This document shows, piece after piece, positions 1 to 64,000 of a DNA stretch of 64,000 nucleotides (positions within the stretch are counted from its first letter, which is position 1; each line of letters begins with the position of its first letter). A model generated the notes under the pieces. The model saw only the letters and a list, made by a program, of their open reading frames with translations. It had not been told where the DNA came from and did no database searches. The DNA is from Bacteroidales bacterium (lineage in GTDB: Bacteria; Bacteroidota; Bacteroidia; Bacteroidales; FEN-979), in contig JAUXWT010000085.1 of NCBI GenBank assembly GCA_030681475.1, positions 4,226 to 68,225 of the forward strand, written 5' to 3'. The position numbers and the translations under genes are program-made.

Positions 1-658
1 TCGTAAAAATGAAACTCTCCGGTAGTAGCTCCTTCAGGATACCAAATTTGGTTTTAAGAATAATGACAGAATCAGAAACATCTTCAACTGTTGCTCCTGA
101 AATTTTAAAACGAATCTTATTTATATCGCCATCCGGAGAAATGATAAAATTATACTTGAACCCATGCTCTTTATCAAAAAGGAATTCAAGGTCAATTCCG
201 GGATAGAGATTATGATAAACGATTTTTTTATATGCGCTGACCCCTAAAATGCCCTGTTCGGGTGTTCCGGCAGTATAATAGTTAAATCTTGTATTAATTT
301 TTTCTGAGGTAATAATTTTAAATTCAGTATTGATCTCTTTGAAATTGAAATCAATCCTTGAAAAACTTAATATTTTTAAACTGTCAGAAAAATCTTTGTC
401 CGCCTGCATCAGGTCATATGAAAAACCTGAATTCCTTAACTGAACATTCATCCCCGGGGTATTTAACAGGTATAGTACAGAAGGGTTGGGGTTATTGTTC
501 TGATCGATGATCTGGCCTTTGTTTTCAACAAATCCTGTGCGATGTTTTAATCCCTCCTTATTAATGGGGATTTCATTTTTTGAATTGGCAATCATAGGAA
601 GAATGAATACAATCAAAAAGATGCAATGGGAAAATCGATATGGTATTCTATTTCTCAT
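1..658 (-). CDS. Secreted protein, N-terminal part only (runs off the left edge); DUF7948/SBBP-repeat-like N-terminus
   Basis: Minus-strand frame is open from ATG (658-656) to position 1. It is absent from the ORF track because it has no stop in the window. Hand translation MRNRIPYRFSHCIFLIVFILPMIANS... gives a signal peptide followed by GFVENKGQ, a motif typical of N-termini of large Bacteroidota beta-propeller surface proteins. The frame was checked at both ends and in the middle. Confidence 0.5.
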   Translation of the reverse strand, partial: MRNRIPYRFSHCIFLIVFILPMIANSKNEIPINKEGLKHRTGFVENKGQIIDQNNNPNPSVLYLLNTPGMNVQLRNSGFSYDLMQADKDFSDSLKILSFSRIDFNFKEINTEFKIITSEKINTRFNYYTAGTPEQGILGVSAYKKIVYHNLYPGIDLEFLFDKEHGFKYNFIISPDGDINKIRFKISGATVEDVSDSVIILKTKFGILKELLPESFIFT

Positions 659-834
659 TTTTTTATTCTTACCCACCCAATTAACATTTGTTTATCTAGT
701 CCTTAAAACACCTAATTGGAAACGCATTCGCCCTCTATGCCGGGGACGATGAAACTGAATTTGGTCACAGTTTGCACCTGCCCATTGCCAATGATTAGTT
801 TCACTTTCATATTTGTTACCAATCAATTATCAGT

Positions 835-1851
835 TTACATCCGGTTAATTCTCGCTTTTAATTCGTGAAGCCGCCCCATCAGTTTATTGAACGGGAGTGA
901 AGTGCGATTAAACATGCTTTCCCGCATGGCAACATAATCTTTTTCCCATTCATCCAAGATGGCATCCGGTGGTATCAGGTTTATTTTATCGGGAGTATGG
1001 TTGGCGTAATCAATACCCCGCAAAGGCGTAATTGTTTCTCGATGATCAACGATAGTCTGATACATTTCCTTGTTCCCGAGTGCGGATTTGGCGTATCCTG
1101 TGTCCATCAGTTTCTCCAGATCATACAAGTGTCTGCTTTTCCTTTCCACTTTTATTTTTTTAACAGGTTGCTGAAATTCTTCGTGTAATAAAAAAATCTT
1201 TTCCAGGAAGGTTCTTTCAGGTCTGACGGTGGGAATAGTTATTAGTTCATCGGCAAAGGGCCGGCCTTTGAAATGTTCACCAACGAATGATGTAAAACTG
1301 CATTTTTCGAAAGGCTCGATCATTGAACGGCTTCCCACTTCAATTAATACCCTGGGCTGCAAATACGGAATGGGTTCGGTAACGGTAGGGAAATAAATTT
1401 CTATGATAAGGGGGTCTTGGTCATGGCTCTTAATTTCACCTAATTGAATAGTTACATTAGCGAGACCTGCATCGAAGAATTTCTTTTTGAGTTCCGGGAA
1501 ATATTTCTCTGAAATAAACTGAAAGGACTGTTCTCTGAGCTTCCTTACCCGGGAACTGTTCATTTCTTTATCCTGTTTGTCAAAACCCAATAACTTTCTG
1601 TCCAGTGCAAGGTCAATATCCTCCGAAAAACGGTCTATCAATCCCCATGCCTTGCTTAACGAAGTTCCTCCTTTGAAAACTGTATGTGGGGCAATAGATG
1701 TGTTAAACACAAGATCAATGGTGCGAACGACCCACCAGTCTTTTTCTGAGGCGGCATCCGGTAAACCAATAGCCGCCGATGTTTCCGCAAATATGTTACG
1801 CCTGGTCTGGTCGGTCAGTTTAAGCCATTCCTTTAATATTGCAGGATTCAT
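835..1851 (-). CDS. abiEii: AbiEii/AbiGii-family nucleotidyltransferase toxin (type IV toxin-antitoxin / abortive infection)
   Basis: 338-aa ORF. The block FKGGTSLSKAWGLIDRFSEDIDL matches the nucleotidyltransferase core of the DUF1814/AbiEii family. It has a 4-nt ATGA overlap with the upstream partner gene. Confidence 0.8.
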   Translation of the reverse strand: MNPAILKEWLKLTDQTRRNIFAETSAAIGLPDAASEKDWWVVRTIDLVFNTSIAPHTVFKGGTSLSKAWGLIDRFSEDIDLALDRKLLGFDKQDKEMNSSRVRKLREQSFQFISEKYFPELKKKFFDAGLANVTIQLGEIKSHDQDPLIIEIYFPTVTEPIPYLQPRVLIEVGSRSMIEPFEKCSFTSFVGEHFKGRPFADELITIPTVRPERTFLEKIFLLHEEFQQPVKKIKVERKSRHLYDLEKLMDTGYAKSALGNKEMYQTIVDHRETITPLRGIDYANHTPDKINLIPPDAILDEWEKDYVAMRESMFNRTSLPFNKLMGRLHELKARINRM

Positions 1852-2459
1852 TCTTTGTCGTCATTTATCACCTGTTGCATGATTTGTCTTATCCATTCCG
1901 GAGCAAGACGTATATCATGCTGTAGATGAGTGATTTTTTCTTTTTTTAGCAATAACTGAATTTTCTCTGTCTCATATGGTGTCGCTTTGTCCTTTCCAAT
2001 GGTTTTTAAAGCTTGGATAACTAAGCTGCTAATTGCGCCAATTGCCGATACATTTTTAGGGGTGGCTTTTTTAAAGGTAATTGTCCGGTTGCCCACTTTA
2101 ACTTTTCGAGCCGCTCCATCGGTAAGATACACCAGGTTCATGGAAACTTGCGTTGATAAACCCAGTCTGTTCAGGGCATATACTCCTGTGGGAATAATCC
2201 GGGCTTTGTCCCTTCTTGCAATGGCTTTAGCAATAGCTTCAATGCCTGGAGTGACTTGGCCGATAACAGGGTCTATCTCCGGCCTTACATAGATACCTGT
2301 TGCAATTCTTACCAGCTCACCAGATTTAACAAGACGTTGCAGCGCTTTACGCACAGCTTCTGAGTTGCCTTTAGAAATGAAATCATCACCAAAAAATAGC
2401 GTACCCCTCCTGGCTTTTTTAATTTTTATAAGTATCAGTTCTGCAATCTTATTAGTCAT
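1848..2459 (-). CDS. abiEi: AbiEi-like antitoxin / transcriptional autoregulator (DUF6088-type)
   Basis: The ORF in the track extends to 2516. The internal Met (MTNKIAELIL...) at 2459 is preferred because an inverted repeat and a -7 box lie between the two candidate starts. The segment KALQRLVKSGELVRIATGIYVRP is the winged-helix-like N-terminal signature of AbiEi-type antitoxins. The gene is translationally coupled to the toxin. Confidence 0.7.
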   Translation of the reverse strand: MTNKIAELILIKIKKARRGTLFFGDDFISKGNSEAVRKALQRLVKSGELVRIATGIYVRPEIDPVIGQVTPGIEAIAKAIARRDKARIIPTGVYALNRLGLSTQVSMNLVYLTDGAARKVKVGNRTITFKKATPKNVSAIGAISSLVIQALKTIGKDKATPYETEKIQLLLKKEKITHLQHDIRLAPEWIRQIMQQVINDDKE

Positions 2460-2474
2460 AATATGTAAAATTAA

Positions 2475-2503
2475 TGTCCCAAATTTAGTAAATATTTGGG
2501 ACA
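2475..2503 (-). promoter_or_regulatory. Inverted repeat (10-bp arms TGTCCCAAAT / ATTTGGGACA, 9-nt spacer) overlapping a TAAATTTG -7 box; candidate abiEi promoter/operator
   Basis: Arms read directly at 2475-2484 and 2494-2503. On the minus strand TAAATTTG (plus coordinates 2480-2487) fits the Bacteroidota TAnnTTTG -7 consensus. It lies about 20 nt upstream of the ATG at 2459. Confidence 0.45.
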
Positions 2504-2583
2504 CATATTTTAACATCCATTGTTCAATTGTATTAATTTTATGCTTGTGAGATAATATTTCCCACCTGAAGATTGTATTTTCC

Positions 2584-2606
2584 GTTGGTTACAATTTGTA
2601 ACCAAC
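2584..2606. promoter_or_regulatory. Perfect 23-bp palindrome GTTGGTTACAA-T-TTGTAACCAAC upstream of abiEi; candidate second operator
   Basis: 11-bp arms are exact reverse complements around a single central T. It lies about 125 bp upstream of the preferred abiEi start. Confidence 0.4.
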
Positions 2607-2936
2607 TCACTGCCTTCTTTCTTAAGCCTGTTTTTCAATAAAAAAATACCATTTTTTTGTTTGATCGTCCCATGGAGGACGTATTCTGTAATTGAATATT
2701 CCATTTCATTCAACATGCGATCACCAATGATTCAATGAATCCAATCCTTGGTTCAATCCCTCAAACACCTCACCGCAAAAGCATTTGCCCGGGATGCCGG
2801 ATACAATGAAACGGAATAATTGTATGAATTCATCCCGTACGACAAGATCTTAAACTGCCCCCAGAATGTTGAAGACCAGAAAATGGTGGCGAAGTCAATG
2901 AAACCAAATTCCCTGGTAAAGGATTATAGAAAAAAC

Positions 2937-3017
2937 AGCATTGTTTGCATTGCCTGCATTACCTGCATTGCCTGCATTGTTTGCACTGCCTGCATTGTTT
3001 GCACTGCCTGCATTCAG
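2937..3017 (+). repeat. Tandem array of about 9 copies of a 9-bp unit (TGCATTGCC and variants) upstream of ferritin
   Basis: Read directly: AGCATTGTT TGCATTGCC TGCATTACC TGCATTGCC TGCATTGTT TGCACTGCC TGCATTGTT TGCACTGCC TGCATTCAG. It produces the artefactual Cys/His/Leu-rich ORFs at 2820-3276. Confidence 0.9.
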
Positions 3018-3025
3018 AAATTCCG

Positions 3026-3033
3026 TATATTTG
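3026..3033 (+). promoter_or_regulatory. Candidate Bacteroidota -7 promoter box TATATTTG for ferritin
   Basis: Matches TAnnTTTG. It sits 23 nt upstream of the ATG at 3056 and immediately downstream of the 9-bp array. Confidence 0.4.
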
Positions 3034-3055
3034 TCTCCACTCAATCCCAAACAAA

Positions 3056-3595
3056 ATGATCACAAAAAACGTAGAAAAGGCGATCAACGAGCAGATCAAA
3101 CGAGAAGAGCACTCCTCGCGGATCTACCTGGCCATGGCCTCCTGGGCCGAACGGAACGGTTTTCCCGGCGCCGCGAACTGGCTGTATGCCCAAACAGAAG
3201 AAGAGCGTATCCACATGCTCAAACTGGTACATTACCTCAACGACCGTGGCGGATCCGCCATCATTCCCGCGCTTGAAGCCCCCGCGGCGAAGTTCAAATC
3301 ATTGCCTGATGTGTTTCAACAGGTATTGGAACACGAGGAGTATATTTCGGCTTCTATCAATGAACTTTACGCCACCTGCACCAAGGAGAAAGATTTTACT
3401 TCGGCAAATTACCTGCAATGGTACATAACCGAGCAGATTGAAGAGGAGAGTTCCGTTCGCAGCATCCTCGACCAGATCAATCTTGCAGGCAGCGAAAGAG
3501 GAGGCCAGTTCCTGATGGACAAGGAATTTAACGCGATGGCCGCTGCAAAACGGGCAGCCATGGCACTCAGCGGCGGCGCTAACGCAGTAACTTAA
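3056..3595 (+). CDS. ftnA: Ferritin (non-heme, bacterial Ftn type)
   Basis: MITKNVEKAINEQIKREEHSSRIYLAMASWAE...EEERIHMLKLVHYLNDRGG...QVLEHEEYIS...WYITEQIEEE is a typical ferritin four-helix ferroxidase pattern. The start is moved from 2945 to the Met at 3056, because the upstream part of the ORF is repeat translation. Confidence 0.9.
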   Translation: MITKNVEKAINEQIKREEHSSRIYLAMASWAERNGFPGAANWLYAQTEEERIHMLKLVHYLNDRGGSAIIPALEAPAAKFKSLPDVFQQVLEHEEYISASINELYATCTKEKDFTSANYLQWYITEQIEEESSVRSILDQINLAGSERGGQFLMDKEFNAMAAAKRAAMALSGGANAVT

Positions 3596-4133
3596 CCAGT
3601 TTATTGTACCAGGTTCGTCCGTACTTGCGGATCAATGCCCCTTCAAGGAATTGGTAAAGGGGTGTTTTTTCGTTGTGCCCTTTTACCAAGGCCTTTTGGC
3701 AGATGGGCCATTTGTGGTAGTTGAGCAGGTCATTTTCAGGGGTGGTCTTGATCCGGATGGGGTAGAGGTGGCATGAAATGGGTTTGGCGAACGGTATCTT
3801 TTTTTCCTGGAAAGCTTTTTCAATCGCACACCGGGCTATTCCGGCGTCAAAATAGACAAAGGCACACTCCTTCCCGTGGATCAGCGGGGTGACGAATTTT
3901 CCATCGGCATCATAATCGAACACCCCCAGCGCCTCCACCTCGTCTATGCCTTCCTGCATCATAAACGGCTTGATCTCCTCAATGTAATCCTCCAGCAGGG
4001 AGATCTCCTCCTCCTCGAGGGGCGCACCCGCATCTCCTTCTACGCAGCACCCTCCTTTGCACTTTTCCAGGTCGCAGGAGAAGAATACGGACTTTATTTC
4101 GTCGGAGAGGAGGGCTTTGTCTAAGTAAATCAT
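3579..4133 (-). CDS. DUF3109-family Cys-rich protein
   Basis: 184 aa with an N-terminal CDLEKCKGGCC cluster and further conserved Cys residues, resembling the Bacteroidota DUF3109 family. Its 3' end overlaps the ferritin 3' end by 17 nt (convergent). Confidence 0.7.
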   Translation of the reverse strand: MIYLDKALLSDEIKSVFFSCDLEKCKGGCCVEGDAGAPLEEEEISLLEDYIEEIKPFMMQEGIDEVEALGVFDYDADGKFVTPLIHGKECAFVYFDAGIARCAIEKAFQEKKIPFAKPISCHLYPIRIKTTPENDLLNYHKWPICQKALVKGHNEKTPLYQFLEGALIRKYGRTWYNKLVKLLR

Positions 4134-4148
4134 TGATAATTAATTAAA

Positions 4149-4211
4149 TAATGCAGGCAATGTAAGCAATGCAGACAATGCAAGCAATGCAAAAAATGCG
4201 GCCAATGAAGG
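4149..4211 (-). repeat. Tandem array of 7 copies of the same 9-bp unit (TGCATTGNN on the minus strand) upstream of the DUF3109 gene
   Basis: The plus strand reads AATGCAGGC AATGTAAGC AATGCAGAC AATGCAAGC AATGCAAAA AATGCGGCC AATGAAGGG. The reverse complement gives TGCATTGCT/TGCATTGTC units, the same motif and the same orientation relative to the gene as the ferritin array. Confidence 0.9.
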
Positions 4212-4272
4212 GAAAAAAGTTTTCAACAGGGGGTTCACTTTTGGGAAGTTGGCGGATTAAGTAAAAAAAGAG

Positions 4273-4341
4273 ATGAAAGATAATGCGATCAAAGATAGGA
4301 GTTTTGAGCTGGCGAAGGAAATTGTTTTTGTTTATCGATAA
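4273..4341 (+). pseudogene. 22-codon remnant resembling the N-terminus of a four-helix-bundle (23S rRNA intervening-sequence-type) protein
   Basis: Hand translation is MKDNAIKDRSFELAKEIVFVYR followed by a stop. The IKDRSFE.A..IV..Y pattern is characteristic of that family. It is truncated just upstream of the transposase gene. Confidence 0.3.
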
Positions 4342-4380
4342 CGGAAAAGAAAAATCACATTTCTAATAAAATTCGATCCT

Positions 4381-4854
4381 ATGGCCAATACGTACACCCA
4401 AATTCACATTCAGGTAATCTTTTCAGTGCAGTCCCGTGAATGCATCATAAGAAAATCCTGGAAAGATGAACTTTACAAATATATAACGGGGATTATCCAG
4501 AACCATAATCATAAAGTCTTGACAATTAATGGCATGCCAGATCATCTTCATGTGTTTTTTGGTATGAGGCCTACCCAGTCATTGTCCGGTTTGATGCAGG
4601 ATGTAAAGGGGGATTCTTCCCTTTGGATTAATAGAAAAGGATTTGTTCAGGGACGTTTTTCCTGGCAGGAAGGTTATGGGGCATTTTCATACAGCAAATC
4701 CAATGTTGATCATGTAATTGACTATATTAAAAATCAGGAGCATCATCATCGGAAGAAAACATTTTTAGAAGAGTATCGAGATTTTTTAAAAAAATTTGAG
4801 ATTGAGTATGATGAGCGGTACATTTTTAAGCCGATAGAATGGGATGTTGAATAA
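4381..4854 (+). CDS. IS200/IS605-family Y1 (HUH) transposase, REP-associated (RayT-like)
   Basis: 157 aa. It has the HUH motif in MPDHLHVFF, a catalytic-Tyr region WQEGYGAFSYS, and the C-terminal EYDERYIF tail common in Bacteroidota members. It is followed directly by hairpin repeats. Confidence 0.85.
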   Translation: MANTYTQIHIQVIFSVQSRECIIRKSWKDELYKYITGIIQNHNHKVLTINGMPDHLHVFFGMRPTQSLSGLMQDVKGDSSLWINRKGFVQGRFSWQEGYGAFSYSKSNVDHVIDYIKNQEHHHRKKTFLEEYRDFLKKFEIEYDERYIFKPIEWDVE

Positions 4855-4860
4855 TGCAGT

Positions 4861-5618
4861 GGTGCCGTCAGGCCCCGGATATGGGTAGAAATTTGAATTC
4901 CTCTGGATTTATTTCGTCCCGTACGGGACGAAATATTCAACGGTGCACGATTTTGCTACCCATATCCAATCCCTGACGGGATTGACGATAAATAGAAGAA
5001 CGTCGGTTTGGTATTCATATTCAATCCCTGACGGGATTGACGATAAATAGAAGAACGTCAGTTTGGTATTCATATCCAATCCGGGGATCATGATTTTTTG
5101 AAAGAGTTGAGATTGGGTTTGATGAATGGTCCATTTTTAAACCAGTAGCATGGGTTTGTGAATAATGCGGTGGTGCCGTCAGGCACCGGATATGGGTAGA
5201 AATTTGTATTTCCCGGGATATATTTCGTCCCGTACGGGACGAAATATTAAACGGGCGCCCGATTTTGCTACCCATATTCAATCCCTGGCGGGATTGACGA
5301 TAAATAGAAAACCAACGGATTTTTATTCATATCCAATCCGGGGATCATGGTTTGTTGAAAGAGTTGAGATTGGGTTTGACGAGCGGTACATGCTTAAACC
5401 GGTAGAATGGGATTTTGTATAATACCATGGTGCCGTCAGGCCCCGGATATGGGTAGAAATTTGTATTTCCCGGGATATATTTCGTCCCGTACGGGACGAA
5501 ATATTAAACGGGCGCCCGATTTTGCTACCCATATTCAATCCCTGGCGGAATTGACGATAAATATAAGAACGTCGGTTTGGTATTCATATTCAATCCCTGA
5601 CCGGATTGACGATAAATA
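4861..5618 (+). repeat. REP-like hairpin cluster: three 105-106-nt A modules, five about 55-nt B modules and two degenerate transposase 3' remnants
   Basis: A modules are at 4861-4965, 5172-5277 and 5429-5534. Each has outer arms ATATGGGTAG...CTACCCATAT enclosing the perfect palindrome TATTTCGTCCCGTACGGGACGAAATA (4910-4935, 5221-5246, 5478-5503). B modules are at 4966-5020, 5021-5075, 5278-5332, 5535-5589 and 5590-5618, each with a CAATCCC-TGAC-GGGATTG hairpin. Remnants at 5076-5165 and 5333-5424 translate to VEIGFDEWSIFKPVAWV / VEIGFDERYMLKPVEWDF, compared with FEIEYDERYIFKPIEWDV in the intact gene. Confidence 0.85.
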
Positions 5619-5628
5619 AATTACCGCT

Positions 5629-6234
5629 TTATTTGTACTTCCAATTCCGTGATTTCCCCTCACCAATCCACTCAACGGCTGTGGCGATACGCTTTTCGCG
5701 GGTCGCTTCCGTTTTGGCTTCGGTGATCCACATGATGTACTCCTTGCGGCGGGAATAAGGAAATTTTTCAAAGATTTCAACAGCCCCTATGTTTTGCTTA
5801 AGAGCAAGCAAAAGATCATCAGGTACAACAAGTTCCTTCTTCTCCTTTTCCGTCGGCTTTTTCTGCGTAACTTTTATTCCCTTGTCGTTAAGCCTCTTTG
5901 CCTCAAGCAGGTATTCCAGCAGGATCTCATCCGGCGGCAGGTCTTTGAGCGAACGGATCCGGCCGAAATGGCCCATGGCCTTCTCCTCTTTTTCGCCGAG
6001 CAGTTTGTGCGGATCGGCCATGATTTTTGCTTTCCAGAATGTAAAGGCACAATGTTCCTTGAAACCGGCCATGCTGGTATAAACGCCTTTATAATCGAAG
6101 TGGGGAAATCCCCATTTCAGTTTCTCCTCCACCTCCGGACAGGCCTGGTGGACCAGCGCCCTCAGGTGGTTCAGGACGGGTTTTGCAAAGTCGGCAAAGG
6201 CCGCGATGTATTTATCTAATCGCTGGTCTTTCAT
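5629..6234 (-). CDS. DUF1801 / YdeI-OmpD-associated family protein
   Basis: 201 aa. The N-terminus resembles YdhG/DUF1801 (KWGFPHFDYKG) and the C-terminus is YdeI-like (FPYSRRKEYIMWITEAKTEATREKRI). It has an ATGA overlap with the upstream gene. Confidence 0.65.
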   Translation of the reverse strand: MKDQRLDKYIAAFADFAKPVLNHLRALVHQACPEVEEKLKWGFPHFDYKGVYTSMAGFKEHCAFTFWKAKIMADPHKLLGEKEEKAMGHFGRIRSLKDLPPDEILLEYLLEAKRLNDKGIKVTQKKPTEKEKKELVVPDDLLLALKQNIGAVEIFEKFPYSRRKEYIMWITEAKTEATREKRIATAVEWIGEGKSRNWKYK

Positions 6235-7292
6235 GGCAATTGGGAGATCATTTTGCGTGATGGTCTGTAACGCCTCCAGAATTTATACCTGGTGACGGAA
6301 GTATAGTAAAAAAGTTGCCTGATAACGGGGATCCGTAGCAAATAATGGAATAACCGGTAAGAGATGACCATCACCAGAAAGGTAAGCGCCCACCCGGTGA
6401 TGTTGACGCCTGCCTGTGCCCAGCCATTTCCTGCCGGTATCGTGATGAACCTGCCCACCCATTGCCAGAACCAGATCATGATGCCCATGTTGAGCAGGCA
6501 CATGATGCCGATGATGTATCCATGGGCGGTTTCGATGGCCCTTTTCGGGCAGTTGTTCATGCAGCGCATGCAGCTTTCGCAGCGGTATGACCAAAACGGG
6601 CGGTTATCAACCGTAAGAATGGCTTTCACCGGGCAGTTGTCGATGCAAATGTTACATTTGTCGCAGGCATCGGTGGCATAGAAGGATTTGGCCAGGATGA
6701 ACCGGCCGATGAAGAAATAACCGATGCTTACCGGGGTGATCAAAATATCCTGGATGATGTCGCGGAAAGCGGTATACACTTTTTTCCCGTCAAGGATCTT
6801 GCCCGCAAATTTTACGGTGATCCCTTTGCAGCGCTCATACATGGATGCCACGACCTTTTCCTTCAGGCCGGGATGAAAGGATATCCAGTTGGAGGGCAGG
6901 TCGATGGAACGGAGGCCAACGATGCTGTATCCCTTCAGGAACAGCACCAGGGCGGAGAGCCAGAGGGCTATCCCGCTCAACCCGGGAAGGAACCATTTCG
7001 AAAGCTTCATCCCTGCCCTCGTGTTCATCAGGAAGACCCGGTTTCCATTCGATTTCGGAAAACGGAAGATAAAGTACATCATCGCCGGGGGATAGTTGAA
7101 CCCGTGGGTGGGCGATATGAAACCCACCAGCGAACCGGGTGGTGGCGGCAGGATCTTTTTCCGGTCAATTTTCGCGATATCAATGGTCTCAGCCGGGATG
7201 GTCTTATCCGTTGCAACGCCGGCAAACCAATGTGCCACATTACGGGCGTTCCCGGTGCCTGAAAAGAAATAGATTGTGAGCGGACCAATCAT
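6231..7292 (-). CDS. EFR1-family ferredoxin (flavodoxin-like N-terminus, 2x[4Fe-4S] motif, membrane C-terminus)
   Basis: N-terminal IYFFSGTGNARNVA. Two CxxCxxCxxxCP motifs (CDKCNICIDNCP, CESCMRCMNNCP). Hydrophobic C-terminal segments. Confidence 0.65.
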   Translation of the reverse strand: MIGPLTIYFFSGTGNARNVAHWFAGVATDKTIPAETIDIAKIDRKKILPPPPGSLVGFISPTHGFNYPPAMMYFIFRFPKSNGNRVFLMNTRAGMKLSKWFLPGLSGIALWLSALVLFLKGYSIVGLRSIDLPSNWISFHPGLKEKVVASMYERCKGITVKFAGKILDGKKVYTAFRDIIQDILITPVSIGYFFIGRFILAKSFYATDACDKCNICIDNCPVKAILTVDNRPFWSYRCESCMRCMNNCPKRAIETAHGYIIGIMCLLNMGIMIWFWQWVGRFITIPAGNGWAQAGVNITGWALTFLVMVISYRLFHYLLRIPVIRQLFYYTSVTRYKFWRRYRPSRKMISQLP

Positions 7293-7438
7293 AGCAAATG
7301 AAAAAAAGAATAATTTTGGTTCAAGGGATAAAGGTAAAAAAAATTACGACCTCGAAATGTTGCCTTGTTTATCTCAAGGGTTAATTTTTTTTTCAGGATA
7401 TTCGTAAAAAACATATATTTGATAAAAATATCGTTCCC

Positions 7439-7840
7439 ATGAACACACTACTGTCGGTTTTTTTAATTTTCGGGCTGGGAGTCACAGAATTCACACTCAT
7501 ATTATTGATCCTGTTCGTTCCTTATTTCATCCCCTCGATTATTGCAAGAAACAAAGTCAATTTCACCGGTATCCTGTTGCTGAACATTTTCCTGGGATGG
7601 ACCCTTTTAGGCTGGGTTGGCGCATTGATCTGGGCCATTACAGACAAATCACGGGAAGAAATGAACAGGACGGTCAAGATGGAGATAAATCCGGCAAACA
7701 CGCAAAAGAAATTCAAATGCAGATTTTGCGGATTTGAACACTATGAACTGACCACTTTTTGTCCGGTTTGTGCAAAAGATGAAAATGGGTTTACACTTGA
7801 GGAATATCGAAAAAAAACCTCCTCAACGGATAAATCCTAA
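7439..7840 (+). CDS. Superinfection-immunity-family small membrane protein with C-terminal zinc ribbon
   Basis: YFIPSIIARNK...ILLLNIFLGWTLLGWVGALIWAI matches the Imm_superinfect signature. The C-terminus has CRFCG...CPVC. A TATATTTG -7 box lies at 7414-7421. Confidence 0.55.
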   Translation: MNTLLSVFLIFGLGVTEFTLILLILFVPYFIPSIIARNKVNFTGILLLNIFLGWTLLGWVGALIWAITDKSREEMNRTVKMEINPANTQKKFKCRFCGFEHYELTTFCPVCAKDENGFTLEEYRKKTSSTDKS

Positions 7841-7883
7841 CACAATTTGCTTACTTGCCGGATTAAAAGGAGATTGAAAACCC

Positions 7884-8645
7884 TTATTGTTCCAACCCGG
7901 AAAGAATTCGTTTCACCTCCTTCTCCTCAAACTTCGAGATGAATTTCAGCGCCGCGTTGAGTAATAAACCCGGCGGGCGTTTTATTATTTCCGCCAGGGC
8001 CGAAATGACCGTGTCGGTCTTTTCAATATTACTGTTTTTTCTCTCCTCATCTGTTAAAACAGCCAGTTGGCAGGCGAGATCCCACGCAGCCTCGCGGGCT
8101 TTGATCATACTGAAATTGATCACCGCCTCGTCATTTTTTCCTCCCAGCCAGTCAACCAGAAACATCCACCAGGAGATCCGTCCCACCCTGACCTGCATTT
8201 CGTCTGTCAGCCCTGCAAGAATTTCATTTACCATCATGAAATCGTTTTTCAGGCCGTGTATCGCACTTCCCGGGGCCGTTTCGGCGGCCGCAATGCCCAG
8301 GTCGAGGTTGATATGCGCGTTCATCCCCATCAGAAGATGTTGCATTATCGTAAGTTTTTCAGCTGCTGCCCGGAACGGGACGGTCCATGACAGGGAGACC
8401 GGCCCGTCAGAATGTTTGAAATTTTCGTAGGCGGAGATGTATTTGTTTGCGAACGCCACATCCATAAGTTCCATCCGTTCGTTATCATCGAATTGTTTTC
8501 CGTTGATCGCTTTCTTTATTTCAGCGGTCGTCCGCCGGTAAACATAGGCAAAGATTCCCAGGTAGTTGTTTTCGCTGACGGTTTCGGCGATGATCCTGTC
8601 CAATCTCTCCAGTACCTCGTCGATGGTATGCGGCAGATCGTTCAT
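7884..8645 (-). CDS. DUF5995-family protein
   Basis: 253 aa. FAYVYRRTT..I.......F.D..RME.LDV.FAN.Y and MNAHINLDLGIA blocks, as recalled for DUF5995. Confidence 0.55.
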   Translation of the reverse strand: MNDLPHTIDEVLERLDRIIAETVSENNYLGIFAYVYRRTTAEIKKAINGKQFDDNERMELMDVAFANKYISAYENFKHSDGPVSLSWTVPFRAAAEKLTIMQHLLMGMNAHINLDLGIAAAETAPGSAIHGLKNDFMMVNEILAGLTDEMQVRVGRISWWMFLVDWLGGKNDEAVINFSMIKAREAAWDLACQLAVLTDEERKNSNIEKTDTVISALAEIIKRPPGLLLNAALKFISKFEEKEVKRILSGLEQ

Positions 8646-8892
8646 TGGCTATAGGTCGTTTAGGTGATTGTTTTCACGAAGCAAACTTACATAATAAATT
8701 ACACCCCGCAGACGAGGCAGCCTGCATGTAGGTATCCTGAAGTTGTTCGTTTGTCAACATCCCGACTGGTAAGGTTGTGATCAATCTATTTTGTAATAAT
8801 ATTCAAAAAACGTATATTTGATGAAAGATTTCTCCAAAATAGTAAAAAAATAATTTACAGAACAAGAGATAATAGTATAATCCCTAAGCATT

Positions 8893-9318
8893 ATGGCAGA
8901 AATAAAAACAAAACAAAACGACGCAGATGTCAGCGAATTTATCAACACTTTTGCTGATACGGAGCAAAAACGCAAAGACAGTTTTGAACTTTTAAAATTA
9001 ATGCAGGATTTCACCGGTTACGAACCCAAAATGTGGGGACCATCCATCATAGGATTTGGCAAGTATCATTACAAATCAGACAGAAGCCGGCAGGAAGGTG
9101 ATTGGCCTCTTATTGGTTTTTCGCCACGAAAAGCAGCAATTTCACTTTATGTTTATACAGGAAGCGCAAAACACGAATATTTGCTCAAAGACTTGGGTAA
9201 ATTTAAAATGGGGAAAGCCTGTATTTACATCAAAAAATTATCGGATATAAATCAGGATACGCTCAAAAAACTAATTAAAGAAACGATTGATTTTTTGCAA
9301 TCGAAATATAGAGAATAA
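8893..9318 (+). CDS. DUF1801 (YdhG-like) domain protein
   Basis: 141 aa. DVSEFINTFADTEQKRKDSFELLKLM...MWGPSIIGFG...ISLYV is a typical DUF1801 layout. A TATATTTG box lies at 8813-8820. Confidence 0.65.
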   Translation: MAEIKTKQNDADVSEFINTFADTEQKRKDSFELLKLMQDFTGYEPKMWGPSIIGFGKYHYKSDRSRQEGDWPLIGFSPRKAAISLYVYTGSAKHEYLLKDLGKFKMGKACIYIKKLSDINQDTLKKLIKETIDFLQSKYRE

Positions 9319-9535
9319 TTCACAACAAAATTTTATTCCCTTCGTATTGACGGATTTAAAACTTACCTTTGACATAACATAAATACTGGCGTGCCAGAGC
9401 GCTATCAGTTTTTCAGAATATAGAAAGTAATGATATTAGCCAAGGTAATAGATTCTATTCGCCAATAAACAAGTTAGCGGTTATTGTGGAGCTGCAATCA
9501 AAAACACAAATGGACGACTTAAATTTGCAGAAATC

Positions 9536-9910
9536 ATGCAAGAAATTAAATCTATCAACATTATGGATAAATTTTCATTGTTTGAAAAACAAAGGACACC
9601 CCACATTATCGGAGAACTTAATGGACAATATGTAAAACTTTGTAAGCTTAAAGACGACTTTGTCTGGCATAGTCACGATAATGAAGACGAACTTTTTATG
9701 GTGTTTAAAGGGACACTTTTGATGGACTTCAGGGATGGCAGAACCGTTAAGGTTAAAGAAGGTGAAATTTTAATTGTTCCAAAGGGTGTCGAACATAGAC
9801 CACGTACTAATGGGGAAATTGTATTTAATCTACTCTTTGAACCAAAGGCAACTTTACATAGTGGTCATGTTGAAAGCAAGATGACTGTCAAAGAATTAGG
9901 ATGGATTTGA
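9536..9910 (+). CDS. Cupin-domain protein
   Basis: 124 aa with a WHSHDNEDELFMV...G.ILIVPKGVEHRP cupin motif pair. Confidence 0.7.
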   Translation: MQEIKSINIMDKFSLFEKQRTPHIIGELNGQYVKLCKLKDDFVWHSHDNEDELFMVFKGTLLMDFRDGRTVKVKEGEILIVPKGVEHRPRTNGEIVFNLLFEPKATLHSGHVESKMTVKELGWI

Positions 9911-10025
9911 AATAACAAGGGACTTTACTCATAAGCGTACCTTCGTACAATCCAATGGACTGGTAAGAAGCCATTACGAAAGAAAAAGAGTAAAGACTAA
10001 ATTCGTCCAAACCCCATTGTCCTGA

Positions 10026-11275
10026 ATGAACATTTTTCACATCTTTGGTCTGACTGCCATGTTGTTCCTGATCTCCTATTCAAGTGGAAAAAGGCAGGAA
10101 GGAACTGAGCCCGGCAACATGTCTGCACCAACAATGCCGGCGCTTCCGGCCTGGTTATTAAAAGTGACGCGATCGGCGTCGGTTCTGTGATCCATTCCAA
10201 TACTGGAGTGAATGTCACATTTGAACGCTATATGAATAATGCAGACTGGACGAACTGGCAGGATGGATGGCATTTTCTCTCCTCACCAGTCAGCAGCGAG
10301 ATGATCAGTCCGGCATTCACGACCGATCCGTACGATTTTTACTGTTGGTATGAACCGGCCAACCAATGGGTCAATTACAAAAATACTACGACTCCCCCCG
10401 CCTGGAATACAGCTACCGGATCAACAAATTTTATCCTTGGAAAAGGATATATGGCCGCGTATGACGATTCGGGAGTTAAATTGTTCACAGGCACAATGAA
10501 TGTCGGGAATGTGGCCGTTTCAGGACTTACCATTACCGGTTCTGGGCTGAACCGGAGCTGGCATCTTCTCGGAAATCCTTTTGGGAGCGCACTTACCTGG
10601 GATGCCTCCGCATCATGGAGTTTGACCAACATTGCCGGTGTGGCCAAGATCTGGAACGAAGCCAACCAGAGTTATTCCGATCTTACATCCTCGCCATCAA
10701 TCGTTATTCCTGCTACCAACGGATTTGACCTGATGTACGACGGGGAGTTCCTGGCAGGGTATGCACCGGCCTTTTATTCAATTGTCACCGGGATGAAGTT
10801 GTCAACCAATTCATTACCCTCGCTGGCCAATTCGACTGAGATCCTGTTCGGGTTCGTAAAATCCGGCGGCGCTAATTACCGCATTGAAGCAAAGTGTGTT
10901 GAATCCCTTCCGGAAAAGGCCTACCTGCATGATCTGAAGACCGGCACGATTACCGACCTCACCCAAAACCCTGTTTATTCCTTTACCTCATCGACGGGAG
11001 ACAACCCTGACCGGTTTTTGCTTAAATTCGGCAATGTTGGCATGGTGGGCCATGAAGTTAATAATTTACGGGTCTGGTATAGCCAGGAGAAGCTGTTCCT
11101 GTCGAATACTGCAGGCGATGCCTTGGTCGAAATATACGACATGGCCGGGAGGCAGGTATTTCAGTGTAACACCTGCGGCAATCCGGTTCAGTTAAACCTG
11201 GTTGCGGGTATCTATTTTGCCAGGGTAACTTCGAAACAACAGGTTAAAACGGTTAAATTTTTTATCGGACAGTAA
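10026..11275 (+). pseudogene. T9SS C-terminal-sorting-domain cargo protein, 5' region disrupted (apparent frameshift near 10106-10125)
   Basis: The C-terminus LVEIYDMAGRQV....GIYFARVTS..QVKTVKFFI is a type A T9SS sorting domain. The long frame is open only from 10109 (GTG at 10187 in the track) and lacks a signal peptide. A signal-peptide-like ORF MNIFHIFGLTAMLFLISYSSG starts at 10026 in another frame and stops at 10190. Confidence 0.45.
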
Positions 11276-11279
11276 AGGT

Positions 11280-11295
11280 TCCACAACGTTGTGGA
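11280..11295 (+). terminator. 16-nt perfect palindrome TCCACAACGTTGTGGA just after the T9SS cargo stop; possible terminator hairpin
   Basis: Read directly, 5 nt after the stop codon. There is no U-tract, so confidence is low. Confidence 0.3.
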
Positions 11296-11489
11296 TCAAA
11301 GGCAGGGGCGTTGCCAATTTCCCCAGCGACGAGTCAGGTGAAAGACCGGTTTCAAATGCATTGCTGATCATTGAAAATGAAGCATTGTTTTAATTCCATT
11401 TGACTGAGAAAACCACTATTTTCAGCATCACAAGCGTTTTATCACGCCCGATTATTTTTCCAGGTATTGTTAACTCTGTAACAAAGCGA

Positions 11490-11497
11490 TATCTTTG
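11490..11497 (+). promoter_or_regulatory. Candidate -7 box TATCTTTG for the RND efflux operon
   Basis: Matches TAnnTTTG, 35 nt upstream of the ATG at 11532. Confidence 0.35.
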
Positions 11498-11531
11498 TAT
11501 CATTGTAGCTAAAAGTTGAAATAAAAACGAT

Positions 11532-14500
11532 ATGTTGGAAAAAATTATTGATTTCAGCCTGAAGAATAAATTGCTTATCATCCTTTTCACACTCACCATT
11601 GCTGGTTTCGGGCTTTATGCGATCTATAAAATACCATTGGGAGCGGTACCTGATATTACAAATAACCAGGTGCAGATCATCACCACTTCAGGGAATCTGT
11701 CAACACAGGAAATCGAGCAGTTCATTACGGCCCCGGTCGAAATGGAGATGGCAAACCTGCCCGGGGTACAGGAGATCCGTTCGATTTCAAAATTTGGCAT
11801 ATCCGTGGTTACTGTTGTTTTTGATGAGAACCTGGGAACCTATTTACCGCGTCAATTGATCTCTGAAAAGCTTAAAAGCGCTTCTGCCAATATTCCCGAA
11901 GCTTTTGGCGCTCCTGAAATGGGCCCGATTACAACAGGACTGGGTGAAATATACCAATACATCATCGATGTAAAACCCGGGTATGAAACAAAATACACCC
12001 CGATGGATTTAAGAACCATTCAGGATTGGATCGTTAAACGCAGGTTATCGGGTATAAATGGCGTTGTCGAGATCAATAGCTGGGGAGGTTATTTAAAACA
12101 ATACGAAGTCTCCATCAACCCTTCACGGCTTAAAAGCCTTGGTATCACCCTGAAAGAAATTGCCGATGCACTTGACGCCAATAATAACATTTCAGGGGGC
12201 TCATATATTGAGAAAACAAACCAAAGCTATTTTATCAGGGGTGACGGACAGGTAAGGTCATTGGAGGATATTGAAAATATAATTGTCAAAAATTATTCAG
12301 GTAAGCCGGTTCTGATCAAAGACATCGCAATTGTGCACTTTGGATTTGCCAATCGGTTCGGGGCGATCACTGCCAACGGGAAAGGAGAAACGGTGCTGGG
12401 GCAGATCATGATGCTTAAAGATGCCAATTCGAAAGAGGTAATCCGGGAAGTAAAAAGCAGGGTTGCCGAAATTCAGGACAACCTGCCCGAAGGTGTTTTC
12501 ATTAATCCAATCCTCGAACGCAGTGAATTGATATCAAAAACCTCCACTACCGTAGCAGAGAATCTCATCCTGGGAGCAATCATCGTACTGATAACCGTCA
12601 TTTTATTACTGGGCAATGTCAGATCGGCCCTGGTTATCGGCTCAATGATCCCATTGGCGCTGCTTTTCACCATATCCATGATGTACATTTTCGGAATCGA
12701 TGCCAATTTAATGAGTTTGGGGGCGCTCGATTTCGGGATTATCATTGATGGGGCTGTTATTATTGTAGAGTTTATAGCGCTCAGGATCACAGCTCAACAC
12801 GGTGTATATCTCAGCGCCTCGGGAGATGAAAAGCAGGCCATTTTAGACAAAAACTCGTTTGAAGGCGCTTCAAAAATGATGAAATCTGCCATTTTCGGAC
12901 AAATTATTATCCTGATCGTGTTTATCCCGATACTTGCATTAAAAGGAGTTGAAGGTAAAATGTTCCATCCTATGGCTTTGTCATTTTCTTTTGCCATTAT
13001 CGGGGCTATGATACTGGGGTTAACATGGTTGCCTGTTGCATCATCGCTTTTTTTAAGACCGGCCCACACAAGCTGGAGAAACATCTCCGACTGGATCATG
13101 GGCATGGCACACAAAACATATCTTCCCGCAATTAAATGGTCCTGCAATCATAAACGTATCGTATTAGGAGCTGCTTTAATCTCCTTAATCATGACGGGAA
13201 TATTGTTTTCAAGGATGGGGGGAGAATTTGTTCCAACGCTCGATGAAGGGGATTTTGTTATTCAACCGGTTTTGAAAACAGGAACTTCGTTATCGAAAAC
13301 AGTAGAAATGACGACCCGGATGGAAAACATCTTGCTTGAAAGTTTTCCGGATGAAGTAGATCAAATCGTTTCGAGAATAGGCGCTGCAGAGGTGCCAACC
13401 GACCCCATGTCGATGGAAGAGATTGACGTGATCATTAAATTAAAACCCAAAGAAAGATGGACTGCCGCTAATGACAAAGAAGAACTTGCGGATAGGTTCA
13501 GGGAGGCGCTTTCCATAATTCCGGGAGTGGATTATGAATTTACCCAGCCCATCGAAATGCGCTTTAATGAGCTTATAACCGGAGTAAGATCTGATATCGC
13601 CATAAAAATATTTGGGGAAAACCTTGAATACATTAACCAGAAAGCCATTGAAGTCAGGAATTTAATTGCGGATGTTCCTGGCGCAAGTGATGTAATATTA
13701 GAGAAAACTTCAGGCCTGCCACAAATAAAAGTTAGCTACAACAGAAGTAAAATTGCTCATTATGGCGTGGATATAAATACATTAAACACATGTTTATCAA
13801 CTGCTTTTGGCGGAAAAATTACAGGAGTGGTCTTTGAAGGCGAAAAACGCTTTGATATGGTTATGCGTTTTGAAAATCAAAACAGAACAGATATTGAGGA
13901 TGTCCGCCAGCTCCAGGTACCGGTTTCTGAAGGACTTCAGGTTCCAATTACTGAGCTTGCCGACATTCAGTATTCCGAAGGGCCGGCAAAAATATCGAGA
14001 GACAACACTCATCGCAGAATCGTTGTGAGTGTTAATGTCCGCAATCGCGATCTGCAATCCGTAGTTAAAGATATTCAAAATTTAATGGAGAAAAATATAG
14101 CGCTTCGTCCGGGAAACTATATTGAGTACGGCGGGCAGTTTGAAAATTTACAAAATGCCTCCAGCCGACTGATGCTTGCAGTTCCCATTGCCTTGTTATT
14201 AATATTGATCTTTTTGCATTTTGCATTTAAATCATTGAAGGATGCCGTTATGATATTTACGGCCGTGCCATTGGCAACAGTTGGCGGAGTTTTTCTGTTG
14301 TGGGCACGTGGCATGCCATTCAGCATCTCAGCAGGAGTAGGGTTCATAGCGCTTTTTGGCATTGCGGTATTAAACGGGATCGTTTTAATTGAACATTTGA
14401 AAGAACTTCAACAACAGGGCATGACCAACATGCGCGAATTGATTTTAAAAGGGACGAAAGACCGTTTACGCCCGGTTATGTTAACAGCAGGAGCTGCTGC

Positions 14501-15875
14501 CATGGGATTCCTGCCCATGGCCATCTCTACCGGCGCGGGCGCTGAAGTTCAGCGGCCACTTGCCACGGTGGTTATCGGCGGACTTGTAACATCGACCTTG
14601 CTGACCATGATCGCCCTGCCTTTGCTGTTTGAAATCTTTTACAATGTAACCGGAATTAAGTTTTTCCCATTAAGGTTTATCCGGTCAAAAACCACCCTTG
14701 TTTTGGCTTTGTTATTTGTAACGGCGGTTTCATCCCATGGGCAAAATCAGGATATGAAACTGAACAACGTGATTGAAATCGCCTTGCAAAACAATAAGGA
14801 AATAGCCGCGTTCAGCTTAAAAGTTGAACAACAAAAAACCTTGAAGAAAACCGCATTCAAAGTTGATAAAACCAGATTTTCATATGGAACAGACCAAAAT
14901 AATATTGCCGAAAATGGCTTCCCGCTGAACGTTTGGAGTATTGACCAAAGTTTTAATTTTCCGACTTTATACTTTGCAGAAGGTAAGGCAAGGCAGGTTG
15001 AAGTCTCGATAGCCGAAACAGAATTCAATATCAGGAGAAACGAACTGATCAAAGAGATATCTGTCGTTTTTTTTGAATATCAAACGTTTTTGAAGAAACA
15101 GAATATTTACAGGACCCTTGACAGTCTGTACACATCACTTATTGGTAATTCTGAAAAGCAGGTCAAAAAAGGGGACATAAGCCATTTGGAATGGCTGAAT
15201 CTAAAGGCCAAAAACAATCAGGTTTCATTACATCTGAGCACTAATGATTTAAATAGCAGCATTTCGTACAGTAAATTGAAATCACTGATGAATTATCAAA
15301 GGGATTTTGTTGTTACAGAACCGATCGAAATTTTGCCTTACATGCCAGTCACCGTTGATTCTTTGCCCGTTTTTGAATTGCTTCGGCTCAAGACTAAATA
15401 CGCTGAGGCGCTTATCAGCATTGAAAAAAACCACATGCTTCCCGACCTGTCCGTTAATTACTTTTTAGGTACAAACAGGCGCGAAAATGCCAGGTATTAT
15501 AATGGTTTTCAAATCGGCATCTCAGTCCCGTTGTTTTATGGAAGCGGAAAATCCCGTATAAAAGCTGAAAAAATCTCCCATAATGTGCAAGCCATGCTTT
15601 CTGAAAATGAGAAGGTGATGATCAATAGCAGGATAAAAGAATTAATTACCGCGCAAACAAAAAGTATTGAGTGGTTAAACAATTACAATTTATCAGGCAA
15701 ACCATTGCAGGATGAACTTAAAAGATCATCCTTGAAGTTATTCCAATTAAGGGAGATAGACTTTTATCAATTCGTAAACAGCTATGAAGCTGCCGTCCAA
15801 ATCCAACTTGAATATTTTGACAATGTGTTCGAATATAACAGATTAACAACTGAATTACTATATTTTTCAAAATAA
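11532..15875 (+). CDS. czcA: CusA/CzcA-family heavy-metal RND transporter fused in frame to a TolC-like outer-membrane factor
   Basis: 1447 aa. Residues 1 to about 1040 are typical CzcA (MLEKIIDFSLKNK..., 12-TM architecture). A hydrophobic linker TTLVLALLFVTAVSSHGQ (codons about 1054-1071) follows. The last 375 aa or so have OMF/TolC-like repeats (LNNVIEIALQNNKEI..., LEYFDNVFEYN). Confidence 0.85.
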   Translation: MLEKIIDFSLKNKLLIILFTLTIAGFGLYAIYKIPLGAVPDITNNQVQIITTSGNLSTQEIEQFITAPVEMEMANLPGVQEIRSISKFGISVVTVVFDENLGTYLPRQLISEKLKSASANIPEAFGAPEMGPITTGLGEIYQYIIDVKPGYETKYTPMDLRTIQDWIVKRRLSGINGVVEINSWGGYLKQYEVSINPSRLKSLGITLKEIADALDANNNISGGSYIEKTNQSYFIRGDGQVRSLEDIENIIVKNYSGKPVLIKDIAIVHFGFANRFGAITANGKGETVLGQIMMLKDANSKEVIREVKSRVAEIQDNLPEGVFINPILERSELISKTSTTVAENLILGAIIVLITVILLLGNVRSALVIGSMIPLALLFTISMMYIFGIDANLMSLGALDFGIIIDGAVIIVEFIALRITAQHGVYLSASGDEKQAILDKNSFEGASKMMKSAIFGQIIILIVFIPILALKGVEGKMFHPMALSFSFAIIGAMILGLTWLPVASSLFLRPAHTSWRNISDWIMGMAHKTYLPAIKWSCNHKRIVLGAALISLIMTGILFSRMGGEFVPTLDEGDFVIQPVLKTGTSLSKTVEMTTRMENILLESFPDEVDQIVSRIGAAEVPTDPMSMEEIDVIIKLKPKERWTAANDKEELADRFREALSIIPGVDYEFTQPIEMRFNELITGVRSDIAIKIFGENLEYINQKAIEVRNLIADVPGASDVILEKTSGLPQIKVSYNRSKIAHYGVDINTLNTCLSTAFGGKITGVVFEGEKRFDMVMRFENQNRTDIEDVRQLQVPVSEGLQVPITELADIQYSEGPAKISRDNTHRRIVVSVNVRNRDLQSVVKDIQNLMEKNIALRPGNYIEYGGQFENLQNASSRLMLAVPIALLLILIFLHFAFKSLKDAVMIFTAVPLATVGGVFLLWARGMPFSISAGVGFIALFGIAVLNGIVLIEHLKELQQQGMTNMRELILKGTKDRLRPVMLTAGAAAMGFLPMAISTGAGAEVQRPLATVVIGGLVTSTLLTMIALPLLFEIFYNVTGIKFFPLRFIRSKTTLVLALLFVTAVSSHGQNQDMKLNNVIEIALQNNKEIAAFSLKVEQQKTLKKTAFKVDKTRFSYGTDQNNIAENGFPLNVWSIDQSFNFPTLYFAEGKARQVEVSIAETEFNIRRNELIKEISVVFFEYQTFLKKQNIYRTLDSLYTSLIGNSEKQVKKGDISHLEWLNLKAKNNQVSLHLSTNDLNSSISYSKLKSLMNYQRDFVVTEPIEILPYMPVTVDSLPVFELLRLKTKYAEALISIEKNHMLPDLSVNYFLGTNRRENARYYNGFQIGISVPLFYGSGKSRIKAEKISHNVQAMLSENEKVMINSRIKELITAQTKSIEWLNNYNLSGKPLQDELKRSSLKLFQLREIDFYQFVNSYEAAVQIQLEYFDNVFEYNRLTTELLYFSK

Positions 15876-15886
15876 TAGTCAAAAAA

Positions 15887-17002
15887 ATGAAGACAAATCC
15901 AGCAATGATATTGATGTTTGCCTGCATGGTGGTTATTTCCTGCAACAACCCATCAGCCGAAATACCGGTGGATAAAACAAACCTCCTGGAAATATCCAAA
16001 TCACAATTTCAATCGGAAAAAATGGAATTCGGTGAACCATCATTCAGGCCATTATCTGAGTCGGTACATTTTACCGGTACACTCTGCCCCTCACCAAATG
16101 GCATCGCACAAATCAGTCTTCCTGTGGCAGGGATAATAAATAAGATATATTGTAACCCGGGCCAACTTGTCAATATTGGCCAGAATCTGATTGAAGTGAG
16201 TGGAAATGAATTTATTGATATGCAAAGAGATTTTGCCGAATCCGCCGCCAGCCTTAATCGGTTAAAAAGTGATTATGAACGGATAAGAGAATTATTTGAT
16301 GAAAACATTGGAACTCAGAAGGAGTTAATTCTTGCCGAAAGCAACTATAAATCTGAAAAAGCGAAAAACACTGCGCTAGGGATCAAACTCGGGAAAATAG
16401 GCCTTGACATGTCCAAAATTGAAGATGGGACTTTCTATAATTCATATCTGCTGAAAACTCCGGTCAAAGGGTATGTTACAATGATAAATGTAACCGTTGG
16501 GCAATATGTTGAACCTCAATTAATGGTTGCCGAAATTATTGATGTTGAACGATTTCAATTGAAGATTTCAGTTTTTGAAAAAGACCTTAAAAAATTGGAA
16601 ACCGGACAAAAGATCGAATATTATTTATCAGGAAATAACAAGGAATTGCAAAAAGCGAAATTGACCATTGTTGGAAAATCGATCAACCATGAAACGAAAG
16701 CAATCGAATGTTATGCTGAAATTGAGAAATCAAAAGCATTTCCTCCCATCAACAATCAATTCGCCGAAGGAGAGATCATTGTTGATGCCGATTCCATTTT
16801 TTCCCTGCCCGAAACCGCGTTTATAAGAACTGAAAATGAAGCCTATATTTTAACTTTGGAGAAAGAAACGGATGAAAGCTATTTTTTCAACAAAATAAAA
16901 ATCAAGACCGGCCGGAAGAATAAAAATGCCGTTGAACTGATCGAAAAACCAAAGATCAACAAACTCCTGATCAACGGGGTTGATAATTTAAAAATCGAAT
17001 AA
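15887..17002 (+). CDS. Efflux RND periplasmic adaptor (membrane fusion protein, CzcB/HlyD family)
   Basis: 371 aa, lipoprotein-like N-terminus (VISCNN), coiled-coil and beta-barrel segments. It lies directly downstream of the RND gene. Confidence 0.8.
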   Translation: MKTNPAMILMFACMVVISCNNPSAEIPVDKTNLLEISKSQFQSEKMEFGEPSFRPLSESVHFTGTLCPSPNGIAQISLPVAGIINKIYCNPGQLVNIGQNLIEVSGNEFIDMQRDFAESAASLNRLKSDYERIRELFDENIGTQKELILAESNYKSEKAKNTALGIKLGKIGLDMSKIEDGTFYNSYLLKTPVKGYVTMINVTVGQYVEPQLMVAEIIDVERFQLKISVFEKDLKKLETGQKIEYYLSGNNKELQKAKLTIVGKSINHETKAIECYAEIEKSKAFPPINNQFAEGEIIVDADSIFSLPETAFIRTENEAYILTLEKETDESYFFNKIKIKTGRKNKNAVELIEKPKINKLLINGVDNLKIE

Positions 17003-17155
17003 TTTATTGTTTGGTCTAAGGTAATATGATGAATAACAAGAAGATATCACGCCAATCATCCTTAGTTGGTTTGTATAACTTGCCATATTTGCCTACCTTT
17101 GTATTTTACAAAAATAATTACAGCATTATATTTACAGAACAGAAAGAGGTACATT

Positions 17156-17608
17156 ATGAATGAAATGAAAATATTTACTGAAACAAACAAACCAGATATC
17201 GCAGAGAAAAACAATATCGTTGATTTTCTATTTGAACACCTGGAAAACTATGGCGACAAAAAAAACGATATTGAAAAAGCGATCAATTATGCCCTGAAAG
17301 AGTATCAATCATTTGGAGGGTTCATTCTGGTTTCGTACGAAAACGCTGAAATTACAGGAACTGTGGTTGTAAATCAAACGGGAATGAAAGGCTATATCCC
17401 CGAGAACATATTGGTTTACATCGCAACGCACAATAAACACAGGGGAAAGGGAATTGGTAAACAACTCATGCAGGAGACGATCAACAAGGCCAATGGAAAT
17501 ATTGCCTTGCATGTCGAGCCAGATAATCCGGCCAGGTTTCTGTACGAGAAGTTCGGTTTTTCGAGCAAGTATATCGAAATGAGGCACTTAAAAACAGCAA
17601 ATCATTAA
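17156..17608 (+). CDS. GNAT-family N-acetyltransferase
   Basis: The start is moved to the Met at 17156 (MNEMKIF...). The acetyl-CoA binding motif HRGKGIGKQLM and the C-terminal FYEKFGF are present. Confidence 0.75.
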   Translation: MNEMKIFTETNKPDIAEKNNIVDFLFEHLENYGDKKNDIEKAINYALKEYQSFGGFILVSYENAEITGTVVVNQTGMKGYIPENILVYIATHNKHRGKGIGKQLMQETINKANGNIALHVEPDNPARFLYEKFGFSSKYIEMRHLKTANH

Positions 17609-17618
17609 CAATAATGCA

Positions 17619-18749
17619 ATGACCTATAATGAAATAGTTGCATTAAGACATGAACTTCACAGGAATCCTGAAATCTCAAATTTAGAATATAAAACCTCTG
17701 AGCGTATTACCGGGTTCATCAATGCTTTTGCACCCGACGAAGTTATAAAACTGGGGAACACGGGAAGAGCTTTTGTGTTCCGGGGAAAAGCGCCAGGGAA
17801 GACATTGATGTTCCGGGCAGAACTTGATGCCTTGCCCATTCAGGAAACCTCATCAGTGGCTTATTCATCGGCAATAACAAACGTATCACATGCATGCGGA
17901 CATGACGGCCATATGGCGATCGTTGCCGGTTTGGCCAGCAAAATTGCTAAAAACCGGCCTGAAAAAGGAACAGTCGTATTGCTTTTTCAACCCGCCGAAG
18001 AGGTGGAGCAGGGGGCGAGGGATGTTGTTGAAAACGTCGAATTTAAAAGGATCGAACCGGATTGTATTTTTGCTTTACACAACATACCCGGCATAGAGAA
18101 AAACAAAATCCTGTTGAAAGCGGGAACCTTTGCTTCAGCATCCAAGGGGATGACCGTAAAACTCTTTGGCAAAACATCGCATGCGGCCGAGCCTGAAAAT
18201 GGCATCAGTCCGGCAAATGCAGTTGCTGAGATTATCAGGGAACTGCACCGGGTGGTGAAAAACAAGCGTCTGTTTAAGGATGTTGCGTTGCTTACCATCA
18301 TTCATATTCGCATGGGCGAAGTTTCATTTGGCACAACACCCGGGTATGCAGAAATAATGGTCACATTGCGCGCGTTCGAAAATGAGGACATGGCAATACT
18401 GACCCGGGAAGGGGAAAATATTATCAAGGGAATAGCAAAAACAGAGAATCTGACCTGTGAAATTTCATACAGTGAGGTTTTTCCGGCAGTAGTTAACCAT
18501 ATGGATTGTTTAGATCTGGTAAAGCAATCCGCGGATAAAAATAACCTTAAAACAGAATTTCTTAATGACCCTTTTAAATGGTCGGAGGATTTTGCGTATT
18601 ATACCCAAAAGTACAAAGGGTGTTTCTTTGGATTGGGCGCCGGCGTGGATCATCCGCAGCTTCATAACCCGGATTTTGATTTTCCTGATGAAATTATTGA
18701 AACGGGAATAAACATGTTTGATACGATCTGTAAAAACTTCAACTTTTAA
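17619..18749 (+). CDS. M20D-family amidohydrolase (N-acyl-amino acid / hippurate hydrolase type)
   Basis: 376 aa. LHRNPE, HACGHDGH and FQPAEE metal-binding blocks typical of M20D aminoacylases. Confidence 0.8.
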   Translation: MTYNEIVALRHELHRNPEISNLEYKTSERITGFINAFAPDEVIKLGNTGRAFVFRGKAPGKTLMFRAELDALPIQETSSVAYSSAITNVSHACGHDGHMAIVAGLASKIAKNRPEKGTVVLLFQPAEEVEQGARDVVENVEFKRIEPDCIFALHNIPGIEKNKILLKAGTFASASKGMTVKLFGKTSHAAEPENGISPANAVAEIIRELHRVVKNKRLFKDVALLTIIHIRMGEVSFGTTPGYAEIMVTLRAFENEDMAILTREGENIIKGIAKTENLTCEISYSEVFPAVVNHMDCLDLVKQSADKNNLKTEFLNDPFKWSEDFAYYTQKYKGCFFGLGAGVDHPQLHNPDFDFPDEIIETGINMFDTICKNFNF

Positions 18750-18751
18750 TC

Positions 18752-19909
18752 ATGAACCTGAGCTCCATTATAACGCTGAATGAGAAGTCTGTACAAAATA
18801 ACATTGACTTTCTGAAGAAAAAACTTGGCAAGAATGTGAAGATATCAGCCGTGGTTAAAGCCAATGCTTATGGACATGGCATAGAGCATATTGTACCTCT
18901 CTTTGAAAAACATGGAATTGACCATTACTCGGTTTTCTACTACAGCGAAGCCGTCAGGGTCTTAAACAGCCTGTCAGGTCACTCGACTATAATGATCATG
19001 GGATGGATCTCTGATGAAAACATAAAGGATGCCATTGAAAATGGATTTGAGTTTTTTGTTTTCAACATTGAGCGTTTACAGGTTGCCCTGGAAAATGCAA
19101 AAAAACTCAAAATAAAGGCAAAAATTCATCTGGAAGCAGAGACAGGAATGAACCGGTCGGGTTTAAATGCTAAGGTACTGAACGAGGCGATATCAATGAT
19201 CATTGAGAATAAAGAGTTTTTTGAAGTTGTAGGGTTTTGCACCCATCTGGCCGGACCCGAGAGCATTTCAAACCATTTAAGAATTCAGAAACAGATCAAA
19301 AAATATCAAAAAATGTTATTCGTTCTGAAAGCGAATGATATCATCCCGAAATACAGACATGTTGCCAATTCTGCTGCGTCATTTGTTTATCCGAAAACAA
19401 GATTTGACCTGGTGAGAATCGGGATTATGATCTACGGCTTCTGGTCAAGCACTGAAACGTTCATCCATTACATCAACAATAAGCGGGACAAAACAGACCC
19501 CCTGAAAAGAATACTTGGGTGGAACAGCCAGATCATGTCAATAAAAGAGATAAAGTCGGGCGAGTTTGTCAGCTACGGGATTTCGTATCTGGCACAAACC
19601 GACATAAGAACAGCCCTGATACCTATCGGATACGCCAGCGGATACAGCCGTTCGCTCAGCAATAAAGGGCGGGTGCTGATCCGCGGGCAAAGATGCGGGG
19701 TGATCGGCGTAGTGAATATGAATATGATCATTGCCGATATTACCAATGTTCCTGATGTTGAAATCGGCGACGAAGTGGTAATTATCGGAAAGCAGGGCGA
19801 TTTGGAAATCAAGGTAAGCGCTTTCAGCGATATCAGCGATATGCTTAATTACGAAGTATTAACGCATTTGCCAGCCAGTTTGACAAGAAAAATACTATTA
19901 AACCAGTAA
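18752..19909 (+). CDS. alr: Alanine racemase
   Basis: 385 aa. PLP-lysine motif VVKANAYGHG, plus RIGIMIYG and the C-terminal YEVLTHL pattern. It starts 2 nt after the upstream stop. Confidence 0.85.
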   Translation: MNLSSIITLNEKSVQNNIDFLKKKLGKNVKISAVVKANAYGHGIEHIVPLFEKHGIDHYSVFYYSEAVRVLNSLSGHSTIMIMGWISDENIKDAIENGFEFFVFNIERLQVALENAKKLKIKAKIHLEAETGMNRSGLNAKVLNEAISMIIENKEFFEVVGFCTHLAGPESISNHLRIQKQIKKYQKMLFVLKANDIIPKYRHVANSAASFVYPKTRFDLVRIGIMIYGFWSSTETFIHYINNKRDKTDPLKRILGWNSQIMSIKEIKSGEFVSYGISYLAQTDIRTALIPIGYASGYSRSLSNKGRVLIRGQRCGVIGVVNMNMIIADITNVPDVEIGDEVVIIGKQGDLEIKVSAFSDISDMLNYEVLTHLPASLTRKILLNQ

Positions 19910-19911
19910 AG

Positions 19912-20994
19912 ATGGCTTTCATAACATTAAACACGAAAAAGTTAAAATCAAATTTTGATTTTCTTCACAAACTGTTCAAAAAGAATGACATTAAATGGTC
20001 TGTAGTGTCAAAACTGCTTTGTGGGAATAAAGAATATCTAACCGAATTATTAAAGCTTGATATAAATCAAGTGTGCGACTCGCGAGTTTCAAACCTGAAA
20101 ACCATAAAGTCCATAAAGCCTGATATTGAAACTATTTACATAAAGCCACCTGCCAAACGCTCTATCAGGCAGATTGTAAAATATGCCGATATCAGCATGA
20201 ATACCGAAATAGAGACCATCCGGTATTTGTCGGAGGAGGCTTATAAACAGCATAAGGTTCATAAGATCATTATCATGATCGAGCTTGGCGACCTTCGCGA
20301 AGGGGTAATGGGTGAAAATTTCATGAAATTTTATGAAAATGTATTTAAACTAAAAAACATCGAAGTGGTCGGAATCGGCACAAACCTTTCGTGCCTGTAT
20401 GGCGTACTTCCCAATCATGATAAATTAGTGCAGTTGAGTTTGTATGAACAATTGGTGGAAGCCAGATTTGACAGGCCGATACCGTACGTTTCCGGAGGAT
20501 CATCAGTAACCATTCCATTAATTTTTCAAAAATTATTGCCAAAAGGGGTCAACCATTTCAGAGTGGGAGAAACATTGTTTTTGGGAACAGATGTTTACAA
20601 TGATAAGCCTTTAAAAAACATGCATTTTGATGTTTTCAAACTTTACACCGAAATCATTGAATTAATTGAAAAACCACTTTTACCATCGGGGGATACCGGA
20701 ACAAATGTTGACGGACACAGTTATGAATACGATGAAAAATTAGAAGGAAAAACATCAGTCAGGGCCATTGTTGACATCGGGCTCCTTGATGTTGAAGAAA
20801 AGCATATTGAACCCGTCGATCAAAAAATCAGGATCACCGGGGCAAGTTCGGATATGATCGTTGTTGATTTAGGCAGTAATAGCGACAATTATAAAGTAGG
20901 GGATCTGCTCGAATTTAAAATGGACTACATGGGAACCCTGAGGATTCTGAATTCAAAATATGTTGAGAAGAGAATTAATGTCCAGGTCCGTTGA
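19912..20994 (+). CDS. Alanine/ornithine-racemase-family PLP enzyme (YhfX/Orr-like predicted amino-acid racemase)
   Basis: 360 aa. It has SVVSKLLCG in place of the Alr VVKANAYG block, as in COG3457-type racemases. It starts 2 nt after the alr stop. Confidence 0.65.
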   Translation: MAFITLNTKKLKSNFDFLHKLFKKNDIKWSVVSKLLCGNKEYLTELLKLDINQVCDSRVSNLKTIKSIKPDIETIYIKPPAKRSIRQIVKYADISMNTEIETIRYLSEEAYKQHKVHKIIIMIELGDLREGVMGENFMKFYENVFKLKNIEVVGIGTNLSCLYGVLPNHDKLVQLSLYEQLVEARFDRPIPYVSGGSSVTIPLIFQKLLPKGVNHFRVGETLFLGTDVYNDKPLKNMHFDVFKLYTEIIELIEKPLLPSGDTGTNVDGHSYEYDEKLEGKTSVRAIVDIGLLDVEEKHIEPVDQKIRITGASSDMIVVDLGSNSDNYKVGDLLEFKMDYMGTLRILNSKYVEKRINVQVR

Positions 20995-21119
20995 CAAATA
21001 TCAATCCCACCTTTGATATATTACAGCCCCCGGATCACAATTATCAGATAAACAATCAAATAGCAATAGGATATAGATGTTTCTCACTATATCCTGTTAG
21101 GTCGTCTCATATTAATTTT

Positions 21120-21127
21120 TAACTTTG
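21120..21127 (+). promoter_or_regulatory. Candidate -7 box TAACTTTG for the nuo operon
   Basis: Matches TAnnTTTG, 27 nt upstream of the nuoA ATG. A 9-bp inverted repeat AGGATATAG...CTATATCCT lies at 21068-21095 just upstream. Confidence 0.4.
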
Positions 21128-21153
21128 CCGCCACATCTGTTAAAAGATTCACT

Positions 21154-21504
21154 ATGAGTGCTGAAAGTCTGATATTGTTCTTTATTGTCGGGGCTTTTCT
21201 GGTGGGATTCGCCATCGTGTTCTCGATCTTTGTCGCTCCCACCTCGACCAACCCTCAAAAAGCCGAACCCTACGAATGCGGGATCCCGACCGAGGGTCTT
21301 ACGTGGCTTCAATTCAATGTGGGGTACTATTTATTCGCCATCATCTTCCTGATTTTCGATGTCGAAGCTGTATTCATTTTTCCCTGGGCCGTGGTAATGA
21401 AAGAAATGGGAATGATCGCCTTTGTTGAAATCGTCATTTTCTTTTTTGTTTTGGGACTGGGCCTTTTATATGCCTGGAAGAAAGGAGCTTTGAAATGGGA
21501 ATAA
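21154..21504 (+). CDS. nuoA: NADH-quinone oxidoreductase subunit A
   Basis: 116 aa, 3 [10 protein letters not shown] motif. Confidence 0.9.
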
Positions 21505-22046
21505 AAAACATGAAAGACGAGGATTTCCGTGATAATGAAACCCTTGAGCTTTTCAAAAAATCCGGTGGAAATATATTGATGACCACCATCGATGCCGTAA
21601 TTGACTGGGGACGTTCGAACTCTATCTGGCCGCTTACCTTTGCCACAAGTTGCTGCGGGATAGAAATGATGGCCGCAGGCGCCTCCCGCCACGACTTTGC
21701 CCGTTTCGGGATCGAGGTGTATCGTGCTTCTCCCCGGCAGGCCGATGTGATCGTGGTGGCCGGAACTGTCGTAAATAAAATGGCGCCGGTACTCAAACGG
21801 TTGTATGACCAGATGTCGGACCCCAAATATGTCATTGCCATGGGCGCCTGCGCCGTATCCGGCGGCCCGTTTTTTTACAACACCTATCATGTGGTGCGTG
21901 GTGTTGACCATGTTATTCCCGTTGATGTATATGTGCCAGGCTGTCCGCCGCGCCCCGAAGCCCTGCTTTACGGCGTGATGCAGCTCCAGCGCAAGATCAA
22001 ACTGGAAACCATGTCAAGCCCCAGACAAACTGTTGAATTAAAATAG
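21495..22046 (+). CDS. nuoB: NADH-quinone oxidoreductase subunit B
   Basis: N2-cluster motifs [28 protein letters not shown]. Confidence 0.95.
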
Positions 22047-22059
22047 ATAAATTCTCAAG

Positions 22060-22518
22060 ATGGATAACACAGCTTTGCAGGAACGCATCCTGAGTCTGGT
22101 TCCGGACGCAGAATTTCAGGAAAATAAACAATTCCTTACTTTCATCATCCCGCCGGCAAAAATGCATGATCTGGCCTTTAAACTTAAAAATGAGCCTGAC
22201 CTATCCTTCGATTTTCTGTTCTGCCTTACGGGCGTTGACATGGTGCAATTTCTTGAAGTTGTGTACCATATCGAATCAACCGAACATAAGCACCAACTGG
22301 AACTTAAAGTCCGCACCCACGATCGTGAAAACGGCGCCGTGGATACTGTATGCGATATATGGAGAACTGCCGAATTCCATGAACGGGAGATTTACGACCT
22401 GCTGGGTATCCGCTTCAACAACCACCCTGACCTGCGCAGACTGTTCCTGGAAGAGAACTGGATCGGACACCCGCTCCGTAAAGATTATGTTGATGAAGTT
22501 AACATCGTAGAATTTTAA
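22060..22518 (+). CDS. nuoC: NADH-quinone oxidoreductase subunit C
   Basis: EFHEREIYDLLGIRFNNHPDLRRL motif. Confidence 0.9.
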   Translation: MDNTALQERILSLVPDAEFQENKQFLTFIIPPAKMHDLAFKLKNEPDLSFDFLFCLTGVDMVQFLEVVYHIESTEHKHQLELKVRTHDRENGAVDTVCDIWRTAEFHEREIYDLLGIRFNNHPDLRRLFLEENWIGHPLRKDYVDEVNIVEF

Positions 22519-22521
22519 GGT

Positions 22522-23649
22522 ATGAAAGAGATCATTAACCTTCCTGTCAAGAATGTTGAGGAGGAGGAGTACCATATCAACATGGGGCCGCAGCACCCCT
22601 CAACGCATGGTGTATTAAGGTTGGTTGTTTCGCTCCAGGGAGAGATCGTTAAAAGCCTGAAACCTCATTGCGGGTACATCCACCGGGGGATAGAGAAGAT
22701 GTGTGAAAAGGATACCTATCCCCAGATCATCCATCTCACCGACCGGATGGACTACCTTTCGGCTCACATCAACAACCATGCGGTTTGCATGCTCGTTGAA
22801 AATGCCCTTGAAGTAGAGGTTCCTGAAAGGGTAAAATACATCCGTACCATTGTCGATGAACTCAATCGCATCGCTTCCCACCAGCTTTGGTGGTGTAGTT
22901 TTGGTATGGATATGGGCGGATTGACCTGCTTTTTTTATGGTCTGCGCGACCGTGAAAAAATTCTCGACATATTCGAAGAGTCATTCGGCTCAAGATTGCT
23001 TCACAGTTATTATACACCTGGCGGGCTGATGATGGACATCCACCCGGATTTCCAGAAAAATGTAAAGGCCTTTATCAAATACTTCCGTAAAAAGATCAAG
23101 GATTATGATGAACTGCTTACAGGCAACATCATCATGCAGTTGCGAACCAAGGGCGTCGGAATCCTTTCCAAAGAAGATGCCATCAGCTATGGCGTTACAG
23201 GCCCTTCGGGCCGTGCTTCAGGTTTTGCCTGCGACGTGCGCAAACATCACCCGTATGGCGTTTACGACAAGGTAGTCTTCAACGAAGTAATGGGAACCGC
23301 CGGAGACACTTTTGAACGTTACATGATGAGAATGCATGAGATGCATGAATCGATGAAGATCATCGAGCAACTCATCGACAACATACCTCCCGGCGATTAT
23401 ACAACGAAAATGAAAGCTGTGCTCAAACTGCCTGCCGGGGAATATTTCCAGCGCGTTGAGGCTGCACGCGGCGAACTTGGTGTTTATGTGATCAGCGACG
23501 GTAACAAGAGCCCGTACCGCATGAAGTTCCGCTCGCCGAATTTTTCCAACCTCAGCGTACTTGATCATGTCAGCCGTGGTTGTAAAATCGCCGACCTGGT
23601 TGCTATTGGCGGGTCATTGGATTATGTTATTCCTGATATTGACAGATAA
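22522..23649 (+). CDS. nuoD: NADH-quinone oxidoreductase subunit D
   Basis: NMGPQHPSTHGVLRL and C-terminal DYVIPDIDR motifs. Confidence 0.95.
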   Translation: MKEIINLPVKNVEEEEYHINMGPQHPSTHGVLRLVVSLQGEIVKSLKPHCGYIHRGIEKMCEKDTYPQIIHLTDRMDYLSAHINNHAVCMLVENALEVEVPERVKYIRTIVDELNRIASHQLWWCSFGMDMGGLTCFFYGLRDREKILDIFEESFGSRLLHSYYTPGGLMMDIHPDFQKNVKAFIKYFRKKIKDYDELLTGNIIMQLRTKGVGILSKEDAISYGVTGPSGRASGFACDVRKHHPYGVYDKVVFNEVMGTAGDTFERYMMRMHEMHESMKIIEQLIDNIPPGDYTTKMKAVLKLPAGEYFQRVEAARGELGVYVISDGNKSPYRMKFRSPNFSNLSVLDHVSRGCKIADLVAIGGSLDYVIPDIDR

Positions 23650-23661
23650 TAAAACTTATCT

Positions 23662-24750
23662 ATGAACTTTAGCATCTACGACTTTACGTCATTCACCCAA
23701 TGGATCGATAAGCTCCTGTACGACAACCTGCCGGCTTTCTGGGCCGTTGTCGTGGAAATGACCATCATTGGCTTGCTTGTACTGCTTTTTTACGCGCTTA
23801 TCGGCCTGTTCCTGGTGTATGCCGAACGGAAGGTTTGCGCGTTCATGCAGAACCGTGTCGGACCGAACAGGGTAGGCCCCTTTGGATTTTTCCAGACCAT
23901 TGCCGACCTCCTCAAGCTCCTGATGAAGGAGTTGGTATATATTAAAAATGCAGACAGCTTGTTGTTCAATATTGCCCCATTTATTGTGATCATAGCGTCG
24001 TTTATGGCCATCGCAGCCATCCCTTTTGCAAAAGGGCTGCATGCCATCGATTTTGATATCGGGGTCCTTTACGTGATCGCCGTATCATCGCTGGGGGTTG
24101 TCGGAATCCTCCTGGCCGGGTGGTCGAGCAACAACAAATACTCACTTATCGGCGCAATGCGCTCGGGAGCACAGATCGTGAGTTATGAACTTTCGGTGGG
24201 TCTGTCGCTGGTGACCATTATCATTCTAGCCGGTACCATGCAATTCTCTGCCATGGTTGAAGGTCAGGCCAATGGCTGGTTTATTTTCAAGGGGCATATC
24301 CCCGCCTTCATCGCCTTCATCGTATTTCTTATCGCCAGTACCGCCGAAACCAACCGTGGCCCATTTGACCTGGCCGAGGCAGAATCGGAACTGACGGCAG
24401 GATTTCATACCGAATATTCAGGGATAAAGTTTGCCTTTTTCTTCCTGGCCGAATACATGAACATGTTCATCCTGGCTTCCATTGCCGCTACAGTATTCCT
24501 TGGCGGATGGATGCCGTTCCATGTTGGCGGTTGGGAAGGATTCAACCACATCATGGATTTCATCCCGCCATTTGTGTGGTACATCGGTAAGACCTTCTTT
24601 ATTATCTGGATAATGATGTGGTTCAAATGGACCTTCCCGAGGTTGAGGATCGACCAGTTGTTGACCCTGGAATGGAAATACTTGTTACCCATCAACCTGG
24701 TCAATATTCTTATCATGGCATTTATTGTATTAATGGGTTGGCATTTTTAG
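23662..24750 (+). CDS. nuoH: NADH-quinone oxidoreductase subunit H
   Basis: [20 protein letters not shown] and [16 protein letters not shown] motifs. Confidence 0.95.
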
Positions 24751-24756
24751 AAAACT

Positions 24757-25239
24757 ATGAACAGCTTTTTCGAATACTTTGCAGATATCTTTCGCGCGGT
24801 TAAATCGCTCCTGACAGGGATGAAGGTAACCGGCAGATATTTCTTCAGCCCCTGGGAGATCGTAACCCAGCAGTACCCGGAAAACCGGAAGACCCTGAAA
24901 ATGTACGACCGGTTCAAGGGTGAAGTGATCATGCCGCACAATGAGCACAACGAACATCGCTGCACCGGCTGCGGAATATGCGAAACGGCCTGCCCCAATG
25001 GAAGCATCGAGATCATCCAGGCGAAGATCGACATGCCCGACGGGAAAAAGAAACGCATCATCGACAAACACATTTACCGTTTAGGAATGTGCACTTTTTG
25101 CGGACTTTGTATAAAATCTTGCCCGTCGGATGCACTGGCCTGGGGCCAGGAATTCGAACATGCGGTATTCGACCGGTCGAAACTGAACAAGACCTTGAAT
25201 CAACCCGGATCATCCATCATAAAAGATATTGTAGAATGA
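24757..25239 (+). CDS. nuoI: NADH-quinone oxidoreductase subunit I
   Basis: Two CxxCxxCxxxCP motifs (CTGCGICETACP, CTFCGLCIKSCP). Confidence 0.9.
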   Translation: MNSFFEYFADIFRAVKSLLTGMKVTGRYFFSPWEIVTQQYPENRKTLKMYDRFKGEVIMPHNEHNEHRCTGCGICETACPNGSIEIIQAKIDMPDGKKKRIIDKHIYRLGMCTFCGLCIKSCPSDALAWGQEFEHAVFDRSKLNKTLNQPGSSIIKDIVE

Positions 25240-25748
25240 CACCAAATCAATTGATGTTTGCGATCTTCTCGGCAGTCATTATCATTTTTTCCATTCTGAC
25301 TGTGACCAGCCGGCGAATCCTTCGGGCGGCCACCTACCTTTTGTTCGTACTGGTGGCTACCGGGGGTATGTATTTCCTGCTGAGGTTTAACTACCTTGCA
25401 GCCATACAGCTTGCATTGTATGCCGGAGGCATTGTGGTGCTGATCATTTTTTCGATCCTCCTTACCAGTCATATCGCAGAAAAACTGGAAAAACCCGGCT
25501 TGAAAAAGATAATCCCCGCCTTTCTTGCTGCAGCCGGCGGTGCATTGATTTCCATTGCAACCATCCTGCAACACAATTTTCCGGCAGAGGTTGTCTCGGG
25601 AGGAGACCGTACGAACATCACCATGATCGCAAAAAGCCTGATCAGTACTGAAAAATATGGATATGCACTGCCGTTCGAGGTGATCAGCATCCTGTTGCTG
25701 GCCGCTATGGTGGGAGCCATCATCCTGGCAAAGAAACGTAAAGATTAA
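25236..25748 (+). CDS. nuoJ: NADH-quinone oxidoreductase subunit J
   Basis: The start is moved to the ATG at 25236 (ATGA overlap with the nuoI stop). It is a hydrophobic 170-aa protein MTPNQLMFAIFSAVIIIFS... The upstream part of track ORF 24978-25748 overlaps nuoI out of frame. Confidence 0.85.
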   Translation: MTPNQLMFAIFSAVIIIFSILTVTSRRILRAATYLLFVLVATGGMYFLLRFNYLAAIQLALYAGGIVVLIIFSILLTSHIAEKLEKPGLKKIIPAFLAAAGGALISIATILQHNFPAEVVSGGDRTNITMIAKSLISTEKYGYALPFEVISILLLAAMVGAIILAKKRKD

Positions 25749-25768
25749 TTTTTAAATATCCTGACAAT

Positions 25769-26086
25769 ATGTTTGAAGGCGTACCATTACACTGGTTTTT
25801 GATCACCGGCACCATCATGTTCTTTGTCGGTATTTATGGATTTCTGGTCAGGAAAAATCTGATCACGATACTCATGTCGATCGAGTTGATCCTGAATTCG
25901 GTCAACATCAACTTTGTTGCCTTTAACAAAATACTCTATCCCGATCACCTGGAGGGGATGTTTTTCAGTCTTTTCATCATTGCGGTTGCAGCAGCGGAAG
26001 CAGCAGTGGTTATTGCCATTATTATCAACATTTATCGCCGGCTTGTCAGCATCAATGTGGAGAAAATGGATGAAATGAAGTACTAA
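25769..26086 (+). CDS. nuoK: NADH-quinone oxidoreductase subunit K
   Basis: 105 aa, 3 TM, with the conserved Glu-containing SIELILNSVN segment. Confidence 0.9.
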   Translation: MFEGVPLHWFLITGTIMFFVGIYGFLVRKNLITILMSIELILNSVNINFVAFNKILYPDHLEGMFFSLFIIAVAAAEAAVVIAIIINIYRRLVSINVEKMDEMKY

Positions 26087-26090
26087 TCGA

Positions 26091-26134
26091 CCCCCACCCA
26101 ACCCTCCCCCCGCGGGGGGAGGGTTGGGTGGGGG
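26091..26134. repeat. Perfect 44-bp G/C-tract palindrome (REP-like), nuoK-nuoL intercistronic
   Basis: CCCCCACCCAACCCTCCCCCCG | CGGGGGGAGGGTTGGGTGGGGG. The arms are exact reverse complements. The right arm has four G-runs of at least 3. Confidence 0.95.
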
Positions 26135-26148
26135 CATACAAAAACGTT

Positions 26149-28074
26149 ATGGTTGATTTCAGTTACACTGTTTGGATCCTGCTGATACCCCTGATCATGT
26201 TCGTGGTAGTCGGCCTGTTCGGGAACCGTTTTAAGCCACTGGTCTCCGGTATCGCCGGAACTGCCGGCCTCTTTGTGATGTGGATACTGTCGCTGATCAC
26301 GGCCTACAAGTACTTCTTTGTGCTTGAAAAGGCAGCCGACGGCTCCTTTCAGAAGCTTTTGGCCTTTAACATGCGCTGGCTGAACCTCACTGACACCCTG
26401 CACATCGATATGGGAGTACTTCTTGATCCCATCTCCATCATGATGCTGATCGTGATCACCACCGTTTCGTTCATGGTACATGTTTACTCCATTGGTTACA
26501 TGGATGGTGAAAAGGGGTTCATGCGCTTTTTTGCTACCTTATCGTTGTTCAGTTTCTCGATGCTGGGGCTGGTTGTCGCTACAAACCTTTTCCAGATGTA
26601 CATCTTCTGGGAACTTGTCGGCGTTTCCTCTTACCTGCTGATCGGCTTCTATTACACCAGGGATTCGGCGGTCGCCGCATCCAAAAAAGCTTTTATCGTT
26701 ACACGTTTCGCCGATCTGGGGTTTCTCATCGGGATCCTGATGCTCTCATTTTCGACCGGCACTTTTGACTTCCTTACCCTTACTGGCGCCAACAGTCCTG
26801 CATTCTCTTCCGGAACAGGGATCTTGTTCCTCGGACTGTCAACGATGACCTGGTCAATGATATTCATCTTCATGGGCGGCGCCGGAAAATCGGCGATGTT
26901 TCCGTTGCACATCTGGCTCCCCGATGCCATGGAGGGCCCCACGCCTGTTTCAGCCCTTATCCATGCCGCCACCATGGTGGTTGCCGGGGTTTACCTGGTG
27001 GCCCGTCTTTTTCCAATTTACATATTTGCGGCGCCTGTCGCCCTTGATGTGGTCATGTATGTGGGAGCATTCAGCTCCATATTTGCGGCGATCATTGCCT
27101 GCACCCAATTTGATATCAAACGGGTTCTTGCGTACTCCACCATGTCGCAGATCGGCATGATGATGTTCGCGCTCGGGGTTTCAGGATATGGCGGACATGA
27201 AGGGCTGGGTTATATGGCCTCCATGTTCCACCTCTTTACCCATGCATTTTTTAAATCATTGCTGTTCCTCGGCGCCGGAGCCATCATTCATGCAGTTCAT
27301 ACGAATGTGATGAATGAAATGGGCGGCTTGCGGAAATACCTGCCCATTACCCATGCAACCTTTCTGATCGCATGCCTCGCCATCGCCGGTATTCCCCCGC
27401 TGTCGGGGTTCTTCAGTAAAGATGAGATTCTGGCGGCCGGGCATGATAAAAGCATGTTGCTTTATATCGTGGAAAGCATTGTTTCGGGGTTAACAGCCTT
27501 TTATATGTTCCGACTCTATTTTTCAATTTTCTGGGGCAAGGAAACCCATTATCACCATACGCCTCATGAAGCGTCAAAAACCATGACGATTCCATTGATG
27601 CTCCTGGCGGTTGGCGCACTGCTGGCCGGATTGATCCCCTTCTCCATGTTTGTATCGTCCGATCGTATGCCGTTCCATTCGCACATCGAAATGGGCATTG
27701 CCATTCCTGCTGTTCTGGTTGGGTTGATCGGTATTTTTACGGCCATGCTTTTCTACAGGAAAGAGACCAGCCTGCCCGACAAGATTTACAATGCTCTTGG
27801 TGGATTTTCAAAGGCAGCTTTTCACAAATTCTACATTGATGAAGTATATCTTTTTATCACCAAGAAGATCATTTTCAACTATATTTCCCGTCCCATAGCA
27901 TGGTTCGACCGCCACATTGTCGACGGAGCCATGAACGGCATCGCTTACGTGACCAACGAAACCTCCGAAGGTATCAAGCGATTTCAATCGGGACAACTGC
28001 AACATTATGCACTCGTATTTGTTTCCGGCGTGATTTTGTTCACCTTGTTATTCACCTATTTACTGACCAACTAA
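26149..28074 (+). CDS. nuoL: NADH-quinone oxidoreductase subunit L
   Basis: Antiporter-like subunit with the WELVGVSSYLLIGF motif. The ATG at 26149 (MVDFSYTVW...) is preferred over the track GTG at 26128, which lies inside the palindrome. Confidence 0.9.
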   Translation: MVDFSYTVWILLIPLIMFVVVGLFGNRFKPLVSGIAGTAGLFVMWILSLITAYKYFFVLEKAADGSFQKLLAFNMRWLNLTDTLHIDMGVLLDPISIMMLIVITTVSFMVHVYSIGYMDGEKGFMRFFATLSLFSFSMLGLVVATNLFQMYIFWELVGVSSYLLIGFYYTRDSAVAASKKAFIVTRFADLGFLIGILMLSFSTGTFDFLTLTGANSPAFSSGTGILFLGLSTMTWSMIFIFMGGAGKSAMFPLHIWLPDAMEGPTPVSALIHAATMVVAGVYLVARLFPIYIFAAPVALDVVMYVGAFSSIFAAIIACTQFDIKRVLAYSTMSQIGMMMFALGVSGYGGHEGLGYMASMFHLFTHAFFKSLLFLGAGAIIHAVHTNVMNEMGGLRKYLPITHATFLIACLAIAGIPPLSGFFSKDEILAAGHDKSMLLYIVESIVSGLTAFYMFRLYFSIFWGKETHYHHTPHEASKTMTIPLMLLAVGALLAGLIPFSMFVSSDRMPFHSHIEMGIAIPAVLVGLIGIFTAMLFYRKETSLPDKIYNALGGFSKAAFHKFYIDEVYLFITKKIIFNYISRPIAWFDRHIVDGAMNGIAYVTNETSEGIKRFQSGQLQHYALVFVSGVILFTLLFTYLLTN

Positions 28075-28086
28075 TATCCAGGAACA

Positions 28087-29598
28087 ATGAGTATTCTGAC
28101 ACTTTTTATCATCATACCGGTTCTCACGATAATTGGTATTTTATTCAGCAAGTCCCATATGCAGGTGAAATGGGTCTCGGTGGTGGGGATGAGTCTCCAG
28201 TTGCTGGCGGCCATTGCACTGATCCTGCTCTATCTGGCTGAACGCAGGGCCGGCAATATGGCCGAAGTACTTTTCGTACAGGATAACGTATGGTACGAAA
28301 CCCTCAACATCCACTTTTACCTGGGTGTGGATGGCGTTTCTGTCGCGATGATCGGGTTGACCGCCCTTGTTGTTTTTGCCGGAATCTTTGCCAGTTGGGA
28401 TATCGTAGATCTTCCACGAGAGTTTTTCACTTCATTGATCCTTCTGGCCTCAGGAGTCTTTGGGTTTTTTATCTCGCTCGACCTCTTTACCATGTTCCTC
28501 TTTTACGAACTTGCTGTAATCCCGATGTACCTGTTGATCGGAATCTGGGGAAGCGGTCCTCGCCATTATTCAGCCATGAAGCTGACCCTGATGCTGATGG
28601 GGGGCTCGGCCTTTATCCTTTTGGGGATGCTCGGCCTTTACTTTAACTCTGCCCCCGACGGAGGCCCATTGACCTTTGATCTGATAAAAATCTCAAAACA
28701 ACATATTCCGATCAATGTACAGCTTTTCCTCTTTCCATTCCTTTTTGTGGGATTTGGTGTACTTGGCGCCTTGTTCCCGTTCCACACATGGTCGCCCGAC
28801 GGCCACGCCTCGGCGCCTACTGCCGTTTCAATGCTTCACGCCGGGGTGTTGATGAAGCTTGGCGGTTATGGTTGTTACCGTGTTGCCGTATTCCTTCTTC
28901 CGGAGGCATCGCATCAGTTGGGCTGGATATTCCTGATCCTGGCAACAATCGGAGTCATTTATGGCGCGCTCGGAGCCATCTGGCAGAAAGACCTGAAATA
29001 TATCAACGCCTATTCCTCGGTGAGCCATTGCGCGCTGGTGCTCTTTGCCATCCTGATGTTCAATCAGACTTCTATGAACGGAGCCATCATGCAGATGATC
29101 TCACACGGCATCATGACAGCCCTTTTCTTTGCCCTCATCGGAATGATTTACGGACGAACACACACCCGCTTCATCAATGAGATGGGCGGGTTGATGAAAG
29201 TAATGCCATTCCTGGCCGTTGCTTATGTTATTGCCGGTCTTGCCTCGCTCGGTCTTCCCGGATTCAGCGGCTTTGTAGCTGAGATGACCATTTTTGTAGG
29301 CGCATTTCAGAATGTCGATACATTCCATCGTGTTGCCACCATCATTGCGGCCTCCTCCATCGTGGTCACCGCGGTGTATGTGCTCAGGGTGGTGGGCACC
29401 CTGTTGCTTGGAAAAATTAAGAACGAACAATTTGAAACCATTACGGATGCCAAATGGTTTGATAAAATGAGCGTGGTGGCCCTGATTTTCGGAATAACCC
29501 TGATCGGGATGGCGCCGCTCTGGCTATCAGATATGATTAATGGAGGCCTGGGCCCCATCATGCAAAAGTTGCTGGCGGCAGCGCCGGGATTGAATTAG
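28087..29598 (+). CDS. nuoM: NADH-quinone oxidoreductase subunit M
   Basis: 503 aa antiporter-like subunit with FYELAVIPMYLLIGIWG. Confidence 0.9.
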   Translation: MSILTLFIIIPVLTIIGILFSKSHMQVKWVSVVGMSLQLLAAIALILLYLAERRAGNMAEVLFVQDNVWYETLNIHFYLGVDGVSVAMIGLTALVVFAGIFASWDIVDLPREFFTSLILLASGVFGFFISLDLFTMFLFYELAVIPMYLLIGIWGSGPRHYSAMKLTLMLMGGSAFILLGMLGLYFNSAPDGGPLTFDLIKISKQHIPINVQLFLFPFLFVGFGVLGALFPFHTWSPDGHASAPTAVSMLHAGVLMKLGGYGCYRVAVFLLPEASHQLGWIFLILATIGVIYGALGAIWQKDLKYINAYSSVSHCALVLFAILMFNQTSMNGAIMQMISHGIMTALFFALIGMIYGRTHTRFINEMGGLMKVMPFLAVAYVIAGLASLGLPGFSGFVAEMTIFVGAFQNVDTFHRVATIIAASSIVVTAVYVLRVVGTLLLGKIKNEQFETITDAKWFDKMSVVALIFGITLIGMAPLWLSDMINGGLGPIMQKLLAAAPGLN

Positions 29599-29646
29599 AC
29601 CCCACCCCAACCCCTCCCCCTTGGGGGAGGGGCCAGGGGAGGGGTG
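29599..29646. repeat. G/C-tract imperfect palindrome of the same family, nuoM-nuoN intercistronic
   Basis: ACCCCACCCCAACCCCTCCCCC-TT-GGGGGAGGGGCCAGGGGAGGGGTG. The inner 10-bp stem is perfect. It starts right after the nuoM stop. Confidence 0.85.
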
Positions 29647-29669
29647 AAAACCTTTAAAACTAACACACA

Positions 29670-31079
29670 ATGCTGATAATGAGACATGAATTGCTGCTGA
29701 TCGCCATCACAGTGATCTTATTGATTGTCGAAATATTTCTGCCCAACACACAGAAACACAAGATCATTTTACCGGCAATTCTTTTAATGGCTGCCGTAAC
29801 GGTAATCGGGTTTTTTCCAGGCACCCCAGGCGTTCTGTTTGGTGGAATGTTCCAATCAACTCAACTGACCATGATGTTCAAAAACATTCTGAACATCGGT
29901 GTGCTGATCGTTTTTATTCAGTCTGTTGATTGGCTGAAACAAGACCAGAACAAGGAAAAGATCAGTGAGTTTTTCCTGCTGATGCTTGCCACCCTGATCG
30001 GGATGAACTATATGATCTCATCCGGCGATTTTCTGATGTTTTACATTGGCCTCGAACTGGCTACCATACCGGTTGCCGCATTGGCAGCTTTTGAACGCCT
30101 GAAAGAAAAGTCGGCGGAAGCAGGGGTAAAGCTGATCTTTTCATCTGCGCTTTCATCCGGGATCTTATTGTATGGCTTATCCATGATCTATGGCACGACC
30201 GGAACGATGTATTTTGCCGATGTCGCCCCGCTCATTACCGGTGTACCACTGCAGGTGCTTGCCTTTATTTTCTTCTTTGCCGGGATGGCGTTTAAAATTT
30301 CACTCGTGCCGTTCCACCTCTGGACTGCTGATGTTTACGAAGGCGCCCCTGTAAACGTTACTTCGTATCTTTCTGTAATCTCCAAAGGAGCCGCTGTTTT
30401 TATTTTTACGATCATTCTTTACACTGTTTTTTCGAAGATTGCCGTGATGTGGAGTGATTTAATCTATGTGGTTACCATCCTCACCATCACCGTGGGTAAC
30501 CTGTTTGCCTTGCGTCAGCAAAACCTCAAACGGTTCCTCGCATTTTCATCCATTGCCCAGGCAGGTTTCATCCTGTTGGGTGTTATCGGTCAAAGCCAGC
30601 TCGGGATGACCACAGTTATCTATTTTGTTCTGGTATATATCTTCTCAAACCTGGGCGCATTTGGCGTGGTTGGGATCATCTCGAACCGTACCGGTAAAGA
30701 GAATATCAATGATTATGACGGACTATACCGCACCAACCCCAACCTCAGCCTGGTCATGATGCTTGCGCTTTTTTCTCTGGCAGGCATTCCGCCCCTGGCA
30801 GGATTTTTTGGGAAGTTTTTCCTTTTCACCGCCGCGGCGAAACAAGGATATTACATCCTGGTGCTTATTGCCCTGATCAATACCATCATCTCGCTATATT
30901 ATTATTTATTGGTTATCAAGGCCATGTTGCTGAATAACAGCGACCACCCTATTGCAAAGATCAGGAGCGACAATTATACGCGCCTGGGCCTGCTCATTTG
31001 TGTTGCCGGCATGGTGATCATTGGTTTTACCAGCTCTATTTATGAAATGGTATTCAACCTCAGTTTTGGTTTGTATTAA
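29670..31079 (+). CDS. nuoN: NADH-quinone oxidoreductase subunit N
   Basis: 469 aa antiporter-like subunit, last gene of the operon. Confidence 0.9.
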   Translation: MLIMRHELLLIAITVILLIVEIFLPNTQKHKIILPAILLMAAVTVIGFFPGTPGVLFGGMFQSTQLTMMFKNILNIGVLIVFIQSVDWLKQDQNKEKISEFFLLMLATLIGMNYMISSGDFLMFYIGLELATIPVAALAAFERLKEKSAEAGVKLIFSSALSSGILLYGLSMIYGTTGTMYFADVAPLITGVPLQVLAFIFFFAGMAFKISLVPFHLWTADVYEGAPVNVTSYLSVISKGAAVFIFTIILYTVFSKIAVMWSDLIYVVTILTITVGNLFALRQQNLKRFLAFSSIAQAGFILLGVIGQSQLGMTTVIYFVLVYIFSNLGAFGVVGIISNRTGKENINDYDGLYRTNPNLSLVMMLALFSLAGIPPLAGFFGKFFLFTAAAKQGYYILVLIALINTIISLYYYLLVIKAMLLNNSDHPIAKIRSDNYTRLGLLICVAGMVIIGFTSSIYEMVFNLSFGLY

Positions 31080-31102
31080 TTTCCAGTTTAATGACCCGTG
31101 AT

Positions 31103-31134
31103 GTGTCGAGACACATTGCAATGTGTCTCGACAC
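31103..31134 (+). terminator. Strong hairpin (14-bp perfect stem GTGTCGAGACACAT / ATGTGTCTCGACAC, TGCA loop) after nuoN
   Basis: Read directly, 24 nt after the nuoN stop. There is no clear U-tract. Confidence 0.5.
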
Positions 31135-31151
31135 TTGAATAATAAAACAAT

Positions 31152-31481
31152 ATGGCAAATTTAAAAGGTAAACACAATGTAACCGAGATAGAAGGCATAC
31201 GTTGCACCGTGATTGAAACAGGAGCCAGCCATGAACGTGCTGAGTTCTTGAAAAACCTGCTTGCTTTCAACGGATGTGAGGTAAAAGTTGAGCGTGAAAA
31301 GGCAAAGGATGGCGCCGAACTTGAAACCTTTATTGTCGGAATAACAGATATTCTTTATAATCCAATGATCGCGCTCTTCGAAAAAAAGCTTATCAGAAAA
31401 GATGGCCTGACAGTTACGCCTGCTTACTGGAATCAATGGCAGGAAGATAATACACTGCCATACTGGAAGGTTCAGCGGTAG
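31152..31481 (+). CDS. Hypothetical protein (109 aa)
   Basis: Clean ORF with coding-like composition. No family recognised. Confidence 0.45.
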   Translation: MANLKGKHNVTEIEGIRCTVIETGASHERAEFLKNLLAFNGCEVKVEREKAKDGAELETFIVGITDILYNPMIALFEKKLIRKDGLTVTPAYWNQWQEDNTLPYWKVQR

Positions 31482-31486
31482 CCATC

Positions 31487-31684
31487 ATGCGAAAATTCGC
31501 CAAATATTTCTCCTGGTTTGTTATACTGTTGTATTTCGCTCTTGGAGTTTTTGTACTCGTCAGTCCCCGGTTTCAAAACCTCTCCAGGGAAATACGCATC
31601 ATTTTTGCCATATTCCTTTTCCTGTATGGAGGCTTCCGGATGGCCCGTCTTTGGACTAAGAACCGAGAGAGAGACGAGGAATAA
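31487..31684 (+). CDS. Small membrane protein (65 aa, two hydrophobic helices)
   Basis: WFVILLYFALGVFVLV and IFAIFLFLYGGF segments. It starts 5 nt after the preceding ORF. Confidence 0.35.
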   Translation: MRKFAKYFSWFVILLYFALGVFVLVSPRFQNLSREIRIIFAIFLFLYGGFRMARLWTKNRERDEE

Positions 31685-31748
31685 ATATTTAAAAGGCAAT
31701 AATAATTTTATTAAATTTGTGTTTTTCTAATCTCTTTCGGGGTTAGTT

Positions 31749-31809
31749 CCCCGCCGCTTGCGGCGAATGAAAATAATTCCCGATGATACCCCGCTGCTCT
31801 GCGGCGGGG
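31749..31809 (+). repeat. Two related CG-rich hairpin units (CCCCGCCGC-TTG-CGGCG and CCCCGCTGC-TCT-GCGGCGGGG)
   Basis: Read directly. The second unit forms a 9-bp stem (one G-U pair) ending 8 nt before the TTG start of the next gene. The 5' CCCCGCCGC could alternatively pair with the distal GCGGCGGGG. Confidence 0.6.
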
Positions 31810-31816
31810 AGGTTCA

Positions 31817-32806
31817 TTGAATCAATTGATTTTAAGCGTAAAAGCGGTGAAAATCATCAACAGATATATTACATATGTTTTATCTTTTGCTTGCATAGGT
31901 TTGATCCTGTTGCTTGATTCATGCGGCGGTGGTTCCAACCAGAAAAACACGGATACACCTACCTCTGGCAGGATCAAGGTTGGTGTTGATGATTCGTATC
32001 GGTTGCTTGTTGAGGCGGAAATGTTCACTTTCGAGGCAATATACAAGTACACCAGCATAGACCCCATCTATAATACAGAAGCCGATGTGATCAATGATTT
32101 CATGAATGATTCCGTTCCGATGATCATTGTAAACCGGGAATTATCTGACCAGCAGGTTGCATATCTCAGGGAACGGCAATATATTCCGAAAACGATAAAA
32201 GTCGCCATCGACGCAGTGGCATTTATTGTGAACAATGACAATCCCGATACGGCGTTGTTTTATCAGACCGTAAAGGAAATATTTGAGGGTAAAATAACAT
32301 CCTGGGATCAAATCAATAATAAATCGAGGCTAAAAGAGCTGAAAGTTGTTTTTGACAATTTCAAATCAGGCAACCCAAGGTATTTAAAAGAAAAATTTGA
32401 ATTAGATTCGTTCCCGCCTTCATGTTTTGCCGCAAAGAACAATGCCGATGTCATCAATTATGTCGAAAAAAACATCAACGCCATTGGGGTGATCAGCGTT
32501 AACTGGATCAGCGACCCGGCCGATTCCGTTTCACACAACTTTCTGAAGCGCTTTAAGGTGGTGGGTATCGCCCTAGAAGGGGACAATAATCCCGGAACTA
32601 AATTTTACCGGCCTTTTCCGGGATACATTGCGGAAAGATCATATCCATTTACGCGTGAAGTTTATTGCATTAACCGTCAGTCATATACCGGCCTGGCGCA
32701 TGGTTTTTCGTCATTTATCGCAGGGGAAAAGGGACAGTTTATTGTCCTCCGTTCTGGCATGGTTCCTGCTGCAATGCCGGTAAGGTTAATTGAACTTAAA
32801 CGTTAA
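31817..32806 (+). CDS. PstS-family/PBP-like substrate-binding lipoprotein (first gene of the Bacteroidota TonB-ExbBD cluster)
   Basis: Lipobox LLLDSCGG and a type-2 periplasmic-binding-protein fold pattern. The track start is TTG at 31817. An in-frame GTG at 31847 is an alternative start. Confidence 0.65.
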   Translation: MNQLILSVKAVKIINRYITYVLSFACIGLILLLDSCGGGSNQKNTDTPTSGRIKVGVDDSYRLLVEAEMFTFEAIYKYTSIDPIYNTEADVINDFMNDSVPMIIVNRELSDQQVAYLRERQYIPKTIKVAIDAVAFIVNNDNPDTALFYQTVKEIFEGKITSWDQINNKSRLKELKVVFDNFKSGNPRYLKEKFELDSFPPSCFAAKNNADVINYVEKNINAIGVISVNWISDPADSVSHNFLKRFKVVGIALEGDNNPGTKFYRPFPGYIAERSYPFTREVYCINRQSYTGLAHGFSSFIAGEKGQFIVLRSGMVPAAMPVRLIELKR

Positions 32807-32815
32807 ATAAAAGAG

Positions 32816-34537
32816 ATGCCTATTATGTCCAGAGTTACTAAATCAGCTTGTATCGTTGTCACGTTGCTGTTCTTTTCACCTTTTACAGCTAAGGTGTTTT
32901 CGCAGGATATGAAAGCGGCCATCAGGCTCACAAAAAGCGAACAGTTTAATGCAGCGGCCTCGTCATTCAAACAATTGATACAGCAAATGCCTGCCAATGG
33001 TGATAACTACTATTATTATGGCCGTAATTGCCTGGAAAAATTTTATTCCGACACACTCAGTGTCTCATTTGTTGAAAAGGCCGATTCGGCGAAAGCCATT
33101 TTTGAACTGGGGATCAGGCAGGATCCGTCAAATCCGATTAATTTAGTAGGACTGGGCGGCCTGAAGCTGATTAAAAAAGATCTTCCGGGAGCAAAGGCTG
33201 AATTCGACAAGGTGGTGGCTCTGTTTCCTTCCCGGGCAAATAAAGCGATCAAAATGACGCCTGAACGACAGGCGAAAATTCTTATCCAGATGGCCGAGGC
33301 TTATGTTATTGCCAAAGTACGAGATACAACCACAGTTTTTGACTTCCTTCGCCAGGCCGAAAAACTTGATAAAAAAAACCCGGAACTCTATATCATAAAG
33401 GGCGATGTTTATTTCTATCTGCTGAATGACGGGTCAAAAGCCATCACCAACTACAACATTGCCCAGGGGCTTGACCCAAATTCGCCGGAAGCGAAACTAC
33501 GCGTCGGACAACTGTGGCTCAGGGCGCGACAATATACAACAGCCCTTAATTATTACCAGGAAGTTGTAAAAATGGACTCGATGTTTGCGCCGGCATACCG
33601 CGAACTTGGTTCATTGCTCTCCCGCGCCGGACGGCAGGAAGAGGCCAAGATAAATTTTTATAAATTTCTTGAACTTTCCCGGAATATCGCAGCCCGCAAA
33701 CAGTTTGTAAATACGCTGATTGATTTGAATGACTATCCCGAAGCCATCCACCAACTTAACGAGATCCTGAAGGTAGAGGACACGGACAATGATGTAAACA
33801 GGGCGCTTGCATATTGTTATTATGAGACCCAGGAATACGAAAAGGGACTGATGTACATACAAAAGTTTATTTCCAATGCACAACCGGAGAAGATCAGGTC
33901 GCTCGATTATACCTATCATGGTCGGTTGCTTGCCAAAACCAGACAGGACTCACTTGCATCTGTGCAATTGATGACCGCTTATGAACTGGACACCTCCAAG
34001 GTTGATCTTATTTCTGAGGCTGCCGCCAGTTTAACCAGAAATAAGAGTTATGAAAAAGCCCGCGATCTGTATGAACAAAAAATCAACCTGAAGAAGGGAA
34101 ATTCATTGGATTATTATAACCTTGGAAAAATATATTATACACTTCAGGATTACGTGAAGGCAGATACAAACCTTGCAATTTTTGTTGAAATGCAGCCTGA
34201 TTATATTCCAGGCTTCGCATGGCGTGCCCGCACAAAATCAAATCTTGACGAAAAAGACACCAAAGGGTTGAATATAACAGGATATGCGGTACCTGTTTAT
34301 GAAGGCCTGATAGAAAAAACCCAGTCCGACACAGTGAAATACATGAAAGAACGGTTTGAATCGTTCGATTACCTGGCATATTACCATTACAGCCAGTTTT
34401 CCCGTGATCAAAAAAACAAGGATGAAGCCGAAAAGGCATTGGGCTACTATATGAGAATGATCATTGTGAACCCAAATGATGAAAAAGTGGCGGTCGTGAA
34501 GCCCGTCATTGATATGCTGAAACAAAAGATCAAGTAG
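32816..34537 (+). CDS. Tetratricopeptide-repeat protein
   Basis: 573 aa, signal peptide, repeated A..Y....L..DP....A TPR units. Confidence 0.7.
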   Translation: MPIMSRVTKSACIVVTLLFFSPFTAKVFSQDMKAAIRLTKSEQFNAAASSFKQLIQQMPANGDNYYYYGRNCLEKFYSDTLSVSFVEKADSAKAIFELGIRQDPSNPINLVGLGGLKLIKKDLPGAKAEFDKVVALFPSRANKAIKMTPERQAKILIQMAEAYVIAKVRDTTTVFDFLRQAEKLDKKNPELYIIKGDVYFYLLNDGSKAITNYNIAQGLDPNSPEAKLRVGQLWLRARQYTTALNYYQEVVKMDSMFAPAYRELGSLLSRAGRQEEAKINFYKFLELSRNIAARKQFVNTLIDLNDYPEAIHQLNEILKVEDTDNDVNRALAYCYYETQEYEKGLMYIQKFISNAQPEKIRSLDYTYHGRLLAKTRQDSLASVQLMTAYELDTSKVDLISEAAASLTRNKSYEKARDLYEQKINLKKGNSLDYYNLGKIYYTLQDYVKADTNLAIFVEMQPDYIPGFAWRARTKSNLDEKDTKGLNITGYAVPVYEGLIEKTQSDTVKYMKERFESFDYLAYYHYSQFSRDQKNKDEAEKALGYYMRMIIVNPNDEKVAVVKPVIDMLKQKIK

Positions 34538-34635
34538 CAGCCATTTGATTTACCAATTTTTTTTATAACTTTGTAAGCCTTTTTAAACCGAAAATCCAAT
34601 AATTCATTCAAAATTTAATCTAAAACTATTTAACG

Positions 34636-35457
34636 ATGAGCAAGACAAGCAGCAAAGGCGGAGCATTGGGTGAAGCCTTAAGGTCAGTGTTTACAGTGGG
34701 CGTTATTATACTATCATTCGCCATTTCGTGGGTTATATACAAATACGTGTTCGGTAATCCACTGTTTTTTGAGGGAGGCAACCCCGAAGGTCACCCGCTT
34801 CCTGGCAATTATCTCGCCATTATTTATAAAGGGGGCGTTGTTGTTCCTTTTCTGATCACACTAAATCTTATCGTGATCGTTTTTGCCTTTGAACGTGGTT
34901 TCACTCTGTTCCGGGCCAAAGGAAAAGGCAGGATCAATGTATTCGTGAAGGGACTCCAGAATGATCTAAACAACAACAAAATCGAAGACGCAATTGTTTC
35001 ATGCGATAAACAAAGAGGTTCTTTGGCCAATGTCATGAAAGCCGGCTTGCTTCGCTACCGTGCACTGCAAAACGATGTCACCCTCGAAAAAGATCAGAAA
35101 ATCCTAGCGCTTCAAAAAGAGTTCGAAGAGGCCTCTGCATTAGAGCTTCCAATGCTGTCACGCAATTTGGTCATCATTTCCACCATCGCCTCTATCTCCG
35201 TTTTAACCGGTCTGATGGGAACAGTTATCGGAATGATCAAGGCCTTCGGCGCCCTTGCACAAGCAGGCGCCCCTGATGCCCTTGCCCTGGCAAATGGTAT
35301 CTCCGAGGCGCTGATCAACACAGCATTTGGTATTTTTGGCTCATTACTGGCGATTATTTTTTACAACTTTTTCTCTACCCAGATTGATAACTTCACCTAT
35401 AAAATTGATGAGGCCGGGTTCAGCCTCGTTCAGTCATTTGCGGCGGCAACAAAGTAA
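34636..35457 (+). CDS. exbB: MotA/TolQ/ExbB proton-channel protein
   Basis: 273 aa. C-terminal GLMGTVIGMI..F.......A......ISEALINTAFG motif. Confidence 0.85.
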   Translation: MSKTSSKGGALGEALRSVFTVGVIILSFAISWVIYKYVFGNPLFFEGGNPEGHPLPGNYLAIIYKGGVVVPFLITLNLIVIVFAFERGFTLFRAKGKGRINVFVKGLQNDLNNNKIEDAIVSCDKQRGSLANVMKAGLLRYRALQNDVTLEKDQKILALQKEFEEASALELPMLSRNLVIISTIASISVLTGLMGTVIGMIKAFGALAQAGAPDALALANGISEALINTAFGIFGSLLAIIFYNFFSTQIDNFTYKIDEAGFSLVQSFAAATK

Positions 35458-35473
35458 TTAAAAAACGACTCCT

Positions 35474-36112
35474 ATGCCAAAAATTAAAGCCCCGGTAAGA
35501 ACACCACACATAGACATGACGCCTATGGTGGATTTGTTTGCTTTGCTCCTGGTTTTCTTTATTTTAACAACAACCTTCCGCCCACAGGAAGCCGCACCTA
35601 TCGAAACACCTGCCTCTGTGTCGGAAAAACAAGCCCCGGATAATGATATTATGACAATTTTCATTTCCAAAGAGGGTAAAGTGTTTTTCAGCATTGATAA
35701 CGGCAAGGACACATCCACTCATTTCAGGGAAAAATTGCTTGTAAAAATGGCAGAGCAGTATAATCTGACATTTACCCCGGCGGAACTGGATAAATTCAGC
35801 AAAATGTCATCTTTCGGAATGCCGATCAAGGACCTGAAGGGATGGATCAACGCTAAAGATTCGAAAGACCGGGATAAACTACAGGTGGGAATTCCCATGG
35901 ATTCGACCGATAACCAGTTGGCCTGGTGGGTACGTCTGGCCCGTCTGACCAATCTGGGAGCTGAAGTTGCCATTAAGGGTGATGCAGAAACGGATTATTC
36001 TGCAGTCAAGGAAGTAATGGACCTGTTGCAGGACAATAAAGTTAACAAGTTTAATCTCGTTACAAACCTTATGAAGGATGATGTCACTTTGAAGGATTTA
36101 CCCCCAAAGTAA
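35474..36112 (+). CDS. exbD: ExbD/TolR biopolymer transport protein
   Basis: N-terminal IDMTPMVDLFALLLVFFIL motif. Confidence 0.8.
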   Translation: MPKIKAPVRTPHIDMTPMVDLFALLLVFFILTTTFRPQEAAPIETPASVSEKQAPDNDIMTIFISKEGKVFFSIDNGKDTSTHFREKLLVKMAEQYNLTFTPAELDKFSKMSSFGMPIKDLKGWINAKDSKDRDKLQVGIPMDSTDNQLAWWVRLARLTNLGAEVAIKGDAETDYSAVKEVMDLLQDNKVNKFNLVTNLMKDDVTLKDLPPK

Positions 36113-36142
36113 CAAATATAAATCCCTAAAAAATAAACCAGT

Positions 36143-36781
36143 ATGGGTGAAATAATAGTTGAAGAAAAAGGGAAAAAAAGCAGTAAGCATAAACCGAAGA
36201 AACACAGCACCCGCATCGACATGACCCCCATGGTCGACCTGATGTGTTTGCTCATTACCTTCTTCATGCTCACCACGGCTTTTAGCAAGGCCAAGGTCAT
36301 GGTGATTACCATGCCCGAGAAAACGGATGAAATCGATCCAGACCGACCGGAAATTCCAAAAAACAGAACCTTGAACATCCTGCTTACGGGAGAACATAAG
36401 GTTTATTATTATATTGGAATAGCTGATCCGAAAAAACCGACAGAAATTCCTCAACTTGTCTTAACAGACTTCAGTAAAGATGGAATCCGGAAGGTCTTAT
36501 TGATCAAAAACAGGGATCTCTTTACTAAAATTGCTGAATTCCGCGACAATCGAATTACAGGAAAATTAGTTGTAGCGGATACTACTGCCGAGTCAGAGAT
36601 CAAGAGACTGAAAAAAGATGATAAAAAAGGCCCGATCGTTCTTATCAAGGCCGATGATAAGGTTAAGTATAAGGACATGGTTGACATCATCGACGAAATG
36701 GCCATTTGCAATATTGCCAGTTATGCAGTGGTTGATCCTACTCCTACAGAGTTGGAGATGTTGATGAATGCTCCCAAATAA
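36143..36781 (+). CDS. exbD: ExbD/TolR biopolymer transport protein (second copy)
   Basis: N-terminal RIDMTPMVDLMCLLITFFML motif. Confidence 0.8.
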   Translation: MGEIIVEEKGKKSSKHKPKKHSTRIDMTPMVDLMCLLITFFMLTTAFSKAKVMVITMPEKTDEIDPDRPEIPKNRTLNILLTGEHKVYYYIGIADPKKPTEIPQLVLTDFSKDGIRKVLLIKNRDLFTKIAEFRDNRITGKLVVADTTAESEIKRLKKDDKKGPIVLIKADDKVKYKDMVDIIDEMAICNIASYAVVDPTPTELEMLMNAPK

Positions 36782-36818
36782 TTTGAGATAATGTGTTTAA
36801 CACGTAAAAAAATAGTAT

Positions 36819-37601
36819 ATGGCAGTTAAAACACAGCATGTGGAGTCGCTGGAGGATATTGTTTTCAAACACAGGAACAAGGAATACGGCTCATATTACC
36901 TGCGAAAAAACTACAGGAAATTTTTGCTGACCTCTCTGATCATTGGCGTGCTTTTAATCGGGGCTGTTGTTGCCTATCCGCTGATTAACGCTTATGTTAA
37001 CAAAGAAAGGCTTGTCAAGGAAAAAGGAAAAGAGGTCGGCGTTACCATCGAATCCCTGAAACAGGAAGAAGCGCCACCTCCGCCACCACCTCCTCCGCCA
37101 CCCGAAGTAATGGCCGAAAAAGTCAAGTTCACGCCTCCGAAAGTTGTCGAAGATACGACGATTGAGGTCAGCATGGCCAGCATGGATGACCTGAATAAAA
37201 AAGTAAATGTTGAGGCGCCTTCAGAAGACATGGGGGTTGAAATAAAGGATGAAGGCCCAAAAGTAATTGAAACCCCTCAGGAACGTGAAATCTTCACTGT
37301 TGTTGAAGAACAGCCCGGCTATCCGGGTGGTGACGAGGCTCGTATTGCATTTCTGCAAAATAATATAAAATACCCCGAAGAGGCCAAGGAATTAGGTATC
37401 CAGGGAAAGGTATTCGTTACCTTTGTGGTTGAGGTTGATGGTTCTATTACCGACGTACGTGTTCTCCGAGGTATTGGAGGTGGTTGCGATACAGAGGCTA
37501 TGCGCGTGGTGAAATCGATGCCCAAATGGGTTCCCGGGAAACAGCGTGGTGTTCCGGTTCGCGTTCAATTCAACCTTCCGATCAAGTTTACGTTGCAGTA
37601 G
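36819..37601 (+). CDS. tonB: Energy transducer TonB
   Basis: N-terminal TM, a proline run (EEAPPPPPPPPPPE), and the C-terminal TonB domain (PGYPGG...GIQGKVFVTFVV..DGSI..V.V...G). Confidence 0.85.
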   Translation: MAVKTQHVESLEDIVFKHRNKEYGSYYLRKNYRKFLLTSLIIGVLLIGAVVAYPLINAYVNKERLVKEKGKEVGVTIESLKQEEAPPPPPPPPPPEVMAEKVKFTPPKVVEDTTIEVSMASMDDLNKKVNVEAPSEDMGVEIKDEGPKVIETPQEREIFTVVEEQPGYPGGDEARIAFLQNNIKYPEEAKELGIQGKVFVTFVVEVDGSITDVRVLRGIGGGCDTEAMRVVKSMPKWVPGKQRGVPVRVQFNLPIKFTLQ

Positions 37602-37640
37602 AAAAACGTGACACGTGACGCGTTACACGGGTTATCATGA

Positions 37641-37674
37641 AAAAGGCGGTTCTCCACAAGGAATCGCCTTTTTT
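37641..37674. terminator. Bidirectional rho-independent terminator between tonB and the convergent SDR gene
   Basis: AAAAGGCGGTTC-tccacaag-GAATCGCCTTTT. The 10-bp stem has one G-U pair. It is flanked by an A-run on one side and a T-run on the other. Confidence 0.6.
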
Positions 37675-38443
37675 AAATATATTGTCCCCCATCCACCCTG
37701 ATCACCTCTCCCGTTATATGACGTGCCAGATCGGAACATAAGAACACAACCAGGTGAGCGATATCATCAGGCTTGCCGGGACTTTTCAGAACCATTTCAT
37801 CCAAGGCTGCTGCACGAACAGTTTCGCCTGCATTTTTAACCATTGCGGTCTCAATCATCCCGGGGGCAATGGCATTCACGTTGACATTATATTTTCCCAG
37901 TTCCCTCGCGACGGACTTCGTCAGACCAATAATTCCTGCTTTTGATGCAGAATAATTTGCCTGACCGAATTTACCCCTGAGCCCGTTGATGGAGGTGATA
38001 TTGACGATCTTTCCTGAGCGTTGCTCACGGAAGATGGGCGCCACGGCCCGGGTAAAATTGAAATAGCCCTTAAGATTAACTCGAATAACATCATCCCACT
38101 GTTCCTCGCTCATTTTCCAGATCACCCCATCACGGTTAATGCCCGCATTGTTAACGAGAATGTCGATCCTGCCGAACTGATCGTTCACTTTCTGAACGGT
38201 ATTTAATGCGGCAGTAAAATCCGAGGTATCTGCCTTGATAAACATAGCTTTACCGCCGGGTTTTGAAATGTTGTGAAGCAGGCCTGTTGCTTCTTCTTCC
38301 GTTTTAAGGTCGATCATGGCGACCTGGGCCCCGCACCGGGCTAACTCTAGGCTGATCGCTGCTCCGATTCCCGAAATACCACCGGTTACAATTGCTGAAT
38401 GACCTCTCAGATCAGGGTACGTAGAATTAAATTGTTGTTCCAT
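37673..38443 (-). CDS. SDR-family oxidoreductase (FabG-like)
   Basis: TGGISGIGAA cofactor motif and YSASKAG catalytic motif. Confidence 0.8.
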   Translation of the reverse strand: MEQQFNSTYPDLRGHSAIVTGGISGIGAAISLELARCGAQVAMIDLKTEEEATGLLHNISKPGGKAMFIKADTSDFTAALNTVQKVNDQFGRIDILVNNAGINRDGVIWKMSEEQWDDVIRVNLKGYFNFTRAVAPIFREQRSGKIVNITSINGLRGKFGQANYSASKAGIIGLTKSVARELGKYNVNVNAIAPGMIETAMVKNAGETVRAAALDEMVLKSPGKPDDIAHLVVFLCSDLARHITGEVIRVDGGQYI

Positions 38444-38453
38444 CTCTGCTATT

Positions 38454-41261
38454 TTAATCCCTTTTTTTCTTTATCCCGTTTATGGCTTCAAGGACGCGCT
38501 GCGGCGTGATTGGAAGATCAAAAATCCGAACACCGATAGCGTCGGCTACTGCATTGGCAATGGCGCCAAGGATGGGGAGGGTGGCGCCTTCACCTACCTC
38601 CTTTGCCCCATATGGACCTGCAGGTTCATAGCTGTCTACAATAGTTGAATGAATTTCAGGCATGTCGGCCGAAGTAGCAATCAAATAATTGTGAAGATCT
38701 GCATTGATCATCTTTCCCCGGTTGTCAAACACCTCATTTTCAAAGAGCGCTTCGCTCATCCCCATCAGCACGGCGCCTTCAGCCTGTCCTTCAACAAGCA
38801 TAGGGTTCACCGCAGTGCCGCAATCATGGGCATCCCAGAAATTAAGAACCTTTACCTTCCCGGTCTCCATATCAACCTCGACTTCGCAAACGGTTGCTGA
38901 AAAAGAATAAGCCGGAGAAGTTCCGATGGCGGCGCCCTTGTAGTTGCCGCCTAATCCTTCCGGTGGCGAGTAATGACCTTTTCCGAGAAGGGGACCCTTT
39001 TTGGAGAAATGTGCAAACCCAGCCTGTTCCCAAGGAATGAAAGTGGAAGGACCAGTTTTAAGAAAAATCTTATTATCCTTGACCTCTAATAGTCCGGCAT
39101 CCAGGTTCATGATCTCCGCTGCCTGTTTCAATATCTGTTTTTTTACATCCTCCCCGGCCATTTTGCAGGCATTTCCGCCCATCAGGGTTACCCTGCTCGA
39201 ATAGGCGCCGAACCCGATCGGTGTGAGATCGCTGTCGGCAGAAACAACACTGATCCGGTCGTAGGAGATCCCCATTGCTTCGCAGGCAGCCATGGCAAGC
39301 ACGGTATCCGATCCCTGGCCGATGTCGGCATCCCCAATGAACAATACCGCCCTGGAACCATCTTCCAGAACCTTGATGGTGGCGCTTGAATGAGGGAACT
39401 TTGAGCGATAAATCGGATAACCCGCTCCGGAAACAAATCCGCCACAGCCAATCCCGATGCCACGGCCTATGGGAAGCTTCCCTTTTTTCTGGTTCCAGCC
39501 GGACTTATTCCGAACATCTTCTATGCAGGCTTTAAATTCGCAGGAATGGATTTCAAGATCATTACAGGTATTGTACTCAGGTGTCATGGCATTCTTCAGC
39601 CTGATATCAATGGAATCCATCCCGAGATCATCAGCGATCATGGTCAGAAGCGATTCGAAGGCAAACCTGGGATGCGGACAGCCATGCCCGCGAAAAGCGC
39701 CACAAGGCGGAAGGTTGGTGTTGACCCGAAAGCCATCGTACTTGTAATTCGGGAATTTATATAATGTTGTAATCATTGAACCAGCGTAATAGGTTGATAC
39801 GATCCCAAAACTGGAATAGGCGCCCCCTTCAAGAACGGCTTTCTGTTTGACGGCAGTGATGGTACCGTCTTTCTTTACCCCGATCTTCAGGTCAATATAT
39901 TGTTTGTGGCGGCCCCTGCCGAACAGGTACATCTCTTCGCGGCTGAAGCGCATTTTTACTGCACATCCTGCAATCCTTGCCAGAAAAATTGACATCACCT
40001 CGATGGTTGTTGTCGCCGCCTTTGCTCCAAACCCACCGCCACAGTTAGTCATGATCACCCTGATATCGCCCAGCGGGATACCAAGTATATGCGACAACTG
40101 GTGGTGAACATAATGGACCACCTGTGTCGAAGTATGGAGGGTCACCCTGCCATGGCGGTCCCATTCAGCAATGGAACAGTGTGGTTCCATGGGGTTCTGG
40201 TACGTACGGTTGCCTGTGAACCGTTCCTCGCGGATGTGGTCCGCCTCTGCAAATCCTTTTTCTATATCCCCGAAATGGTGATCAACGTGGGTGTTGATGT
40301 TATTCTCGTATTTATCGTCGAACAATCGCGGAGCGCCATCTTTCATGGCCTCTATCGGATCGAAAACAGCAGGAAGTTCTTCGTACGCCACTTTAATCAA
40401 AGCAAGGGCCCGGTAGCAGGTTTCTTCATCAATAGCTGCAACGGCAGCCACCACATCGCCCACGAACCGCACTTTACCCTTGGCCAGAATTGTTTCATCA
40501 TAGCGTGGGGGGGAAGTGCCCCACCGTACGTCGGGGACATCGGCGCCCGTAAGCACCACCTTTACTCCCGCAAGCGCTTTTGCCTTGCTGGTATCTATTG
40601 AAACGATTTTTGCATGAGGCACGGCGCTGAGGAGCAACTTCCCGTAAATCATGTTAGGAAGGGAGATATCGTCGGTGTAAACTGCCCGGCCCGTGGCTTT
40701 GTCGGGGGCATCGATTTTGGGTAGTCGTTTCCCAACGACGGACAAGTCGATGGTTGATTTTTGCGGCATGAACTCCAGTTCAGGTGGTTTTTTACCGTTG
40801 AGGTAATCCCTTGCTGTTTCAACGGCCTCGATGATCTTTGTATAACCGGTACACCTGCATAAATTGCCGCTTAATTCCTCCTTGATCTCTTCTTTAGTGG
40901 GGATTGGATATTTGTCCAGGATGCTTTTCGTCCGCATGATCATCCCCGGGGTGCAATATCCGCACTGGATCGCTCCTTTTTCAACATAAGCGCGCTGGAT
41001 CGGGTGCAGTTCCGTTCCTGTCGCCAATCCCTCGATCGTTTCCACCTTACTCCCGGCAGCCTCCACCGCGAGTACCAGACAGGCGTTCACTGCTTTCCCA
41101 TCCATGATGACCGTGCACGCCCCGCAATCACCCAGTTCACAGCCCTTTTTCGTTCCTGTAAGTTTCAGTTCGTCCCTTAACAGATCAAGCAGTGTCGCAT
41201 TCGCTTTCACCGCTACTTCGAATTCATCTCCGTTTACATTGATCGTAATAATTTGTTTCAT
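38454..41261 (-). CDS. Xanthine-dehydrogenase-family molybdoenzyme, fused 2x[2Fe-2S] (CoxS-like) and molybdopterin (CoxL-like) subunits
   Basis: 935 aa. The N-terminus has GCELGDCGACTV, then CGYCTPGMIM and CRCTGY (two [2Fe-2S] sites). An aldehyde-oxidase/XDH a/b-hammerhead and a Mo-binding domain follow. Confidence 0.8.
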   Translation of the reverse strand: MKQIITINVNGDEFEVAVKANATLLDLLRDELKLTGTKKGCELGDCGACTVIMDGKAVNACLVLAVEAAGSKVETIEGLATGTELHPIQRAYVEKGAIQCGYCTPGMIMRTKSILDKYPIPTKEEIKEELSGNLCRCTGYTKIIEAVETARDYLNGKKPPELEFMPQKSTIDLSVVGKRLPKIDAPDKATGRAVYTDDISLPNMIYGKLLLSAVPHAKIVSIDTSKAKALAGVKVVLTGADVPDVRWGTSPPRYDETILAKGKVRFVGDVVAAVAAIDEETCYRALALIKVAYEELPAVFDPIEAMKDGAPRLFDDKYENNINTHVDHHFGDIEKGFAEADHIREERFTGNRTYQNPMEPHCSIAEWDRHGRVTLHTSTQVVHYVHHQLSHILGIPLGDIRVIMTNCGGGFGAKAATTTIEVMSIFLARIAGCAVKMRFSREEMYLFGRGRHKQYIDLKIGVKKDGTITAVKQKAVLEGGAYSSFGIVSTYYAGSMITTLYKFPNYKYDGFRVNTNLPPCGAFRGHGCPHPRFAFESLLTMIADDLGMDSIDIRLKNAMTPEYNTCNDLEIHSCEFKACIEDVRNKSGWNQKKGKLPIGRGIGIGCGGFVSGAGYPIYRSKFPHSSATIKVLEDGSRAVLFIGDADIGQGSDTVLAMAACEAMGISYDRISVVSADSDLTPIGFGAYSSRVTLMGGNACKMAGEDVKKQILKQAAEIMNLDAGLLEVKDNKIFLKTGPSTFIPWEQAGFAHFSKKGPLLGKGHYSPPEGLGGNYKGAAIGTSPAYSFSATVCEVEVDMETGKVKVLNFWDAHDCGTAVNPMLVEGQAEGAVLMGMSEALFENEVFDNRGKMINADLHNYLIATSADMPEIHSTIVDSYEPAGPYGAKEVGEGATLPILGAIANAVADAIGVRIFDLPITPQRVLEAINGIKKKRD

Positions 41262-41283
41262 CCTCTTTTATGATTTTTATACC

Positions 41284-42207
41284 TCATCCCCCCTGACCCC
41301 CTTCCCCAACAAGGGAAGGGGGAGAGTGCCTCCCTGCCAATTCAATCGCCCTTCTAATCGCTCGTTGTACCAATACCTTAAGCACATCCCGCCGGTATTG
41401 CGCTCCCCCCCGGATATCGTCAATCGGAATGGAGTCCCTGACCGCAGCAGCTCCCAACTCTTCCTGAAAGAACTGATTTTCAACAAATTCTGAAACTTTG
41501 ATTCCACGGAGCATTTCTGTTGCCTGGCGGCTGATTTTAGGGGTCGGCGCTACGGCGCCTATTACGATGCAGGCATCCGCACAGGCGCCATCTGCAACAC
41601 GTACCATCGCAGCCACTGAAACCACCGAGATGGATCCGGCTTCGCGCAAACCAAACTTCTCATAACAGGCGCCTGTACCGGGTCCGGGCTTCGGAACAAT
41701 GATCTTTGTAACAAGTTCTCCGGTCGTGAGGATGGTTTTCTTATTGAAGGTGAAAAAATCATTCAGCGGTACAGTTCTTACATTTTCAGAACCAGCGATT
41801 TCAACCGAGGCATTCAGCGACAGCAGTACCGGGGCGGTATCGCAGCAGGAGGCTGCAGTGCAGATATTTCCCCCGATCGTCCCTGTATTTCTGACCTGGT
41901 CGGACCCGATCTTTGAAGTCGCTTCAACCAATGAAGGGGCAATTTTACCAACGAGCGCGGAGGCAATGATTTCACTATGGGTTGTGCAGGCGCCTATGAT
42001 GAGATTTTCTTCATCTTCCGTGATCAGTTTCAATTCCCTGATCTTTACAAGAGAGATCACGTTCTCATGCATCCTGACGCCCTTTTTCATTTCAACCAGC
42101 AGATCAGTTCCGCCTGCCATGGCAACAGCATTTGGTTTCTGCCCAAGCAGAAGGATCGCATCCTGAATGGAGACCGGCTGGTGGAAATTAAAGTCTGGTA
42201 AGTACAT
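41284..42207 (-). CDS. XDH/CODH-family FAD-binding subunit (CoxM-like)
   Basis: MAGGTDLLVEMK and GTIGGNIC motifs. The last 14 codons or so (HSPPSLVGEGGQGG) are read from a G/C-tract repeat copy. Confidence 0.75.
   Translation of the reverse strand: MYLPDFNFHQPVSIQDAILLLGQKPNAVAMAGGTDLLVEMKKGVRMHENVISLVKIRELKLITEDEENLIIGACTTHSEIIASALVGKIAPSLVEATSKIGSDQVRNTGTIGGNICTAASCCDTAPVLLSLNASVEIAGSENVRTVPLNDFFTFNKKTILTTGELVTKIIVPKPGPGTGACYEKFGLREAGSISVVSVAAMVRVADGACADACIVIGAVAPTPKISRQATEMLRGIKVSEFVENQFFQEELGAAAVRDSIPIDDIRGGAQYRRDVLKVLVQRAIRRAIELAGRHSPPSLVGEGGQGG
41285..41325. repeat. G/C-tract palindromic repeat copy overlapping the 3' end of the FAD-subunit gene
   Basis: CATCCCCCCTGACCCCCTTCCCC-aacaa-GGGAAGGGGG. 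The 10-bp stem is perfect. It is nearly identical (in inverted orientation) to the right half of the copy at 47214-47300. Confidence 0.8.
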
Positions 42208-42222
42208 GTCTTATTTTTTTAT

Positions 42223-43401
42223 TTATTCAAATGCACTTTCACCGGTAATGTCATGGCCGGTGATCAGGAGGTGAATATCATGAGTACCTTCATAGGTGAT
42301 CACAGACTCAAGGTTCATCATGTGCCGCATCATCGGAAAGTCGCCGGTAATTCCCATGGCGCCAAGAACCTGGCGTGATTCCCTGGCAATATCGAGAGCC
42401 ATTTTTACATTATTCCTTTTGGCCATGGAAATCTGTGCCGGTGTTGCCCGGTCGTCGTTGCGTAAAATGCCGAGACGCCAGGCCAGCAACTGGGCTTTGG
42501 TGATCTCTGTCAGCATCTCGGCCAGCTTTTTTTGTGTCAGCTGAAAAGCAGCGATGGGTTTGCCGAACTGGAGGCGCTCCTTAGAATATTGAAGCGCCGT
42601 GTCGTAACAATCCATTGCCGCTCCGATCACACCCCAGGCGATACCGTACCTGGCCGAGCTGAGGCAACTGAGCGGTCCCTTCAGCCCTTTAACACCCGGC
42701 AGGAGATTTTCCTTGGGAACCTTTACATTATCGAATACCAACTCGCCAGTGGAAGAGGAACGCAGCGACCATTTTCTAAGTGTTTCAGGAGAGGTGAACC
42801 CATGCATACCCCGTTCCACGATCAATCCCCTTACCGTGCCCGTTTCGTCCTTGGCCCATACCACACTGATGTCGGCGATCGGGGCATTGGTTATCCACAT
42901 TTTTGCGCCATTCAACAGGAAATATTCGCCCTCATCGGTAAACCGGCTAAGCATGCGTCCCGGATCTGATCCATGGTTGGGTTCAGTCAGACCGAATGCG
43001 CCAATCATATCTCCGGAAGCCAATTGTGGCAGGTATTTCCTTTTTTGTTCTTCAGTCCCGTATTTATATATGGGGTACATTACCAGAGATGATTGAACTG
43101 AAGCCATTGAACGAATGCTTGAATCTCCTCTTTCAAGCTCCTGCATGATCAGTCCGTAGGAAACCTGATCCAGTCCGGAACCGCCATATTCAGCAGGGAT
43201 ATAGGGGCCGAAAGCGCCAATCGCTCCTAATTCTTTGACAAGGTGACGGGGGAATTCATGATTCTGATTCGCTTCATCAATGATGGGTATTACCGCCCTG
43301 TTGACCCAATCGCGTATCGCTCCGCGAACTAATTTGTGTTCATCTGTTAATAGTTCATCTACAAGGTAATAATCAGGTGATTTATATCTGATGGTGGCCA
43401 T
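42223..43401 (-). CDS. gcdH: Glutaryl-CoA dehydrogenase
   Basis: 392-aa acyl-CoA dehydrogenase with GCDH-typical blocks GAFGLTEPNHGSDP and ITYEGTHDIHLLITG. Confidence 0.8.
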   Translation of the reverse strand: MATIRYKSPDYYLVDELLTDEHKLVRGAIRDWVNRAVIPIIDEANQNHEFPRHLVKELGAIGAFGPYIPAEYGGSGLDQVSYGLIMQELERGDSSIRSMASVQSSLVMYPIYKYGTEEQKRKYLPQLASGDMIGAFGLTEPNHGSDPGRMLSRFTDEGEYFLLNGAKMWITNAPIADISVVWAKDETGTVRGLIVERGMHGFTSPETLRKWSLRSSSTGELVFDNVKVPKENLLPGVKGLKGPLSCLSSARYGIAWGVIGAAMDCYDTALQYSKERLQFGKPIAAFQLTQKKLAEMLTEITKAQLLAWRLGILRNDDRATPAQISMAKRNNVKMALDIARESRQVLGAMGITGDFPMMRHMMNLESVITYEGTHDIHLLITGHDITGESAFE

Positions 43402-43426
43402 TTTTTTGAGTTAAATAATCATGTTT

Positions 43427-45892
43427 TCAGAGATTGTAGAGATCCTTATAATTGTTCTCCCAACCAGGCAGCTTGCCCTGAATTGAAAGGTTGAGCGGTG
43501 GATTCTGTCCTCCGATGTTGAGCAATCTCAATAATGCCGGGGAAATATAGGGATTTTTTTCGGGATTGAATGTTTCCCCGGTTTCCCGGGTCAGCCGTTC
43601 ATCGTTGCAACCTTCTGCCAAAGCGTTCTTTTTCTGGAGGTTATACAGGGCAACTGCATAGGGTACAGCATATTTTTGTTTAAGCCTGGCCAATTCGAAT
43701 GCCCGCTCGAGTAAATCATGTTCTTCCTCGCCGATCCCGTTTGAAAGACCCAGTTCATAAGCACGGGTGGCCGTTAGTCCCTGGAGGAAAAGTTCATCGA
43801 TAAGGGATTCCCCAAACCCAAGGCGCACCAGCTCCTGCACGGCGCCAAATCCACCCAGGATCCCATATTCGATCTCGGGTTGGTTGTAATTTTTTTTGAC
43901 ACGGAAAACACTTTGCCGTTTCAGGGAGTCAAATTCAACCCCATGTAGTACAAGGTCAAACCGCTGGTTGAGAAAGTAAGTGAATTCTGCGCCACCGCCC
44001 CATTTCTCCCCGAAAACACCGATGGTCCAGACCGGCATTTCCTGGATGAACCGGAACAGCCTCATCCCGGCTTTCGTGAAATAGGACGCATCGTCTTCAC
44101 CAAGAAATTGATACCCGGTTTTTGCATCAAACCATCCCTTGTTGAACTGCCTTGCATCGGCTCCGAGCATTCGCATTCCCGTGCCGGAAGCGGTAAATAG
44201 TAAGGAGCCCAAAACACCTTTTTCATACAGTCCGACCGAAATCCCGATCGCATGGTCAAGCTGGTCGAGTGTGTTCCGGTTCCACACATTACCGCGAAGC
44301 GGATTATCAAAAATTATGGAGGCGACCCTGTCTTTCCTGGATGGATAAATGAACCGGAGATCGTTATAGTAAATATCCATCTCGCCGGTAACAAAATTAC
44401 GCAGACTGACCGGAGTACCATATATTCTGCCGTAACCAAGCAGGTTTGACCAGCCTTTGTTTTTCATGGTGAATAAAAACGATGATTTATCTTTTCGGGG
44501 ACCAATCTTTCCTTCCAGGTCAAAAAGTTCGGCCCTGTCAGGATTTTCAATCCCTGATTTTTTGATCAACCCGATGAAACCATCAATTCCAAAATAATCC
44601 AGGAATTTGTCAATGATCTCGCACAAACCGTATTTGAAGCGGAGACCTGTTTTCGTGGAAGAGTCAATGTCGGCTGCCGTGGCATAATTGTCCTGTATAA
44701 GATCCAGCGCATAAAGCATGATTGGTATTACATATCTCCTGAATGTTTTGCCTCCTTTGTCATCGGATTCGGCAATGTGTATAAGTCCACTGATGCTTTT
44801 TATGGCTGATTCCCTGTAATCGAGGGCCGCGGCCTCCGATAATGACCAGTAATCAAGGTGATTGATCCCGGCGATTTCAACATAGGATTTACCTCCCGGG
44901 TCATAGACTCCTGTGATCTTTTCTCTGTTTGTTGCTCCCGACCACTTAAAAAAACCCTCTTTGTCTTTTGAAGAGATCCCTGTTTTCCCCGATTTCTCCA
45001 GATCTTCGATCCACGACGGGTAATGTCTGCCATTCTGGTTGTACAGGATCCTGAGCCGGTCGTTTGCGGGCAGTGCCTGTCCTAAATGTTTTGCACATTC
45101 GGTATAAGGCATATGACCTGTCCGGTCGAGCACCTGGAATGGGTTGGCCGTAAGTAATTCAAACACCTGCGGTAATTCCACGAGATCTTGTCCGGTCTTA
45201 ACATCCCAGTGAATAATGGCTCCCATCCCTTCGAAAATGGGATCGGCCACATAACCATGATGGTCGTTCCGCAAGGCAATGACTTTCTTTTCGAGCGCCT
45301 GTTCTGCAAAGGCAACTCCAGCGGTAAACGTCTCTTCCGATGCAAATTTCCCCTTCATCACATCGAACAGGCGGTTTGCATGGAATGGGAAATATCCATG
45401 GCCGGTCAGAAATTTATCTCGGAGAAACATATCGTCAAAAAGAACAGCCAGTTCGGCGGTGGTATGGGATGATGTGTTGGAAAAGATAAATATCAGCTTT
45501 TTGGGGTCGGCATATTTCTCAATGTTGGCAAAAATCATTTTTTTGACATCGATCTGTTCAGTGGCCGCTTCCCAGATGACCTCTGTCTGGCCAAGAAGGG
45601 CGAAATCGCGGGTATAGGTAACCCTGGCGAGGCACGCCTCCTTCTGTTCCGCCAGCATCCTGCCGCCATCTGCAAGCCCTGCAAAATAACTGCCGATCTC
45701 ACCCCTGGCCCTTTCCAGCGCACTGTCGGCGATATCGATGAAAATAACATCATACCCTGTTTTATTGAGGATATCGATCCCTATCCCAATTCCCATTGTT
45801 CCGGAGCCGACGACAGCGATTTTTTTAATGTTTTTCAGTTTCGCAACCTCCTTCTGGAGTATCTTATTCCCGTATGAAAAAACAGTTCCCAT
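43427..45892 (-). CDS. Fused 3-hydroxyacyl-CoA dehydrogenase (N-terminal) / enoyl-CoA hydratase-like (C-terminal) protein
   Basis: 821 aa. Rossmann motif VVGSGTMGIGIG at the N-terminus and a crotonase-fold-like C-terminal third. Confidence 0.7.
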   Translation of the reverse strand: MGTVFSYGNKILQKEVAKLKNIKKIAVVGSGTMGIGIGIDILNKTGYDVIFIDIADSALERARGEIGSYFAGLADGGRMLAEQKEACLARVTYTRDFALLGQTEVIWEAATEQIDVKKMIFANIEKYADPKKLIFIFSNTSSHTTAELAVLFDDMFLRDKFLTGHGYFPFHANRLFDVMKGKFASEETFTAGVAFAEQALEKKVIALRNDHHGYVADPIFEGMGAIIHWDVKTGQDLVELPQVFELLTANPFQVLDRTGHMPYTECAKHLGQALPANDRLRILYNQNGRHYPSWIEDLEKSGKTGISSKDKEGFFKWSGATNREKITGVYDPGGKSYVEIAGINHLDYWSLSEAAALDYRESAIKSISGLIHIAESDDKGGKTFRRYVIPIMLYALDLIQDNYATAADIDSSTKTGLRFKYGLCEIIDKFLDYFGIDGFIGLIKKSGIENPDRAELFDLEGKIGPRKDKSSFLFTMKNKGWSNLLGYGRIYGTPVSLRNFVTGEMDIYYNDLRFIYPSRKDRVASIIFDNPLRGNVWNRNTLDQLDHAIGISVGLYEKGVLGSLLFTASGTGMRMLGADARQFNKGWFDAKTGYQFLGEDDASYFTKAGMRLFRFIQEMPVWTIGVFGEKWGGGAEFTYFLNQRFDLVLHGVEFDSLKRQSVFRVKKNYNQPEIEYGILGGFGAVQELVRLGFGESLIDELFLQGLTATRAYELGLSNGIGEEEHDLLERAFELARLKQKYAVPYAVALYNLQKKNALAEGCNDERLTRETGETFNPEKNPYISPALLRLLNIGGQNPPLNLSIQGKLPGWENNYKDLYNL

Positions 45893-45927
45893 GATATTTT
45901 TAATTGGGTAATTATTATTTCTATAGT

Positions 45928-47196
45928 TTAAACAATTTCAACACAAACAGCCCCGCCCTGACCTCCGCCAATACACGCGGAGGCAATACCGGTCTTCAAT
46001 CCCTGGCGTTTTAATTCATAAATAAGGTCAATGGTGATGCGCAGGCCGGTGGCGGCAATATTGTGCCCGATGGCAATGGCGCCCCCGTTCACATTGGTAA
46101 GGTCGCGCGGCAGTGAGAGTTCCTTTTCGACGCCAAGGTACTGTGCGGCAAATGCTTCGTTGACTTCAAAAAGATCAACATCCTCTTTTTTCATTTTTAA
46201 CTTTTCCAGAAGATCCCGGATGGCAGGTACCGGGCCCTGGCCCATGATCTCGGGCGGAACGGTAGAGAACTGATAACCTTTGATCTTCGCCAGATAAGGA
46301 ATGTTGTGTTTATCGGCGAAGGAACGCTCCATCAGCAGGGCTGCTGCCGCACCATCACTGATCTGGCTGGCGGTGCCCGGCGTTACCAGGCCGTCGGGTT
46401 TGAGCATGGGACGCAAGCCGGCGAGTTCACCTAAACTGATATCGAACTTTGTCCCTTCATCCCGCCACACGCTGATGGCATTACCAAGCTGGTCAACGGC
46501 GTCTAAAGTAAAAATACCCTGCAGATAAGTATTTGAACCGGTGTTTGCGTACCGGTTCCACTGCTTCGACTGGGCAATAATGGCACGGGAGTGACTGAGG
46601 TACGCAAATTCGTCACACTCCTTTCGGGTGATCCCGGTTTGCGTCCCATATAATTCGGCTGTTTTTGGCATCAGCGTTTTAAAGAGGTTATGGTTAAACC
46701 CCTCCATCAGGTAATCACGGAGCGGGGCTTCTTCGAAATCCCACACGCTCTCTTTTTTTCTGCGCCCCTGATGGATCAGATTGGTTTGTGACATGTTTTC
46801 GGTGGCAAAGGATAAGACGCAACCTGCATTTTCAGTATCCGACATCAGTTGATCAAACCCGTCGGCCAATACCTGAAATCCGGTTCCGCAGATCCGAAGT
46901 GTCGTCTTCCCGGGAGCCACTCTCAGATTCTCTTTGTCGCCGAATTTCTCGGCCACCCTAACCGCAACATTCCGAGGTAGGTAGATCTGCTGGCTCATTG
47001 AATCAATGTAAATCATTCCGGCCACGACCTGGTCAATCTTTATCTTCATCAGGTCAATCCCTGACCTGATGATGGCTTCATTTACCGCCAATACGGCCAG
47101 ATCTTCGGCCGGGAGATAATTATAATAACCGCCGTGTTTACCGATCGGTGTCCTTGCCGCACTAACGATCACTACTTCTTTCGGTTTTTTGTCCAT
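45928..47196 (-). CDS. Thiolase (acetyl-CoA C-acyltransferase family)
   Basis: 422 aa. Active-site Cys region ICGTGFQ and C-terminal NGGAIAIGH...ACIGGGQG motifs. Confidence 0.8.
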   Translation of the reverse strand: MDKKPKEVVIVSAARTPIGKHGGYYNYLPAEDLAVLAVNEAIIRSGIDLMKIKIDQVVAGMIYIDSMSQQIYLPRNVAVRVAEKFGDKENLRVAPGKTTLRICGTGFQVLADGFDQLMSDTENAGCVLSFATENMSQTNLIHQGRRKKESVWDFEEAPLRDYLMEGFNHNLFKTLMPKTAELYGTQTGITRKECDEFAYLSHSRAIIAQSKQWNRYANTGSNTYLQGIFTLDAVDQLGNAISVWRDEGTKFDISLGELAGLRPMLKPDGLVTPGTASQISDGAAAALLMERSFADKHNIPYLAKIKGYQFSTVPPEIMGQGPVPAIRDLLEKLKMKKEDVDLFEVNEAFAAQYLGVEKELSLPRDLTNVNGGAIAIGHNIAATGLRITIDLIYELKRQGLKTGIASACIGGGQGGAVCVEIV

Positions 47197-47213
47197 ATCT
47201 TTAATAGTTTAAT

Positions 47214-47300
47214 GACCCCACCCTTAATCCATCCCCCAAAAGGGAGGGACTTATTCCCCCTTCCCTTGCTGGGGAAAGGGGTCAGGGGGGATGGGGTCCA
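47214..47300. repeat. Composite G/C-tract repeat (two units) between thiolase and activase genes, overlapping the activase 3' end
   Basis: GACCCCACCCTTAATCCATCCCCCAAAAGGGAGGGAC + CCCCCTTCCC-ttgctg-GGGAAAGGGGTCAGGGGGGATGGGGTC. The last 15 or so activase codons (DPIPPDPFPQQGKGE) are repeat-derived. Confidence 0.8.
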
Positions 47301-48054
47301 TCGATTTTCTTTCATTGTTTAACAACACACACCCCCAGGCAGCCAAAAACTGCGAGTGTTCCGGACTGTCAGTGTCCGGGTAACTCTTTTTAAAGAGGCT
47401 GACGATCGTTGGGTGCATGGCTGGTAATCCGCCGGTGATCACCAGGTGATCCACAATCAGCGAGAGTTCAAACGAACGTAAAATAATGGAATTATAGATG
47501 CCAAGGATGATATTTGGCAGGGTTGAACCATTCTTGATCATGCCAATAATTTCTGAAATGGCAAATACGGTGCAAAAACTGTTGATCCTGACCTCCTCGG
47601 TAGCCTCTTTGGCAAACGCGGTAAATTCTTCGGGAGTCACGTCCAAACGGAACGCGATCTCCTCCAGAAAGGATCCCGTTCCTGCCGCACATTTACGGTT
47701 CATCTTGAATTTTTCTACCTGTCCAAGCGCATTAACCTGGATAAACTTTGTGTCCTGACCTCCGATGTCGATGATGGAGCATGAGGATCGATAGATCTCA
47801 TAGACCGCCCTGGAGAGTGCGATCAGTTCAGAGTTGGAAACAAAAGGCGCCTGGATCTGTTCCCGGCCGTAACCACAGGTAAAAACGGGATATCCGAATT
47901 CATACTTTTCATTGAAGTGGTTGATGATCTTTGTTGCGGCGTTGTTGAAGTTATAGCCTGATCTTACACAATACGAATCAGTCATCCGGTTGTTTTCATC
48001 AACCAAAACACCTTTTGTATAAGATGATCCAAGATCGAGACCCAGTCGGTACAT
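47251..48054 (-). CDS. BadF/BadG/BcrA/BcrD-type ATPase: single-domain activase (HgdC / DCCP-reductase-like)
   Basis: 267 aa. Motifs LGLDLGSSYTKG, DIGGQDTK, and cluster-ligand motifs NRKCAAGTGSF and SFCTVFAISE. Confidence 0.8.
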   Translation of the reverse strand: MYRLGLDLGSSYTKGVLVDENNRMTDSYCVRSGYNFNNAATKIINHFNEKYEFGYPVFTCGYGREQIQAPFVSNSELIALSRAVYEIYRSSCSIIDIGGQDTKFIQVNALGQVEKFKMNRKCAAGTGSFLEEIAFRLDVTPEEFTAFAKEATEEVRINSFCTVFAISEIIGMIKNGSTLPNIILGIYNSIILRSFELSLIVDHLVITGGLPAMHPTIVSLFKKSYPDTDSPEHSQFLAAWGCVLLNNERKSMDPIPPDPFPQQGKGE

Positions 48055-48108
48055 TTATAATTTTAGATTTACGGTTTTACGATTTACGATTTGGTTTACA
48101 ATCCATGG

Positions 48109-49362
48109 TTATTTCATTTGTCCGGATAATTGATCTATGAATGTTTCGATGGCAATGATACTTTGTTCTTCGCTATAACAGCGAGGATCGTTGAGGTCAC
48201 CGTTGATCTCCAGATACGGGATGCCTGTTTTTTTGAATAACCGGTTCTGAAGCCCGAAACGGTTATTGGAATTCCGGGCACAGGTCTTGGATTCATGATA
48301 GATGATCCCATGAACTGTGAATTCCTGCATTAACTGTTCCAGAATATCTTCTTTTATCGTATCAGATCGTACAATAAAGAGTTTGCTGTAAGCCAGGGCG
48401 GAGGATTCAAATGGATTGGCCGGGTCAAGGTCGTCAAACACCCAGCTGTTGCAATAGGTTGAGGCGACTATACAGGTGTCGAGTTTGGCAAATAATTTAG
48501 CCAGGCTGCTGAGCCTGTACCAGATTGGCATGCCCTCCCAGTAAACTCTGAACCGTTCGACCGGAACCGCGCTGATGTTATTTTCGATCCTTTCTTCCAG
48601 TTCCGCCAGGAGGATTTTATAATATTCCACCGCATGGCTGGTGCCCCGCATGACTACGATGGGGCCCATGTGGATGGCGGAATCGAAGAAATTGATTGGT
48701 GAGGGGAGGTGCCTGGCCTTTTGCAGCACCTGTTTCCAAAGTACACAGCCTTCATGGGATAAACCGACAGATTCCCTGAAACAGTCAATGTCGAATTTTC
48801 TCCCGGCCACTTTTTCAAGGTCAGGAATGATGCGGTGGTATTGGTCTGAAACGCTTTTTACAATCTCCGGACTCAGCTCCTGGATGCTTAGCGGGGTATG
48901 AATCCCCAGGATGGGGACATTAAAATGCCGGGCATAAAAACTGAACCAGTCTTCCACCTCCCTGCACTGGTTTGTGTTATAAACCAGGATGTCGGGTTTG
49001 GGAACTGAACTGAAACCGCTTTTGACAAGCGGTGTTTCGTTTTGCAGAAACGCACCAATATCACTGGTAAGGTAGGAACAGATGTCGGGGGAATAACCAT
49101 GGGCGACAGCCGTTGGAATATACTTGTCGGCATTTTTACCTGCACCCAGCATGGCCCCGTGGTTCTCCGGGAAATAGACCTCGAATCCCATTGAGTACAG
49201 CAGTTCCGCCGGCCCGACGCTGGTGCACCATGCGATTTTCCGGTTCCCTGTTTCAGCAGCTTCCTTCAACCTGGCGAAATACCCGTCCATGGTTGTTCGA
49301 AGTTCGTTCACCGACTTCAACTTTACAAGTTCACTCTTATCCTGGATCGTTTTTTCATTCAT
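48109..49362 (-). CDS. 2-hydroxyacyl-CoA dehydratase / BcrBC / double-cubane-cluster-protein family member, unpaired
   Basis: 417 aa. Family-typical conserved Cys positions (WCTSVGP, PDICSYL, NQCRE, CARN). There is no second D-component gene next to it. Confidence 0.7.
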   Translation of the reverse strand: MNEKTIQDKSELVKLKSVNELRTTMDGYFARLKEAAETGNRKIAWCTSVGPAELLYSMGFEVYFPENHGAMLGAGKNADKYIPTAVAHGYSPDICSYLTSDIGAFLQNETPLVKSGFSSVPKPDILVYNTNQCREVEDWFSFYARHFNVPILGIHTPLSIQELSPEIVKSVSDQYHRIIPDLEKVAGRKFDIDCFRESVGLSHEGCVLWKQVLQKARHLPSPINFFDSAIHMGPIVVMRGTSHAVEYYKILLAELEERIENNISAVPVERFRVYWEGMPIWYRLSSLAKLFAKLDTCIVASTYCNSWVFDDLDPANPFESSALAYSKLFIVRSDTIKEDILEQLMQEFTVHGIIYHESKTCARNSNNRFGLQNRLFKKTGIPYLEINGDLNDPRCYSEEQSIIAIETFIDQLSGQMK

Positions 49363-49391
49363 AGTTCGGCATCAGTTTTGTGCAACATTAC

Positions 49392-49525
49392 GAGAGGGTG
49401 TCTCAAAAGTCCTTTAACCGCAGAGTTCGCAAAGTGTATGCTGCTGAATATCTGATCTTTGTGTCCTTCGCGTAAAAACTTTGTGTCCTTTGCGGTTATA
49501 GTTTTTCACCTTTTGAGACACCTTC
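49392..49525. mobile_element. MITE-like palindromic element, copy 1
   Basis: Terminal inverted repeats GGTGTCTCAAAAG...CTTTTGAGACACC, with subterminal TTAACCGCAGAG...CTTTGCGGTTAT. It lies in the gap between the dehydratase-like gene and dch. Confidence 0.7.
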
Positions 49526-49539
49526 GTCGGGGGGTGAGG

Positions 49540-50313
49540 TTAACAATTTTTCCAAACCGGTTTTCTTTTTTCTATGAACGCAGTGATCCCTTCATTGGCA
49601 TCATGGGTTTCCATCATCTCGTTCACATACATATCGGTAAATTCGGGAAGATGTTTCAGCATGAAGAAGTCAAATGACGCCCTTGCGGCACGGGTGGCAA
49701 ATTTCAATGCAGAAGCGCTTTTTCCAAGGATGTTTTTCTTTATCCAATCATCCGTGGCTAAATCCATGGCCGATTTATCTTCAAATACATCATTGACAAG
49801 GCCCATAGCCTTTGCTTCATCGGCGGAAATAATTTTTCCGGTAATCAGCAATTCTTCGGCTCGGGCGTTTCCCACCTTCAGTGGCAGCATTATTGAGGCC
49901 GGCGGCGCAAATACGCCAAGAATAATTTCCGGTTGTCCGATCTTTGCACTTTTATCTGCAAAAATAAAATTGCAGGCAAGTGGCAGCTCAAAACCGCCTC
50001 CCAGGCACTGACCTGATATTTTGGCCAGCGTTGGCAGGTGAAGGTCGATGAGAGTATAAAACATCATGTGAAAACCGTTCAGCATTTCAGCAGCTTTGTC
50101 TTTGGTGTGTTCTACCACACTTGCACCGTATGAGAAGTTATTCCCTGCACCCTCGAAGGTCACAAGCTTAACATCCTTGTTACTTTTCAAAGCAGTCAGG
50201 AACTCCGTAATCTCTTTCATCATCATGCCATCAAGGATATTGGCTTTCCCGTCATCCAGAATTACCCGGGCAACAGTCCCCTCATATATAAATTCAACTT
50301 TGATCTTTTGCAT
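49540..50313 (-). CDS. dch: Cyclohexa-1,5-diene-1-carbonyl-CoA hydratase-like enoyl-CoA hydratase
   Basis: 257-aa crotonase (GAGNNFSYGASV, GQCLGGGFELPLAC). The assignment rests on family membership plus its position next to oah and had. Confidence 0.65.
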   Translation of the reverse strand: MQKIKVEFIYEGTVARVILDDGKANILDGMMMKEITEFLTALKSNKDVKLVTFEGAGNNFSYGASVVEHTKDKAAEMLNGFHMMFYTLIDLHLPTLAKISGQCLGGGFELPLACNFIFADKSAKIGQPEIILGVFAPPASIMLPLKVGNARAEELLITGKIISADEAKAMGLVNDVFEDKSAMDLATDDWIKKNILGKSASALKFATRAARASFDFFMLKHLPEFTDMYVNEMMETHDANEGITAFIEKRKPVWKNC

Positions 50314-50325
50314 AAATTTTCAGGA

Positions 50326-51417
50326 TTATTTTGTTGATTGAAATTGCGGGGAAATTGCCCGGATGAGTTCATCATTCCATTCATGGCCTTCCGCGAGCAT
50401 CTGCCTGAGTTTGATGAAATCAACTTCCCTTTTATCTTTCGGGCCGTCATTAAATGCCCTGAAACCTGCTTTGCCTTCGGTCATCATATTCAGTGCAAGC
50501 CAGTCTCGGTTGCTTTCCTTGTTCCTGTCCCAGTGTTCGAGTTTATGTTTTCTCAGTGAATTAATTGTTTTGCTGAGACAATTCGGCATCAGGTACATGA
50601 GTTTTGTGCAGAATCGTTCTACAGCCTGGTCCAACAACGAAAGGTCCATTTCACCTGCTTTCATCAACTCCTTTCCTTTTAAAAGATCGTCTCCTGATTT
50701 CATTTTGCCATAAATGATCTGCCCTTTTTGGTTTACCCATTGATCTGTATAAACCAGCGGATTGGGAATGAATTCACCATTCACTTTCAATGCAGGAACA
50801 ATTTCCGTGAGCAATCCCGATTTCAGGGCTTCATAGGCCGACCAGGGATCGCAAACCGTACAGGAGAACATGGCGCTTTCAATGCCCACGAACAGCGGAA
50901 GAAAGTCGGTTGACCCGCCGTCGGGTGCGCTGCCGTGTTTCGGACCCGCCTGGCCGAACCTGGCAAAATCCTGCGCGATTGAAAAATCACACGCCATCCC
51001 GATCTCCTGCCCGCCTCCTATCCTCATCCCGTTGACCCTGCAAACAACTGGTTTGTCGTTCATAAGGATGGAAGAGACCATGTCGTTGAATAGTCGCATG
51101 TATTGTTTATATTCCTGGGGATTCCCGGCATAATACTCGGCGTACTCTTTCGTGTTGCCACCGGTGCAGAAGGCTTTATCGCCCGCTCCGGTGAAAACGA
51201 CCGCCACAACACTCCGGTCGTTGGAAGCTTCCCGCATGGCAAGGATCACCTCCTTAACGGCCTCGGTGGTATAAGAATTATACTGTTGTGGATTGTTCAG
51301 GATGATCCAGGCGTTGAACAGACCTTCGACGGGATTTCCTTCAAGGTCCTTGCAGGGACGTTTTTCAAACAGGATCTCCCTGTAGTTAATTTCTGTAAGA
51401 TTGTGACTTGCTAACAT
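50326..51417 (-). CDS. oah: 6-oxocyclohex-1-ene-1-carbonyl-CoA hydrolase (ring-cleaving; Oah/BamA)
   Basis: 363 aa, an unusually long crotonase with FTGAGDKAFCTGGNT and VNGMRIGGGQEIGMACDF blocks, as recalled for Oah/BamA. Confidence 0.8.
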   Translation of the reverse strand: MLASHNLTEINYREILFEKRPCKDLEGNPVEGLFNAWIILNNPQQYNSYTTEAVKEVILAMREASNDRSVVAVVFTGAGDKAFCTGGNTKEYAEYYAGNPQEYKQYMRLFNDMVSSILMNDKPVVCRVNGMRIGGGQEIGMACDFSIAQDFARFGQAGPKHGSAPDGGSTDFLPLFVGIESAMFSCTVCDPWSAYEALKSGLLTEIVPALKVNGEFIPNPLVYTDQWVNQKGQIIYGKMKSGDDLLKGKELMKAGEMDLSLLDQAVERFCTKLMYLMPNCLSKTINSLRKHKLEHWDRNKESNRDWLALNMMTEGKAGFRAFNDGPKDKREVDFIKLRQMLAEGHEWNDELIRAISPQFQSTK

Positions 51418-51450
51418 GACATTTTTTTTTAGTTAGTGTTTGTTTGAATT

Positions 51451-51605
51451 GAGGGTGTTTCAAAAGTCTTTTAACCGCAAAGTACGCCAAGTTTTTCGCA
51501 GAGTTCGCAAAGAGTATACTGCTGAATATCTGACCTTTGTGTCCTATGTGTATTAACTTTGTGTCCTTTGTGGTTATATTTTTTCATTTTTTGAGACACC
51601 CTCTC
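51451..51605. mobile_element. MITE-like palindromic element, copy 2 (about 20-nt internal duplication relative to copy 1)
   Basis: GAGGGTGTTTCAAAAGTCTTTTAACCGCAAAG ... CTTTGTGGTTATATTTTTTCATTTTTTGAGACACCCTCTC. It lies in the oah-had gap and abuts the had stop codon. Confidence 0.7.
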
Positions 51606-52666
51606 TACTCGAAATCCGGTACCAGCACTGATCTCTTCTGGTACACATTGTTTAAAGTATTCCTGAATACTTCATTGATTGTCGACAAGGGAAAGGTTTC
51701 AATAAAATCATTAATCTTCAGCCTGTCTGTTGCGATCAGGTCAACAACTTCGGGATAGAGTTCCGGTTTGCAGCCCCAGGTACCGATAAGTTTTGCATCG
51801 AAAGCCATCAGGTTGCTCAGGCGAACCTCGGTCTTGTCAAGGGTGAAACCGACGATGGATAGTGTCGAGGTAAAGGTAATCAGGTTGAAGCCCAGTTCCT
51901 GTCCCTGTTTTGTACCGGAAACTTCGAAAATCTTCCAGCCAAACCGTGAAACGCCCAGCCCTTTCGCAATCTCCCTGACCTGATCCTTAATTGCTCTGAT
52001 ATCAAGGCCTGTTACGTTCAGAATTGCATCCACGCCGTTGTTTTTGGCTATTTCCAGTTTGTTGTCGTCAATATCCAGGGCAAGTACCTTGGCGCCAAGG
52101 ATCCTGGCAATAAGGGCAGCATAGATGCCAACTCCGCCCACGCCAATAACAATCGCAAGGTCTCCGGCTTCCAGTTCCGATTTTTTTATCACCTGGTACG
52201 GGGTTGAGATGGCATCGGCGATAACGGATAATCTTTCAAGAGGATATTTTTTTAACAGTGTGTCAGGAACCGGACAGAGAAAACGGGAAGGAACCAGAAT
52301 ATGCGATGCAAACCCGCCATGAAGATCATTTCCCGGCATCAATTGTTTCTGGCACATATTGCTTCGTCCCTTTCTGCAAAGCTCACATTCACCGCATGGC
52401 AATACCGCAGGTATGATCACGTTTTTACCAACCCATTCGCCCTGGCCGGCAATGACAGTCCCGCTGATCTCGTGGCCAAGCGTAAGTGGGAATTCCTTCT
52501 TTGTTTTGACGCCATAATGCCAGAAACTAAGGTCTGTATGACATACGCCACAACCCGCGACTTTTACCAGCGACTCATTTTCTCCGGGAATGGGCATCGG
52601 GCATTCAACAAGCTGAAAGTCAGCATCGAGCGCAGTCATCTGCCAGGAATACATGTTCTTATTCAT
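51605..52666 (-). CDS. had: 6-hydroxycyclohex-1-ene-1-carbonyl-CoA dehydrogenase-like Zn-dependent dehydrogenase
   Basis: 353-aa MDR-family enzyme with GCGVCHTDLS and GHEISG zinc motifs and GVGGVG cofactor motif. The call is supported by context with oah and dch. Confidence 0.7.
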   Translation of the reverse strand: MNKNMYSWQMTALDADFQLVECPMPIPGENESLVKVAGCGVCHTDLSFWHYGVKTKKEFPLTLGHEISGTVIAGQGEWVGKNVIIPAVLPCGECELCRKGRSNMCQKQLMPGNDLHGGFASHILVPSRFLCPVPDTLLKKYPLERLSVIADAISTPYQVIKKSELEAGDLAIVIGVGGVGIYAALIARILGAKVLALDIDDNKLEIAKNNGVDAILNVTGLDIRAIKDQVREIAKGLGVSRFGWKIFEVSGTKQGQELGFNLITFTSTLSIVGFTLDKTEVRLSNLMAFDAKLIGTWGCKPELYPEVVDLIATDRLKINDFIETFPLSTINEVFRNTLNNVYQKRSVLVPDFE

Positions 52667-52702
52667 AATCAGTTGTTTAAAAGGTGATACTTTAAAAGGA
52701 TC

Positions 52703-53662
52703 TTACTTGCATCTGCCTACACCGTCCTTGCAGGAAATGGCGCTTACCAGGTTGGTAAGCACCAGGTTTATCGGGGTTTTGATATAATGTTTCCGGCCAT
52801 AGTCAACAATCTTCCCGTTCATGTAATCGATTTCGGTTTCCCTTTTATTGATCAGGTCGACGGCGAGTGATGGCATGTGATTCCCTGCATTGTTCAGGTA
52901 CCTGATGGCAAGTTTTATAAAATTATCCGGCAGTTTGATGGCCTCGGCCGCCGCAACCTGCACTGCTTCATACAGAATTTGTTCGATGATCTCAAGTGTA
53001 TCCGCATTGGTCATCACCTCCTTCATGGTAAGACGGGAGATGGCGCACAAGGGACTTAAGGCAGCATTCAGGATGGTTTTTTCCCATATTCTGTCATTAA
53101 TAGTAAAAGAGTTCACCGGTTCAGTAGTGAGATATACGCTTGATAACGCAGTCGCAATCCATTTAGCCAGTTCACCCTGCGAATCATCCATAGAACCGAC
53201 ATAGTTGGGAGGATTGAAAAAATTGATCGCAGTCACGTTCGGCGCCTGGAGATTCCCCGCAAAATTGATTACCATCCGCAGGATAGAGGATTCAGGGAAA
53301 TGTCCCTGGTACTTTTTCCCGATATCGATCCCGTTCTGGGCGCTTAGCAGGAAGACCTCCTTTTTCAGGTTTTCCTCTATGGTCTTTACGATTTTATCGA
53401 CATGATAATCCTTGACGGCAGAAACAAGAATGTCGAAATCATGCTCCAGCATCTCCTCAATGGAATAGTACACATACTTGAAGTATGATTTTTTTTCAAT
53501 TTTTGAAACAAGTTCCATTCCCTCCTTGCGGATGAGGTTCAGTTTGTCCCTGTCGAGATCGGTAACAGCAACTTCACATCCGGCAAGCTTAAAATGTACA
53601 GCCAGTGTCTGGCCAATGGGTCCTAAACCGACGATTCCGATGTTATACTTCTTGTCTTCCAT
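52703..53662 (-). CDS. Ketopantoate-reductase (PanE/ApbA)-family NAD(P)-dependent oxidoreductase, role in cluster unknown
   Basis: 319 aa. N-terminal IGIVGLGPIGQTLA Rossmann motif and a PanE-like C-terminal helical domain. Confidence 0.55.
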   Translation of the reverse strand: MEDKKYNIGIVGLGPIGQTLAVHFKLAGCEVAVTDLDRDKLNLIRKEGMELVSKIEKKSYFKYVYYSIEEMLEHDFDILVSAVKDYHVDKIVKTIEENLKKEVFLLSAQNGIDIGKKYQGHFPESSILRMVINFAGNLQAPNVTAINFFNPPNYVGSMDDSQGELAKWIATALSSVYLTTEPVNSFTINDRIWEKTILNAALSPLCAISRLTMKEVMTNADTLEIIEQILYEAVQVAAAEAIKLPDNFIKLAIRYLNNAGNHMPSLAVDLINKRETEIDYMNGKIVDYGRKHYIKTPINLVLTNLVSAISCKDGVGRCK

Positions 53663-53692
53663 GTTCTTTATTTTAATTAAAAATGGTTTTGC

Positions 53693-55774
53693 TTAAAGTA
53701 TGATTCTTGCATCAACAACACATATTTCATCGCCGGTTGCAAAAAGCGGATTGAGGTCTGTCTCTTTAATCCTGGGGAAATCATTGCAAAGCATGGATAT
53801 CCGCCGGATGATTTCAACGGTCTTTTCCTTGTTGATCCCTTTCTCACCCCTGTATCCATGTATCAGGGGCGCTGCCTTGATTGCACCGATCATTTCGATC
53901 GCCTCTTCATCACTCACCGGACTGATAGTAAAAGCAATATCCTTTAAAACCTCGACGAAAATGCCCCCAAGGCCGAACATAATAATATGTCCGACACCTT
54001 CAACTGCTTTTGCGCCTATGATCAGCTCCATTCCTTTTGGAAGGAATTTCTGCACTAAAAAATTAATACCGCTGCCAAGGTTCCTGATCATTGCTTCGGC
54101 CACAGCGGATGCTTCTTTTGCGTCCCGGATATTCATGACAACACCACCAGCGTCGCTCTTGTGAATGATCGTTTCGGAATCGGCTTTTATCACTACCGGG
54201 TACCCTAACTCACCAGCCGATGTAACGACTCCATTCACATCGTTTGCAACACGCCAGGGGGCAACAGGTACCCGGTATGCTTCCAGAATGTTATAAACCT
54301 CTTTTGCAGTAAGGATTTCCCTTTCCTGCGACCGGGCATTGTCAAGGATTGACCTGACGGCATCTGGATTTACATCTGTGAACTTTTTTACGGAGCCCTG
54401 TTTTGCAGACCTGATGTTATTGTACCGGACCAGTGAATGAAGCGCACGAGCGGCTGTTTCGGCAAAATCAAAGCAAGGAATCTCCCCATCCTTAAGAATT
54501 TTTGTAGTACCGCCCCATTTTTGTTTATCGGTCATGTAATTACAAACGATCGGTTTTTTGGTATTCTTTGAGGCAGCAGCGATCTCACGGGCAACATTTT
54601 CACAATCGACGAAGGGGGGGGTGACAAAATTCAGGTATATGCTGTCGAATTGCGGCTCATTCACCATCACTTCCAGCGCGCTTTTAAAATGTGCCGGACC
54701 GGCTGTTGCGACAACATCCAGGGGGTTCCGTATGGAAGCCGATTCAAGCATGGTACCTTTCAGGATCTGTGCTGCCTCTTCTGAAAGTGGCGGTATTTCC
54801 AAGCCGCAACTTACCAGTTCATCGATGGCAATGACTGATGGTCCACCAGTGTTCGTAATAATACCCACTTTATTTCCCGTGGGAACCGGTTGTGAAGAAA
54901 GCGCCACTGCTGCATGACATAGATCTTCCTGGCTGTTAAAAGTGAGGATTCCGGCTTTTTTATAGATGAGATCAAGGGAGATGTTGCCAGCCAGTCCTCC
55001 GATATGCGAACGGGAGGCTTCTGCTCCCTTTTCGGTCCGGCCGGCTGTGATGGCAAGGACTGGCTTTCGGGCAGTTACCTGTTTTGCAACAGAGATAAAC
55101 TCATGCGGGTTGTCCAGGCTTTCCGCATACAGGACGATCGCCCTTGTTTCTTCGTCCTTCCCAAAATAACTGAGTATTTCCGTGATGGATACATCTGAGC
55201 CGTTGCCATTGGAGGCGTACATTCTTTGACCAATGCCCATATCATAAAATGCTTGCATGATCACGGCCCCAACTCCACCACTCTGCGCCACCACGGAGAT
55301 GTGGCCGGGTTCAGGGTAAGTAAAAGTGAAGTTGCAGTAAGCATTTATTCCGGGATCTGAGTTGATGATCCCCTGGCAGTTCGGGCCAACGATCCGGATA
55401 CCGTATTTTCGTGCCCTGGCAAGAAAATCATTCTCCAATGCCTCTCCTTCGGCACCCATTTCCTTAAACCCGGCCGTATTGATGATGATCGCCCTGACTC
55501 CTTTCTTCCCGCAGTTTTCCACCTCTTCCGGGACAAATGGAGGAGGGATTACGATGTGCGCCAGATCAACATGCCCGGGCACATCCAGTATTGATGGATA
55601 AGCTTTTAATCCCCTGATCTCATCCACTTTAGGGTTGACCGGATACACCGGCCCCCTGAATTGATAATGAAGCAGGTTTTTAATGATCACATTCCCGATC
55701 GAAAGTTCTTTGGCTGAAGCTCCGATCAGTGCAACCGCCTTTGGCCTGAATAATGAATCAAGGTTGTCGTTCAT
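53693..55774 (-). CDS. ADP-forming acyl-CoA synthetase (fused alpha-beta, NDP-forming acetate--CoA ligase family)
   Basis: 693 aa. N-terminal CoA-binding LFRPKAVALIGAS, phosphohistidine loop SHIGGLAG, and a C-terminal ATP-grasp domain. Confidence 0.8.
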   Translation of the reverse strand: MNDNLDSLFRPKAVALIGASAKELSIGNVIIKNLLHYQFRGPVYPVNPKVDEIRGLKAYPSILDVPGHVDLAHIVIPPPFVPEEVENCGKKGVRAIIINTAGFKEMGAEGEALENDFLARARKYGIRIVGPNCQGIINSDPGINAYCNFTFTYPEPGHISVVAQSGGVGAVIMQAFYDMGIGQRMYASNGNGSDVSITEILSYFGKDEETRAIVLYAESLDNPHEFISVAKQVTARKPVLAITAGRTEKGAEASRSHIGGLAGNISLDLIYKKAGILTFNSQEDLCHAAVALSSQPVPTGNKVGIITNTGGPSVIAIDELVSCGLEIPPLSEEAAQILKGTMLESASIRNPLDVVATAGPAHFKSALEVMVNEPQFDSIYLNFVTPPFVDCENVAREIAAASKNTKKPIVCNYMTDKQKWGGTTKILKDGEIPCFDFAETAARALHSLVRYNNIRSAKQGSVKKFTDVNPDAVRSILDNARSQEREILTAKEVYNILEAYRVPVAPWRVANDVNGVVTSAGELGYPVVIKADSETIIHKSDAGGVVMNIRDAKEASAVAEAMIRNLGSGINFLVQKFLPKGMELIIGAKAVEGVGHIIMFGLGGIFVEVLKDIAFTISPVSDEEAIEMIGAIKAAPLIHGYRGEKGINKEKTVEIIRRISMLCNDFPRIKETDLNPLFATGDEICVVDARIIL

Positions 55775-55779
55775 TGATT

Positions 55780-56598
55780 TTAATTAAGTTTATAATACCG
55801 GAACCCGCCCCATAAGGCGGCGCCAATGGCGCCTGCATAAACTGAATCAGGGTGTGTTCTGATTTCAAGATCAAGATTGCTCTCATCAATAAGTTCCCGC
55901 ACCGCCTGGATCATACCAATATTCATCGCCATTCCCCCGGTAAGGGCAACAGGCGATGTCGCTTTCAGCGATGAAAGCAGCTTTACAATCTTATTGGCGA
56001 TAGAAAGATGAATTCCCTTGATGATATCTGGTGTGGAAATTCCCCTTGACACCATATTGATGACGTCGGTTTCGGCAAGAACAGAACAAATGCCCGAAGG
56101 GGTTTCAGGTGCGGTTGCTTTCATGGAAGTTGCCCCCACATCTTCAATCGCCAGACCAAGGTACCTTGAGATGTTCTCAATGAACTGGCCCGAACCGGAT
56201 GCGCACTGCCCTGTCATTTTATAATCGAGTACCCTGCCCAGTTCATTGATCTTGATGGCCCTAACATAAAGCGCGCCCATGTCGACAACAGTCAAAGCGC
56301 CGGGGTTAAGGAAAACACCTCCTTTCGCGTGGGTGGTCATGCTGTAAAAATGACCGCGCTTCCGCTGGAGCATCTCGCCTTCACCGGTTGAGGCCAGGTA
56401 GGCAATATCGCTGTATTTTAAATTGTTCTTCTCCAGCAAGTGATCAATGACCTGGTCGGCGACCAACCCGGGATTCCTTTTCCTGATCTTCTCGATCTCT
56501 TTGTCAATGATCACCGGAGTGTCGGAATATGACATCAGTATAGCCTTGATGAGGCTGCTTCCCACATCGACACCCAATGTATAGATTTGTTGGTTCAT
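55780..56598 (-). CDS. bcrD: Benzoyl-CoA reductase (class I) ATPase subunit D-like (BcrD/BadG)
   Basis: 272-aa ASKHA ATPase with LGVDVGSSLIKA, VDMGALY, cluster-ligand motifs GQCASGSGQF and GICSVLAETD. It is the fourth gene of a C-B-A-D ordered set. Confidence 0.75.
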   Translation of the reverse strand: MNQQIYTLGVDVGSSLIKAILMSYSDTPVIIDKEIEKIRKRNPGLVADQVIDHLLEKNNLKYSDIAYLASTGEGEMLQRKRGHFYSMTTHAKGGVFLNPGALTVVDMGALYVRAIKINELGRVLDYKMTGQCASGSGQFIENISRYLGLAIEDVGATSMKATAPETPSGICSVLAETDVINMVSRGISTPDIIKGIHLSIANKIVKLLSSLKATSPVALTGGMAMNIGMIQAVRELIDESNLDLEIRTHPDSVYAGAIGAALWGGFRYYKLN

Positions 56599-56601
56599 AA
56601 T

Positions 56602-57975
56602 TTAACTTCTTCTTGCAAACATGGCCCCGCCGAGGGCGCCCATGAATATTGAATCGGTATGTACATTGATTTTTATATCTTTTCCGTAGTTCTGAAGCAC
56701 CAATTCTGAAACATACTTCAGTACTGCCTGGTTCCGGGCCACACCCCCGGTAAATGTGAATTCGTTGCGAACCCCGCCCGAACGCGCAAGCAGCGACATG
56801 GCACGCATAACGATGGCACGGTGCAGCCCGGCGAGAATGTCACTCCGTTTTTGTCCGACATTAAGCAATTCCCTGATCTCCGCTGCCGCAAACACGGTGC
56901 AGGTGGAACAGATGTTTACCTCATTGGTTGCTTCAACAGCCAATGGACCGAGTTCATTCAAAGAGATGTTGAATTCATCAGCGATATATCCGAGGTATCT
57001 TCCGCAACCGGCAGCGCAACGGTCGTTCATATAAAAACTTGTTACAAGTCCATGACTGTCGGCCTGGATGGCCTTGGTGTCCTGCCCCCCGATGTCGAGT
57101 ACCGTCCGTGTTCCCGGAAAAACAGCATGTGCCCCGAAAGCGTGGCAAAGGATCTCCGACCGGATCGATTTTTCGGGGAAAGGCAGCAATGCCCTGCCAT
57201 ATCCCGTACCTACCATATTGGTGATGTGAATGTCGAGGTTCGCTATAAAAGTAATGTGACCTTTCAGGGAGTCGTAGATTTGCTTGTAATTGCCTTTCAG
57301 GAGGTTCATCTCACTGTCGAAACCCACACCTGTTTCATCGGGTGTGAAATCATCCATAAAGGCATATTTTTCATTCAGCAGCTCCATCGACTGGTGAACC
57401 AACTCCCTGAAATCATATTCGGTCAGCTCATTTTCCACATGGGTGATGCTCTTGTCATAAACAAGCATCATGGACTCAAAAAAAGCGCCCGGAAGTGCAT
57501 TAACCTCTTTATTATATTTTTCGCTTACAATATCCCGGAAGAACTGATTCTTCTGGCCCAGGTTCCCGTTCAGGTATTCATCCAGGATAACAGGCCCGAT
57601 CTCCCTGACGATCCGGTCAACAAACCCGGAGATCTTCTCTTTCTTTTCATCCCTGAAGGTTTCTTCAATCGTATCCCGGAACTGCACATTCAACCGGTCG
57701 AGCCTTCGTTTGAACTGGAGGTACTGGAAAACCGATTCAACGTCTTTGATGTACCTTTTATATTCCGGTTTGTGTTCAATCTCATCCTCCAGCTTCATTT
57801 TCAGCAGGGAGAACCTGGCATTGTAAATGGCTTCAAGACGTGCAATTTCGGTTGCAACGGTATAGTTCGCCCTGGTATTTGTTATCCCCCGCCCGATGAT
57901 ACGATCATTATCATCAATGATGATCGCTTTGGATGTAGTTGACCCAAGGTCTATTCCCAGAAAATATTTTTTCAT
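56602..57975 (-). CDS. bcrA: Benzoyl-CoA reductase (class I) ATPase subunit A-like (BcrA/BadF)
   Basis: 457-aa ASKHA ATPase with a roughly 190-aa insertion between GIDLGSTTSKA (residues 7-17) and GTGYGR (residues 256-261). It also has DIGGQDTK, NDRCAAGCGRY and CSTCTVFAAAE. Confidence 0.75.
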   Translation of the reverse strand: MKKYFLGIDLGSTTSKAIIIDDNDRIIGRGITNTRANYTVATEIARLEAIYNARFSLLKMKLEDEIEHKPEYKRYIKDVESVFQYLQFKRRLDRLNVQFRDTIEETFRDEKKEKISGFVDRIVREIGPVILDEYLNGNLGQKNQFFRDIVSEKYNKEVNALPGAFFESMMLVYDKSITHVENELTEYDFRELVHQSMELLNEKYAFMDDFTPDETGVGFDSEMNLLKGNYKQIYDSLKGHITFIANLDIHITNMVGTGYGRALLPFPEKSIRSEILCHAFGAHAVFPGTRTVLDIGGQDTKAIQADSHGLVTSFYMNDRCAAGCGRYLGYIADEFNISLNELGPLAVEATNEVNICSTCTVFAAAEIRELLNVGQKRSDILAGLHRAIVMRAMSLLARSGGVRNEFTFTGGVARNQAVLKYVSELVLQNYGKDIKINVHTDSIFMGALGGAMFARRS

Positions 57976-58043
57976 TGATGACCCAATTAATTATACCAAT
58001 TCTGCTCCTATAGCAGGTATCCGACAATATCTCAATTGCAGTT

Positions 58044-59327
58044 TTACGGCCGGTTCAGGATCATCTTCCGCTGTTCAAGCATCTGGAAAAATGATTCAAG
58101 CCGGTTTTTGATATTCGAATAGGAGAAATACCTCGGATCGACCAGGTCGGATTCGATGAACCCTGTCGGAATTTCGAGTTTTCGCTCCAGTTGTTGCATC
58201 ATCATTAATTGTCCTGCAGAGAATGAGTTACAACTCTTGATTGAATTGACCAGAAAGCCATCAGCGTGGTAGTCGGTGATGCATTTCGACAGCAGATCGA
58301 CCCGTTGTTGAAGATTGAGGTTGGTATAACAGTTCATGCAGTATTCTGCCAGGCTTTCAAGAGGTTTATCGGGATTGACACGGAATCCCATATCGTAAAC
58401 TCCACCCACTTTTGTGTAAGAGGAGGCAACGATTACGGCGCCCATGTCATAAAAAAGTTTCCAGAATTCACGGAAATGCGTCCAATTGGGAGGACCTTCG
58501 ACTACGAGGCGGAACCGCTCCTCTTCCATCTCTCCTTCGGGAGTGATCGGGCCAAGTTTTTTTTCGATACGGGTAAGAATTTCTTTGTAGAGTTCAGCAT
58601 AATAATCCACGGCTTCAGGAGTTCCCCGGAAGCCGCTGTTGATGGGCCCGATGTAATAAACACCGGCAAAATAGGCATCGATGGGAGAGGGACGGTGTTT
58701 GGTGGTGTCGAAGATCTTTACGATATAGTCTTCCACCTTCGAGGAGTTCCGGAGAATGGATTTTAGTTTTTCTTCATCATACTTGTTCCCCGATACCTGT
58801 TCCATTTTCGGGATTACCTCCTCCTTTAATTGCTTGACCATATAGGCCGTCATTTCGGGAGTGATCTTATGGGCCTCCTGGTAAGGCGTGTGGAGCAGCG
58901 CAACCGGTACGCCCGGATAGAGGCGCTCAAGGGTCTCAAACCATTTCAGGAAAGTAAAACAACCGGTATAGCTCAACAGCAGCAGATCAGGGTTGGGGAT
59001 CTTTTCGCCGGTTGGTCCGATGTTCCCGTTGAGCATCATGCCGACATCACATTTCACATAAGTACATACGTCCTCGGAATGTCCATGCTGTTCAGCTTCG
59101 CGGATATACCCTTCGGATTTCTTACGCATACCCGACTGCAATGCATTGAGTTCGGGGTAAACCGGGAGCATGTCGAAGGAGAGGATCAGCTCAGAGATGT
59201 TGCCGGGAACAAAGGTATAAACCACTTTCTTCCCGGTCTCTTTTACAGTGCCAAGCTCCTTGAAAAGACTGGCGATCATCTCTTTCTGGATGATTACACT
59301 TCGTTCTTTAGCTGCTTCTTTTGACAT
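58044..59327 (-). CDS. bcrB: Benzoyl-CoA reductase (class I) subunit B-like (BcrB/BadE; dehydratase-fold)
   Basis: 427 aa, 2-hydroxyacyl-CoA dehydratase/BcrB fold (FVPGNISE, EDVCTYVKCD, YTGCFTF, IKSCNSFS). Confidence 0.75.
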   Translation of the reverse strand: MSKEAAKERSVIIQKEMIASLFKELGTVKETGKKVVYTFVPGNISELILSFDMLPVYPELNALQSGMRKKSEGYIREAEQHGHSEDVCTYVKCDVGMMLNGNIGPTGEKIPNPDLLLLSYTGCFTFLKWFETLERLYPGVPVALLHTPYQEAHKITPEMTAYMVKQLKEEVIPKMEQVSGNKYDEEKLKSILRNSSKVEDYIVKIFDTTKHRPSPIDAYFAGVYYIGPINSGFRGTPEAVDYYAELYKEILTRIEKKLGPITPEGEMEEERFRLVVEGPPNWTHFREFWKLFYDMGAVIVASSYTKVGGVYDMGFRVNPDKPLESLAEYCMNCYTNLNLQQRVDLLSKCITDYHADGFLVNSIKSCNSFSAGQLMMMQQLERKLEIPTGFIESDLVDPRYFSYSNIKNRLESFFQMLEQRKMILNRP

Positions 59328-59349
59328 TAGCCACTCTTTTCAGCAAGAT

Positions 59350-60543
59350 TTATAAACTAAATGCGGGAACCGGTTCGTCCCAGAGCTTTATCGAATCAGA
59401 GAAGGTTCCCACCTGTTCCTTGATCACCTTGAACTGGCCCGTATTTTCGCTGTACAGAAAACTGATGAACCGGATGTTCTTATCATTGCACTCCTTCTGC
59501 AGGATGGGGTGATCAAGCAGAGCCGGGTCACAGAAACTGGGAGCAGCAAAAATGACCCCGTCAACTTTCCTGTATCGGATCAGGTTGAGCAGGCGCACCT
59601 CTTTTGGATTGCCGACATCAAAAACCGAAGAGGAGAAGGTGCTTTTTTCCAGATATGCACTGGTGACAGACTCAAGTGGGTCGTTGCTGTTCGTCTCTAT
59701 ATCTCCCTGTATCCATCGGGCACCCAGCAGGAAATCGTCCTCGACAATATAGCAGCCCGCCAGCTCAATGGTCCGGATAAGACCAACCGGAGGCTGTTCG
59801 CAAAATGCGCCGATCACAAGCACACGGATCTTGTCCATCGGGTCTCCTGACTCCTGACTGATCAACCGGACGACATTTGTAAGAATTTCGTTGTGTTCCT
59901 CCACCGGAAGAACATATCCTGCGCGAACAATATGGTAAAGATCCGCGGCAGTCATTCTCCATGGAAACTCCTGACGGATATTATAAAGCTGGCTGATAAG
60001 ACTCCGGTTGATATTGAACAGACTTATCGAATGGTTGAGTCTTTCGGTGGTCACTTCTACACCGTTCAGTTTATAAACCTCATCCAGAACGGTCTGAAGT
60101 TCATGCCGGTAAAAAGTCCCGCCGATATCGGGTTTGAAATTCTGCGGGAAGTCGAGATATTTGACAAATTTACCTTCGCCCATGATCTGAAACATGCCGG
60201 AAAGGTTTCGTATAACATCACAGATGGATGGAAAAATAAAACCATCGAAACCCTCGAAATGTTTATCAATTGCGAGTTCGATGATACTCCTGGGCATGTG
60301 GCAGATATAGGACTGGTAATAGGCATCGCCCCTGATGATGAGTTTTTTATCCCCGCCCCCGAGGATCCCCACTGCCAATCCGTTGGCCGCATGGATGATC
60401 TCCCGTGGAAAATAGATGGGCAGGTGACCAACGATGATCCGGCCTTCCCCCTGTGACTTCCACTCCCTTGCTCTTGTAAAGGAAAGATCAAAAGCCAGTT
60501 CTTCACATCGGGCGACTATTTCTTTCAGGTTGTTCAGATGCAT
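59350..60543 (-). CDS. bcrC: Benzoyl-CoA reductase (class I) subunit C-like (BcrC/BadD; dehydratase-fold)
   Basis: 397 aa of the same fold (GHLPIYFPREI, SYICHMPR, PSICDVIRN, APSFCDP). First gene of the set. Confidence 0.75.
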   Translation of the reverse strand: MHLNNLKEIVARCEELAFDLSFTRAREWKSQGEGRIIVGHLPIYFPREIIHAANGLAVGILGGGDKKLIIRGDAYYQSYICHMPRSIIELAIDKHFEGFDGFIFPSICDVIRNLSGMFQIMGEGKFVKYLDFPQNFKPDIGGTFYRHELQTVLDEVYKLNGVEVTTERLNHSISLFNINRSLISQLYNIRQEFPWRMTAADLYHIVRAGYVLPVEEHNEILTNVVRLISQESGDPMDKIRVLVIGAFCEQPPVGLIRTIELAGCYIVEDDFLLGARWIQGDIETNSNDPLESVTSAYLEKSTFSSSVFDVGNPKEVRLLNLIRYRKVDGVIFAAPSFCDPALLDHPILQKECNDKNIRFISFLYSENTGQFKVIKEQVGTFSDSIKLWDEPVPAFSL

Positions 60544-60568
60544 TAGGATTTATTGCTTATGCAGGCTT

Positions 60569-60576
60569 CAAAAGTA
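60569..60576 (-). promoter_or_regulatory. Candidate -7 box TACTTTTG (minus strand) for bcrC
   Basis: The plus strand reads CAAAAGTA. The box is about 25 nt upstream of the bcrC ATG (60543) and matches TAnnTTTG. Confidence 0.4.
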
Positions 60577-60749
60577 TAAAAAATTTGAAGAACTCATACA
60601 TAAATACATTCATTGATATGAGTTTTTAGGTTCTTTATAAAAATGAATTGGTAAATTTACAACACAGCAAAGAAATTATTTGTGCCCGGTTCAGCATTCG
60701 CGGCCAGCAGGTTGGAGAAAAAAAGACATTACTCCATTTTTAATGTAGA

Positions 60750-60783
60750 TTTGCACATATGTAAATATAAAATTTTACTTTTG
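60750..60783 (+). promoter_or_regulatory. Candidate bamB promoter: TTTG (-33-like, 60750-60753) and TACTTTTG (-7, 60776-60783)
   Basis: The octamer is the same as on the bcrC side. The spacer is 22 nt. The -7 box lies 63 nt upstream of the ATG at 60846. The palindrome ACATATGT (60755-60762) sits in the spacer. Confidence 0.4.
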
Positions 60784-60845
60784 TTTTAAATACAGGCAGT
60801 CCCGGAATTCAATATGTGGATCCGGGGAACAACAAAAGAAAAAAA

Positions 60846-62879
60846 ATGAGATACGCTGAGACAGGGTTTAATTTAGAAATAGATCTGACCCGCAGAAGCA
60901 TAGAGCGGGTTGCGACCGACCCGGTTGATACCGAACTTTATCTGGGCGGATTAGGTACGAGTGCCAAAATACTATGGGACAGGGTTCCACCTGAAGTTGA
61001 ACCCTTTTCTCCTGAAAACCTGCTGATATTTTCCACCGGCCTTTTATGTGGCACACCTGCTCCCGGTTGCAACCGTACCATTGTCTCCACCATCTCTCCC
61101 CAGACCAGGTTAATGGCGTTTTCAATGATGGGGGGCTTCTGGGCGCCGGAATTGAAGCATGCCGGTTATGACAAAGTGATCCTCAGGGGCAGGAGCCCCG
61201 GACTGGTTTATCTGTGGATAAACAATGACAAGGTTGAAATTCGTGACGCCGCTCATCTGAAGGGTAAAGGCGCAATTGAAACGGAAGAACTCATCCGCCG
61301 GGAGTTGAATGAGCCGAAAGCCCAGGTGGCTGCCATCGGCCTGGCCGGAGAAAACAGGGTTTATTTTGCATCGATCGAACAGGGCAGGTCGAGCGCCAGT
61401 CGGGGAGGCATAGGCGCCGTTATGGGAGACAAAGGGGTGAAGGCGATCGCGGTGCGCGGAAAAGGTGACATCAACATGGCCCGGCCGGAGGAATTTATGG
61501 AACTTTGCAACGGGGTGCTGAAATATATAAAACTCAGGGAAGACAACCCGATCCCGGGCGTAATGCCCATCCTGGCCGGCCTCGGATCTCCGCAGGAGAT
61601 GAAGGTCCATGACGAGAAATGGCATACGGAGAACTTCATGTGGGGAAATTCCCGGACGAGGCGAAAGGATTTCTGGAACGAGGAAATTGAAAAGAACTGG
61701 AGGGCTACGCTGGAAAACGCGAGGATAAGGCTCATCAGTTGCTATAACTGCCCGATGAAATGTGCGGCAACCCTTTCCGTACCAGGATTTCCGACTTACA
61801 TGATGAAATGTTTTTCGAAGCTGACCTATACCATGGCAGCCTATTCCGACCTGGATTTTGGCTTGAAAATTGCCCAGATGGCTACGGATTACGGGGTGGA
61901 TGCATTCTCCACCCCGCAGGTCATGGCCTTCGCCCTTGAGCTGTTAGAAGCCGGGATCCTGACCGGTAAAGACTTCCCGGACATACCTGCCGATAGCGAA
62001 GGGAGATTTTTCTGGCTGCTCGACAGGATTGTGAGAAGGGAAGGGATCGGGGATGTCCTGGCCAATGGCACCTATTGGGCGGCACGGCAGATCGGGAACG
62101 GTGCAGAGGAATTTGCGCATAACAACATCAAAAAACACGAACAGCTTCCGCTCAAGCTTTCCATGCTGAACCCGATCTATTTCCTCATGTATGCCACCGG
62201 GGAGAAGATCAACATAACCCAGATCGAAGGGCAGTTCCCCCAGGCGCCTTTTTTGACGATGGAGGAACGGGAAGAGTTTGTTAAGGATTGGGTCCAGGTC
62301 CCTGATGAAAAGTTCAAGCAATATCTCCTTGACTGGGAGCCGCGCGGAGAAAAGTCCATGCCCTTTTACCCGACCGTTGAAATGTGCTGCGATATCGTCG
62401 ACTGGCAGGAGCGGATGCACTATATCGATGACGCCCTGGGGATGTGCTCCGGGTTGTCTTCCTTCCCCCTGAAACCCCCGTATCACATACACAATTACCC
62501 GAAATTCATCTCCTCAGGCGCCGGGATCGAAATGGACGAAGCCCGTCTGACGCAGGCAGCAAAAAGATACCGGACCCTGGTCAGGGCAATTAACATCAGC
62601 AGGGGCATGAGGAGGGCGGATGAGAAACCCCCGGAAAACCACTGGAAGAAAAGATTTCCGGAACTTGAGAAGGAGCTGCTCGACACCTATTATAAGTTCA
62701 AAGGGTGGAACGATGACGGTATCCCGACGAAAGAGTCCCTGCACGAACTGGGGCTGGATTACGTCAGCGAGGAATTTCTGCGGCGGGGGATCCTGTCCGA
62801 TAGTGACAATGGTTCTGCTGAAGGAACTTCCGTAACACGTCAGGAAACTAAAGTGGAGGATCCGCACCATGAAGGTTGA
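60846..62879 (+). CDS. bamB: Class II benzoyl-CoA reductase, tungsten-pterin active-site subunit BamB (aldehyde:ferredoxin oxidoreductase family)
   Basis: The start is set at the ATG 60846 (MRYAETGF...). The N-terminal 200 aa (VATDP.DTELYLGGLGT.AKILWDRVPPEVEPFSPENLLIF..GLLCGTPA.GCNRTIVST.SPQT.LMAFSMMGGFWAPELK) match my recollection of Geobacter BamB closely. The AOR [4Fe-4S] motif CYNCPMKC is present. Confidence 0.85.
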   Translation: MRYAETGFNLEIDLTRRSIERVATDPVDTELYLGGLGTSAKILWDRVPPEVEPFSPENLLIFSTGLLCGTPAPGCNRTIVSTISPQTRLMAFSMMGGFWAPELKHAGYDKVILRGRSPGLVYLWINNDKVEIRDAAHLKGKGAIETEELIRRELNEPKAQVAAIGLAGENRVYFASIEQGRSSASRGGIGAVMGDKGVKAIAVRGKGDINMARPEEFMELCNGVLKYIKLREDNPIPGVMPILAGLGSPQEMKVHDEKWHTENFMWGNSRTRRKDFWNEEIEKNWRATLENARIRLISCYNCPMKCAATLSVPGFPTYMMKCFSKLTYTMAAYSDLDFGLKIAQMATDYGVDAFSTPQVMAFALELLEAGILTGKDFPDIPADSEGRFFWLLDRIVRREGIGDVLANGTYWAARQIGNGAEEFAHNNIKKHEQLPLKLSMLNPIYFLMYATGEKINITQIEGQFPQAPFLTMEEREEFVKDWVQVPDEKFKQYLLDWEPRGEKSMPFYPTVEMCCDIVDWQERMHYIDDALGMCSGLSSFPLKPPYHIHNYPKFISSGAGIEMDEARLTQAAKRYRTLVRAINISRGMRRADEKPPENHWKKRFPELEKELLDTYYKFKGWNDDGIPTKESLHELGLDYVSEEFLRRGILSDSDNGSAEGTSVTRQETKVEDPHHEG

Positions 62880-63420
62880 AAAGAGAAAGAAAACCATCAA
62901 GACCATCAGGATCGATGTGGATAAATGCATCGGGTGCATGGCCTGTGAAGTGATCTGTTCCGCTTTTCATGCCACGCCAAAATACAGCAGCAACAACCCG
63001 GCACGGTCACGCATCCGCGTGATCCGCGACCCGATCGCGGATATTTTTGTTCCTGTTTATGCCGGGGAATACGCAGTTGCCGAGTGCGCCGGCAGGGATA
63101 AATATACGATTGACGGAAAGGAATACGACGAGTGTGCCTTCTGCCGGGCTTCCTGCCCGTCGAGAGACCTGTTCAAAGAACCTGATTCCGGTCTTCCGCT
63201 GAAATGCGACATGTGCGAAAGTGATCCCCCGCAGGAAAAACCCCTGTGTGTGCAGTGGTGCCTGAATGAAGCCCTGATCTACGAAGTGAGGGAGGAGGAA
63301 GCTGAAGAGGATGGAAAGATTGAAGACCTGGAGACGGGCCTGGAATCACTGGCAAACAAATACGGATTGAATAAAATCATGGATATCGTGACCCGGATGT
63401 CTGTGTCAAAGAAGGGTTAG
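62869..63420 (+). CDS. bamC: Class II benzoyl-CoA reductase Fe-S subunit BamC
   Basis: 183 aa. Cys clusters CIGCMACEVIC, CAFCRASCP and CDMCES...PLCVQWC. It has an 11-nt overlap with bamB. Confidence 0.8.
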   Translation: MKVEKRKKTIKTIRIDVDKCIGCMACEVICSAFHATPKYSSNNPARSRIRVIRDPIADIFVPVYAGEYAVAECAGRDKYTIDGKEYDECAFCRASCPSRDLFKEPDSGLPLKCDMCESDPPQEKPLCVQWCLNEALIYEVREEEAEEDGKIEDLETGLESLANKYGLNKIMDIVTRMSVSKKG

Positions 63421-63456
63421 ATCAGTTTTGCCCGTTGGAATTTGGAACCTGGTATA

Positions 63457-64000
63457 ATGGAGAATATAGCCGATTACATAGAGATCGCCGGAATCATCAA
63501 GGAAAAGGGCGGGGATAATTTCAAATATTGCTACCAGTGCGGGAAATGCGATGTCGTTTGCCCGTGGAACAAGGTCCGGCATTTTAGCATGCGGAAACTG
63601 GTCAGGGAGGCCTCTTTCGGCATGTCTGAAATAGAAGGTGATGACATCTGGCGCTGCACCACCTGCGGGAAATGCACCATGGCCTGTCCCAGGGATGTAA
63701 AACAGGTGGAAGCGGGAATTGCGTTGCGCAGGATTGCAACGGAATACGGCATCTTTTCAGGGACCGCCAATCCCGTACGTGCTGTAAGATCAGGCCTCCA
63801 GGGTGAAGGCAACCCTTTTTCCGAAGACCGGAGCAAGCGGGGGGACTGGGCGGAGGGTCTTTCCGTGAAGCCGTTCACGGGGGACATGGAAATTCTGTAT
63901 TACCCGGGTTGTTACCTGAGTTATGACCCGAGATTAAAAAAGGTTGCCGTTGCAACAGTCAGCATCCTTAACAAAGCTGGCGTGAATTTCGGGATACTGG
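63457..64000 (+). CDS. bamD: HdrD-like Fe-S protein BamD, 5' part (runs off the right edge)
   Basis: Hand translation from the ATG at 63457 is open to the window end: MENIADYIEIAG...CYQCGKCDVVCP...CTTCGKCTMACP...ILYYPGCYLSYD. That gives two 4Fe-4S motifs plus the start of a CCG domain. It is not in the ORF track because it has no stop in the window. Confidence 0.75.
   Translation, partial: MENIADYIEIAGIIKEKGGDNFKYCYQCGKCDVVCPWNKVRHFSMRKLVREASFGMSEIEGDDIWRCTTCGKCTMACPRDVKQVEAGIALRRIATEYGIFSGTANPVRAVRSGLQGEGNPFSEDRSKRGDWAEGLSVKPFTGDMEILYYPGCYLSYDPRLKKVAVATVSILNKAGVNFGIL

Follow-up and report, generated by a model that had tools for sequence, protein, structure and literature searches.

Does this Bacteroidales genome encode a route from benzoyl-CoA to acetyl-CoA, and if so, how would it dearomatize the ring? 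We analyzed a window of 64 kb (the whole stretch of DNA examined, taken from contig JAUXWT010000085.1), for which a preliminary description had proposed an apparently complete route in a Bacteroidota genome. The core of that proposal is supported, although we grade the route as near-complete. Our preferred reading, held with a probability of roughly 0.78 and drawn from gene content and order, is that the window carries the central locus for aromatic-acid catabolism in an uncultured Bacteroidales bacterium, consisting of a class I operon and divergent class II genes, with an exchangeable reductase module.

The co-directional minus-strand array described earlier at positions 37673–60543 is real, but the ORF listing gives 17 genes (ORFs of at least 80 aa) rather than 20. 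The gaps, given before as mostly 3–70 bp, measure 3–68 bp save two of 177 and 187 bp, and in the ORF listing none of them contains an additional small gene (a ferredoxin gene, for instance). Each of the two long gaps holds one ~126–147 bp MITE/REP-like element with terminal inverted repeats. Copy 1 lies at 49397–49522 (terminal inverted repeats GGGTGTCTCAAAA and TTTTGAGACACCC) and copy 2, 86% identical to it, at 51454–51600; the gap corresponding to the copy 1 site is 26 bp in the sister locus L082, which is class II-only (here and below, a state at the locus and not of the whole genome). The sole minus-strand TAnnTTTG box in any operon gap is found upstream of bcrC, and the 17 genes are a predicted single unit that begins at bcrC and has a short-chain dehydrogenase/reductase (SDR) gene last.

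The operon opens with four reductase genes on the minus strand: bcrC (59350–60543), bcrB (58044–59327), and the ATPase subunit genes bcrA (56602–57975) and bcrD (55780–56598). We judged the bcr, had, oah, and dch calls against NCBIfam equivalog cut-offs. The dearomatization genes named in the preliminary description are present, with bcrC (TIGR02263, 458 bits; cut-off 421), bcrB (TIGR02260, 641 bits; cut-off 487), and bcrD (TIGR02261, 323 bits; cut-off 313) above their thresholds, and bcrA having TIGR02259 as its best match but below the cut-off (425 versus 578 bits). The bcrA match falls in two stretches; a long insertion occupies residues ~55–250, and PDB MbdQ aligns solely to residues 3–54 and 250–455. 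All four ORFs are intact and 86–96% identical to those of a class I-only relative, L002, which matches the 83–92% seen for the lower-pathway genes, so there is no sign of bcr decay. BcrCBAD is a predicted ATP-dependent, Thauera-type class I benzoyl-CoA reductase. Like the class I cluster of Thauera aromatica, it has the subunit order C-B-A-D, a long insertion in BcrA, co-clustered dch, had, and oah, and scores above the TIGR equivalog cut-offs for B, C, D, had, and oah. The hosts differ (Betaproteobacteria versus Bacteroidales), and the Thauera cluster has fdx, whereas the window cluster has no ferredoxin gene. Furthermore, the window operon is interleaved with an ADP-forming synthetase, a ketopantoate-reductase-like gene, and an HGD-D/activase pair, and includes the lower pathway to glutaryl-CoA dehydrogenase. 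No ferredoxin or ferredoxin-reducing 2-oxoacid oxidoreductase, both needed for class I, was found in the 64-kb window.

Divergent from the operon, on the plus strand, are bamB (tungsten-pterin catalytic subunit; 60846–62879; 1257 bits to PDB 4z3w_A), bamC (Fe-S electron-transfer subunit; 62869–63420; 256 bits to 4z3w_E), and the 5′ part of bamD (63457–64000; HdrD-like from its translation), a gene cut by the window end. These genes, which start just past the array, were the main omission of the preliminary description. With the ATG at 60846 taken as its start, BamB has 677 aa; the ORF tool begins at a GTG at 60816. BamB is ~83% identical to the crystallized Geobacter metallireducens protein (PDB 4z3w_A, residues 1–651) and keeps the tungsten-ligand Cys322 and the CxxCxxxC motif, and the translated part of bamD has two CxxCxxCxxxCP motifs. 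The Logan contig L001 continues past the window end with a complete 384-aa CCG-domain protein and no fewer than 607 aa of the gene after it; of the genes following bamC, it covers bamD and part of the next one. Together, bamB, bamC, bamD, and one or more additional genes are predicted to encode a class II tungsten enzyme, the ATP-independent ring-reducing alternative to class I. The order B-C-D followed by one more gene matches that of G. metallireducens BamBCDEFGHI (PDB 4z3w), and L082 carries a full bamB–I set with matching domain content. The window system differs in a C-terminal BamB extension of ~26 aa, in having B, C, and part of D within the window and bamE–I beyond it, and in a Bacteroidota-type promoter region, common to the class I operon, that would drive its bam genes.

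With the class I operon and the bam set head-to-head, both known ring-reduction solutions would share one control region, the 302 bp between bcrC and bamB (60544–60845). It contains a minus-strand TAnnTTTG box (60569–60576), a palindrome CTCATA-N18-TATGAG (60593–60622; one occurrence in the window versus 0.03 expected by chance), and two TAnnTTTG boxes on the plus strand (60746 and 60776). Upstream of the operon there is thus a single putative Bacteroidota-type −7 box together with a conserved palindrome. The bcrC-proximal block is kept upstream of bcrC in L002, L003, and L010, and in L082 this promoter/palindrome block immediately precedes the synthetase gene; the bamB-proximal block is kept in L082 and L086.

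Could an assembler have joined a class I-only strain to a class II-only strain through the common promoter block of ~60 nt? Such a block does exist, ahead of bcrC in the class I-only relatives and ahead of the synthetase gene in the class II-only locus L082, and SRR13727517, probably the sample from which the window came, is the single one with the dual arrangement. Two Logan contigs from this run, L085 and L001, match the window at 100% identity over 15,813 nt and 14,400 nt, respectively, and cross the TonB/SDR junction and the bcrC/bamB junction; this second-assembly coverage leaves out 47602–49492. We consider such an artefact very improbable, as L001 comes from a separate assembly pipeline and is unbroken through dch-bcrC-spacer-bamB-bamD (14,400 of 14,400 overlapping positions), and the 134 nt of spacer between the two conserved blocks have no counterpart in L082. 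In assembly graphs, a two-strain mix should break the contig at the shared repeat.

Among ~165 related loci compared, both reductases are adjacent in this organism only. The search with BcrB gave 80 genome loci (the best 80 of 186), all of which lack bamB within 10 kb, and the search with BamB gave 80 metagenome loci, all of which lack bcrCBAD; among the latter, L086 alone has the Bacteroidales lower pathway. In L082, synthetase-ApbA-had-oah-dch-HGD-D-activase-thiolase is divergent from a complete bamBCDEFGHI, and its 22-kb locus contains no bcr genes. A neighbor-joining tree of 1,704 aligned residues from four shared genes groups the window, L082, L002, and L010 with 90% bootstrap. Since relatives with the same lower-pathway operon and promoter block have bcrCBAD only or bam only, the window represents a dual state. 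That its closest relatives have a single class at this locus, either class I or (L082) class II, with common promoter blocks, suggests that the reductase module has been exchanged during evolution. Strain NaphS2 has class I-type and class II genes in one genome (PMC2988823), as do two mangrove Desulfobacterota MAGs (PMC11704145). Those organisms are Desulfobacterota, unlike the Bacteroidales host of the window, and in NaphS2 the class I-type enzyme belongs to the naphthoyl-CoA pathway and to the Azoarcus (bzd) type (PMC2988823). In the accessible text of the two papers, no head-to-head arrangement with a common control region is described for either.

The lower-pathway genes are all on the minus strand. 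The had (6-hydroxycyclohex-1-ene-1-carbonyl-CoA dehydrogenase; 51605–52666; TIGR03201, 441 bits; cut-off 339) and oah (6-oxocyclohex-1-ene-1-carbonyl-CoA hydrolase; 50326–51417; TIGR03200, 590 bits; cut-off 464) genes were named correctly before, and their scores above pathway-specific cut-offs rule them out as generic beta-oxidation genes. The earlier dch call (probable cyclohexa-1,5-diene-1-carbonyl-CoA hydratase; 49540–50313) stands as the top family match, TIGR03189 at 214 bits with the next family at 144 bits, but is below the cut-off of 292.5. Also recovered were the 821-aa 3-hydroxyacyl-CoA dehydrogenase/enoyl-CoA hydratase fusion (43427–45892), with an N-terminal dehydrogenase domain and a weak C-terminal hydratase match in NCBIfam, and the thiolase (acetyl-CoA C-acyltransferase; 45928–47196; TIGR01930, 289 bits; cut-off 240.55). 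The glutaryl-CoA dehydrogenase reported earlier (42223–43401) appears to be of the decarboxylating type, with 416–431 bits to PDB 1sir, 2eba, and 3d6b (1sir best, 431) versus 236 bits to the non-decarboxylating 3mpi. Decarboxylating glutaryl-CoA dehydrogenase is effectively irreversible, and its electrons pass to ETF and quinone; no ETF, which it needs, was found in the 64-kb window. The terminal SDR gene (37673–38443), absent from the preliminary description, is FabG/3-oxoacyl reductase-like by its NCBIfam subfamily matches and has orthologues with 64–67% identity in four aromatic clusters (L084, L024, L041, and L068).

The operon also encodes a 4-hydroxybenzoyl-CoA reductase-like Mo enzyme, likewise overlooked before, as a 935-aa fusion of gamma ([2Fe-2S]) and alpha (Moco) parts (38454–41261, minus strand) and a 307-aa FAD-binding medium subunit (41284–42207, minus strand). 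The fusion scores 948 bits to TIGR03194 over residues 180–926 (cut-off 995); its alpha part is closest to T. aromatica HcrA (PDB 1rm6_A, 598 bits; next-best family, 360 bits) and its gamma part to HcrC (1rm6_C, 160 bits). It differs from Thauera HcrCAB in having gamma and alpha in one polypeptide and a beta (FAD) subunit resembling XdhB (216 bits) and CO-dehydrogenase CutM (127 bits). This subunit matches HcrB (1rm6_B) with just 68 bits over residues 3–121, and as it is unlike HcrB past that point, the dehydroxylase assignment is uncertain. An extra [4Fe-4S] loop is characteristic of Thauera HcrB; given the confined match and the CutM/XdhB resemblance, the window subunit probably lacks it.

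The presence of this Mo enzyme in the operon suggests substituted substrates. It would fit a division of labor in which BamB–I is the true benzoyl-CoA reductase and BcrCBAD, far from redundant, acts on other aryl-CoA esters (hydroxy-, methyl-, or halo-benzoyl-CoA). The sub-threshold bcrA points the same way, and in NaphS2 BamB–I is induced on benzoate and the class I-type NcrABCD on naphthalene (PMC2988823). We nevertheless consider this division unlikely, as bcrB, bcrC, and bcrD exceed benzoyl-CoA reductase equivalog cut-offs, and in most relatives bcrCBAD is the sole reductase beside dch/had/oah, where a working pathway would require it to act on benzoyl-CoA.

A fused alpha-beta NDP(ADP)-forming acyl-CoA synthetase of 693 aa is encoded at 53693–55774 (minus strand). 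Its NCBIfam match (515 bits) is far under the equivalog cut-off of 1300, and its closest structure, matched over the full length, is PDB 8wzu, a 4-hydroxybutyrate-CoA ligase (ADP-forming), at 432 bits. It shares the fused alpha-beta domain order with 8wzu and archaeal NDP-forming synthetases but is part of an operon for aromatic catabolism. Of 80 bcr loci (the best 80 of 186), 28 have an orthologue no more than 10 kb from bcrB, and in L082 and L086 an orthologue adjoins bamB. The gene had been recognized earlier, with a possible role in converting acetyl-CoA to ATP; that role is one of two equally open options, the enzyme being able in principle either to activate an aromatic acid or to recover ATP from a CoA thioester. 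As stated before, the window has no benzoate-CoA ligase (no AMP-forming ligase motif was found there) and no regulator; an AMP-forming ligase is among the components that the route would need.

Retention of the synthetase in the operon raises the question of whether, as in Syntrophus, the pathway operates chiefly in a fermentative or reverse mode, with reversible CoA-ester steps and an ATP-yielding synthetase, and not as respiratory catabolism. In its favor, related MAGs are named for stratified lakes, groundwater, and a fen, and class II enzymes go with an obligately anaerobic lifestyle (PMC10936416). The decarboxylating glutaryl-CoA dehydrogenase, an 11-subunit complex I encoded 6 kb from the operon, and the physiological role of 8wzu as a ligase argue against this mode, which we regard as improbable.

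Three further minus-strand genes were missing from the preliminary description. A ketopantoate reductase (ApbA/PanE)-family oxidoreductase (52703–53662; TIGR00745, 164 bits; cut-off 141; Pfam ApbA and ApbA_C) has a counterpart with 42–93% identity in most related bcr loci. A single HGD-D-family protein (2-hydroxyacyl-CoA dehydratase alpha-like; 48109–49362; PF06050) scores 177 bits to PDB HadB 3o3m_A versus 114 bits to MbdO; no beta-subunit gene is nearby, and the gene also adjoins dch in relatives of both kinds, class I-only and class II-only. Its partner, a BcrAD/BadFG-family ATPase (activase; 47251–48054; TIGR00241, 143 bits; cut-off 125), has an 84% identical orthologue in L082.

Close BcrB homologs occur in 186 GTDB species representatives. 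The best 80 (75–96% identity) are almost all from Bacteroidota, Ignavibacteriota, or Chlorobiota MAGs, on contigs (up to 1.5 Mb long) where T9SS-tail genes are found as well. For the backbone proteins ExbB and NuoM, the other members of their 90%-identity clusters include proteins of MAGs named Bacteroidales or Bacteroidota, and both lines agree with the Bacteroidota host proposed earlier. A chimeric contig, a concern raised at that stage, is unlikely given these two lines and the exact Logan matches at both junctions. The rarity implied earlier was overstated, as the cluster is widespread; our literature search found no paper that characterizes it biochemically or reports it from an isolate of the Bacteroidota.

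Its parts are familiar and already carry automatic annotations in public MAGs; the arrangement is a novel variation. Under our preferred reading, the Mo enzyme would convert 4-hydroxybenzoate-type substrates to benzoyl-CoA, and the Dch/Had/Oah trio would open the reduced ring to 3-hydroxypimelyl-CoA. Beta-oxidation by the fusion protein, SDR, and thiolase would follow, and the glutaryl-CoA dehydrogenase would yield crotonyl-CoA and, from it, acetyl-CoA. Benzoyl-CoA itself could be dearomatized by either BcrCBAD or the Bam enzyme, and the choice between them may hinge on energy status, tungsten or selenium supply, or ring substituents.

An ORF listing with a minimum of 80 aa gives 17 minus-strand genes for the aromatic operon (37673-60543), with bcrC as the first gene and an SDR gene as the last. 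The intergenic gaps are 3-68 bp, with two exceptions of 177 and 187 bp. No small ferredoxin-like ORF was present in the gaps in the same listing, and a TAnnTTTG scan shows a lone promoter-like box serving the 17-gene unit. The preliminary description placed a tightly packed, co-directional array at these coordinates, which is correct, but it counted 20 genes, and its gene list, which lacked the Mo enzyme, the ketopantoate-reductase-like gene, and the HGD-D/activase pair, has to be revised. Gene families were assigned using NCBIfam models with equivalog cut-offs, and some genes were also compared with PDB entries.

The class I (ATP-dependent) benzoyl-CoA reductase is encoded by bcrCBAD (55780-60543, minus strand), in the gene order C-B-A-D, as two HGD-D-family subunits (BcrB and BcrC) and two BcrAD/BadFG ATPases (BcrA and BcrD). 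These dearomatization genes are as first described: bcrC (458 bits against a cut-off of 421, TIGR02263), bcrB (641 against 487, TIGR02260), and bcrD (323 against 313, TIGR02261) exceed their equivalog cut-offs, and bcrA has TIGR02259 as its best match in two matching stretches, at 425 bits and below the cut-off of 578. Models of the bzd type reached merely 75-149 bits on the bcr genes; therefore, the class I enzyme is of the Thauera type. The Azoarcus-type PDB proteins MbdO and MbdQ gave 197 and 210 bits, respectively, against the Bcr subunits. Unlike MbdQ, BcrA carries an insertion of ~195 aa (residues ~55-250), which we take to be typical of Thauera-type BcrA. All four bcr ORFs are intact and are conserved to the same degree as the lower-pathway genes. 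The predicted reaction of the enzyme is a ferredoxin-dependent conversion of benzoyl-CoA to the 1,5-dienoyl-CoA, coupled to ATP.

Across a 302-bp spacer from bcrC (60544-60845), a bamB gene of the AOR family is transcribed divergently on the plus strand from a likely ATG at 60846 (MRYAETG...), encoding 677 aa. BamB scores 1257 bits to Geobacter metallireducens BamB (4z3w_A), with ~83% identity across 651 residues, and alignment to this structure shows that it keeps the tungsten-ligand Cys322 (MMKC) and the CxxCxxxC motif (CYNCPMKC). Immediately 3' of bamB is bamC (62869-63420, plus strand), which encodes the Fe-S partner (256 bits to 4z3w_E). An HdrD-like bamD follows, with its 5' part alone inside the window and the remainder past the window end. 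The Logan contig L001, which extends past the window end, encodes a complete 384-aa CCG-domain protein and then at least 607 aa of the following gene. Complete bamDEFGHI modules (HdrD-, HdrA-, MvhD-, NuoE-, NuoF-, and NuoG-like) were seen only in two sister loci, L082 and L084. With bcrCBAD on one side and bamB, bamC, and bamD on the other, the two known benzoyl-CoA reductase classes are encoded head to head in the window. This divergent class I/class II locus, with sister loci that have a single class, is a new variation on known parts, as are the Mo enzyme with its fused subunits and the accessory genes conserved in the operon.

The ring-opening genes are also specific to the pathway. Both had (441 bits against a cut-off of 339) and oah (590 against 464) pass their pathway-specific NCBIfam models, and dch has its pathway model as the top match, at 214 bits and below the cut-off of 292.5, with the second family at 144 bits. 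The three genes thus form a pathway-specific module and not a set of generic crotonase and alcohol dehydrogenase genes. The 821-aa dehydrogenase/hydratase fusion and the thiolase are present as first reported, and together with the SDR they complete the beta-oxidation steps. An acyl-CoA dehydrogenase (42223-43401, minus strand) has no good NCBIfam match. In PDB comparison 1sir, 2eba, and 3d6b scored 416-431 bits, the non-decarboxylating 3mpi reached 236 bits, and short-chain acyl-CoA dehydrogenases ~236 bits, which bears out the proposed glutaryl-CoA dehydrogenase and places it in the decarboxylating type. A separate glutaconyl-CoA decarboxylase should therefore be unnecessary. A six-frame scan of the window for CxxCxxCxxxCP matched only a 353-aa Fe-S protein (6231-7292), NuoI, and BamD, and the window contains no ferredoxin, no ferredoxin-reducing system, no ETF, and no AMP-forming ligase.

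We considered whether the contig could be chimeric. Logan contigs from run SRR13727517, probably the window's own sample, match the window at all overlapping bases. One of them, L085, covers 31789-47601 (ExbB-ExbD-TonB, SDR, and Mo-enzyme genes, on to the activase), and L001 extends from 49493 to past 64000, running from dch to bcrC, across the spacer, and through bamB into bamD. The only stretch lacking a second assembly is 47602-49492. A search for a second assembly of 47.6-49.5 kb found no other record of the window's HGD-D-like protein, so the link here is carried by the window assembly, by gene order in L082 and in the contig of the related protein P0004, and by co-occurrence in the related locus L024. 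L082 shares the order thiolase-activase-HGD-D-dch and P0004's contig the order dch-HGD-D-activase, and L024 matches the same gene set. By composition, bamBC is the most deviant block (GC3 of 0.63 and tetranucleotide r of 0.54-0.65 to the backbone), measured over only 3.2 kb; the backbone is itself heterogeneous (RSCU r of 0.55 for nuo against the first 21 kb), and the 17-gene operon is not singled out. No mobility genes flank the aromatic operon itself. An IS200-like Y1 transposase gene lies ~33 kb away (4381-4854).

The backbone and the aromatic cluster alike point to Bacteroidota. At 90% identity, ExbB, NuoM, and Oah each cluster with proteins whose source MAGs bear the names Bacteroidales or Bacteroidota, contigs of close relatives have Por_Secre_tail (T9SS) genes beside bcrC, and TAnnTTTG boxes are present in the window. 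A T9SS tail is matched weakly in one protein of the window, at 10187-11275 (22 bits against a cut-off of 27). A chimeric contig is therefore unlikely, had and oah are not generic beta-oxidation genes, and the earlier reading of a benzoyl-CoA route in a Bacteroidota genome is supported. The reported complex I without NuoEFG is also as described, as a NuoD-like ORF is directly followed by a NuoH-like one with no space for nuoE, nuoF, or nuoG (21154-31079). In this nuo row, tool-based identities were obtained only for NuoN (Pfam) and NuoM (source names). Elsewhere in the backbone, a predicted type IV toxin-antitoxin or abortive-infection pair comprises an AbiEii-like nucleotidyltransferase toxin (835-1851) and, upstream of it, a DUF6088/AbiEi-like partner (1848-2516). 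A 1447-aa fusion (11532-15875) joins a full AcrB-type RND transporter (residues 5-1036) to an outer-membrane efflux protein (OEP/TolC-like) domain, and an HlyD-type adaptor gene comes after it. Tandem alanine-racemase-family genes (18752-19909 and 19912-20994) follow an M20 peptidase gene, and the second has a match to the N-terminal domain only.

The operon also contains a molybdenum enzyme resembling 4-hydroxybenzoyl-CoA reductase. Its gamma and alpha subunits are fused in a single 935-aa protein (38454-41261, minus strand), which scores 948 bits to TIGR03194, narrowly below the cut-off of 995. Thauera HcrA (1rm6_A) matches the alpha part at 598 bits, with the second-best family at 360, and by such score comparison the gamma and alpha parts are specifically related to HcrC and HcrA. 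The adjacent FAD subunit (41284-42207, minus strand) has its best matches in XdhB and CutM, with 132 bits to TIGR03195 against a cut-off of 405 and 68 bits to 1rm6_B. In the Thauera structure, HcrB has an additional [4Fe-4S]-binding loop. Since the window's FAD subunit matches HcrB over residues 3-121 only, this loop is probably absent, and no HcrB-type four-Cys loop was evident in the translated subunit, which by this feature is probably not of the HcrB type. The fused Mo-enzyme gene is also present in five other aromatic clusters (L016, L041, L044, L045, and L084). In L084 a two-subunit 2-oxoacid:ferredoxin oxidoreductase (5319-7675) lies between the fused gene and bamB; it is a candidate ferredoxin-reducing system, one that is absent from the window.

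How common is this arrangement? Close BcrB proteins were found in 186 GTDB species representatives, many with MAG names indicating stratified lakes, groundwater, or a fen, and in over 100 database clusters at 82-96% identity, of which the named ones are Bacteroidales, Bacteroidota, Ignavibacteria, or Chlorobi MAGs. The best 80 of the 186 genomes (75-96% identity) are all MAGs, on contigs of up to 1.5 Mb, and nearly all belong to Bacteroidota (Bacteroidales, Lentimicrobiaceae, Saprospiraceae, Flavobacteriales, Vicingaceae, and Chitinophagales), with a few Ignavibacteriota, Chlorobiota, Calditrichota, or KSB1, one labeled Gammaproteobacteria, and a few unclassified names. The class I cluster is thus widespread and automatically annotated in public MAGs and, taken alone, is of a known kind. 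The closest relatives (L002-L013 and L017-L020) share the order bcrCBAD-synthetase-ApbA-had-oah-dch-HGD-D. A tblastn search of the best 80 of the 186 representatives using 19 window proteins found bamB within 10 kb of bcrB in 0 of 80 genome loci. Conversely, among the 80 loci recovered when JGI metagenome contigs were scanned with BamB, none has bcrCBAD and only one (L086) has Bacteroidales lower-pathway genes beside bamB. The relatives have no conserved backbone neighbors within 10 kb of bcrB, and the TonB adjoining bcrC in L004 is merely 48% identical to that of the window. The closest BamB (P0121, 89% identity) is from a Bacteroidales MAG and lies in L082. This 22-kb locus lacks bcr genes and has synthetase-ApbA-had-oah-dch-HGD-D-activase-thiolase transcribed divergently from a full bamBCDEFGHI set. 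In L084, which comes from a different Bacteroidota MAG, bamB-I is linked to the fused Mo enzyme, the two-subunit 2-oxoacid:ferredoxin oxidoreductase, an SDR, and a thiolase.

The spacer between bcrC and bamB contains two conserved blocks. The bcrC-proximal block (~60557-60625) includes the TACTTTTG -7 box and a palindrome, CTCATA-N18-TATGAG. This palindrome (CTCATACATAAATACATTCATTGATATGAG, 60593-60622) lies between the bcrC -7 box and the remaining spacer, occurs once in the window against a chance expectation of 0.03, and is a candidate operator for a regulator. Block and palindrome are conserved 5' of bcrC in L002, L003, and L010, and both recur in L082, where the block immediately precedes the synthetase gene. 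The window shares the bamB-proximal block (TTTTACTTTTG...AGGCAG..CCGGA) with L082 and L086. The operon's only two long gaps are filled by two copies (49397-49522 and 51454-51600; 126-147 bp, 86% identical) of a repeat element with terminal inverted repeats of 13-14 nt (GGGTGTCTCAAAA / TTTTGAGACACCC). There are no further copies in the window, and L082 lacks the element at both corresponding positions. The element looks MITE- or REP-like; an Rfam scan of the whole window gave no matches, so it is not a described RNA family.

We built a neighbor-joining tree with 300 bootstrap replicates from an alignment of synthetase, ApbA, Had, and Oah (1,704 ungapped columns). A clade with 90% bootstrap support unites the dual-class window with the class II-only L082 and with L002 and L010, which have class I alone at the locus. 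The tree and the shared spacer blocks suggest that the reductase module is exchanged. L082 is most simply read as a window-like state without bcrCBAD. Since loci with class I alone are far more widespread, bam probably joined a class I locus, with bcrCBAD lost later in one branch. The opposite order of gain and loss is the less likely one.

The NDP-forming acyl-CoA synthetase (693 aa, 53693-55774) scores far under any NCBIfam equivalog cut-off, and its closest PDB match is the ADP-forming 4-hydroxybutyrate-CoA ligase 8wzu (432 bits). The gene is present as first reported, and the conversion of acetyl-CoA to ATP proposed for it is one of two possible directions, as the enzyme could run either way, in acid activation or in reverse. 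Activation of aromatic acids would be compatible with the context: the gene is conserved directly after bcrD or beside bamB, 8wzu, its closest solved relative, is a ligase in physiology, and AMP-ligase motifs are absent from 83 related loci. Two motif searches for AMP-forming ligases, one with a strict pattern in PROSITE style and one with a looser P-loop regex, both run with no positive control, matched nothing in the window or in these 83 loci, which is a weak negative. The aryl-CoA ligases reviewed in PMC8388817 are all adenylate-forming, and in our literature search, of incomplete coverage, we found no paper on an ADP-forming benzoate-CoA ligase.

Three accessory genes accompany the synthetase. 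These are a ketopantoate-reductase (ApbA/PanE)-family oxidoreductase (52703-53662), a single HGD-D-family protein (48109-49362) that among solved structures comes closest to the alpha subunit of 2-hydroxyisocaproyl-CoA dehydratase (177 bits), and its own activase (47251-48054), with no beta-subunit gene present. The ApbA-like gene and the HGD-D/activase pair are conserved regardless of the reductase class present. One idea is that they might form a feeder for arylpyruvates, from 2-oxoacid to 2-hydroxyacyl-CoA to enoyl-CoA.

Enzyme families, gene order, and the lone promoter-like box are read from the sequence, and from these we infer the following pathway. An aromatic acid would be converted to its CoA ester, the Mo enzyme would dehydroxylate 4-hydroxybenzoyl-CoA, and BcrCBAD or BamB-I would reduce benzoyl-CoA. 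Dch, Had, and Oah would then lead to 3-hydroxypimelyl-CoA and beta-oxidation to glutaryl-CoA, which the decarboxylating dehydrogenase would convert to crotonyl-CoA and on to acetyl-CoA.

What is established about anaerobic aromatic degradation comes from Proteobacteria, Desulfobacterota, Firmicutes, and a few archaea. Class I benzoyl-CoA reductases are usually assigned to facultative anaerobes and those of class II to obligate ones. Class I-type and class II genes have been described together in strain NaphS2, where the substrates differ (PMC2988823), and in two mangrove Desulfobacterota MAGs in a study that calls Bacteroidota "rarely reported" for aromatic-degradation function (PMC11704145). 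A MAG of Krumholzibacteriota (FCB superphylum) with bcrABCD was described as having rare genetic potential (PMC10936416). Within the same incomplete coverage, no paper was found on the pathway in a Bacteroidota isolate or on a head-to-head bcr/bam locus. The Thauera-type class I cluster is widespread in uncultured Bacteroidota and allied phyla, a guild scarcely mentioned in the literature searched.

If true, ADP-forming activation of aromatic acids would cost one ATP equivalent and not two, and ATP-driven class I and tungsten-dependent, bifurcating class II reduction would be switched from one common control region. The ApbA-like protein, the HGD-D-like protein, the activase, and the synthetase would likewise feed the arylpyruvates or aryl-lactates released when Phe/Tyr or phenylpropanoids are broken down into the formation of benzoyl-CoA and 4-hydroxybenzoyl-CoA. 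Jointly, ADP-forming activation, class I/II switching, and a 2-oxoacid feeder would amount to an energy-thrifty, flexible version of the pathway, a combination that we consider unlikely, at roughly one chance in five. The locus nominates the three conserved accessory genes and the ADP-forming synthetase as biochemical targets. Both reductase classes stand back-to-back in one lineage, and its nearest relatives have just one of the two at that promoter, which makes this a natural system for asking what selects ATP-driven or tungsten-dependent dearomatization and how such modules swap.

Follow-up and report, generated by a model that had tools for sequence, protein, structure and literature searches.

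The class I benzoyl-CoA reductases of Thauera aromatica (BcrCBAD) and Rhodopseudomonas palustris (BadDEFG) are encoded in the order C-B-A-D and consist of two HGD-D subunits and two different ATPases, one of which contains an insertion of ~190 aa. The class II enzyme of Geobacter metallireducens (BamBCDEFGHI) is tungsten-dependent and electron-bifurcating (PDB 4z3w; bioRxiv 10.64898/2026.04.10.717634). There is a precedent for both reductase classes in one genome, as Desulfotomaculum gibsoniae carries bamB-I together with class I-type genes, a finding that surprised its authors (PMC4148979). Moreover, a Flavobacteriales MAG from a culture that degrades benzene was observed to express enzymes of anaerobic benzoyl-CoA degradation (PMC8099898). 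In the literature we found no description of both classes adjacent on a shared operon, or in Bacteroidota. Here we analyzed a window of 64,000 nucleotides (the whole stretch of DNA under study) from a Bacteroidales contig, in which genes assigned to the two classes lie back to back.

Two predicted benzoyl-CoA reductase gene sets

The minus strand carries four consecutive genes. The bcrC-like protein (59350-60543, 397 aa, operon gene 1) matched PF06050 and the NCBIfam equivalog model TIGR02263 (457.7 bits, cut-off 421), and the bcrB-like active-site subunit (58044-59327, 427 aa) matched TIGR02260 (641 bits, cut-off 487); both have the HGD-D fold. Their best solved relatives were MbdN (8e-57), which has cysteine positions in common with the bcrC-like protein, and MbdO (4e-57), respectively. 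The bcrB-like protein retains cysteines aligned with C95, C128 and C380 of BzdO and a tyrosine aligned with Y97, and like MbdO it has a phenylalanine at the position of BzdO His131; the glutamate of its YPE motif is probably the equivalent of E65, judging by motif comparison.

The remaining two genes encode ATPases of the BcrAD/BadFG type. The bcrD-like protein (55780-56598, minus strand, 272 aa) could be aligned with HgdC (1hux) and scored 323 bits against TIGR02261 (cut-off 313), while the bcrA-like protein (56602-57975, minus strand, 457 aa) had TIGR02259 as its top match at 425 bits, making it the sole Bcr protein below its cut-off (578). Alignment of the larger to the smaller ATPase paired residues 4-24 with 6-26 and residues 278-454 with 90-264, indicating an insertion of ~190 aa. 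Both ATPases retain the two cysteines aligned with the HgdC motifs NDKCAAGTG and SSTCTVFAE, which in BcrA read NDRCAAGCG and CSTCTVFA. In HgdC these cysteines are the bridging-cluster ligands Cys127/Cys166.

Models for 2-hydroxyisocaproyl-CoA dehydratase reached 151 and 165 bits on the minus-strand proteins, far below their cut-offs of 700 and 750, and bzd-type models also scored low. Judged by profile scores and alignments, the minus-strand set is confirmed as a predicted Thauera-type class I benzoyl-CoA reductase in bcrCBAD order. The first-pass annotation had proposed the Thauera/Rhodopseudomonas pattern, as opposed to that of a dehydratase, from the sizes of the four genes, their two dehydratase-fold subunits and two different ATPases, the insertion in one ATPase and the cluster cysteines in both; coordinates, domains and alignments agree with each of these points. 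The absence of a ferredoxin gene beside the class I set, also reported there, extends to stand-alone ferredoxin genes anywhere in the 64-kb window. Likewise, the scanned ORFs of at least 150 aa, a set that excluded the ORFs at 4381-4854, 17066-17608 and 21327-21911, included no 2-oxoglutarate:ferredoxin oxidoreductase.

On the plus strand, bamB (60846-62879, 677 aa, AFOR_N and AFOR_C domains) is predicted to encode the tungsten-pterin catalytic subunit. The listed start was a GTG at 60816, and the ATG at 60846 fits both the Geobacter protein (MRYAETG) and an independent gene call. The product aligned without gaps over 651 residues with crystallised G. metallireducens BamB (4z3w_A) at 79.6% identity, and 10 of 12 cysteines are conserved relative to this enzyme, including the CxxCxxxC motif and Cys322. 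Overlapping bamB by 11 nt is bamC (62869-63420, 183 aa), encoding an Fe-S electron-transfer subunit that matches 4z3w_E (1.4e-75), and this is followed by an HdrD-like bamD with CCG and Fer4 domains (~63457-64000) that is cut by the end of the window. These observations, which match the earlier description of an AOR-family protein resembling BamB, a BamC-like protein and an incomplete BamD, confirm the plus-strand set as predicted class II genes comprising bamB, bamC and the start of bamD. The expectation that further bam partners lie beyond position 64000 held in part: a same-sequence contig (L001) completes bamD (384 aa, 10589-11743) and continues into an HdrA-like bamE of at least 607 aa (11849-13669), and because the contig ends inside bamE, bamF to bamI are known from relatives alone, which carry bamB through bamI.

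Host, junction and the shared operon

The bcrCBAD genes head a minus-strand operon of 17 genes spanning 23 kb. Directly downstream lie acs (53693-55774, 693 aa), the first gene of a shared backbone, which encodes an ADP-forming acyl-CoA synthetase, and a gene for an ApbA/PanE-like NAD(P) reductase (52703-53662, 319 aa). The latter is fused to an activase in one relative (L048). They are followed by had (51605-52666; TIGR03201, 441 bits, cut-off 339), oah (50326-51417; TIGR03200, 590 bits, cut-off 464) and a dch-like gene (49540-50313, 257 aa) for a predicted cyclohexa-1,5-dienecarbonyl-CoA hydratase, whose best match, TIGR03189, scored 214 bits and thus below the cut-off of 292.5. Separate from the class I set and 6 kb downstream of it is a second, dehydratase-like module of the BCR/HAD family, comprising one HGD-D subunit (417 aa) and one activase (267 aa) at 47251-49362; this module is conserved in relatives. 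The operon continues with beta-oxidation genes (42223-47196) encoding a thiolase (422 aa), a hydroxyacyl-CoA dehydrogenase/hydratase (821 aa) and a glutaryl-CoA-dehydrogenase-like acyl-CoA dehydrogenase (392 aa), and it ends with genes for a 4-hydroxybenzoyl-CoA-reductase-like molybdenum enzyme and an SDR (37673-42207). The proteins of this last segment are an FAD subunit of 307 aa, a gamma-alpha fusion of 935 aa and the SDR of 256 aa; the alpha subunit scored 948 bits against TIGR03194, below the cut-off of 995. All of these genes are on the minus strand.

The host is an uncultured Bacteroidales and not a proteobacterium. For each gene of the backbone, the nearest relatives were Bacteroidales/Bacteroidota MAGs, and the window also contains an ExbB-ExbD-ExbD-TonB cluster and an 11-subunit nuo operon. 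Could a Desulfobacterota bam contig have been misjoined to a Bacteroidales bcr contig during assembly or binning? The GC content of the bam genes (0.51-0.53) is slightly higher than that of the bcr genes (0.48), GC3 follows the same trend, and BamB is ~80-87% identical to many Desulfobacterota sequences. However, the nuo genes in the same window cover a GC3 range that includes the bam values, the bcr/bam junction is spanned at 100% identity by the Logan assembly of run SRR13727517, and a diverged contig from another metagenome (JGI Ga0172368_10001678, hereafter L166, whose Bcr and Bam proteins share 86-93% and 87-90% identity, respectively, with those of the window) has the same divergent arrangement around a 304-bp spacer. 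In addition, two Bacteroidota MAGs (L082 and L115) link the same backbone to bamB. A chimeric origin is therefore extremely improbable, and the Logan assembly together with L166 rules out the junction as an assembly artefact. In neighbour-joining trees, the only tree method used, BamB of the window, L082, L083 and L166 grouped as one clade (99 of 100 bootstraps) that branches from among Desulfobacterota sequences.

Gene-content states and the divergent spacer

Related lineages carry one backbone in three states, with class I genes only (nearly all), class II genes only, or both, and acs is conserved across all of them. The class II-only state is represented by L082 and L115, in which acs-apbA-had-oah-dch are transcribed away from bamB and there is no bcrCBAD; the dual state is represented by the window and L166, an independent metagenome contig. 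As close relatives carry one class or the other, the locus looks like a natural swap of enzyme class caught with both in place. Backbone proteins of the three-state loci formed one tight clade (84-88% identical) with a star-like tree. As a consequence, promoter blocks and dS values are the basis for inferring the order of events, be it a single insertion followed by losses or several separate gains.

The spacer between the bcrC and bamB start codons is 302 bp (60544-60845), in keeping with the control region of ~300 bp noted previously, and only its ends are conserved in relatives, its middle being unalignable. Candidate promoter boxes were located by anchoring on a short motif; the -7 motif alone was not enriched across the window. 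For the bcr operon, a candidate Bacteroidota-type -7 box (TACTTTTG then GAAGCCTGC, 60569-60576, minus strand) is 25 nt upstream of the ATG, within a block that is found again before bcrC in L166 as well as in relatives with class I alone. For the bam genes, a candidate -7 box (AAAATTTTACTTTTGTTTT, 60776-60783, plus strand) is 62 nt upstream of the ATG, and a similar block precedes bamB in L166, L082 and L115. The block upstream of bcrC (TAnnTTTG plus flank) was also found upstream of acs in both class II-only loci: in L115 a 52-nt, 73% match to the bcrC-proximal spacer of the window was detected independently of the motif, while the L082 block is seen by motif-anchored alignment only. An inverted repeat (AAGAACTCATA-N18-TATGAGTTTTT, 60588-60627, 91% complementary) is a possible operator, although the repeat may be due to chance.

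These data bear on whether the window is a short-lived intermediate in the replacement of one class by the other, in either direction, with one set already dispensable. Such an intermediate would fit the existence of class II-only derivatives with a bcr-type block before acs, and it would fit the rarity of the dual state: among informative loci, bamB adjoined bcrC at 0 of 61 from genomes and 1 of 30 from metagenomes, giving 1 dual locus besides the window among 91 informative class I loci. Furthermore, the clade-specific BamB signature occurred in four species-representative genomes, none of them class I loci, a scan under which class I-only genomes could carry a more distant bamB elsewhere. 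Against this stands the condition of the genes themselves. The cluster-binding cysteines are conserved. Between the window and L166 the compared genes contain no stop codons, and dN/dS was 0.03-0.08 overall for the six bcr and bam genes tested (bcr 0.03-0.07, bam 0.05-0.07), with acs likewise intact. The two lineages have retained all six genes at saturating divergence (dS at least 1.0), with values for bcr (1.07-1.49), bam (1.03-1.25) and acs (1.28) similar to one another, as expected if the three diverged together. Neither set is thus broken in the two dual lineages, strong purifying selection acts on both, and we regard a transient redundancy as improbable.

Possible roles and comparison with known systems

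We favour, with moderate confidence, a reading of the locus as the head of a Bacteroidales anaerobic benzoate/4-hydroxybenzoate regulon in which two interchangeable dearomatizing enzymes supply a common lower pathway and are both retained. The Bcr and Bam enzymes would both produce cyclohexa-1,5-diene-1-carbonyl-CoA for a single Dch-Had-Oah pathway and would therefore be functionally interchangeable at its entry. A bam cluster whose BamB belongs to a Bacteroidota-specific lineage may have been inserted beside the bcr promoter; some descendants would then have deleted bcrCBAD, leaving the bcr-type promoter block before acs, while the window and L166 would have kept both sets under selection. 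Two divergent promoters might permit a choice between an ATP-costly iron-sulfur enzyme and a cheaper tungsten- and bifurcation-dependent one, with energy state, tungsten supply or substrate as candidate signals. The comparative data are compatible with such condition-dependent use.

Alternatively, as the first-pass annotation had suggested, one reductase could act on benzoyl-CoA and the other on hydroxy-, methyl- or halo-benzoyl-CoA, making the two sets complementary rather than redundant. Class I homologs with dedicated substrates exist, such as MbdONQP, which reduces 3-methylbenzoyl-CoA (PDB 9g87/9gai), and, in sulfate reducers, a class I-like tetrahydronaphthoyl-CoA reductase (PMC12016498), and D. 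gibsoniae has six bamB copies alongside bzd-type genes of unclear substrate (PMC4148979). At the locus itself, BcrA scores below its equivalog cut-off and the operon also encodes the 4-hydroxybenzoyl-CoA-reductase-like enzyme. However, the same had/oah/dch backbone occurs with class I alone in most relatives and with class II alone in L082 and L115, which implies that each enzyme is able to supply the pathway on its own. Moreover, BcrB, BcrC and BcrD exceed the benzoyl-CoA reductase cut-offs, the BcrA-type insertion is missing from the Mbd ATPases, and BamB matches the Geobacter enzyme as closely as does D. multivorans BamB2 (79%), which its authors consider the benzoyl-CoA enzyme (PMC5109826). 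The comparative data thus make strict partitioning less likely, and we consider it an unlikely, if still credible, account.

MbdONQP belongs to the same enzyme family and includes the closest solved structures (MbdO/MbdN, about 1e-57, with cysteine positions in common), but the window proteins are far less similar to Mbd than to the Bcr equivalog models, and both Mbd ATPases are ~270 aa. The N47/NaphS2 tetrahydronaphthoyl-CoA reductase is of the same family, a likeness drawn from its description. The dehydratases HgdAB/HgdC and HadBC/HadI share the HGD-D fold and the ASKHA activator family with the window set, yet they use one homodimeric activator in place of two distinct ATPases.

As in Geobacter, BamD combines CCG and Fer4 domains and BamE is HdrA-like with permuted domains, and relatives of the window encode an MvhD-like BamF, NuoE-like BamG, NuoF-like BamH and Fe-S BamI. 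In these relatives neither BamE nor BamF has an internal stop codon, judged at the level of whole reading frames, so no selenocysteine would be needed there, and no ETF (bamOP-like) genes turned up in the sequence within reach. The window set differs from that of Geobacter in residing in Bacteroidota, in diverging from a class I operon and in a C-terminal extension of ~24 aa on BamB. Compared with Thauera and Rhodopseudomonas, whose genes belong to facultatively anaerobic proteobacteria, the class I set is in a Bacteroidales host, has no linked ferredoxin gene, is followed directly after bcrD by the ADP-forming acyl-CoA synthetase, includes a BcrA of lower score and adjoins a class II set. Finally, the class I genes of D. 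gibsoniae are of the Azoarcus/bzd type and do not form one transcriptional unit (PMC4148979), whereas those of the window are Thauera-type and constitute an intact operon, head to head with bam and joined to one lower pathway.

Class I and class II reductase genes on either side of one spacer

ORF and domain searches identified a class I benzoyl-CoA reductase set on the minus strand, in the gene order C-B-A-D. Genes resembling bcrC (59350-60543, 397 aa) and bcrB (58044-59327, 427 aa) each encode an HGD-D domain, and they are followed by bcrA-like (56602-57975, 457 aa) and bcrD-like (55780-56598, 272 aa) genes for two differing ASKHA ATPases with BcrAD/BadFG ATPase domains. The two ATPases align at positions 4-24/6-26 and 278-454/90-264, indicating that the 457-aa protein contains an insertion of ~190 aa. 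For all four proteins the top match was the NCBIfam equivalog model of the Thauera-type enzyme (TIGR02263, TIGR02260, TIGR02259, TIGR02261). BcrC (TIGR02263, 457.7 bits, cut-off 421), BcrB (TIGR02260, 641 bits, cut-off 487) and BcrD (TIGR02261, 323 bits, cut-off 313) scored above the model cut-offs, while BcrA reached 425 bits, under the TIGR02259 cut-off of 578, though this was still its top model. With the dehydratase models the scores were 151 and 165 bits (cut-offs 700 and 750), and with the bzd-type models 75-149 bits. The low dehydratase scores, together with the presence of two different ATPase genes, led us to reject a 2-hydroxyacyl-CoA dehydratase with a single homodimeric activator. 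The nearest solved structures were MbdO and MbdN of 3-methylbenzoyl-CoA reductase (~1e-57), with HadBC and BzdNO ranking behind.

Residues expected of such an enzyme were then located. Alignment of BcrD to HgdC (1hux) showed that both motif cysteines (NDKCAAGTG, SSTCTVFAE) are kept, and both are also present in BcrA (NDRCAAGCG, CSTCTVFA); in HgdC these correspond to Cys127 and Cys166, the ligands of the bridging [4Fe-4S] cluster. The active site of BzdO comprises the cluster ligands C95, C128 and C380, the catalytic E65, the thioester Tyr97 and His131 (PMC11971306), and BcrB retains equivalents of the three cysteines and of Tyr97. The Glu of its YPE motif is probably the E65 equivalent, judging from motif comparison across the Mbd, Had and Bzd rows rather than from the printed alignment, and the His131 position is occupied by Phe, as it is in solved MbdO. 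Taken together, the ORFs, domains and alignments bear out the first-pass annotation, which had called a class I set from the bcrCBAD sizes and order, the ~190-aa insertion and the cluster cysteine motifs, and had set it apart from 2-hydroxyacyl-CoA dehydratases. All matches listed in a BcrB homologue search (at least 120, each at least 82% identical) were environmental, those with a taxon label being Bacteroidota, Ignavibacteria or Chlorobi MAGs, and no named reference BcrB sequence was among them.

On the plus strand, bamB encodes an AOR-family protein and most likely starts at ATG 60846, in agreement with an independent gene call and with the Geobacter BamB N-terminus; the GTG at 60816, which the ORF finder listed, is probably a false start. 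BamB aligned without gaps to the crystallised G. metallireducens BamB over 651 residues with 79.6% identity, a level of identity to the Geobacter enzyme equal to that of D. multivorans BamB2 (79%), which has been assigned as a benzoyl-CoA enzyme (PMC5109826). Ten of 12 cysteines are kept, including the CxxCxxxC motif and Cys322; among the kept positions are Cys299, 302, 306, 322, 514/515 and 534. By comparison with the 4z3w structure, these presumably include the tungsten-ligand and [4Fe-4S] cysteines. The protein extends ~24 residues past the end of its Geobacter counterpart (62802-62879), and this extension overlaps the start of bamC. The bamC gene begins at 62869, sharing 11 nt with bamB (62869-62879), and its product matches 4z3w_E (1.4e-75); bamD, encoding a CCG/Fer4 protein, starts at ~63457 and continues past the window end, measuring 384 aa on a contig of the same sequence assembled by Logan from run SRR13727517.

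The identity, 4z3w matches and ORFs thus agree with the earlier call of a BamB-like AOR protein, an 11-nt bamC overlap and a BamD running off the window. Of the bamE to bamI genes to be sought downstream, the beginning of bamE was recovered on the same-sequence contig, where BamD is followed by an HdrA-like protein of at least 607 aa; bamF to bamI were seen only in relatives, namely the class II-only MAG loci L082 and L115 and two further Bacteroidota MAG loci, L083 and L086. The permuted domain order of the HdrA-like protein fits the published description of BamE (bioRxiv 10.64898/2026.04.10.717634), and a PDB search with it returned methanogen HdrA only. In the relatives the cluster comprises bamB, C, D, E (~1020-1040 aa), F (MvhD-like), G (NuoE-like), H (NuoF-like) and I. 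Their BamE and BamF (~255-261 aa) reading frames run without an internal stop (L082:13586-17537, with equivalents in L115, L083 and L086). Selenocysteine has been reported in the Geobacter BamDEF module, and the absence of internal stops suggests that it seems to have been replaced in the Bacteroidota clusters. In one of these MAGs bamB and bamC are separated by an inserted ORF of 972 aa (L083:6853-9771).

One lower pathway and its genomic surroundings

The bcrCBAD genes form the head of a 17-gene minus-strand operon extending from 60543 down to 37673. Directly after bcrD lie genes for an ADP-forming acyl-CoA synthetase (acs, 53693-55774) and an ApbA/PanE-like reductase of 319 aa (apbA, 52703-53662), followed by had (441 bits, above the cut-off of 339), oah (590 bits, above 464) and a dch-like hydratase gene, for which the dch model was the top match at 214 bits, under its cut-off of 292.5. 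With had, oah and the dch-like gene in one operon, a single copy of the lower pathway (Dch-Had-Oah) would serve two reductases. Next come a single HGD-D subunit (417 aa) with its own activase (267 aa) at 47251-49362, then a thiolase, a hydroxyacyl-CoA dehydrogenase/hydratase and a glutaryl-CoA-dehydrogenase-like enzyme, a molybdenum enzyme resembling 4-hydroxybenzoyl-CoA reductase (38454-42207), and an SDR at the operon end (down to 37673), all on the minus strand. The closest relatives of every gene are from Bacteroidota.

Several of these genes have unusual features. The 417-aa HGD-D subunit matched HadB best, far under that model's cut-off. In a Flavobacteriales relative (L048:15408-18478) the HGD-D gene is followed by a gene in which activase and ApbA-like domain are fused, suggesting that the HGD-D subunit, activase and ApbA-like reductase probably act together. 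The molybdenum enzyme has its gamma and alpha subunits fused (935 aa), the alpha part scoring 948 bits with TIGR03194 (cut-off 995), and its FAD subunit is XdhB-like rather than resembling the 4-hydroxybenzoyl-CoA reductase beta subunit (132 vs 405); an 82%-identical homologue lies upstream of bamB in another Bacteroidota MAG (L086:1258-5167). The window operon showed no AMP-forming benzoate-CoA ligase, and in Flavobacteriales relatives such a ligase holds the slot of the ADP-forming (NDP-forming) synthetase (L048:13664-15421). The synthetase could serve either aromatic-acid activation or ATP conservation from the acyl-CoA product.

The first-pass annotation had remarked that neither a ferredoxin gene nor a 2-oxoglutarate:ferredoxin oxidoreductase accompanies the class I set. 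No free-standing ferredoxin gene was found anywhere in the window, so the first statement holds throughout it; the second holds for the window ORFs scanned, among which no 2-oxoacid:ferredoxin oxidoreductase was found. Elsewhere the window contains an ExbB-ExbD-ExbD-TonB cluster, an 11-subunit nuo operon and an RND pump. The nuo operon (21495-31079) includes homologues of nuoB, C, D, H, I, J, L, M and N and lacks the nuoEFG module; electrons possibly enter this complex I-like enzyme from ferredoxin or flavodoxin. The pump (11532-17002) is a 1447-aa RND transporter in which an AcrB domain is fused to an OEP domain, with a membrane-fusion protein gene next to it. At 835-2516 a gene for an AbiEii nucleotidyltransferase toxin is paired with one for a DUF6088 protein, and the two probably form a type IV toxin-antitoxin or abortive-infection system.

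The junction, its relatives and its candidate promoters

The Logan assembly of SRR13727517 covers 17 kb across the junction with 100% identity. In addition, a BcrC scan of metagenome contigs identified a second dual locus, L166 (Ga0172368_10001678), in which bcrC and bamB diverge from a 304-bp spacer; its Bcr proteins share 86-93% and its Bam proteins 87-90% identity with those of the window. Because an independent assembly and a diverged second contig share the junction, a chimera was excluded. Composition was uninformative regarding recent bam transfer: GC content is slightly higher in the bam genes and their codon usage slightly more distant (RSCU distance 0.087 vs 0.071), but they fall inside the range of the window nuo genes.

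Comparison of the window with L166 found no stop codons in the tested genes. The bcr genes gave dS of 1.07-1.49 with dN/dS of 0.03-0.07, bamB and bamC dS of 1.03-1.25 with dN/dS of 0.05-0.07, and acs a dS of 1.28 with a dN/dS of 0.08. Low dN/dS at such high dS indicates purifying selection on both sets through a long divergence, and similar dS is what co-divergence from a dual ancestor predicts. That one of the sets is a decaying remnant is unlikely, since the genes are intact and dN/dS between the dual lineages is 0.03-0.08.

A BcrB scan of species-representative genomes yielded 186 confirmed stretches, from which 80 loci were kept, almost all in Bacteroidota or Ignavibacteria MAGs (BcrB identity 75-96%). 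The nearest loci (~84-96%) are mostly ordered bcrCBAD-acs-apbA-had-oah-dch. bamB was beside bcrC in none of the 61 kept genome loci with enough upstream sequence and in one of 30 informative metagenome loci (L166). The Thauera-type class I set proved widespread, occurring in Bacteroidota (Bacteroidales, Flavobacteriales, Saprospiraceae, Chitinophagales), Ignavibacteria, Calditrichaceae and KSB1 MAGs; for many of these lineages, anaerobic degradation of aromatics is not a trait normally ascribed to them.

A BamB scan returned mostly Desulfobacterota (81-87% identity), with Bacteroidota MAGs as the top matches (88-90%). In L082 (BamB 88%, labelled Prolixibacteraceae) and L115 (83%, Bacteroidales MAG16) the backbone genes diverge from bamB and bcrCBAD is absent from the locus; acs-apbA-had-oah-dch is 79-91% identical to the window. 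In a tree of the concatenated backbone, class I-only, dual and class II-only loci fell into one tight, star-like clade (84-88% identity). BamB of the window, L082, L083 and L166 formed one clade in 99 of 100 neighbour-joining bootstraps. The peptide signature of this clade, IRLISCYNCPMKC, was found in four species-representative genomes and in none of the class I-only MAGs, a count that applies to this clade-specific signature and leaves room for more distant bamB copies.

The spacer measures 302 bp between the two start codons and is mostly unalignable to relatives; homology across its whole length was rejected, as the alignable part is limited to the 40-80 nt adjoining each start codon. Block alignments were anchored on the motif TAnnTTTG. 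Block 1 (60569-60576, minus strand, 25 nt from the bcrC ATG) is T-rich, with TAnnTTTG followed by GAAGCCTGCC; L166 and class I-only relatives carry it ahead of bcrC as well. Block 2 (60776-60783, plus strand), AAAATTyTAnnTTTGTTTT, is also found upstream of bamB in L166, L082 and L115. Both fit the -7 element of Bacteroidota promoters. TAnnTTTG is not enriched across the window (46 found, 47 expected), so it is solely flank conservation across loci that marks the two blocks as candidate promoters. The 25-nt distance from box to ATG is shared by the window and L166; in close class I-only loci, with start codons inferred, it is mostly ~95-100 nt and in a few 40-41 nt. Sequence of the block 1 type also lies upstream of acs in both class II-only loci, in L115 as a blastn match independent of the motif (52 nt, 73% identity to window 60568-60619) and in L082 by motif-anchored alignment only. 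This resembles a deletion scar, as if bcrCBAD had been lost and its promoter retained.

A proposed exchange of reductase class and comparison with known systems

Since either class occurs alone with the same Dch-Had-Oah backbone in sister lineages, the two enzymes most likely both reduce benzoyl-CoA to the same dienoyl-CoA and would be interchangeable. Substrate partitioning between them is possible, and has precedents in Mbd, tetrahydronaphthoyl-CoA reductase and D. gibsoniae, but the single-class relatives weaken it. Under interchangeability, dual lineages would keep both sets, presumably with separate promoters, and the cell could choose between an ATP-costly iron-sulfur enzyme and a cheaper tungsten enzyme. 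The class II enzyme depends on tungsten, on reduced ferredoxin together with NADH, and on an acceptor of high potential (bioRxiv 10.64898/2026.04.10.717634); tungsten supply or energy state is suggested as the deciding signal. We tentatively propose, as a reading somewhat short of probable, that one Bacteroidales lineage keeps all three stages of a class I/class II exchange on one backbone, the dual stage being stably selected rather than transient and divergent promoters allowing a condition-dependent choice (e.g. tungsten supply or energy charge).

Reduction of the benzoyl-CoA ring is the bottleneck of anaerobic aromatic degradation. Textbooks and genome papers place ATP-driven class I enzymes in facultative and tungsten class II enzymes in obligate anaerobes (PMC5109826; bioRxiv 10.64898/2026.04.10.717634). 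Here the two classes share a single putative regulon, and the phylum is not among the models for such chemistry. If the proposal is true, enzyme class would be a switchable trait within an organism, not a marker of facultative versus obligate anaerobiosis, and these loci would offer a natural isogenic series for the cost and benefit of each class. Specialist interest would lie in the choice between class I and class II becoming experimentally addressable: as identical downstream genes accompany one class or the other in sister lineages, the long-standing question of what determines an organism's class could be tested in near-isogenic natural variants. Bacteroidota of freshwater, groundwater and sediment are likely overlooked anaerobic aromatic degraders, and surveys of bcr or bamB markers should not serve as a proxy for the oxygen lifestyle of their carriers.

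In the searchable literature, class I/II adjacency or Bacteroidota benzoyl-CoA reductases were found only as genome-level co-occurrence and as metagenomic or transcriptomic mentions; no description was found of class I and class II sets lying head to head and sharing a lower pathway, or of a single lineage that spans class I-only, dual and class II-only loci. Strictly anaerobic naphthalene degraders carry class I-like enzymes (PMC12016498), and D. gibsoniae has both classes in one genome, which was called surprising (PMC4148979). In contrast to the bcrCBAD operon, the class I genes of D. gibsoniae are bzd-type and do not form one transcriptional unit (PMC4148979). Both enzyme systems are well known, and the new part appears to be their head-to-head arrangement and the three-state series.
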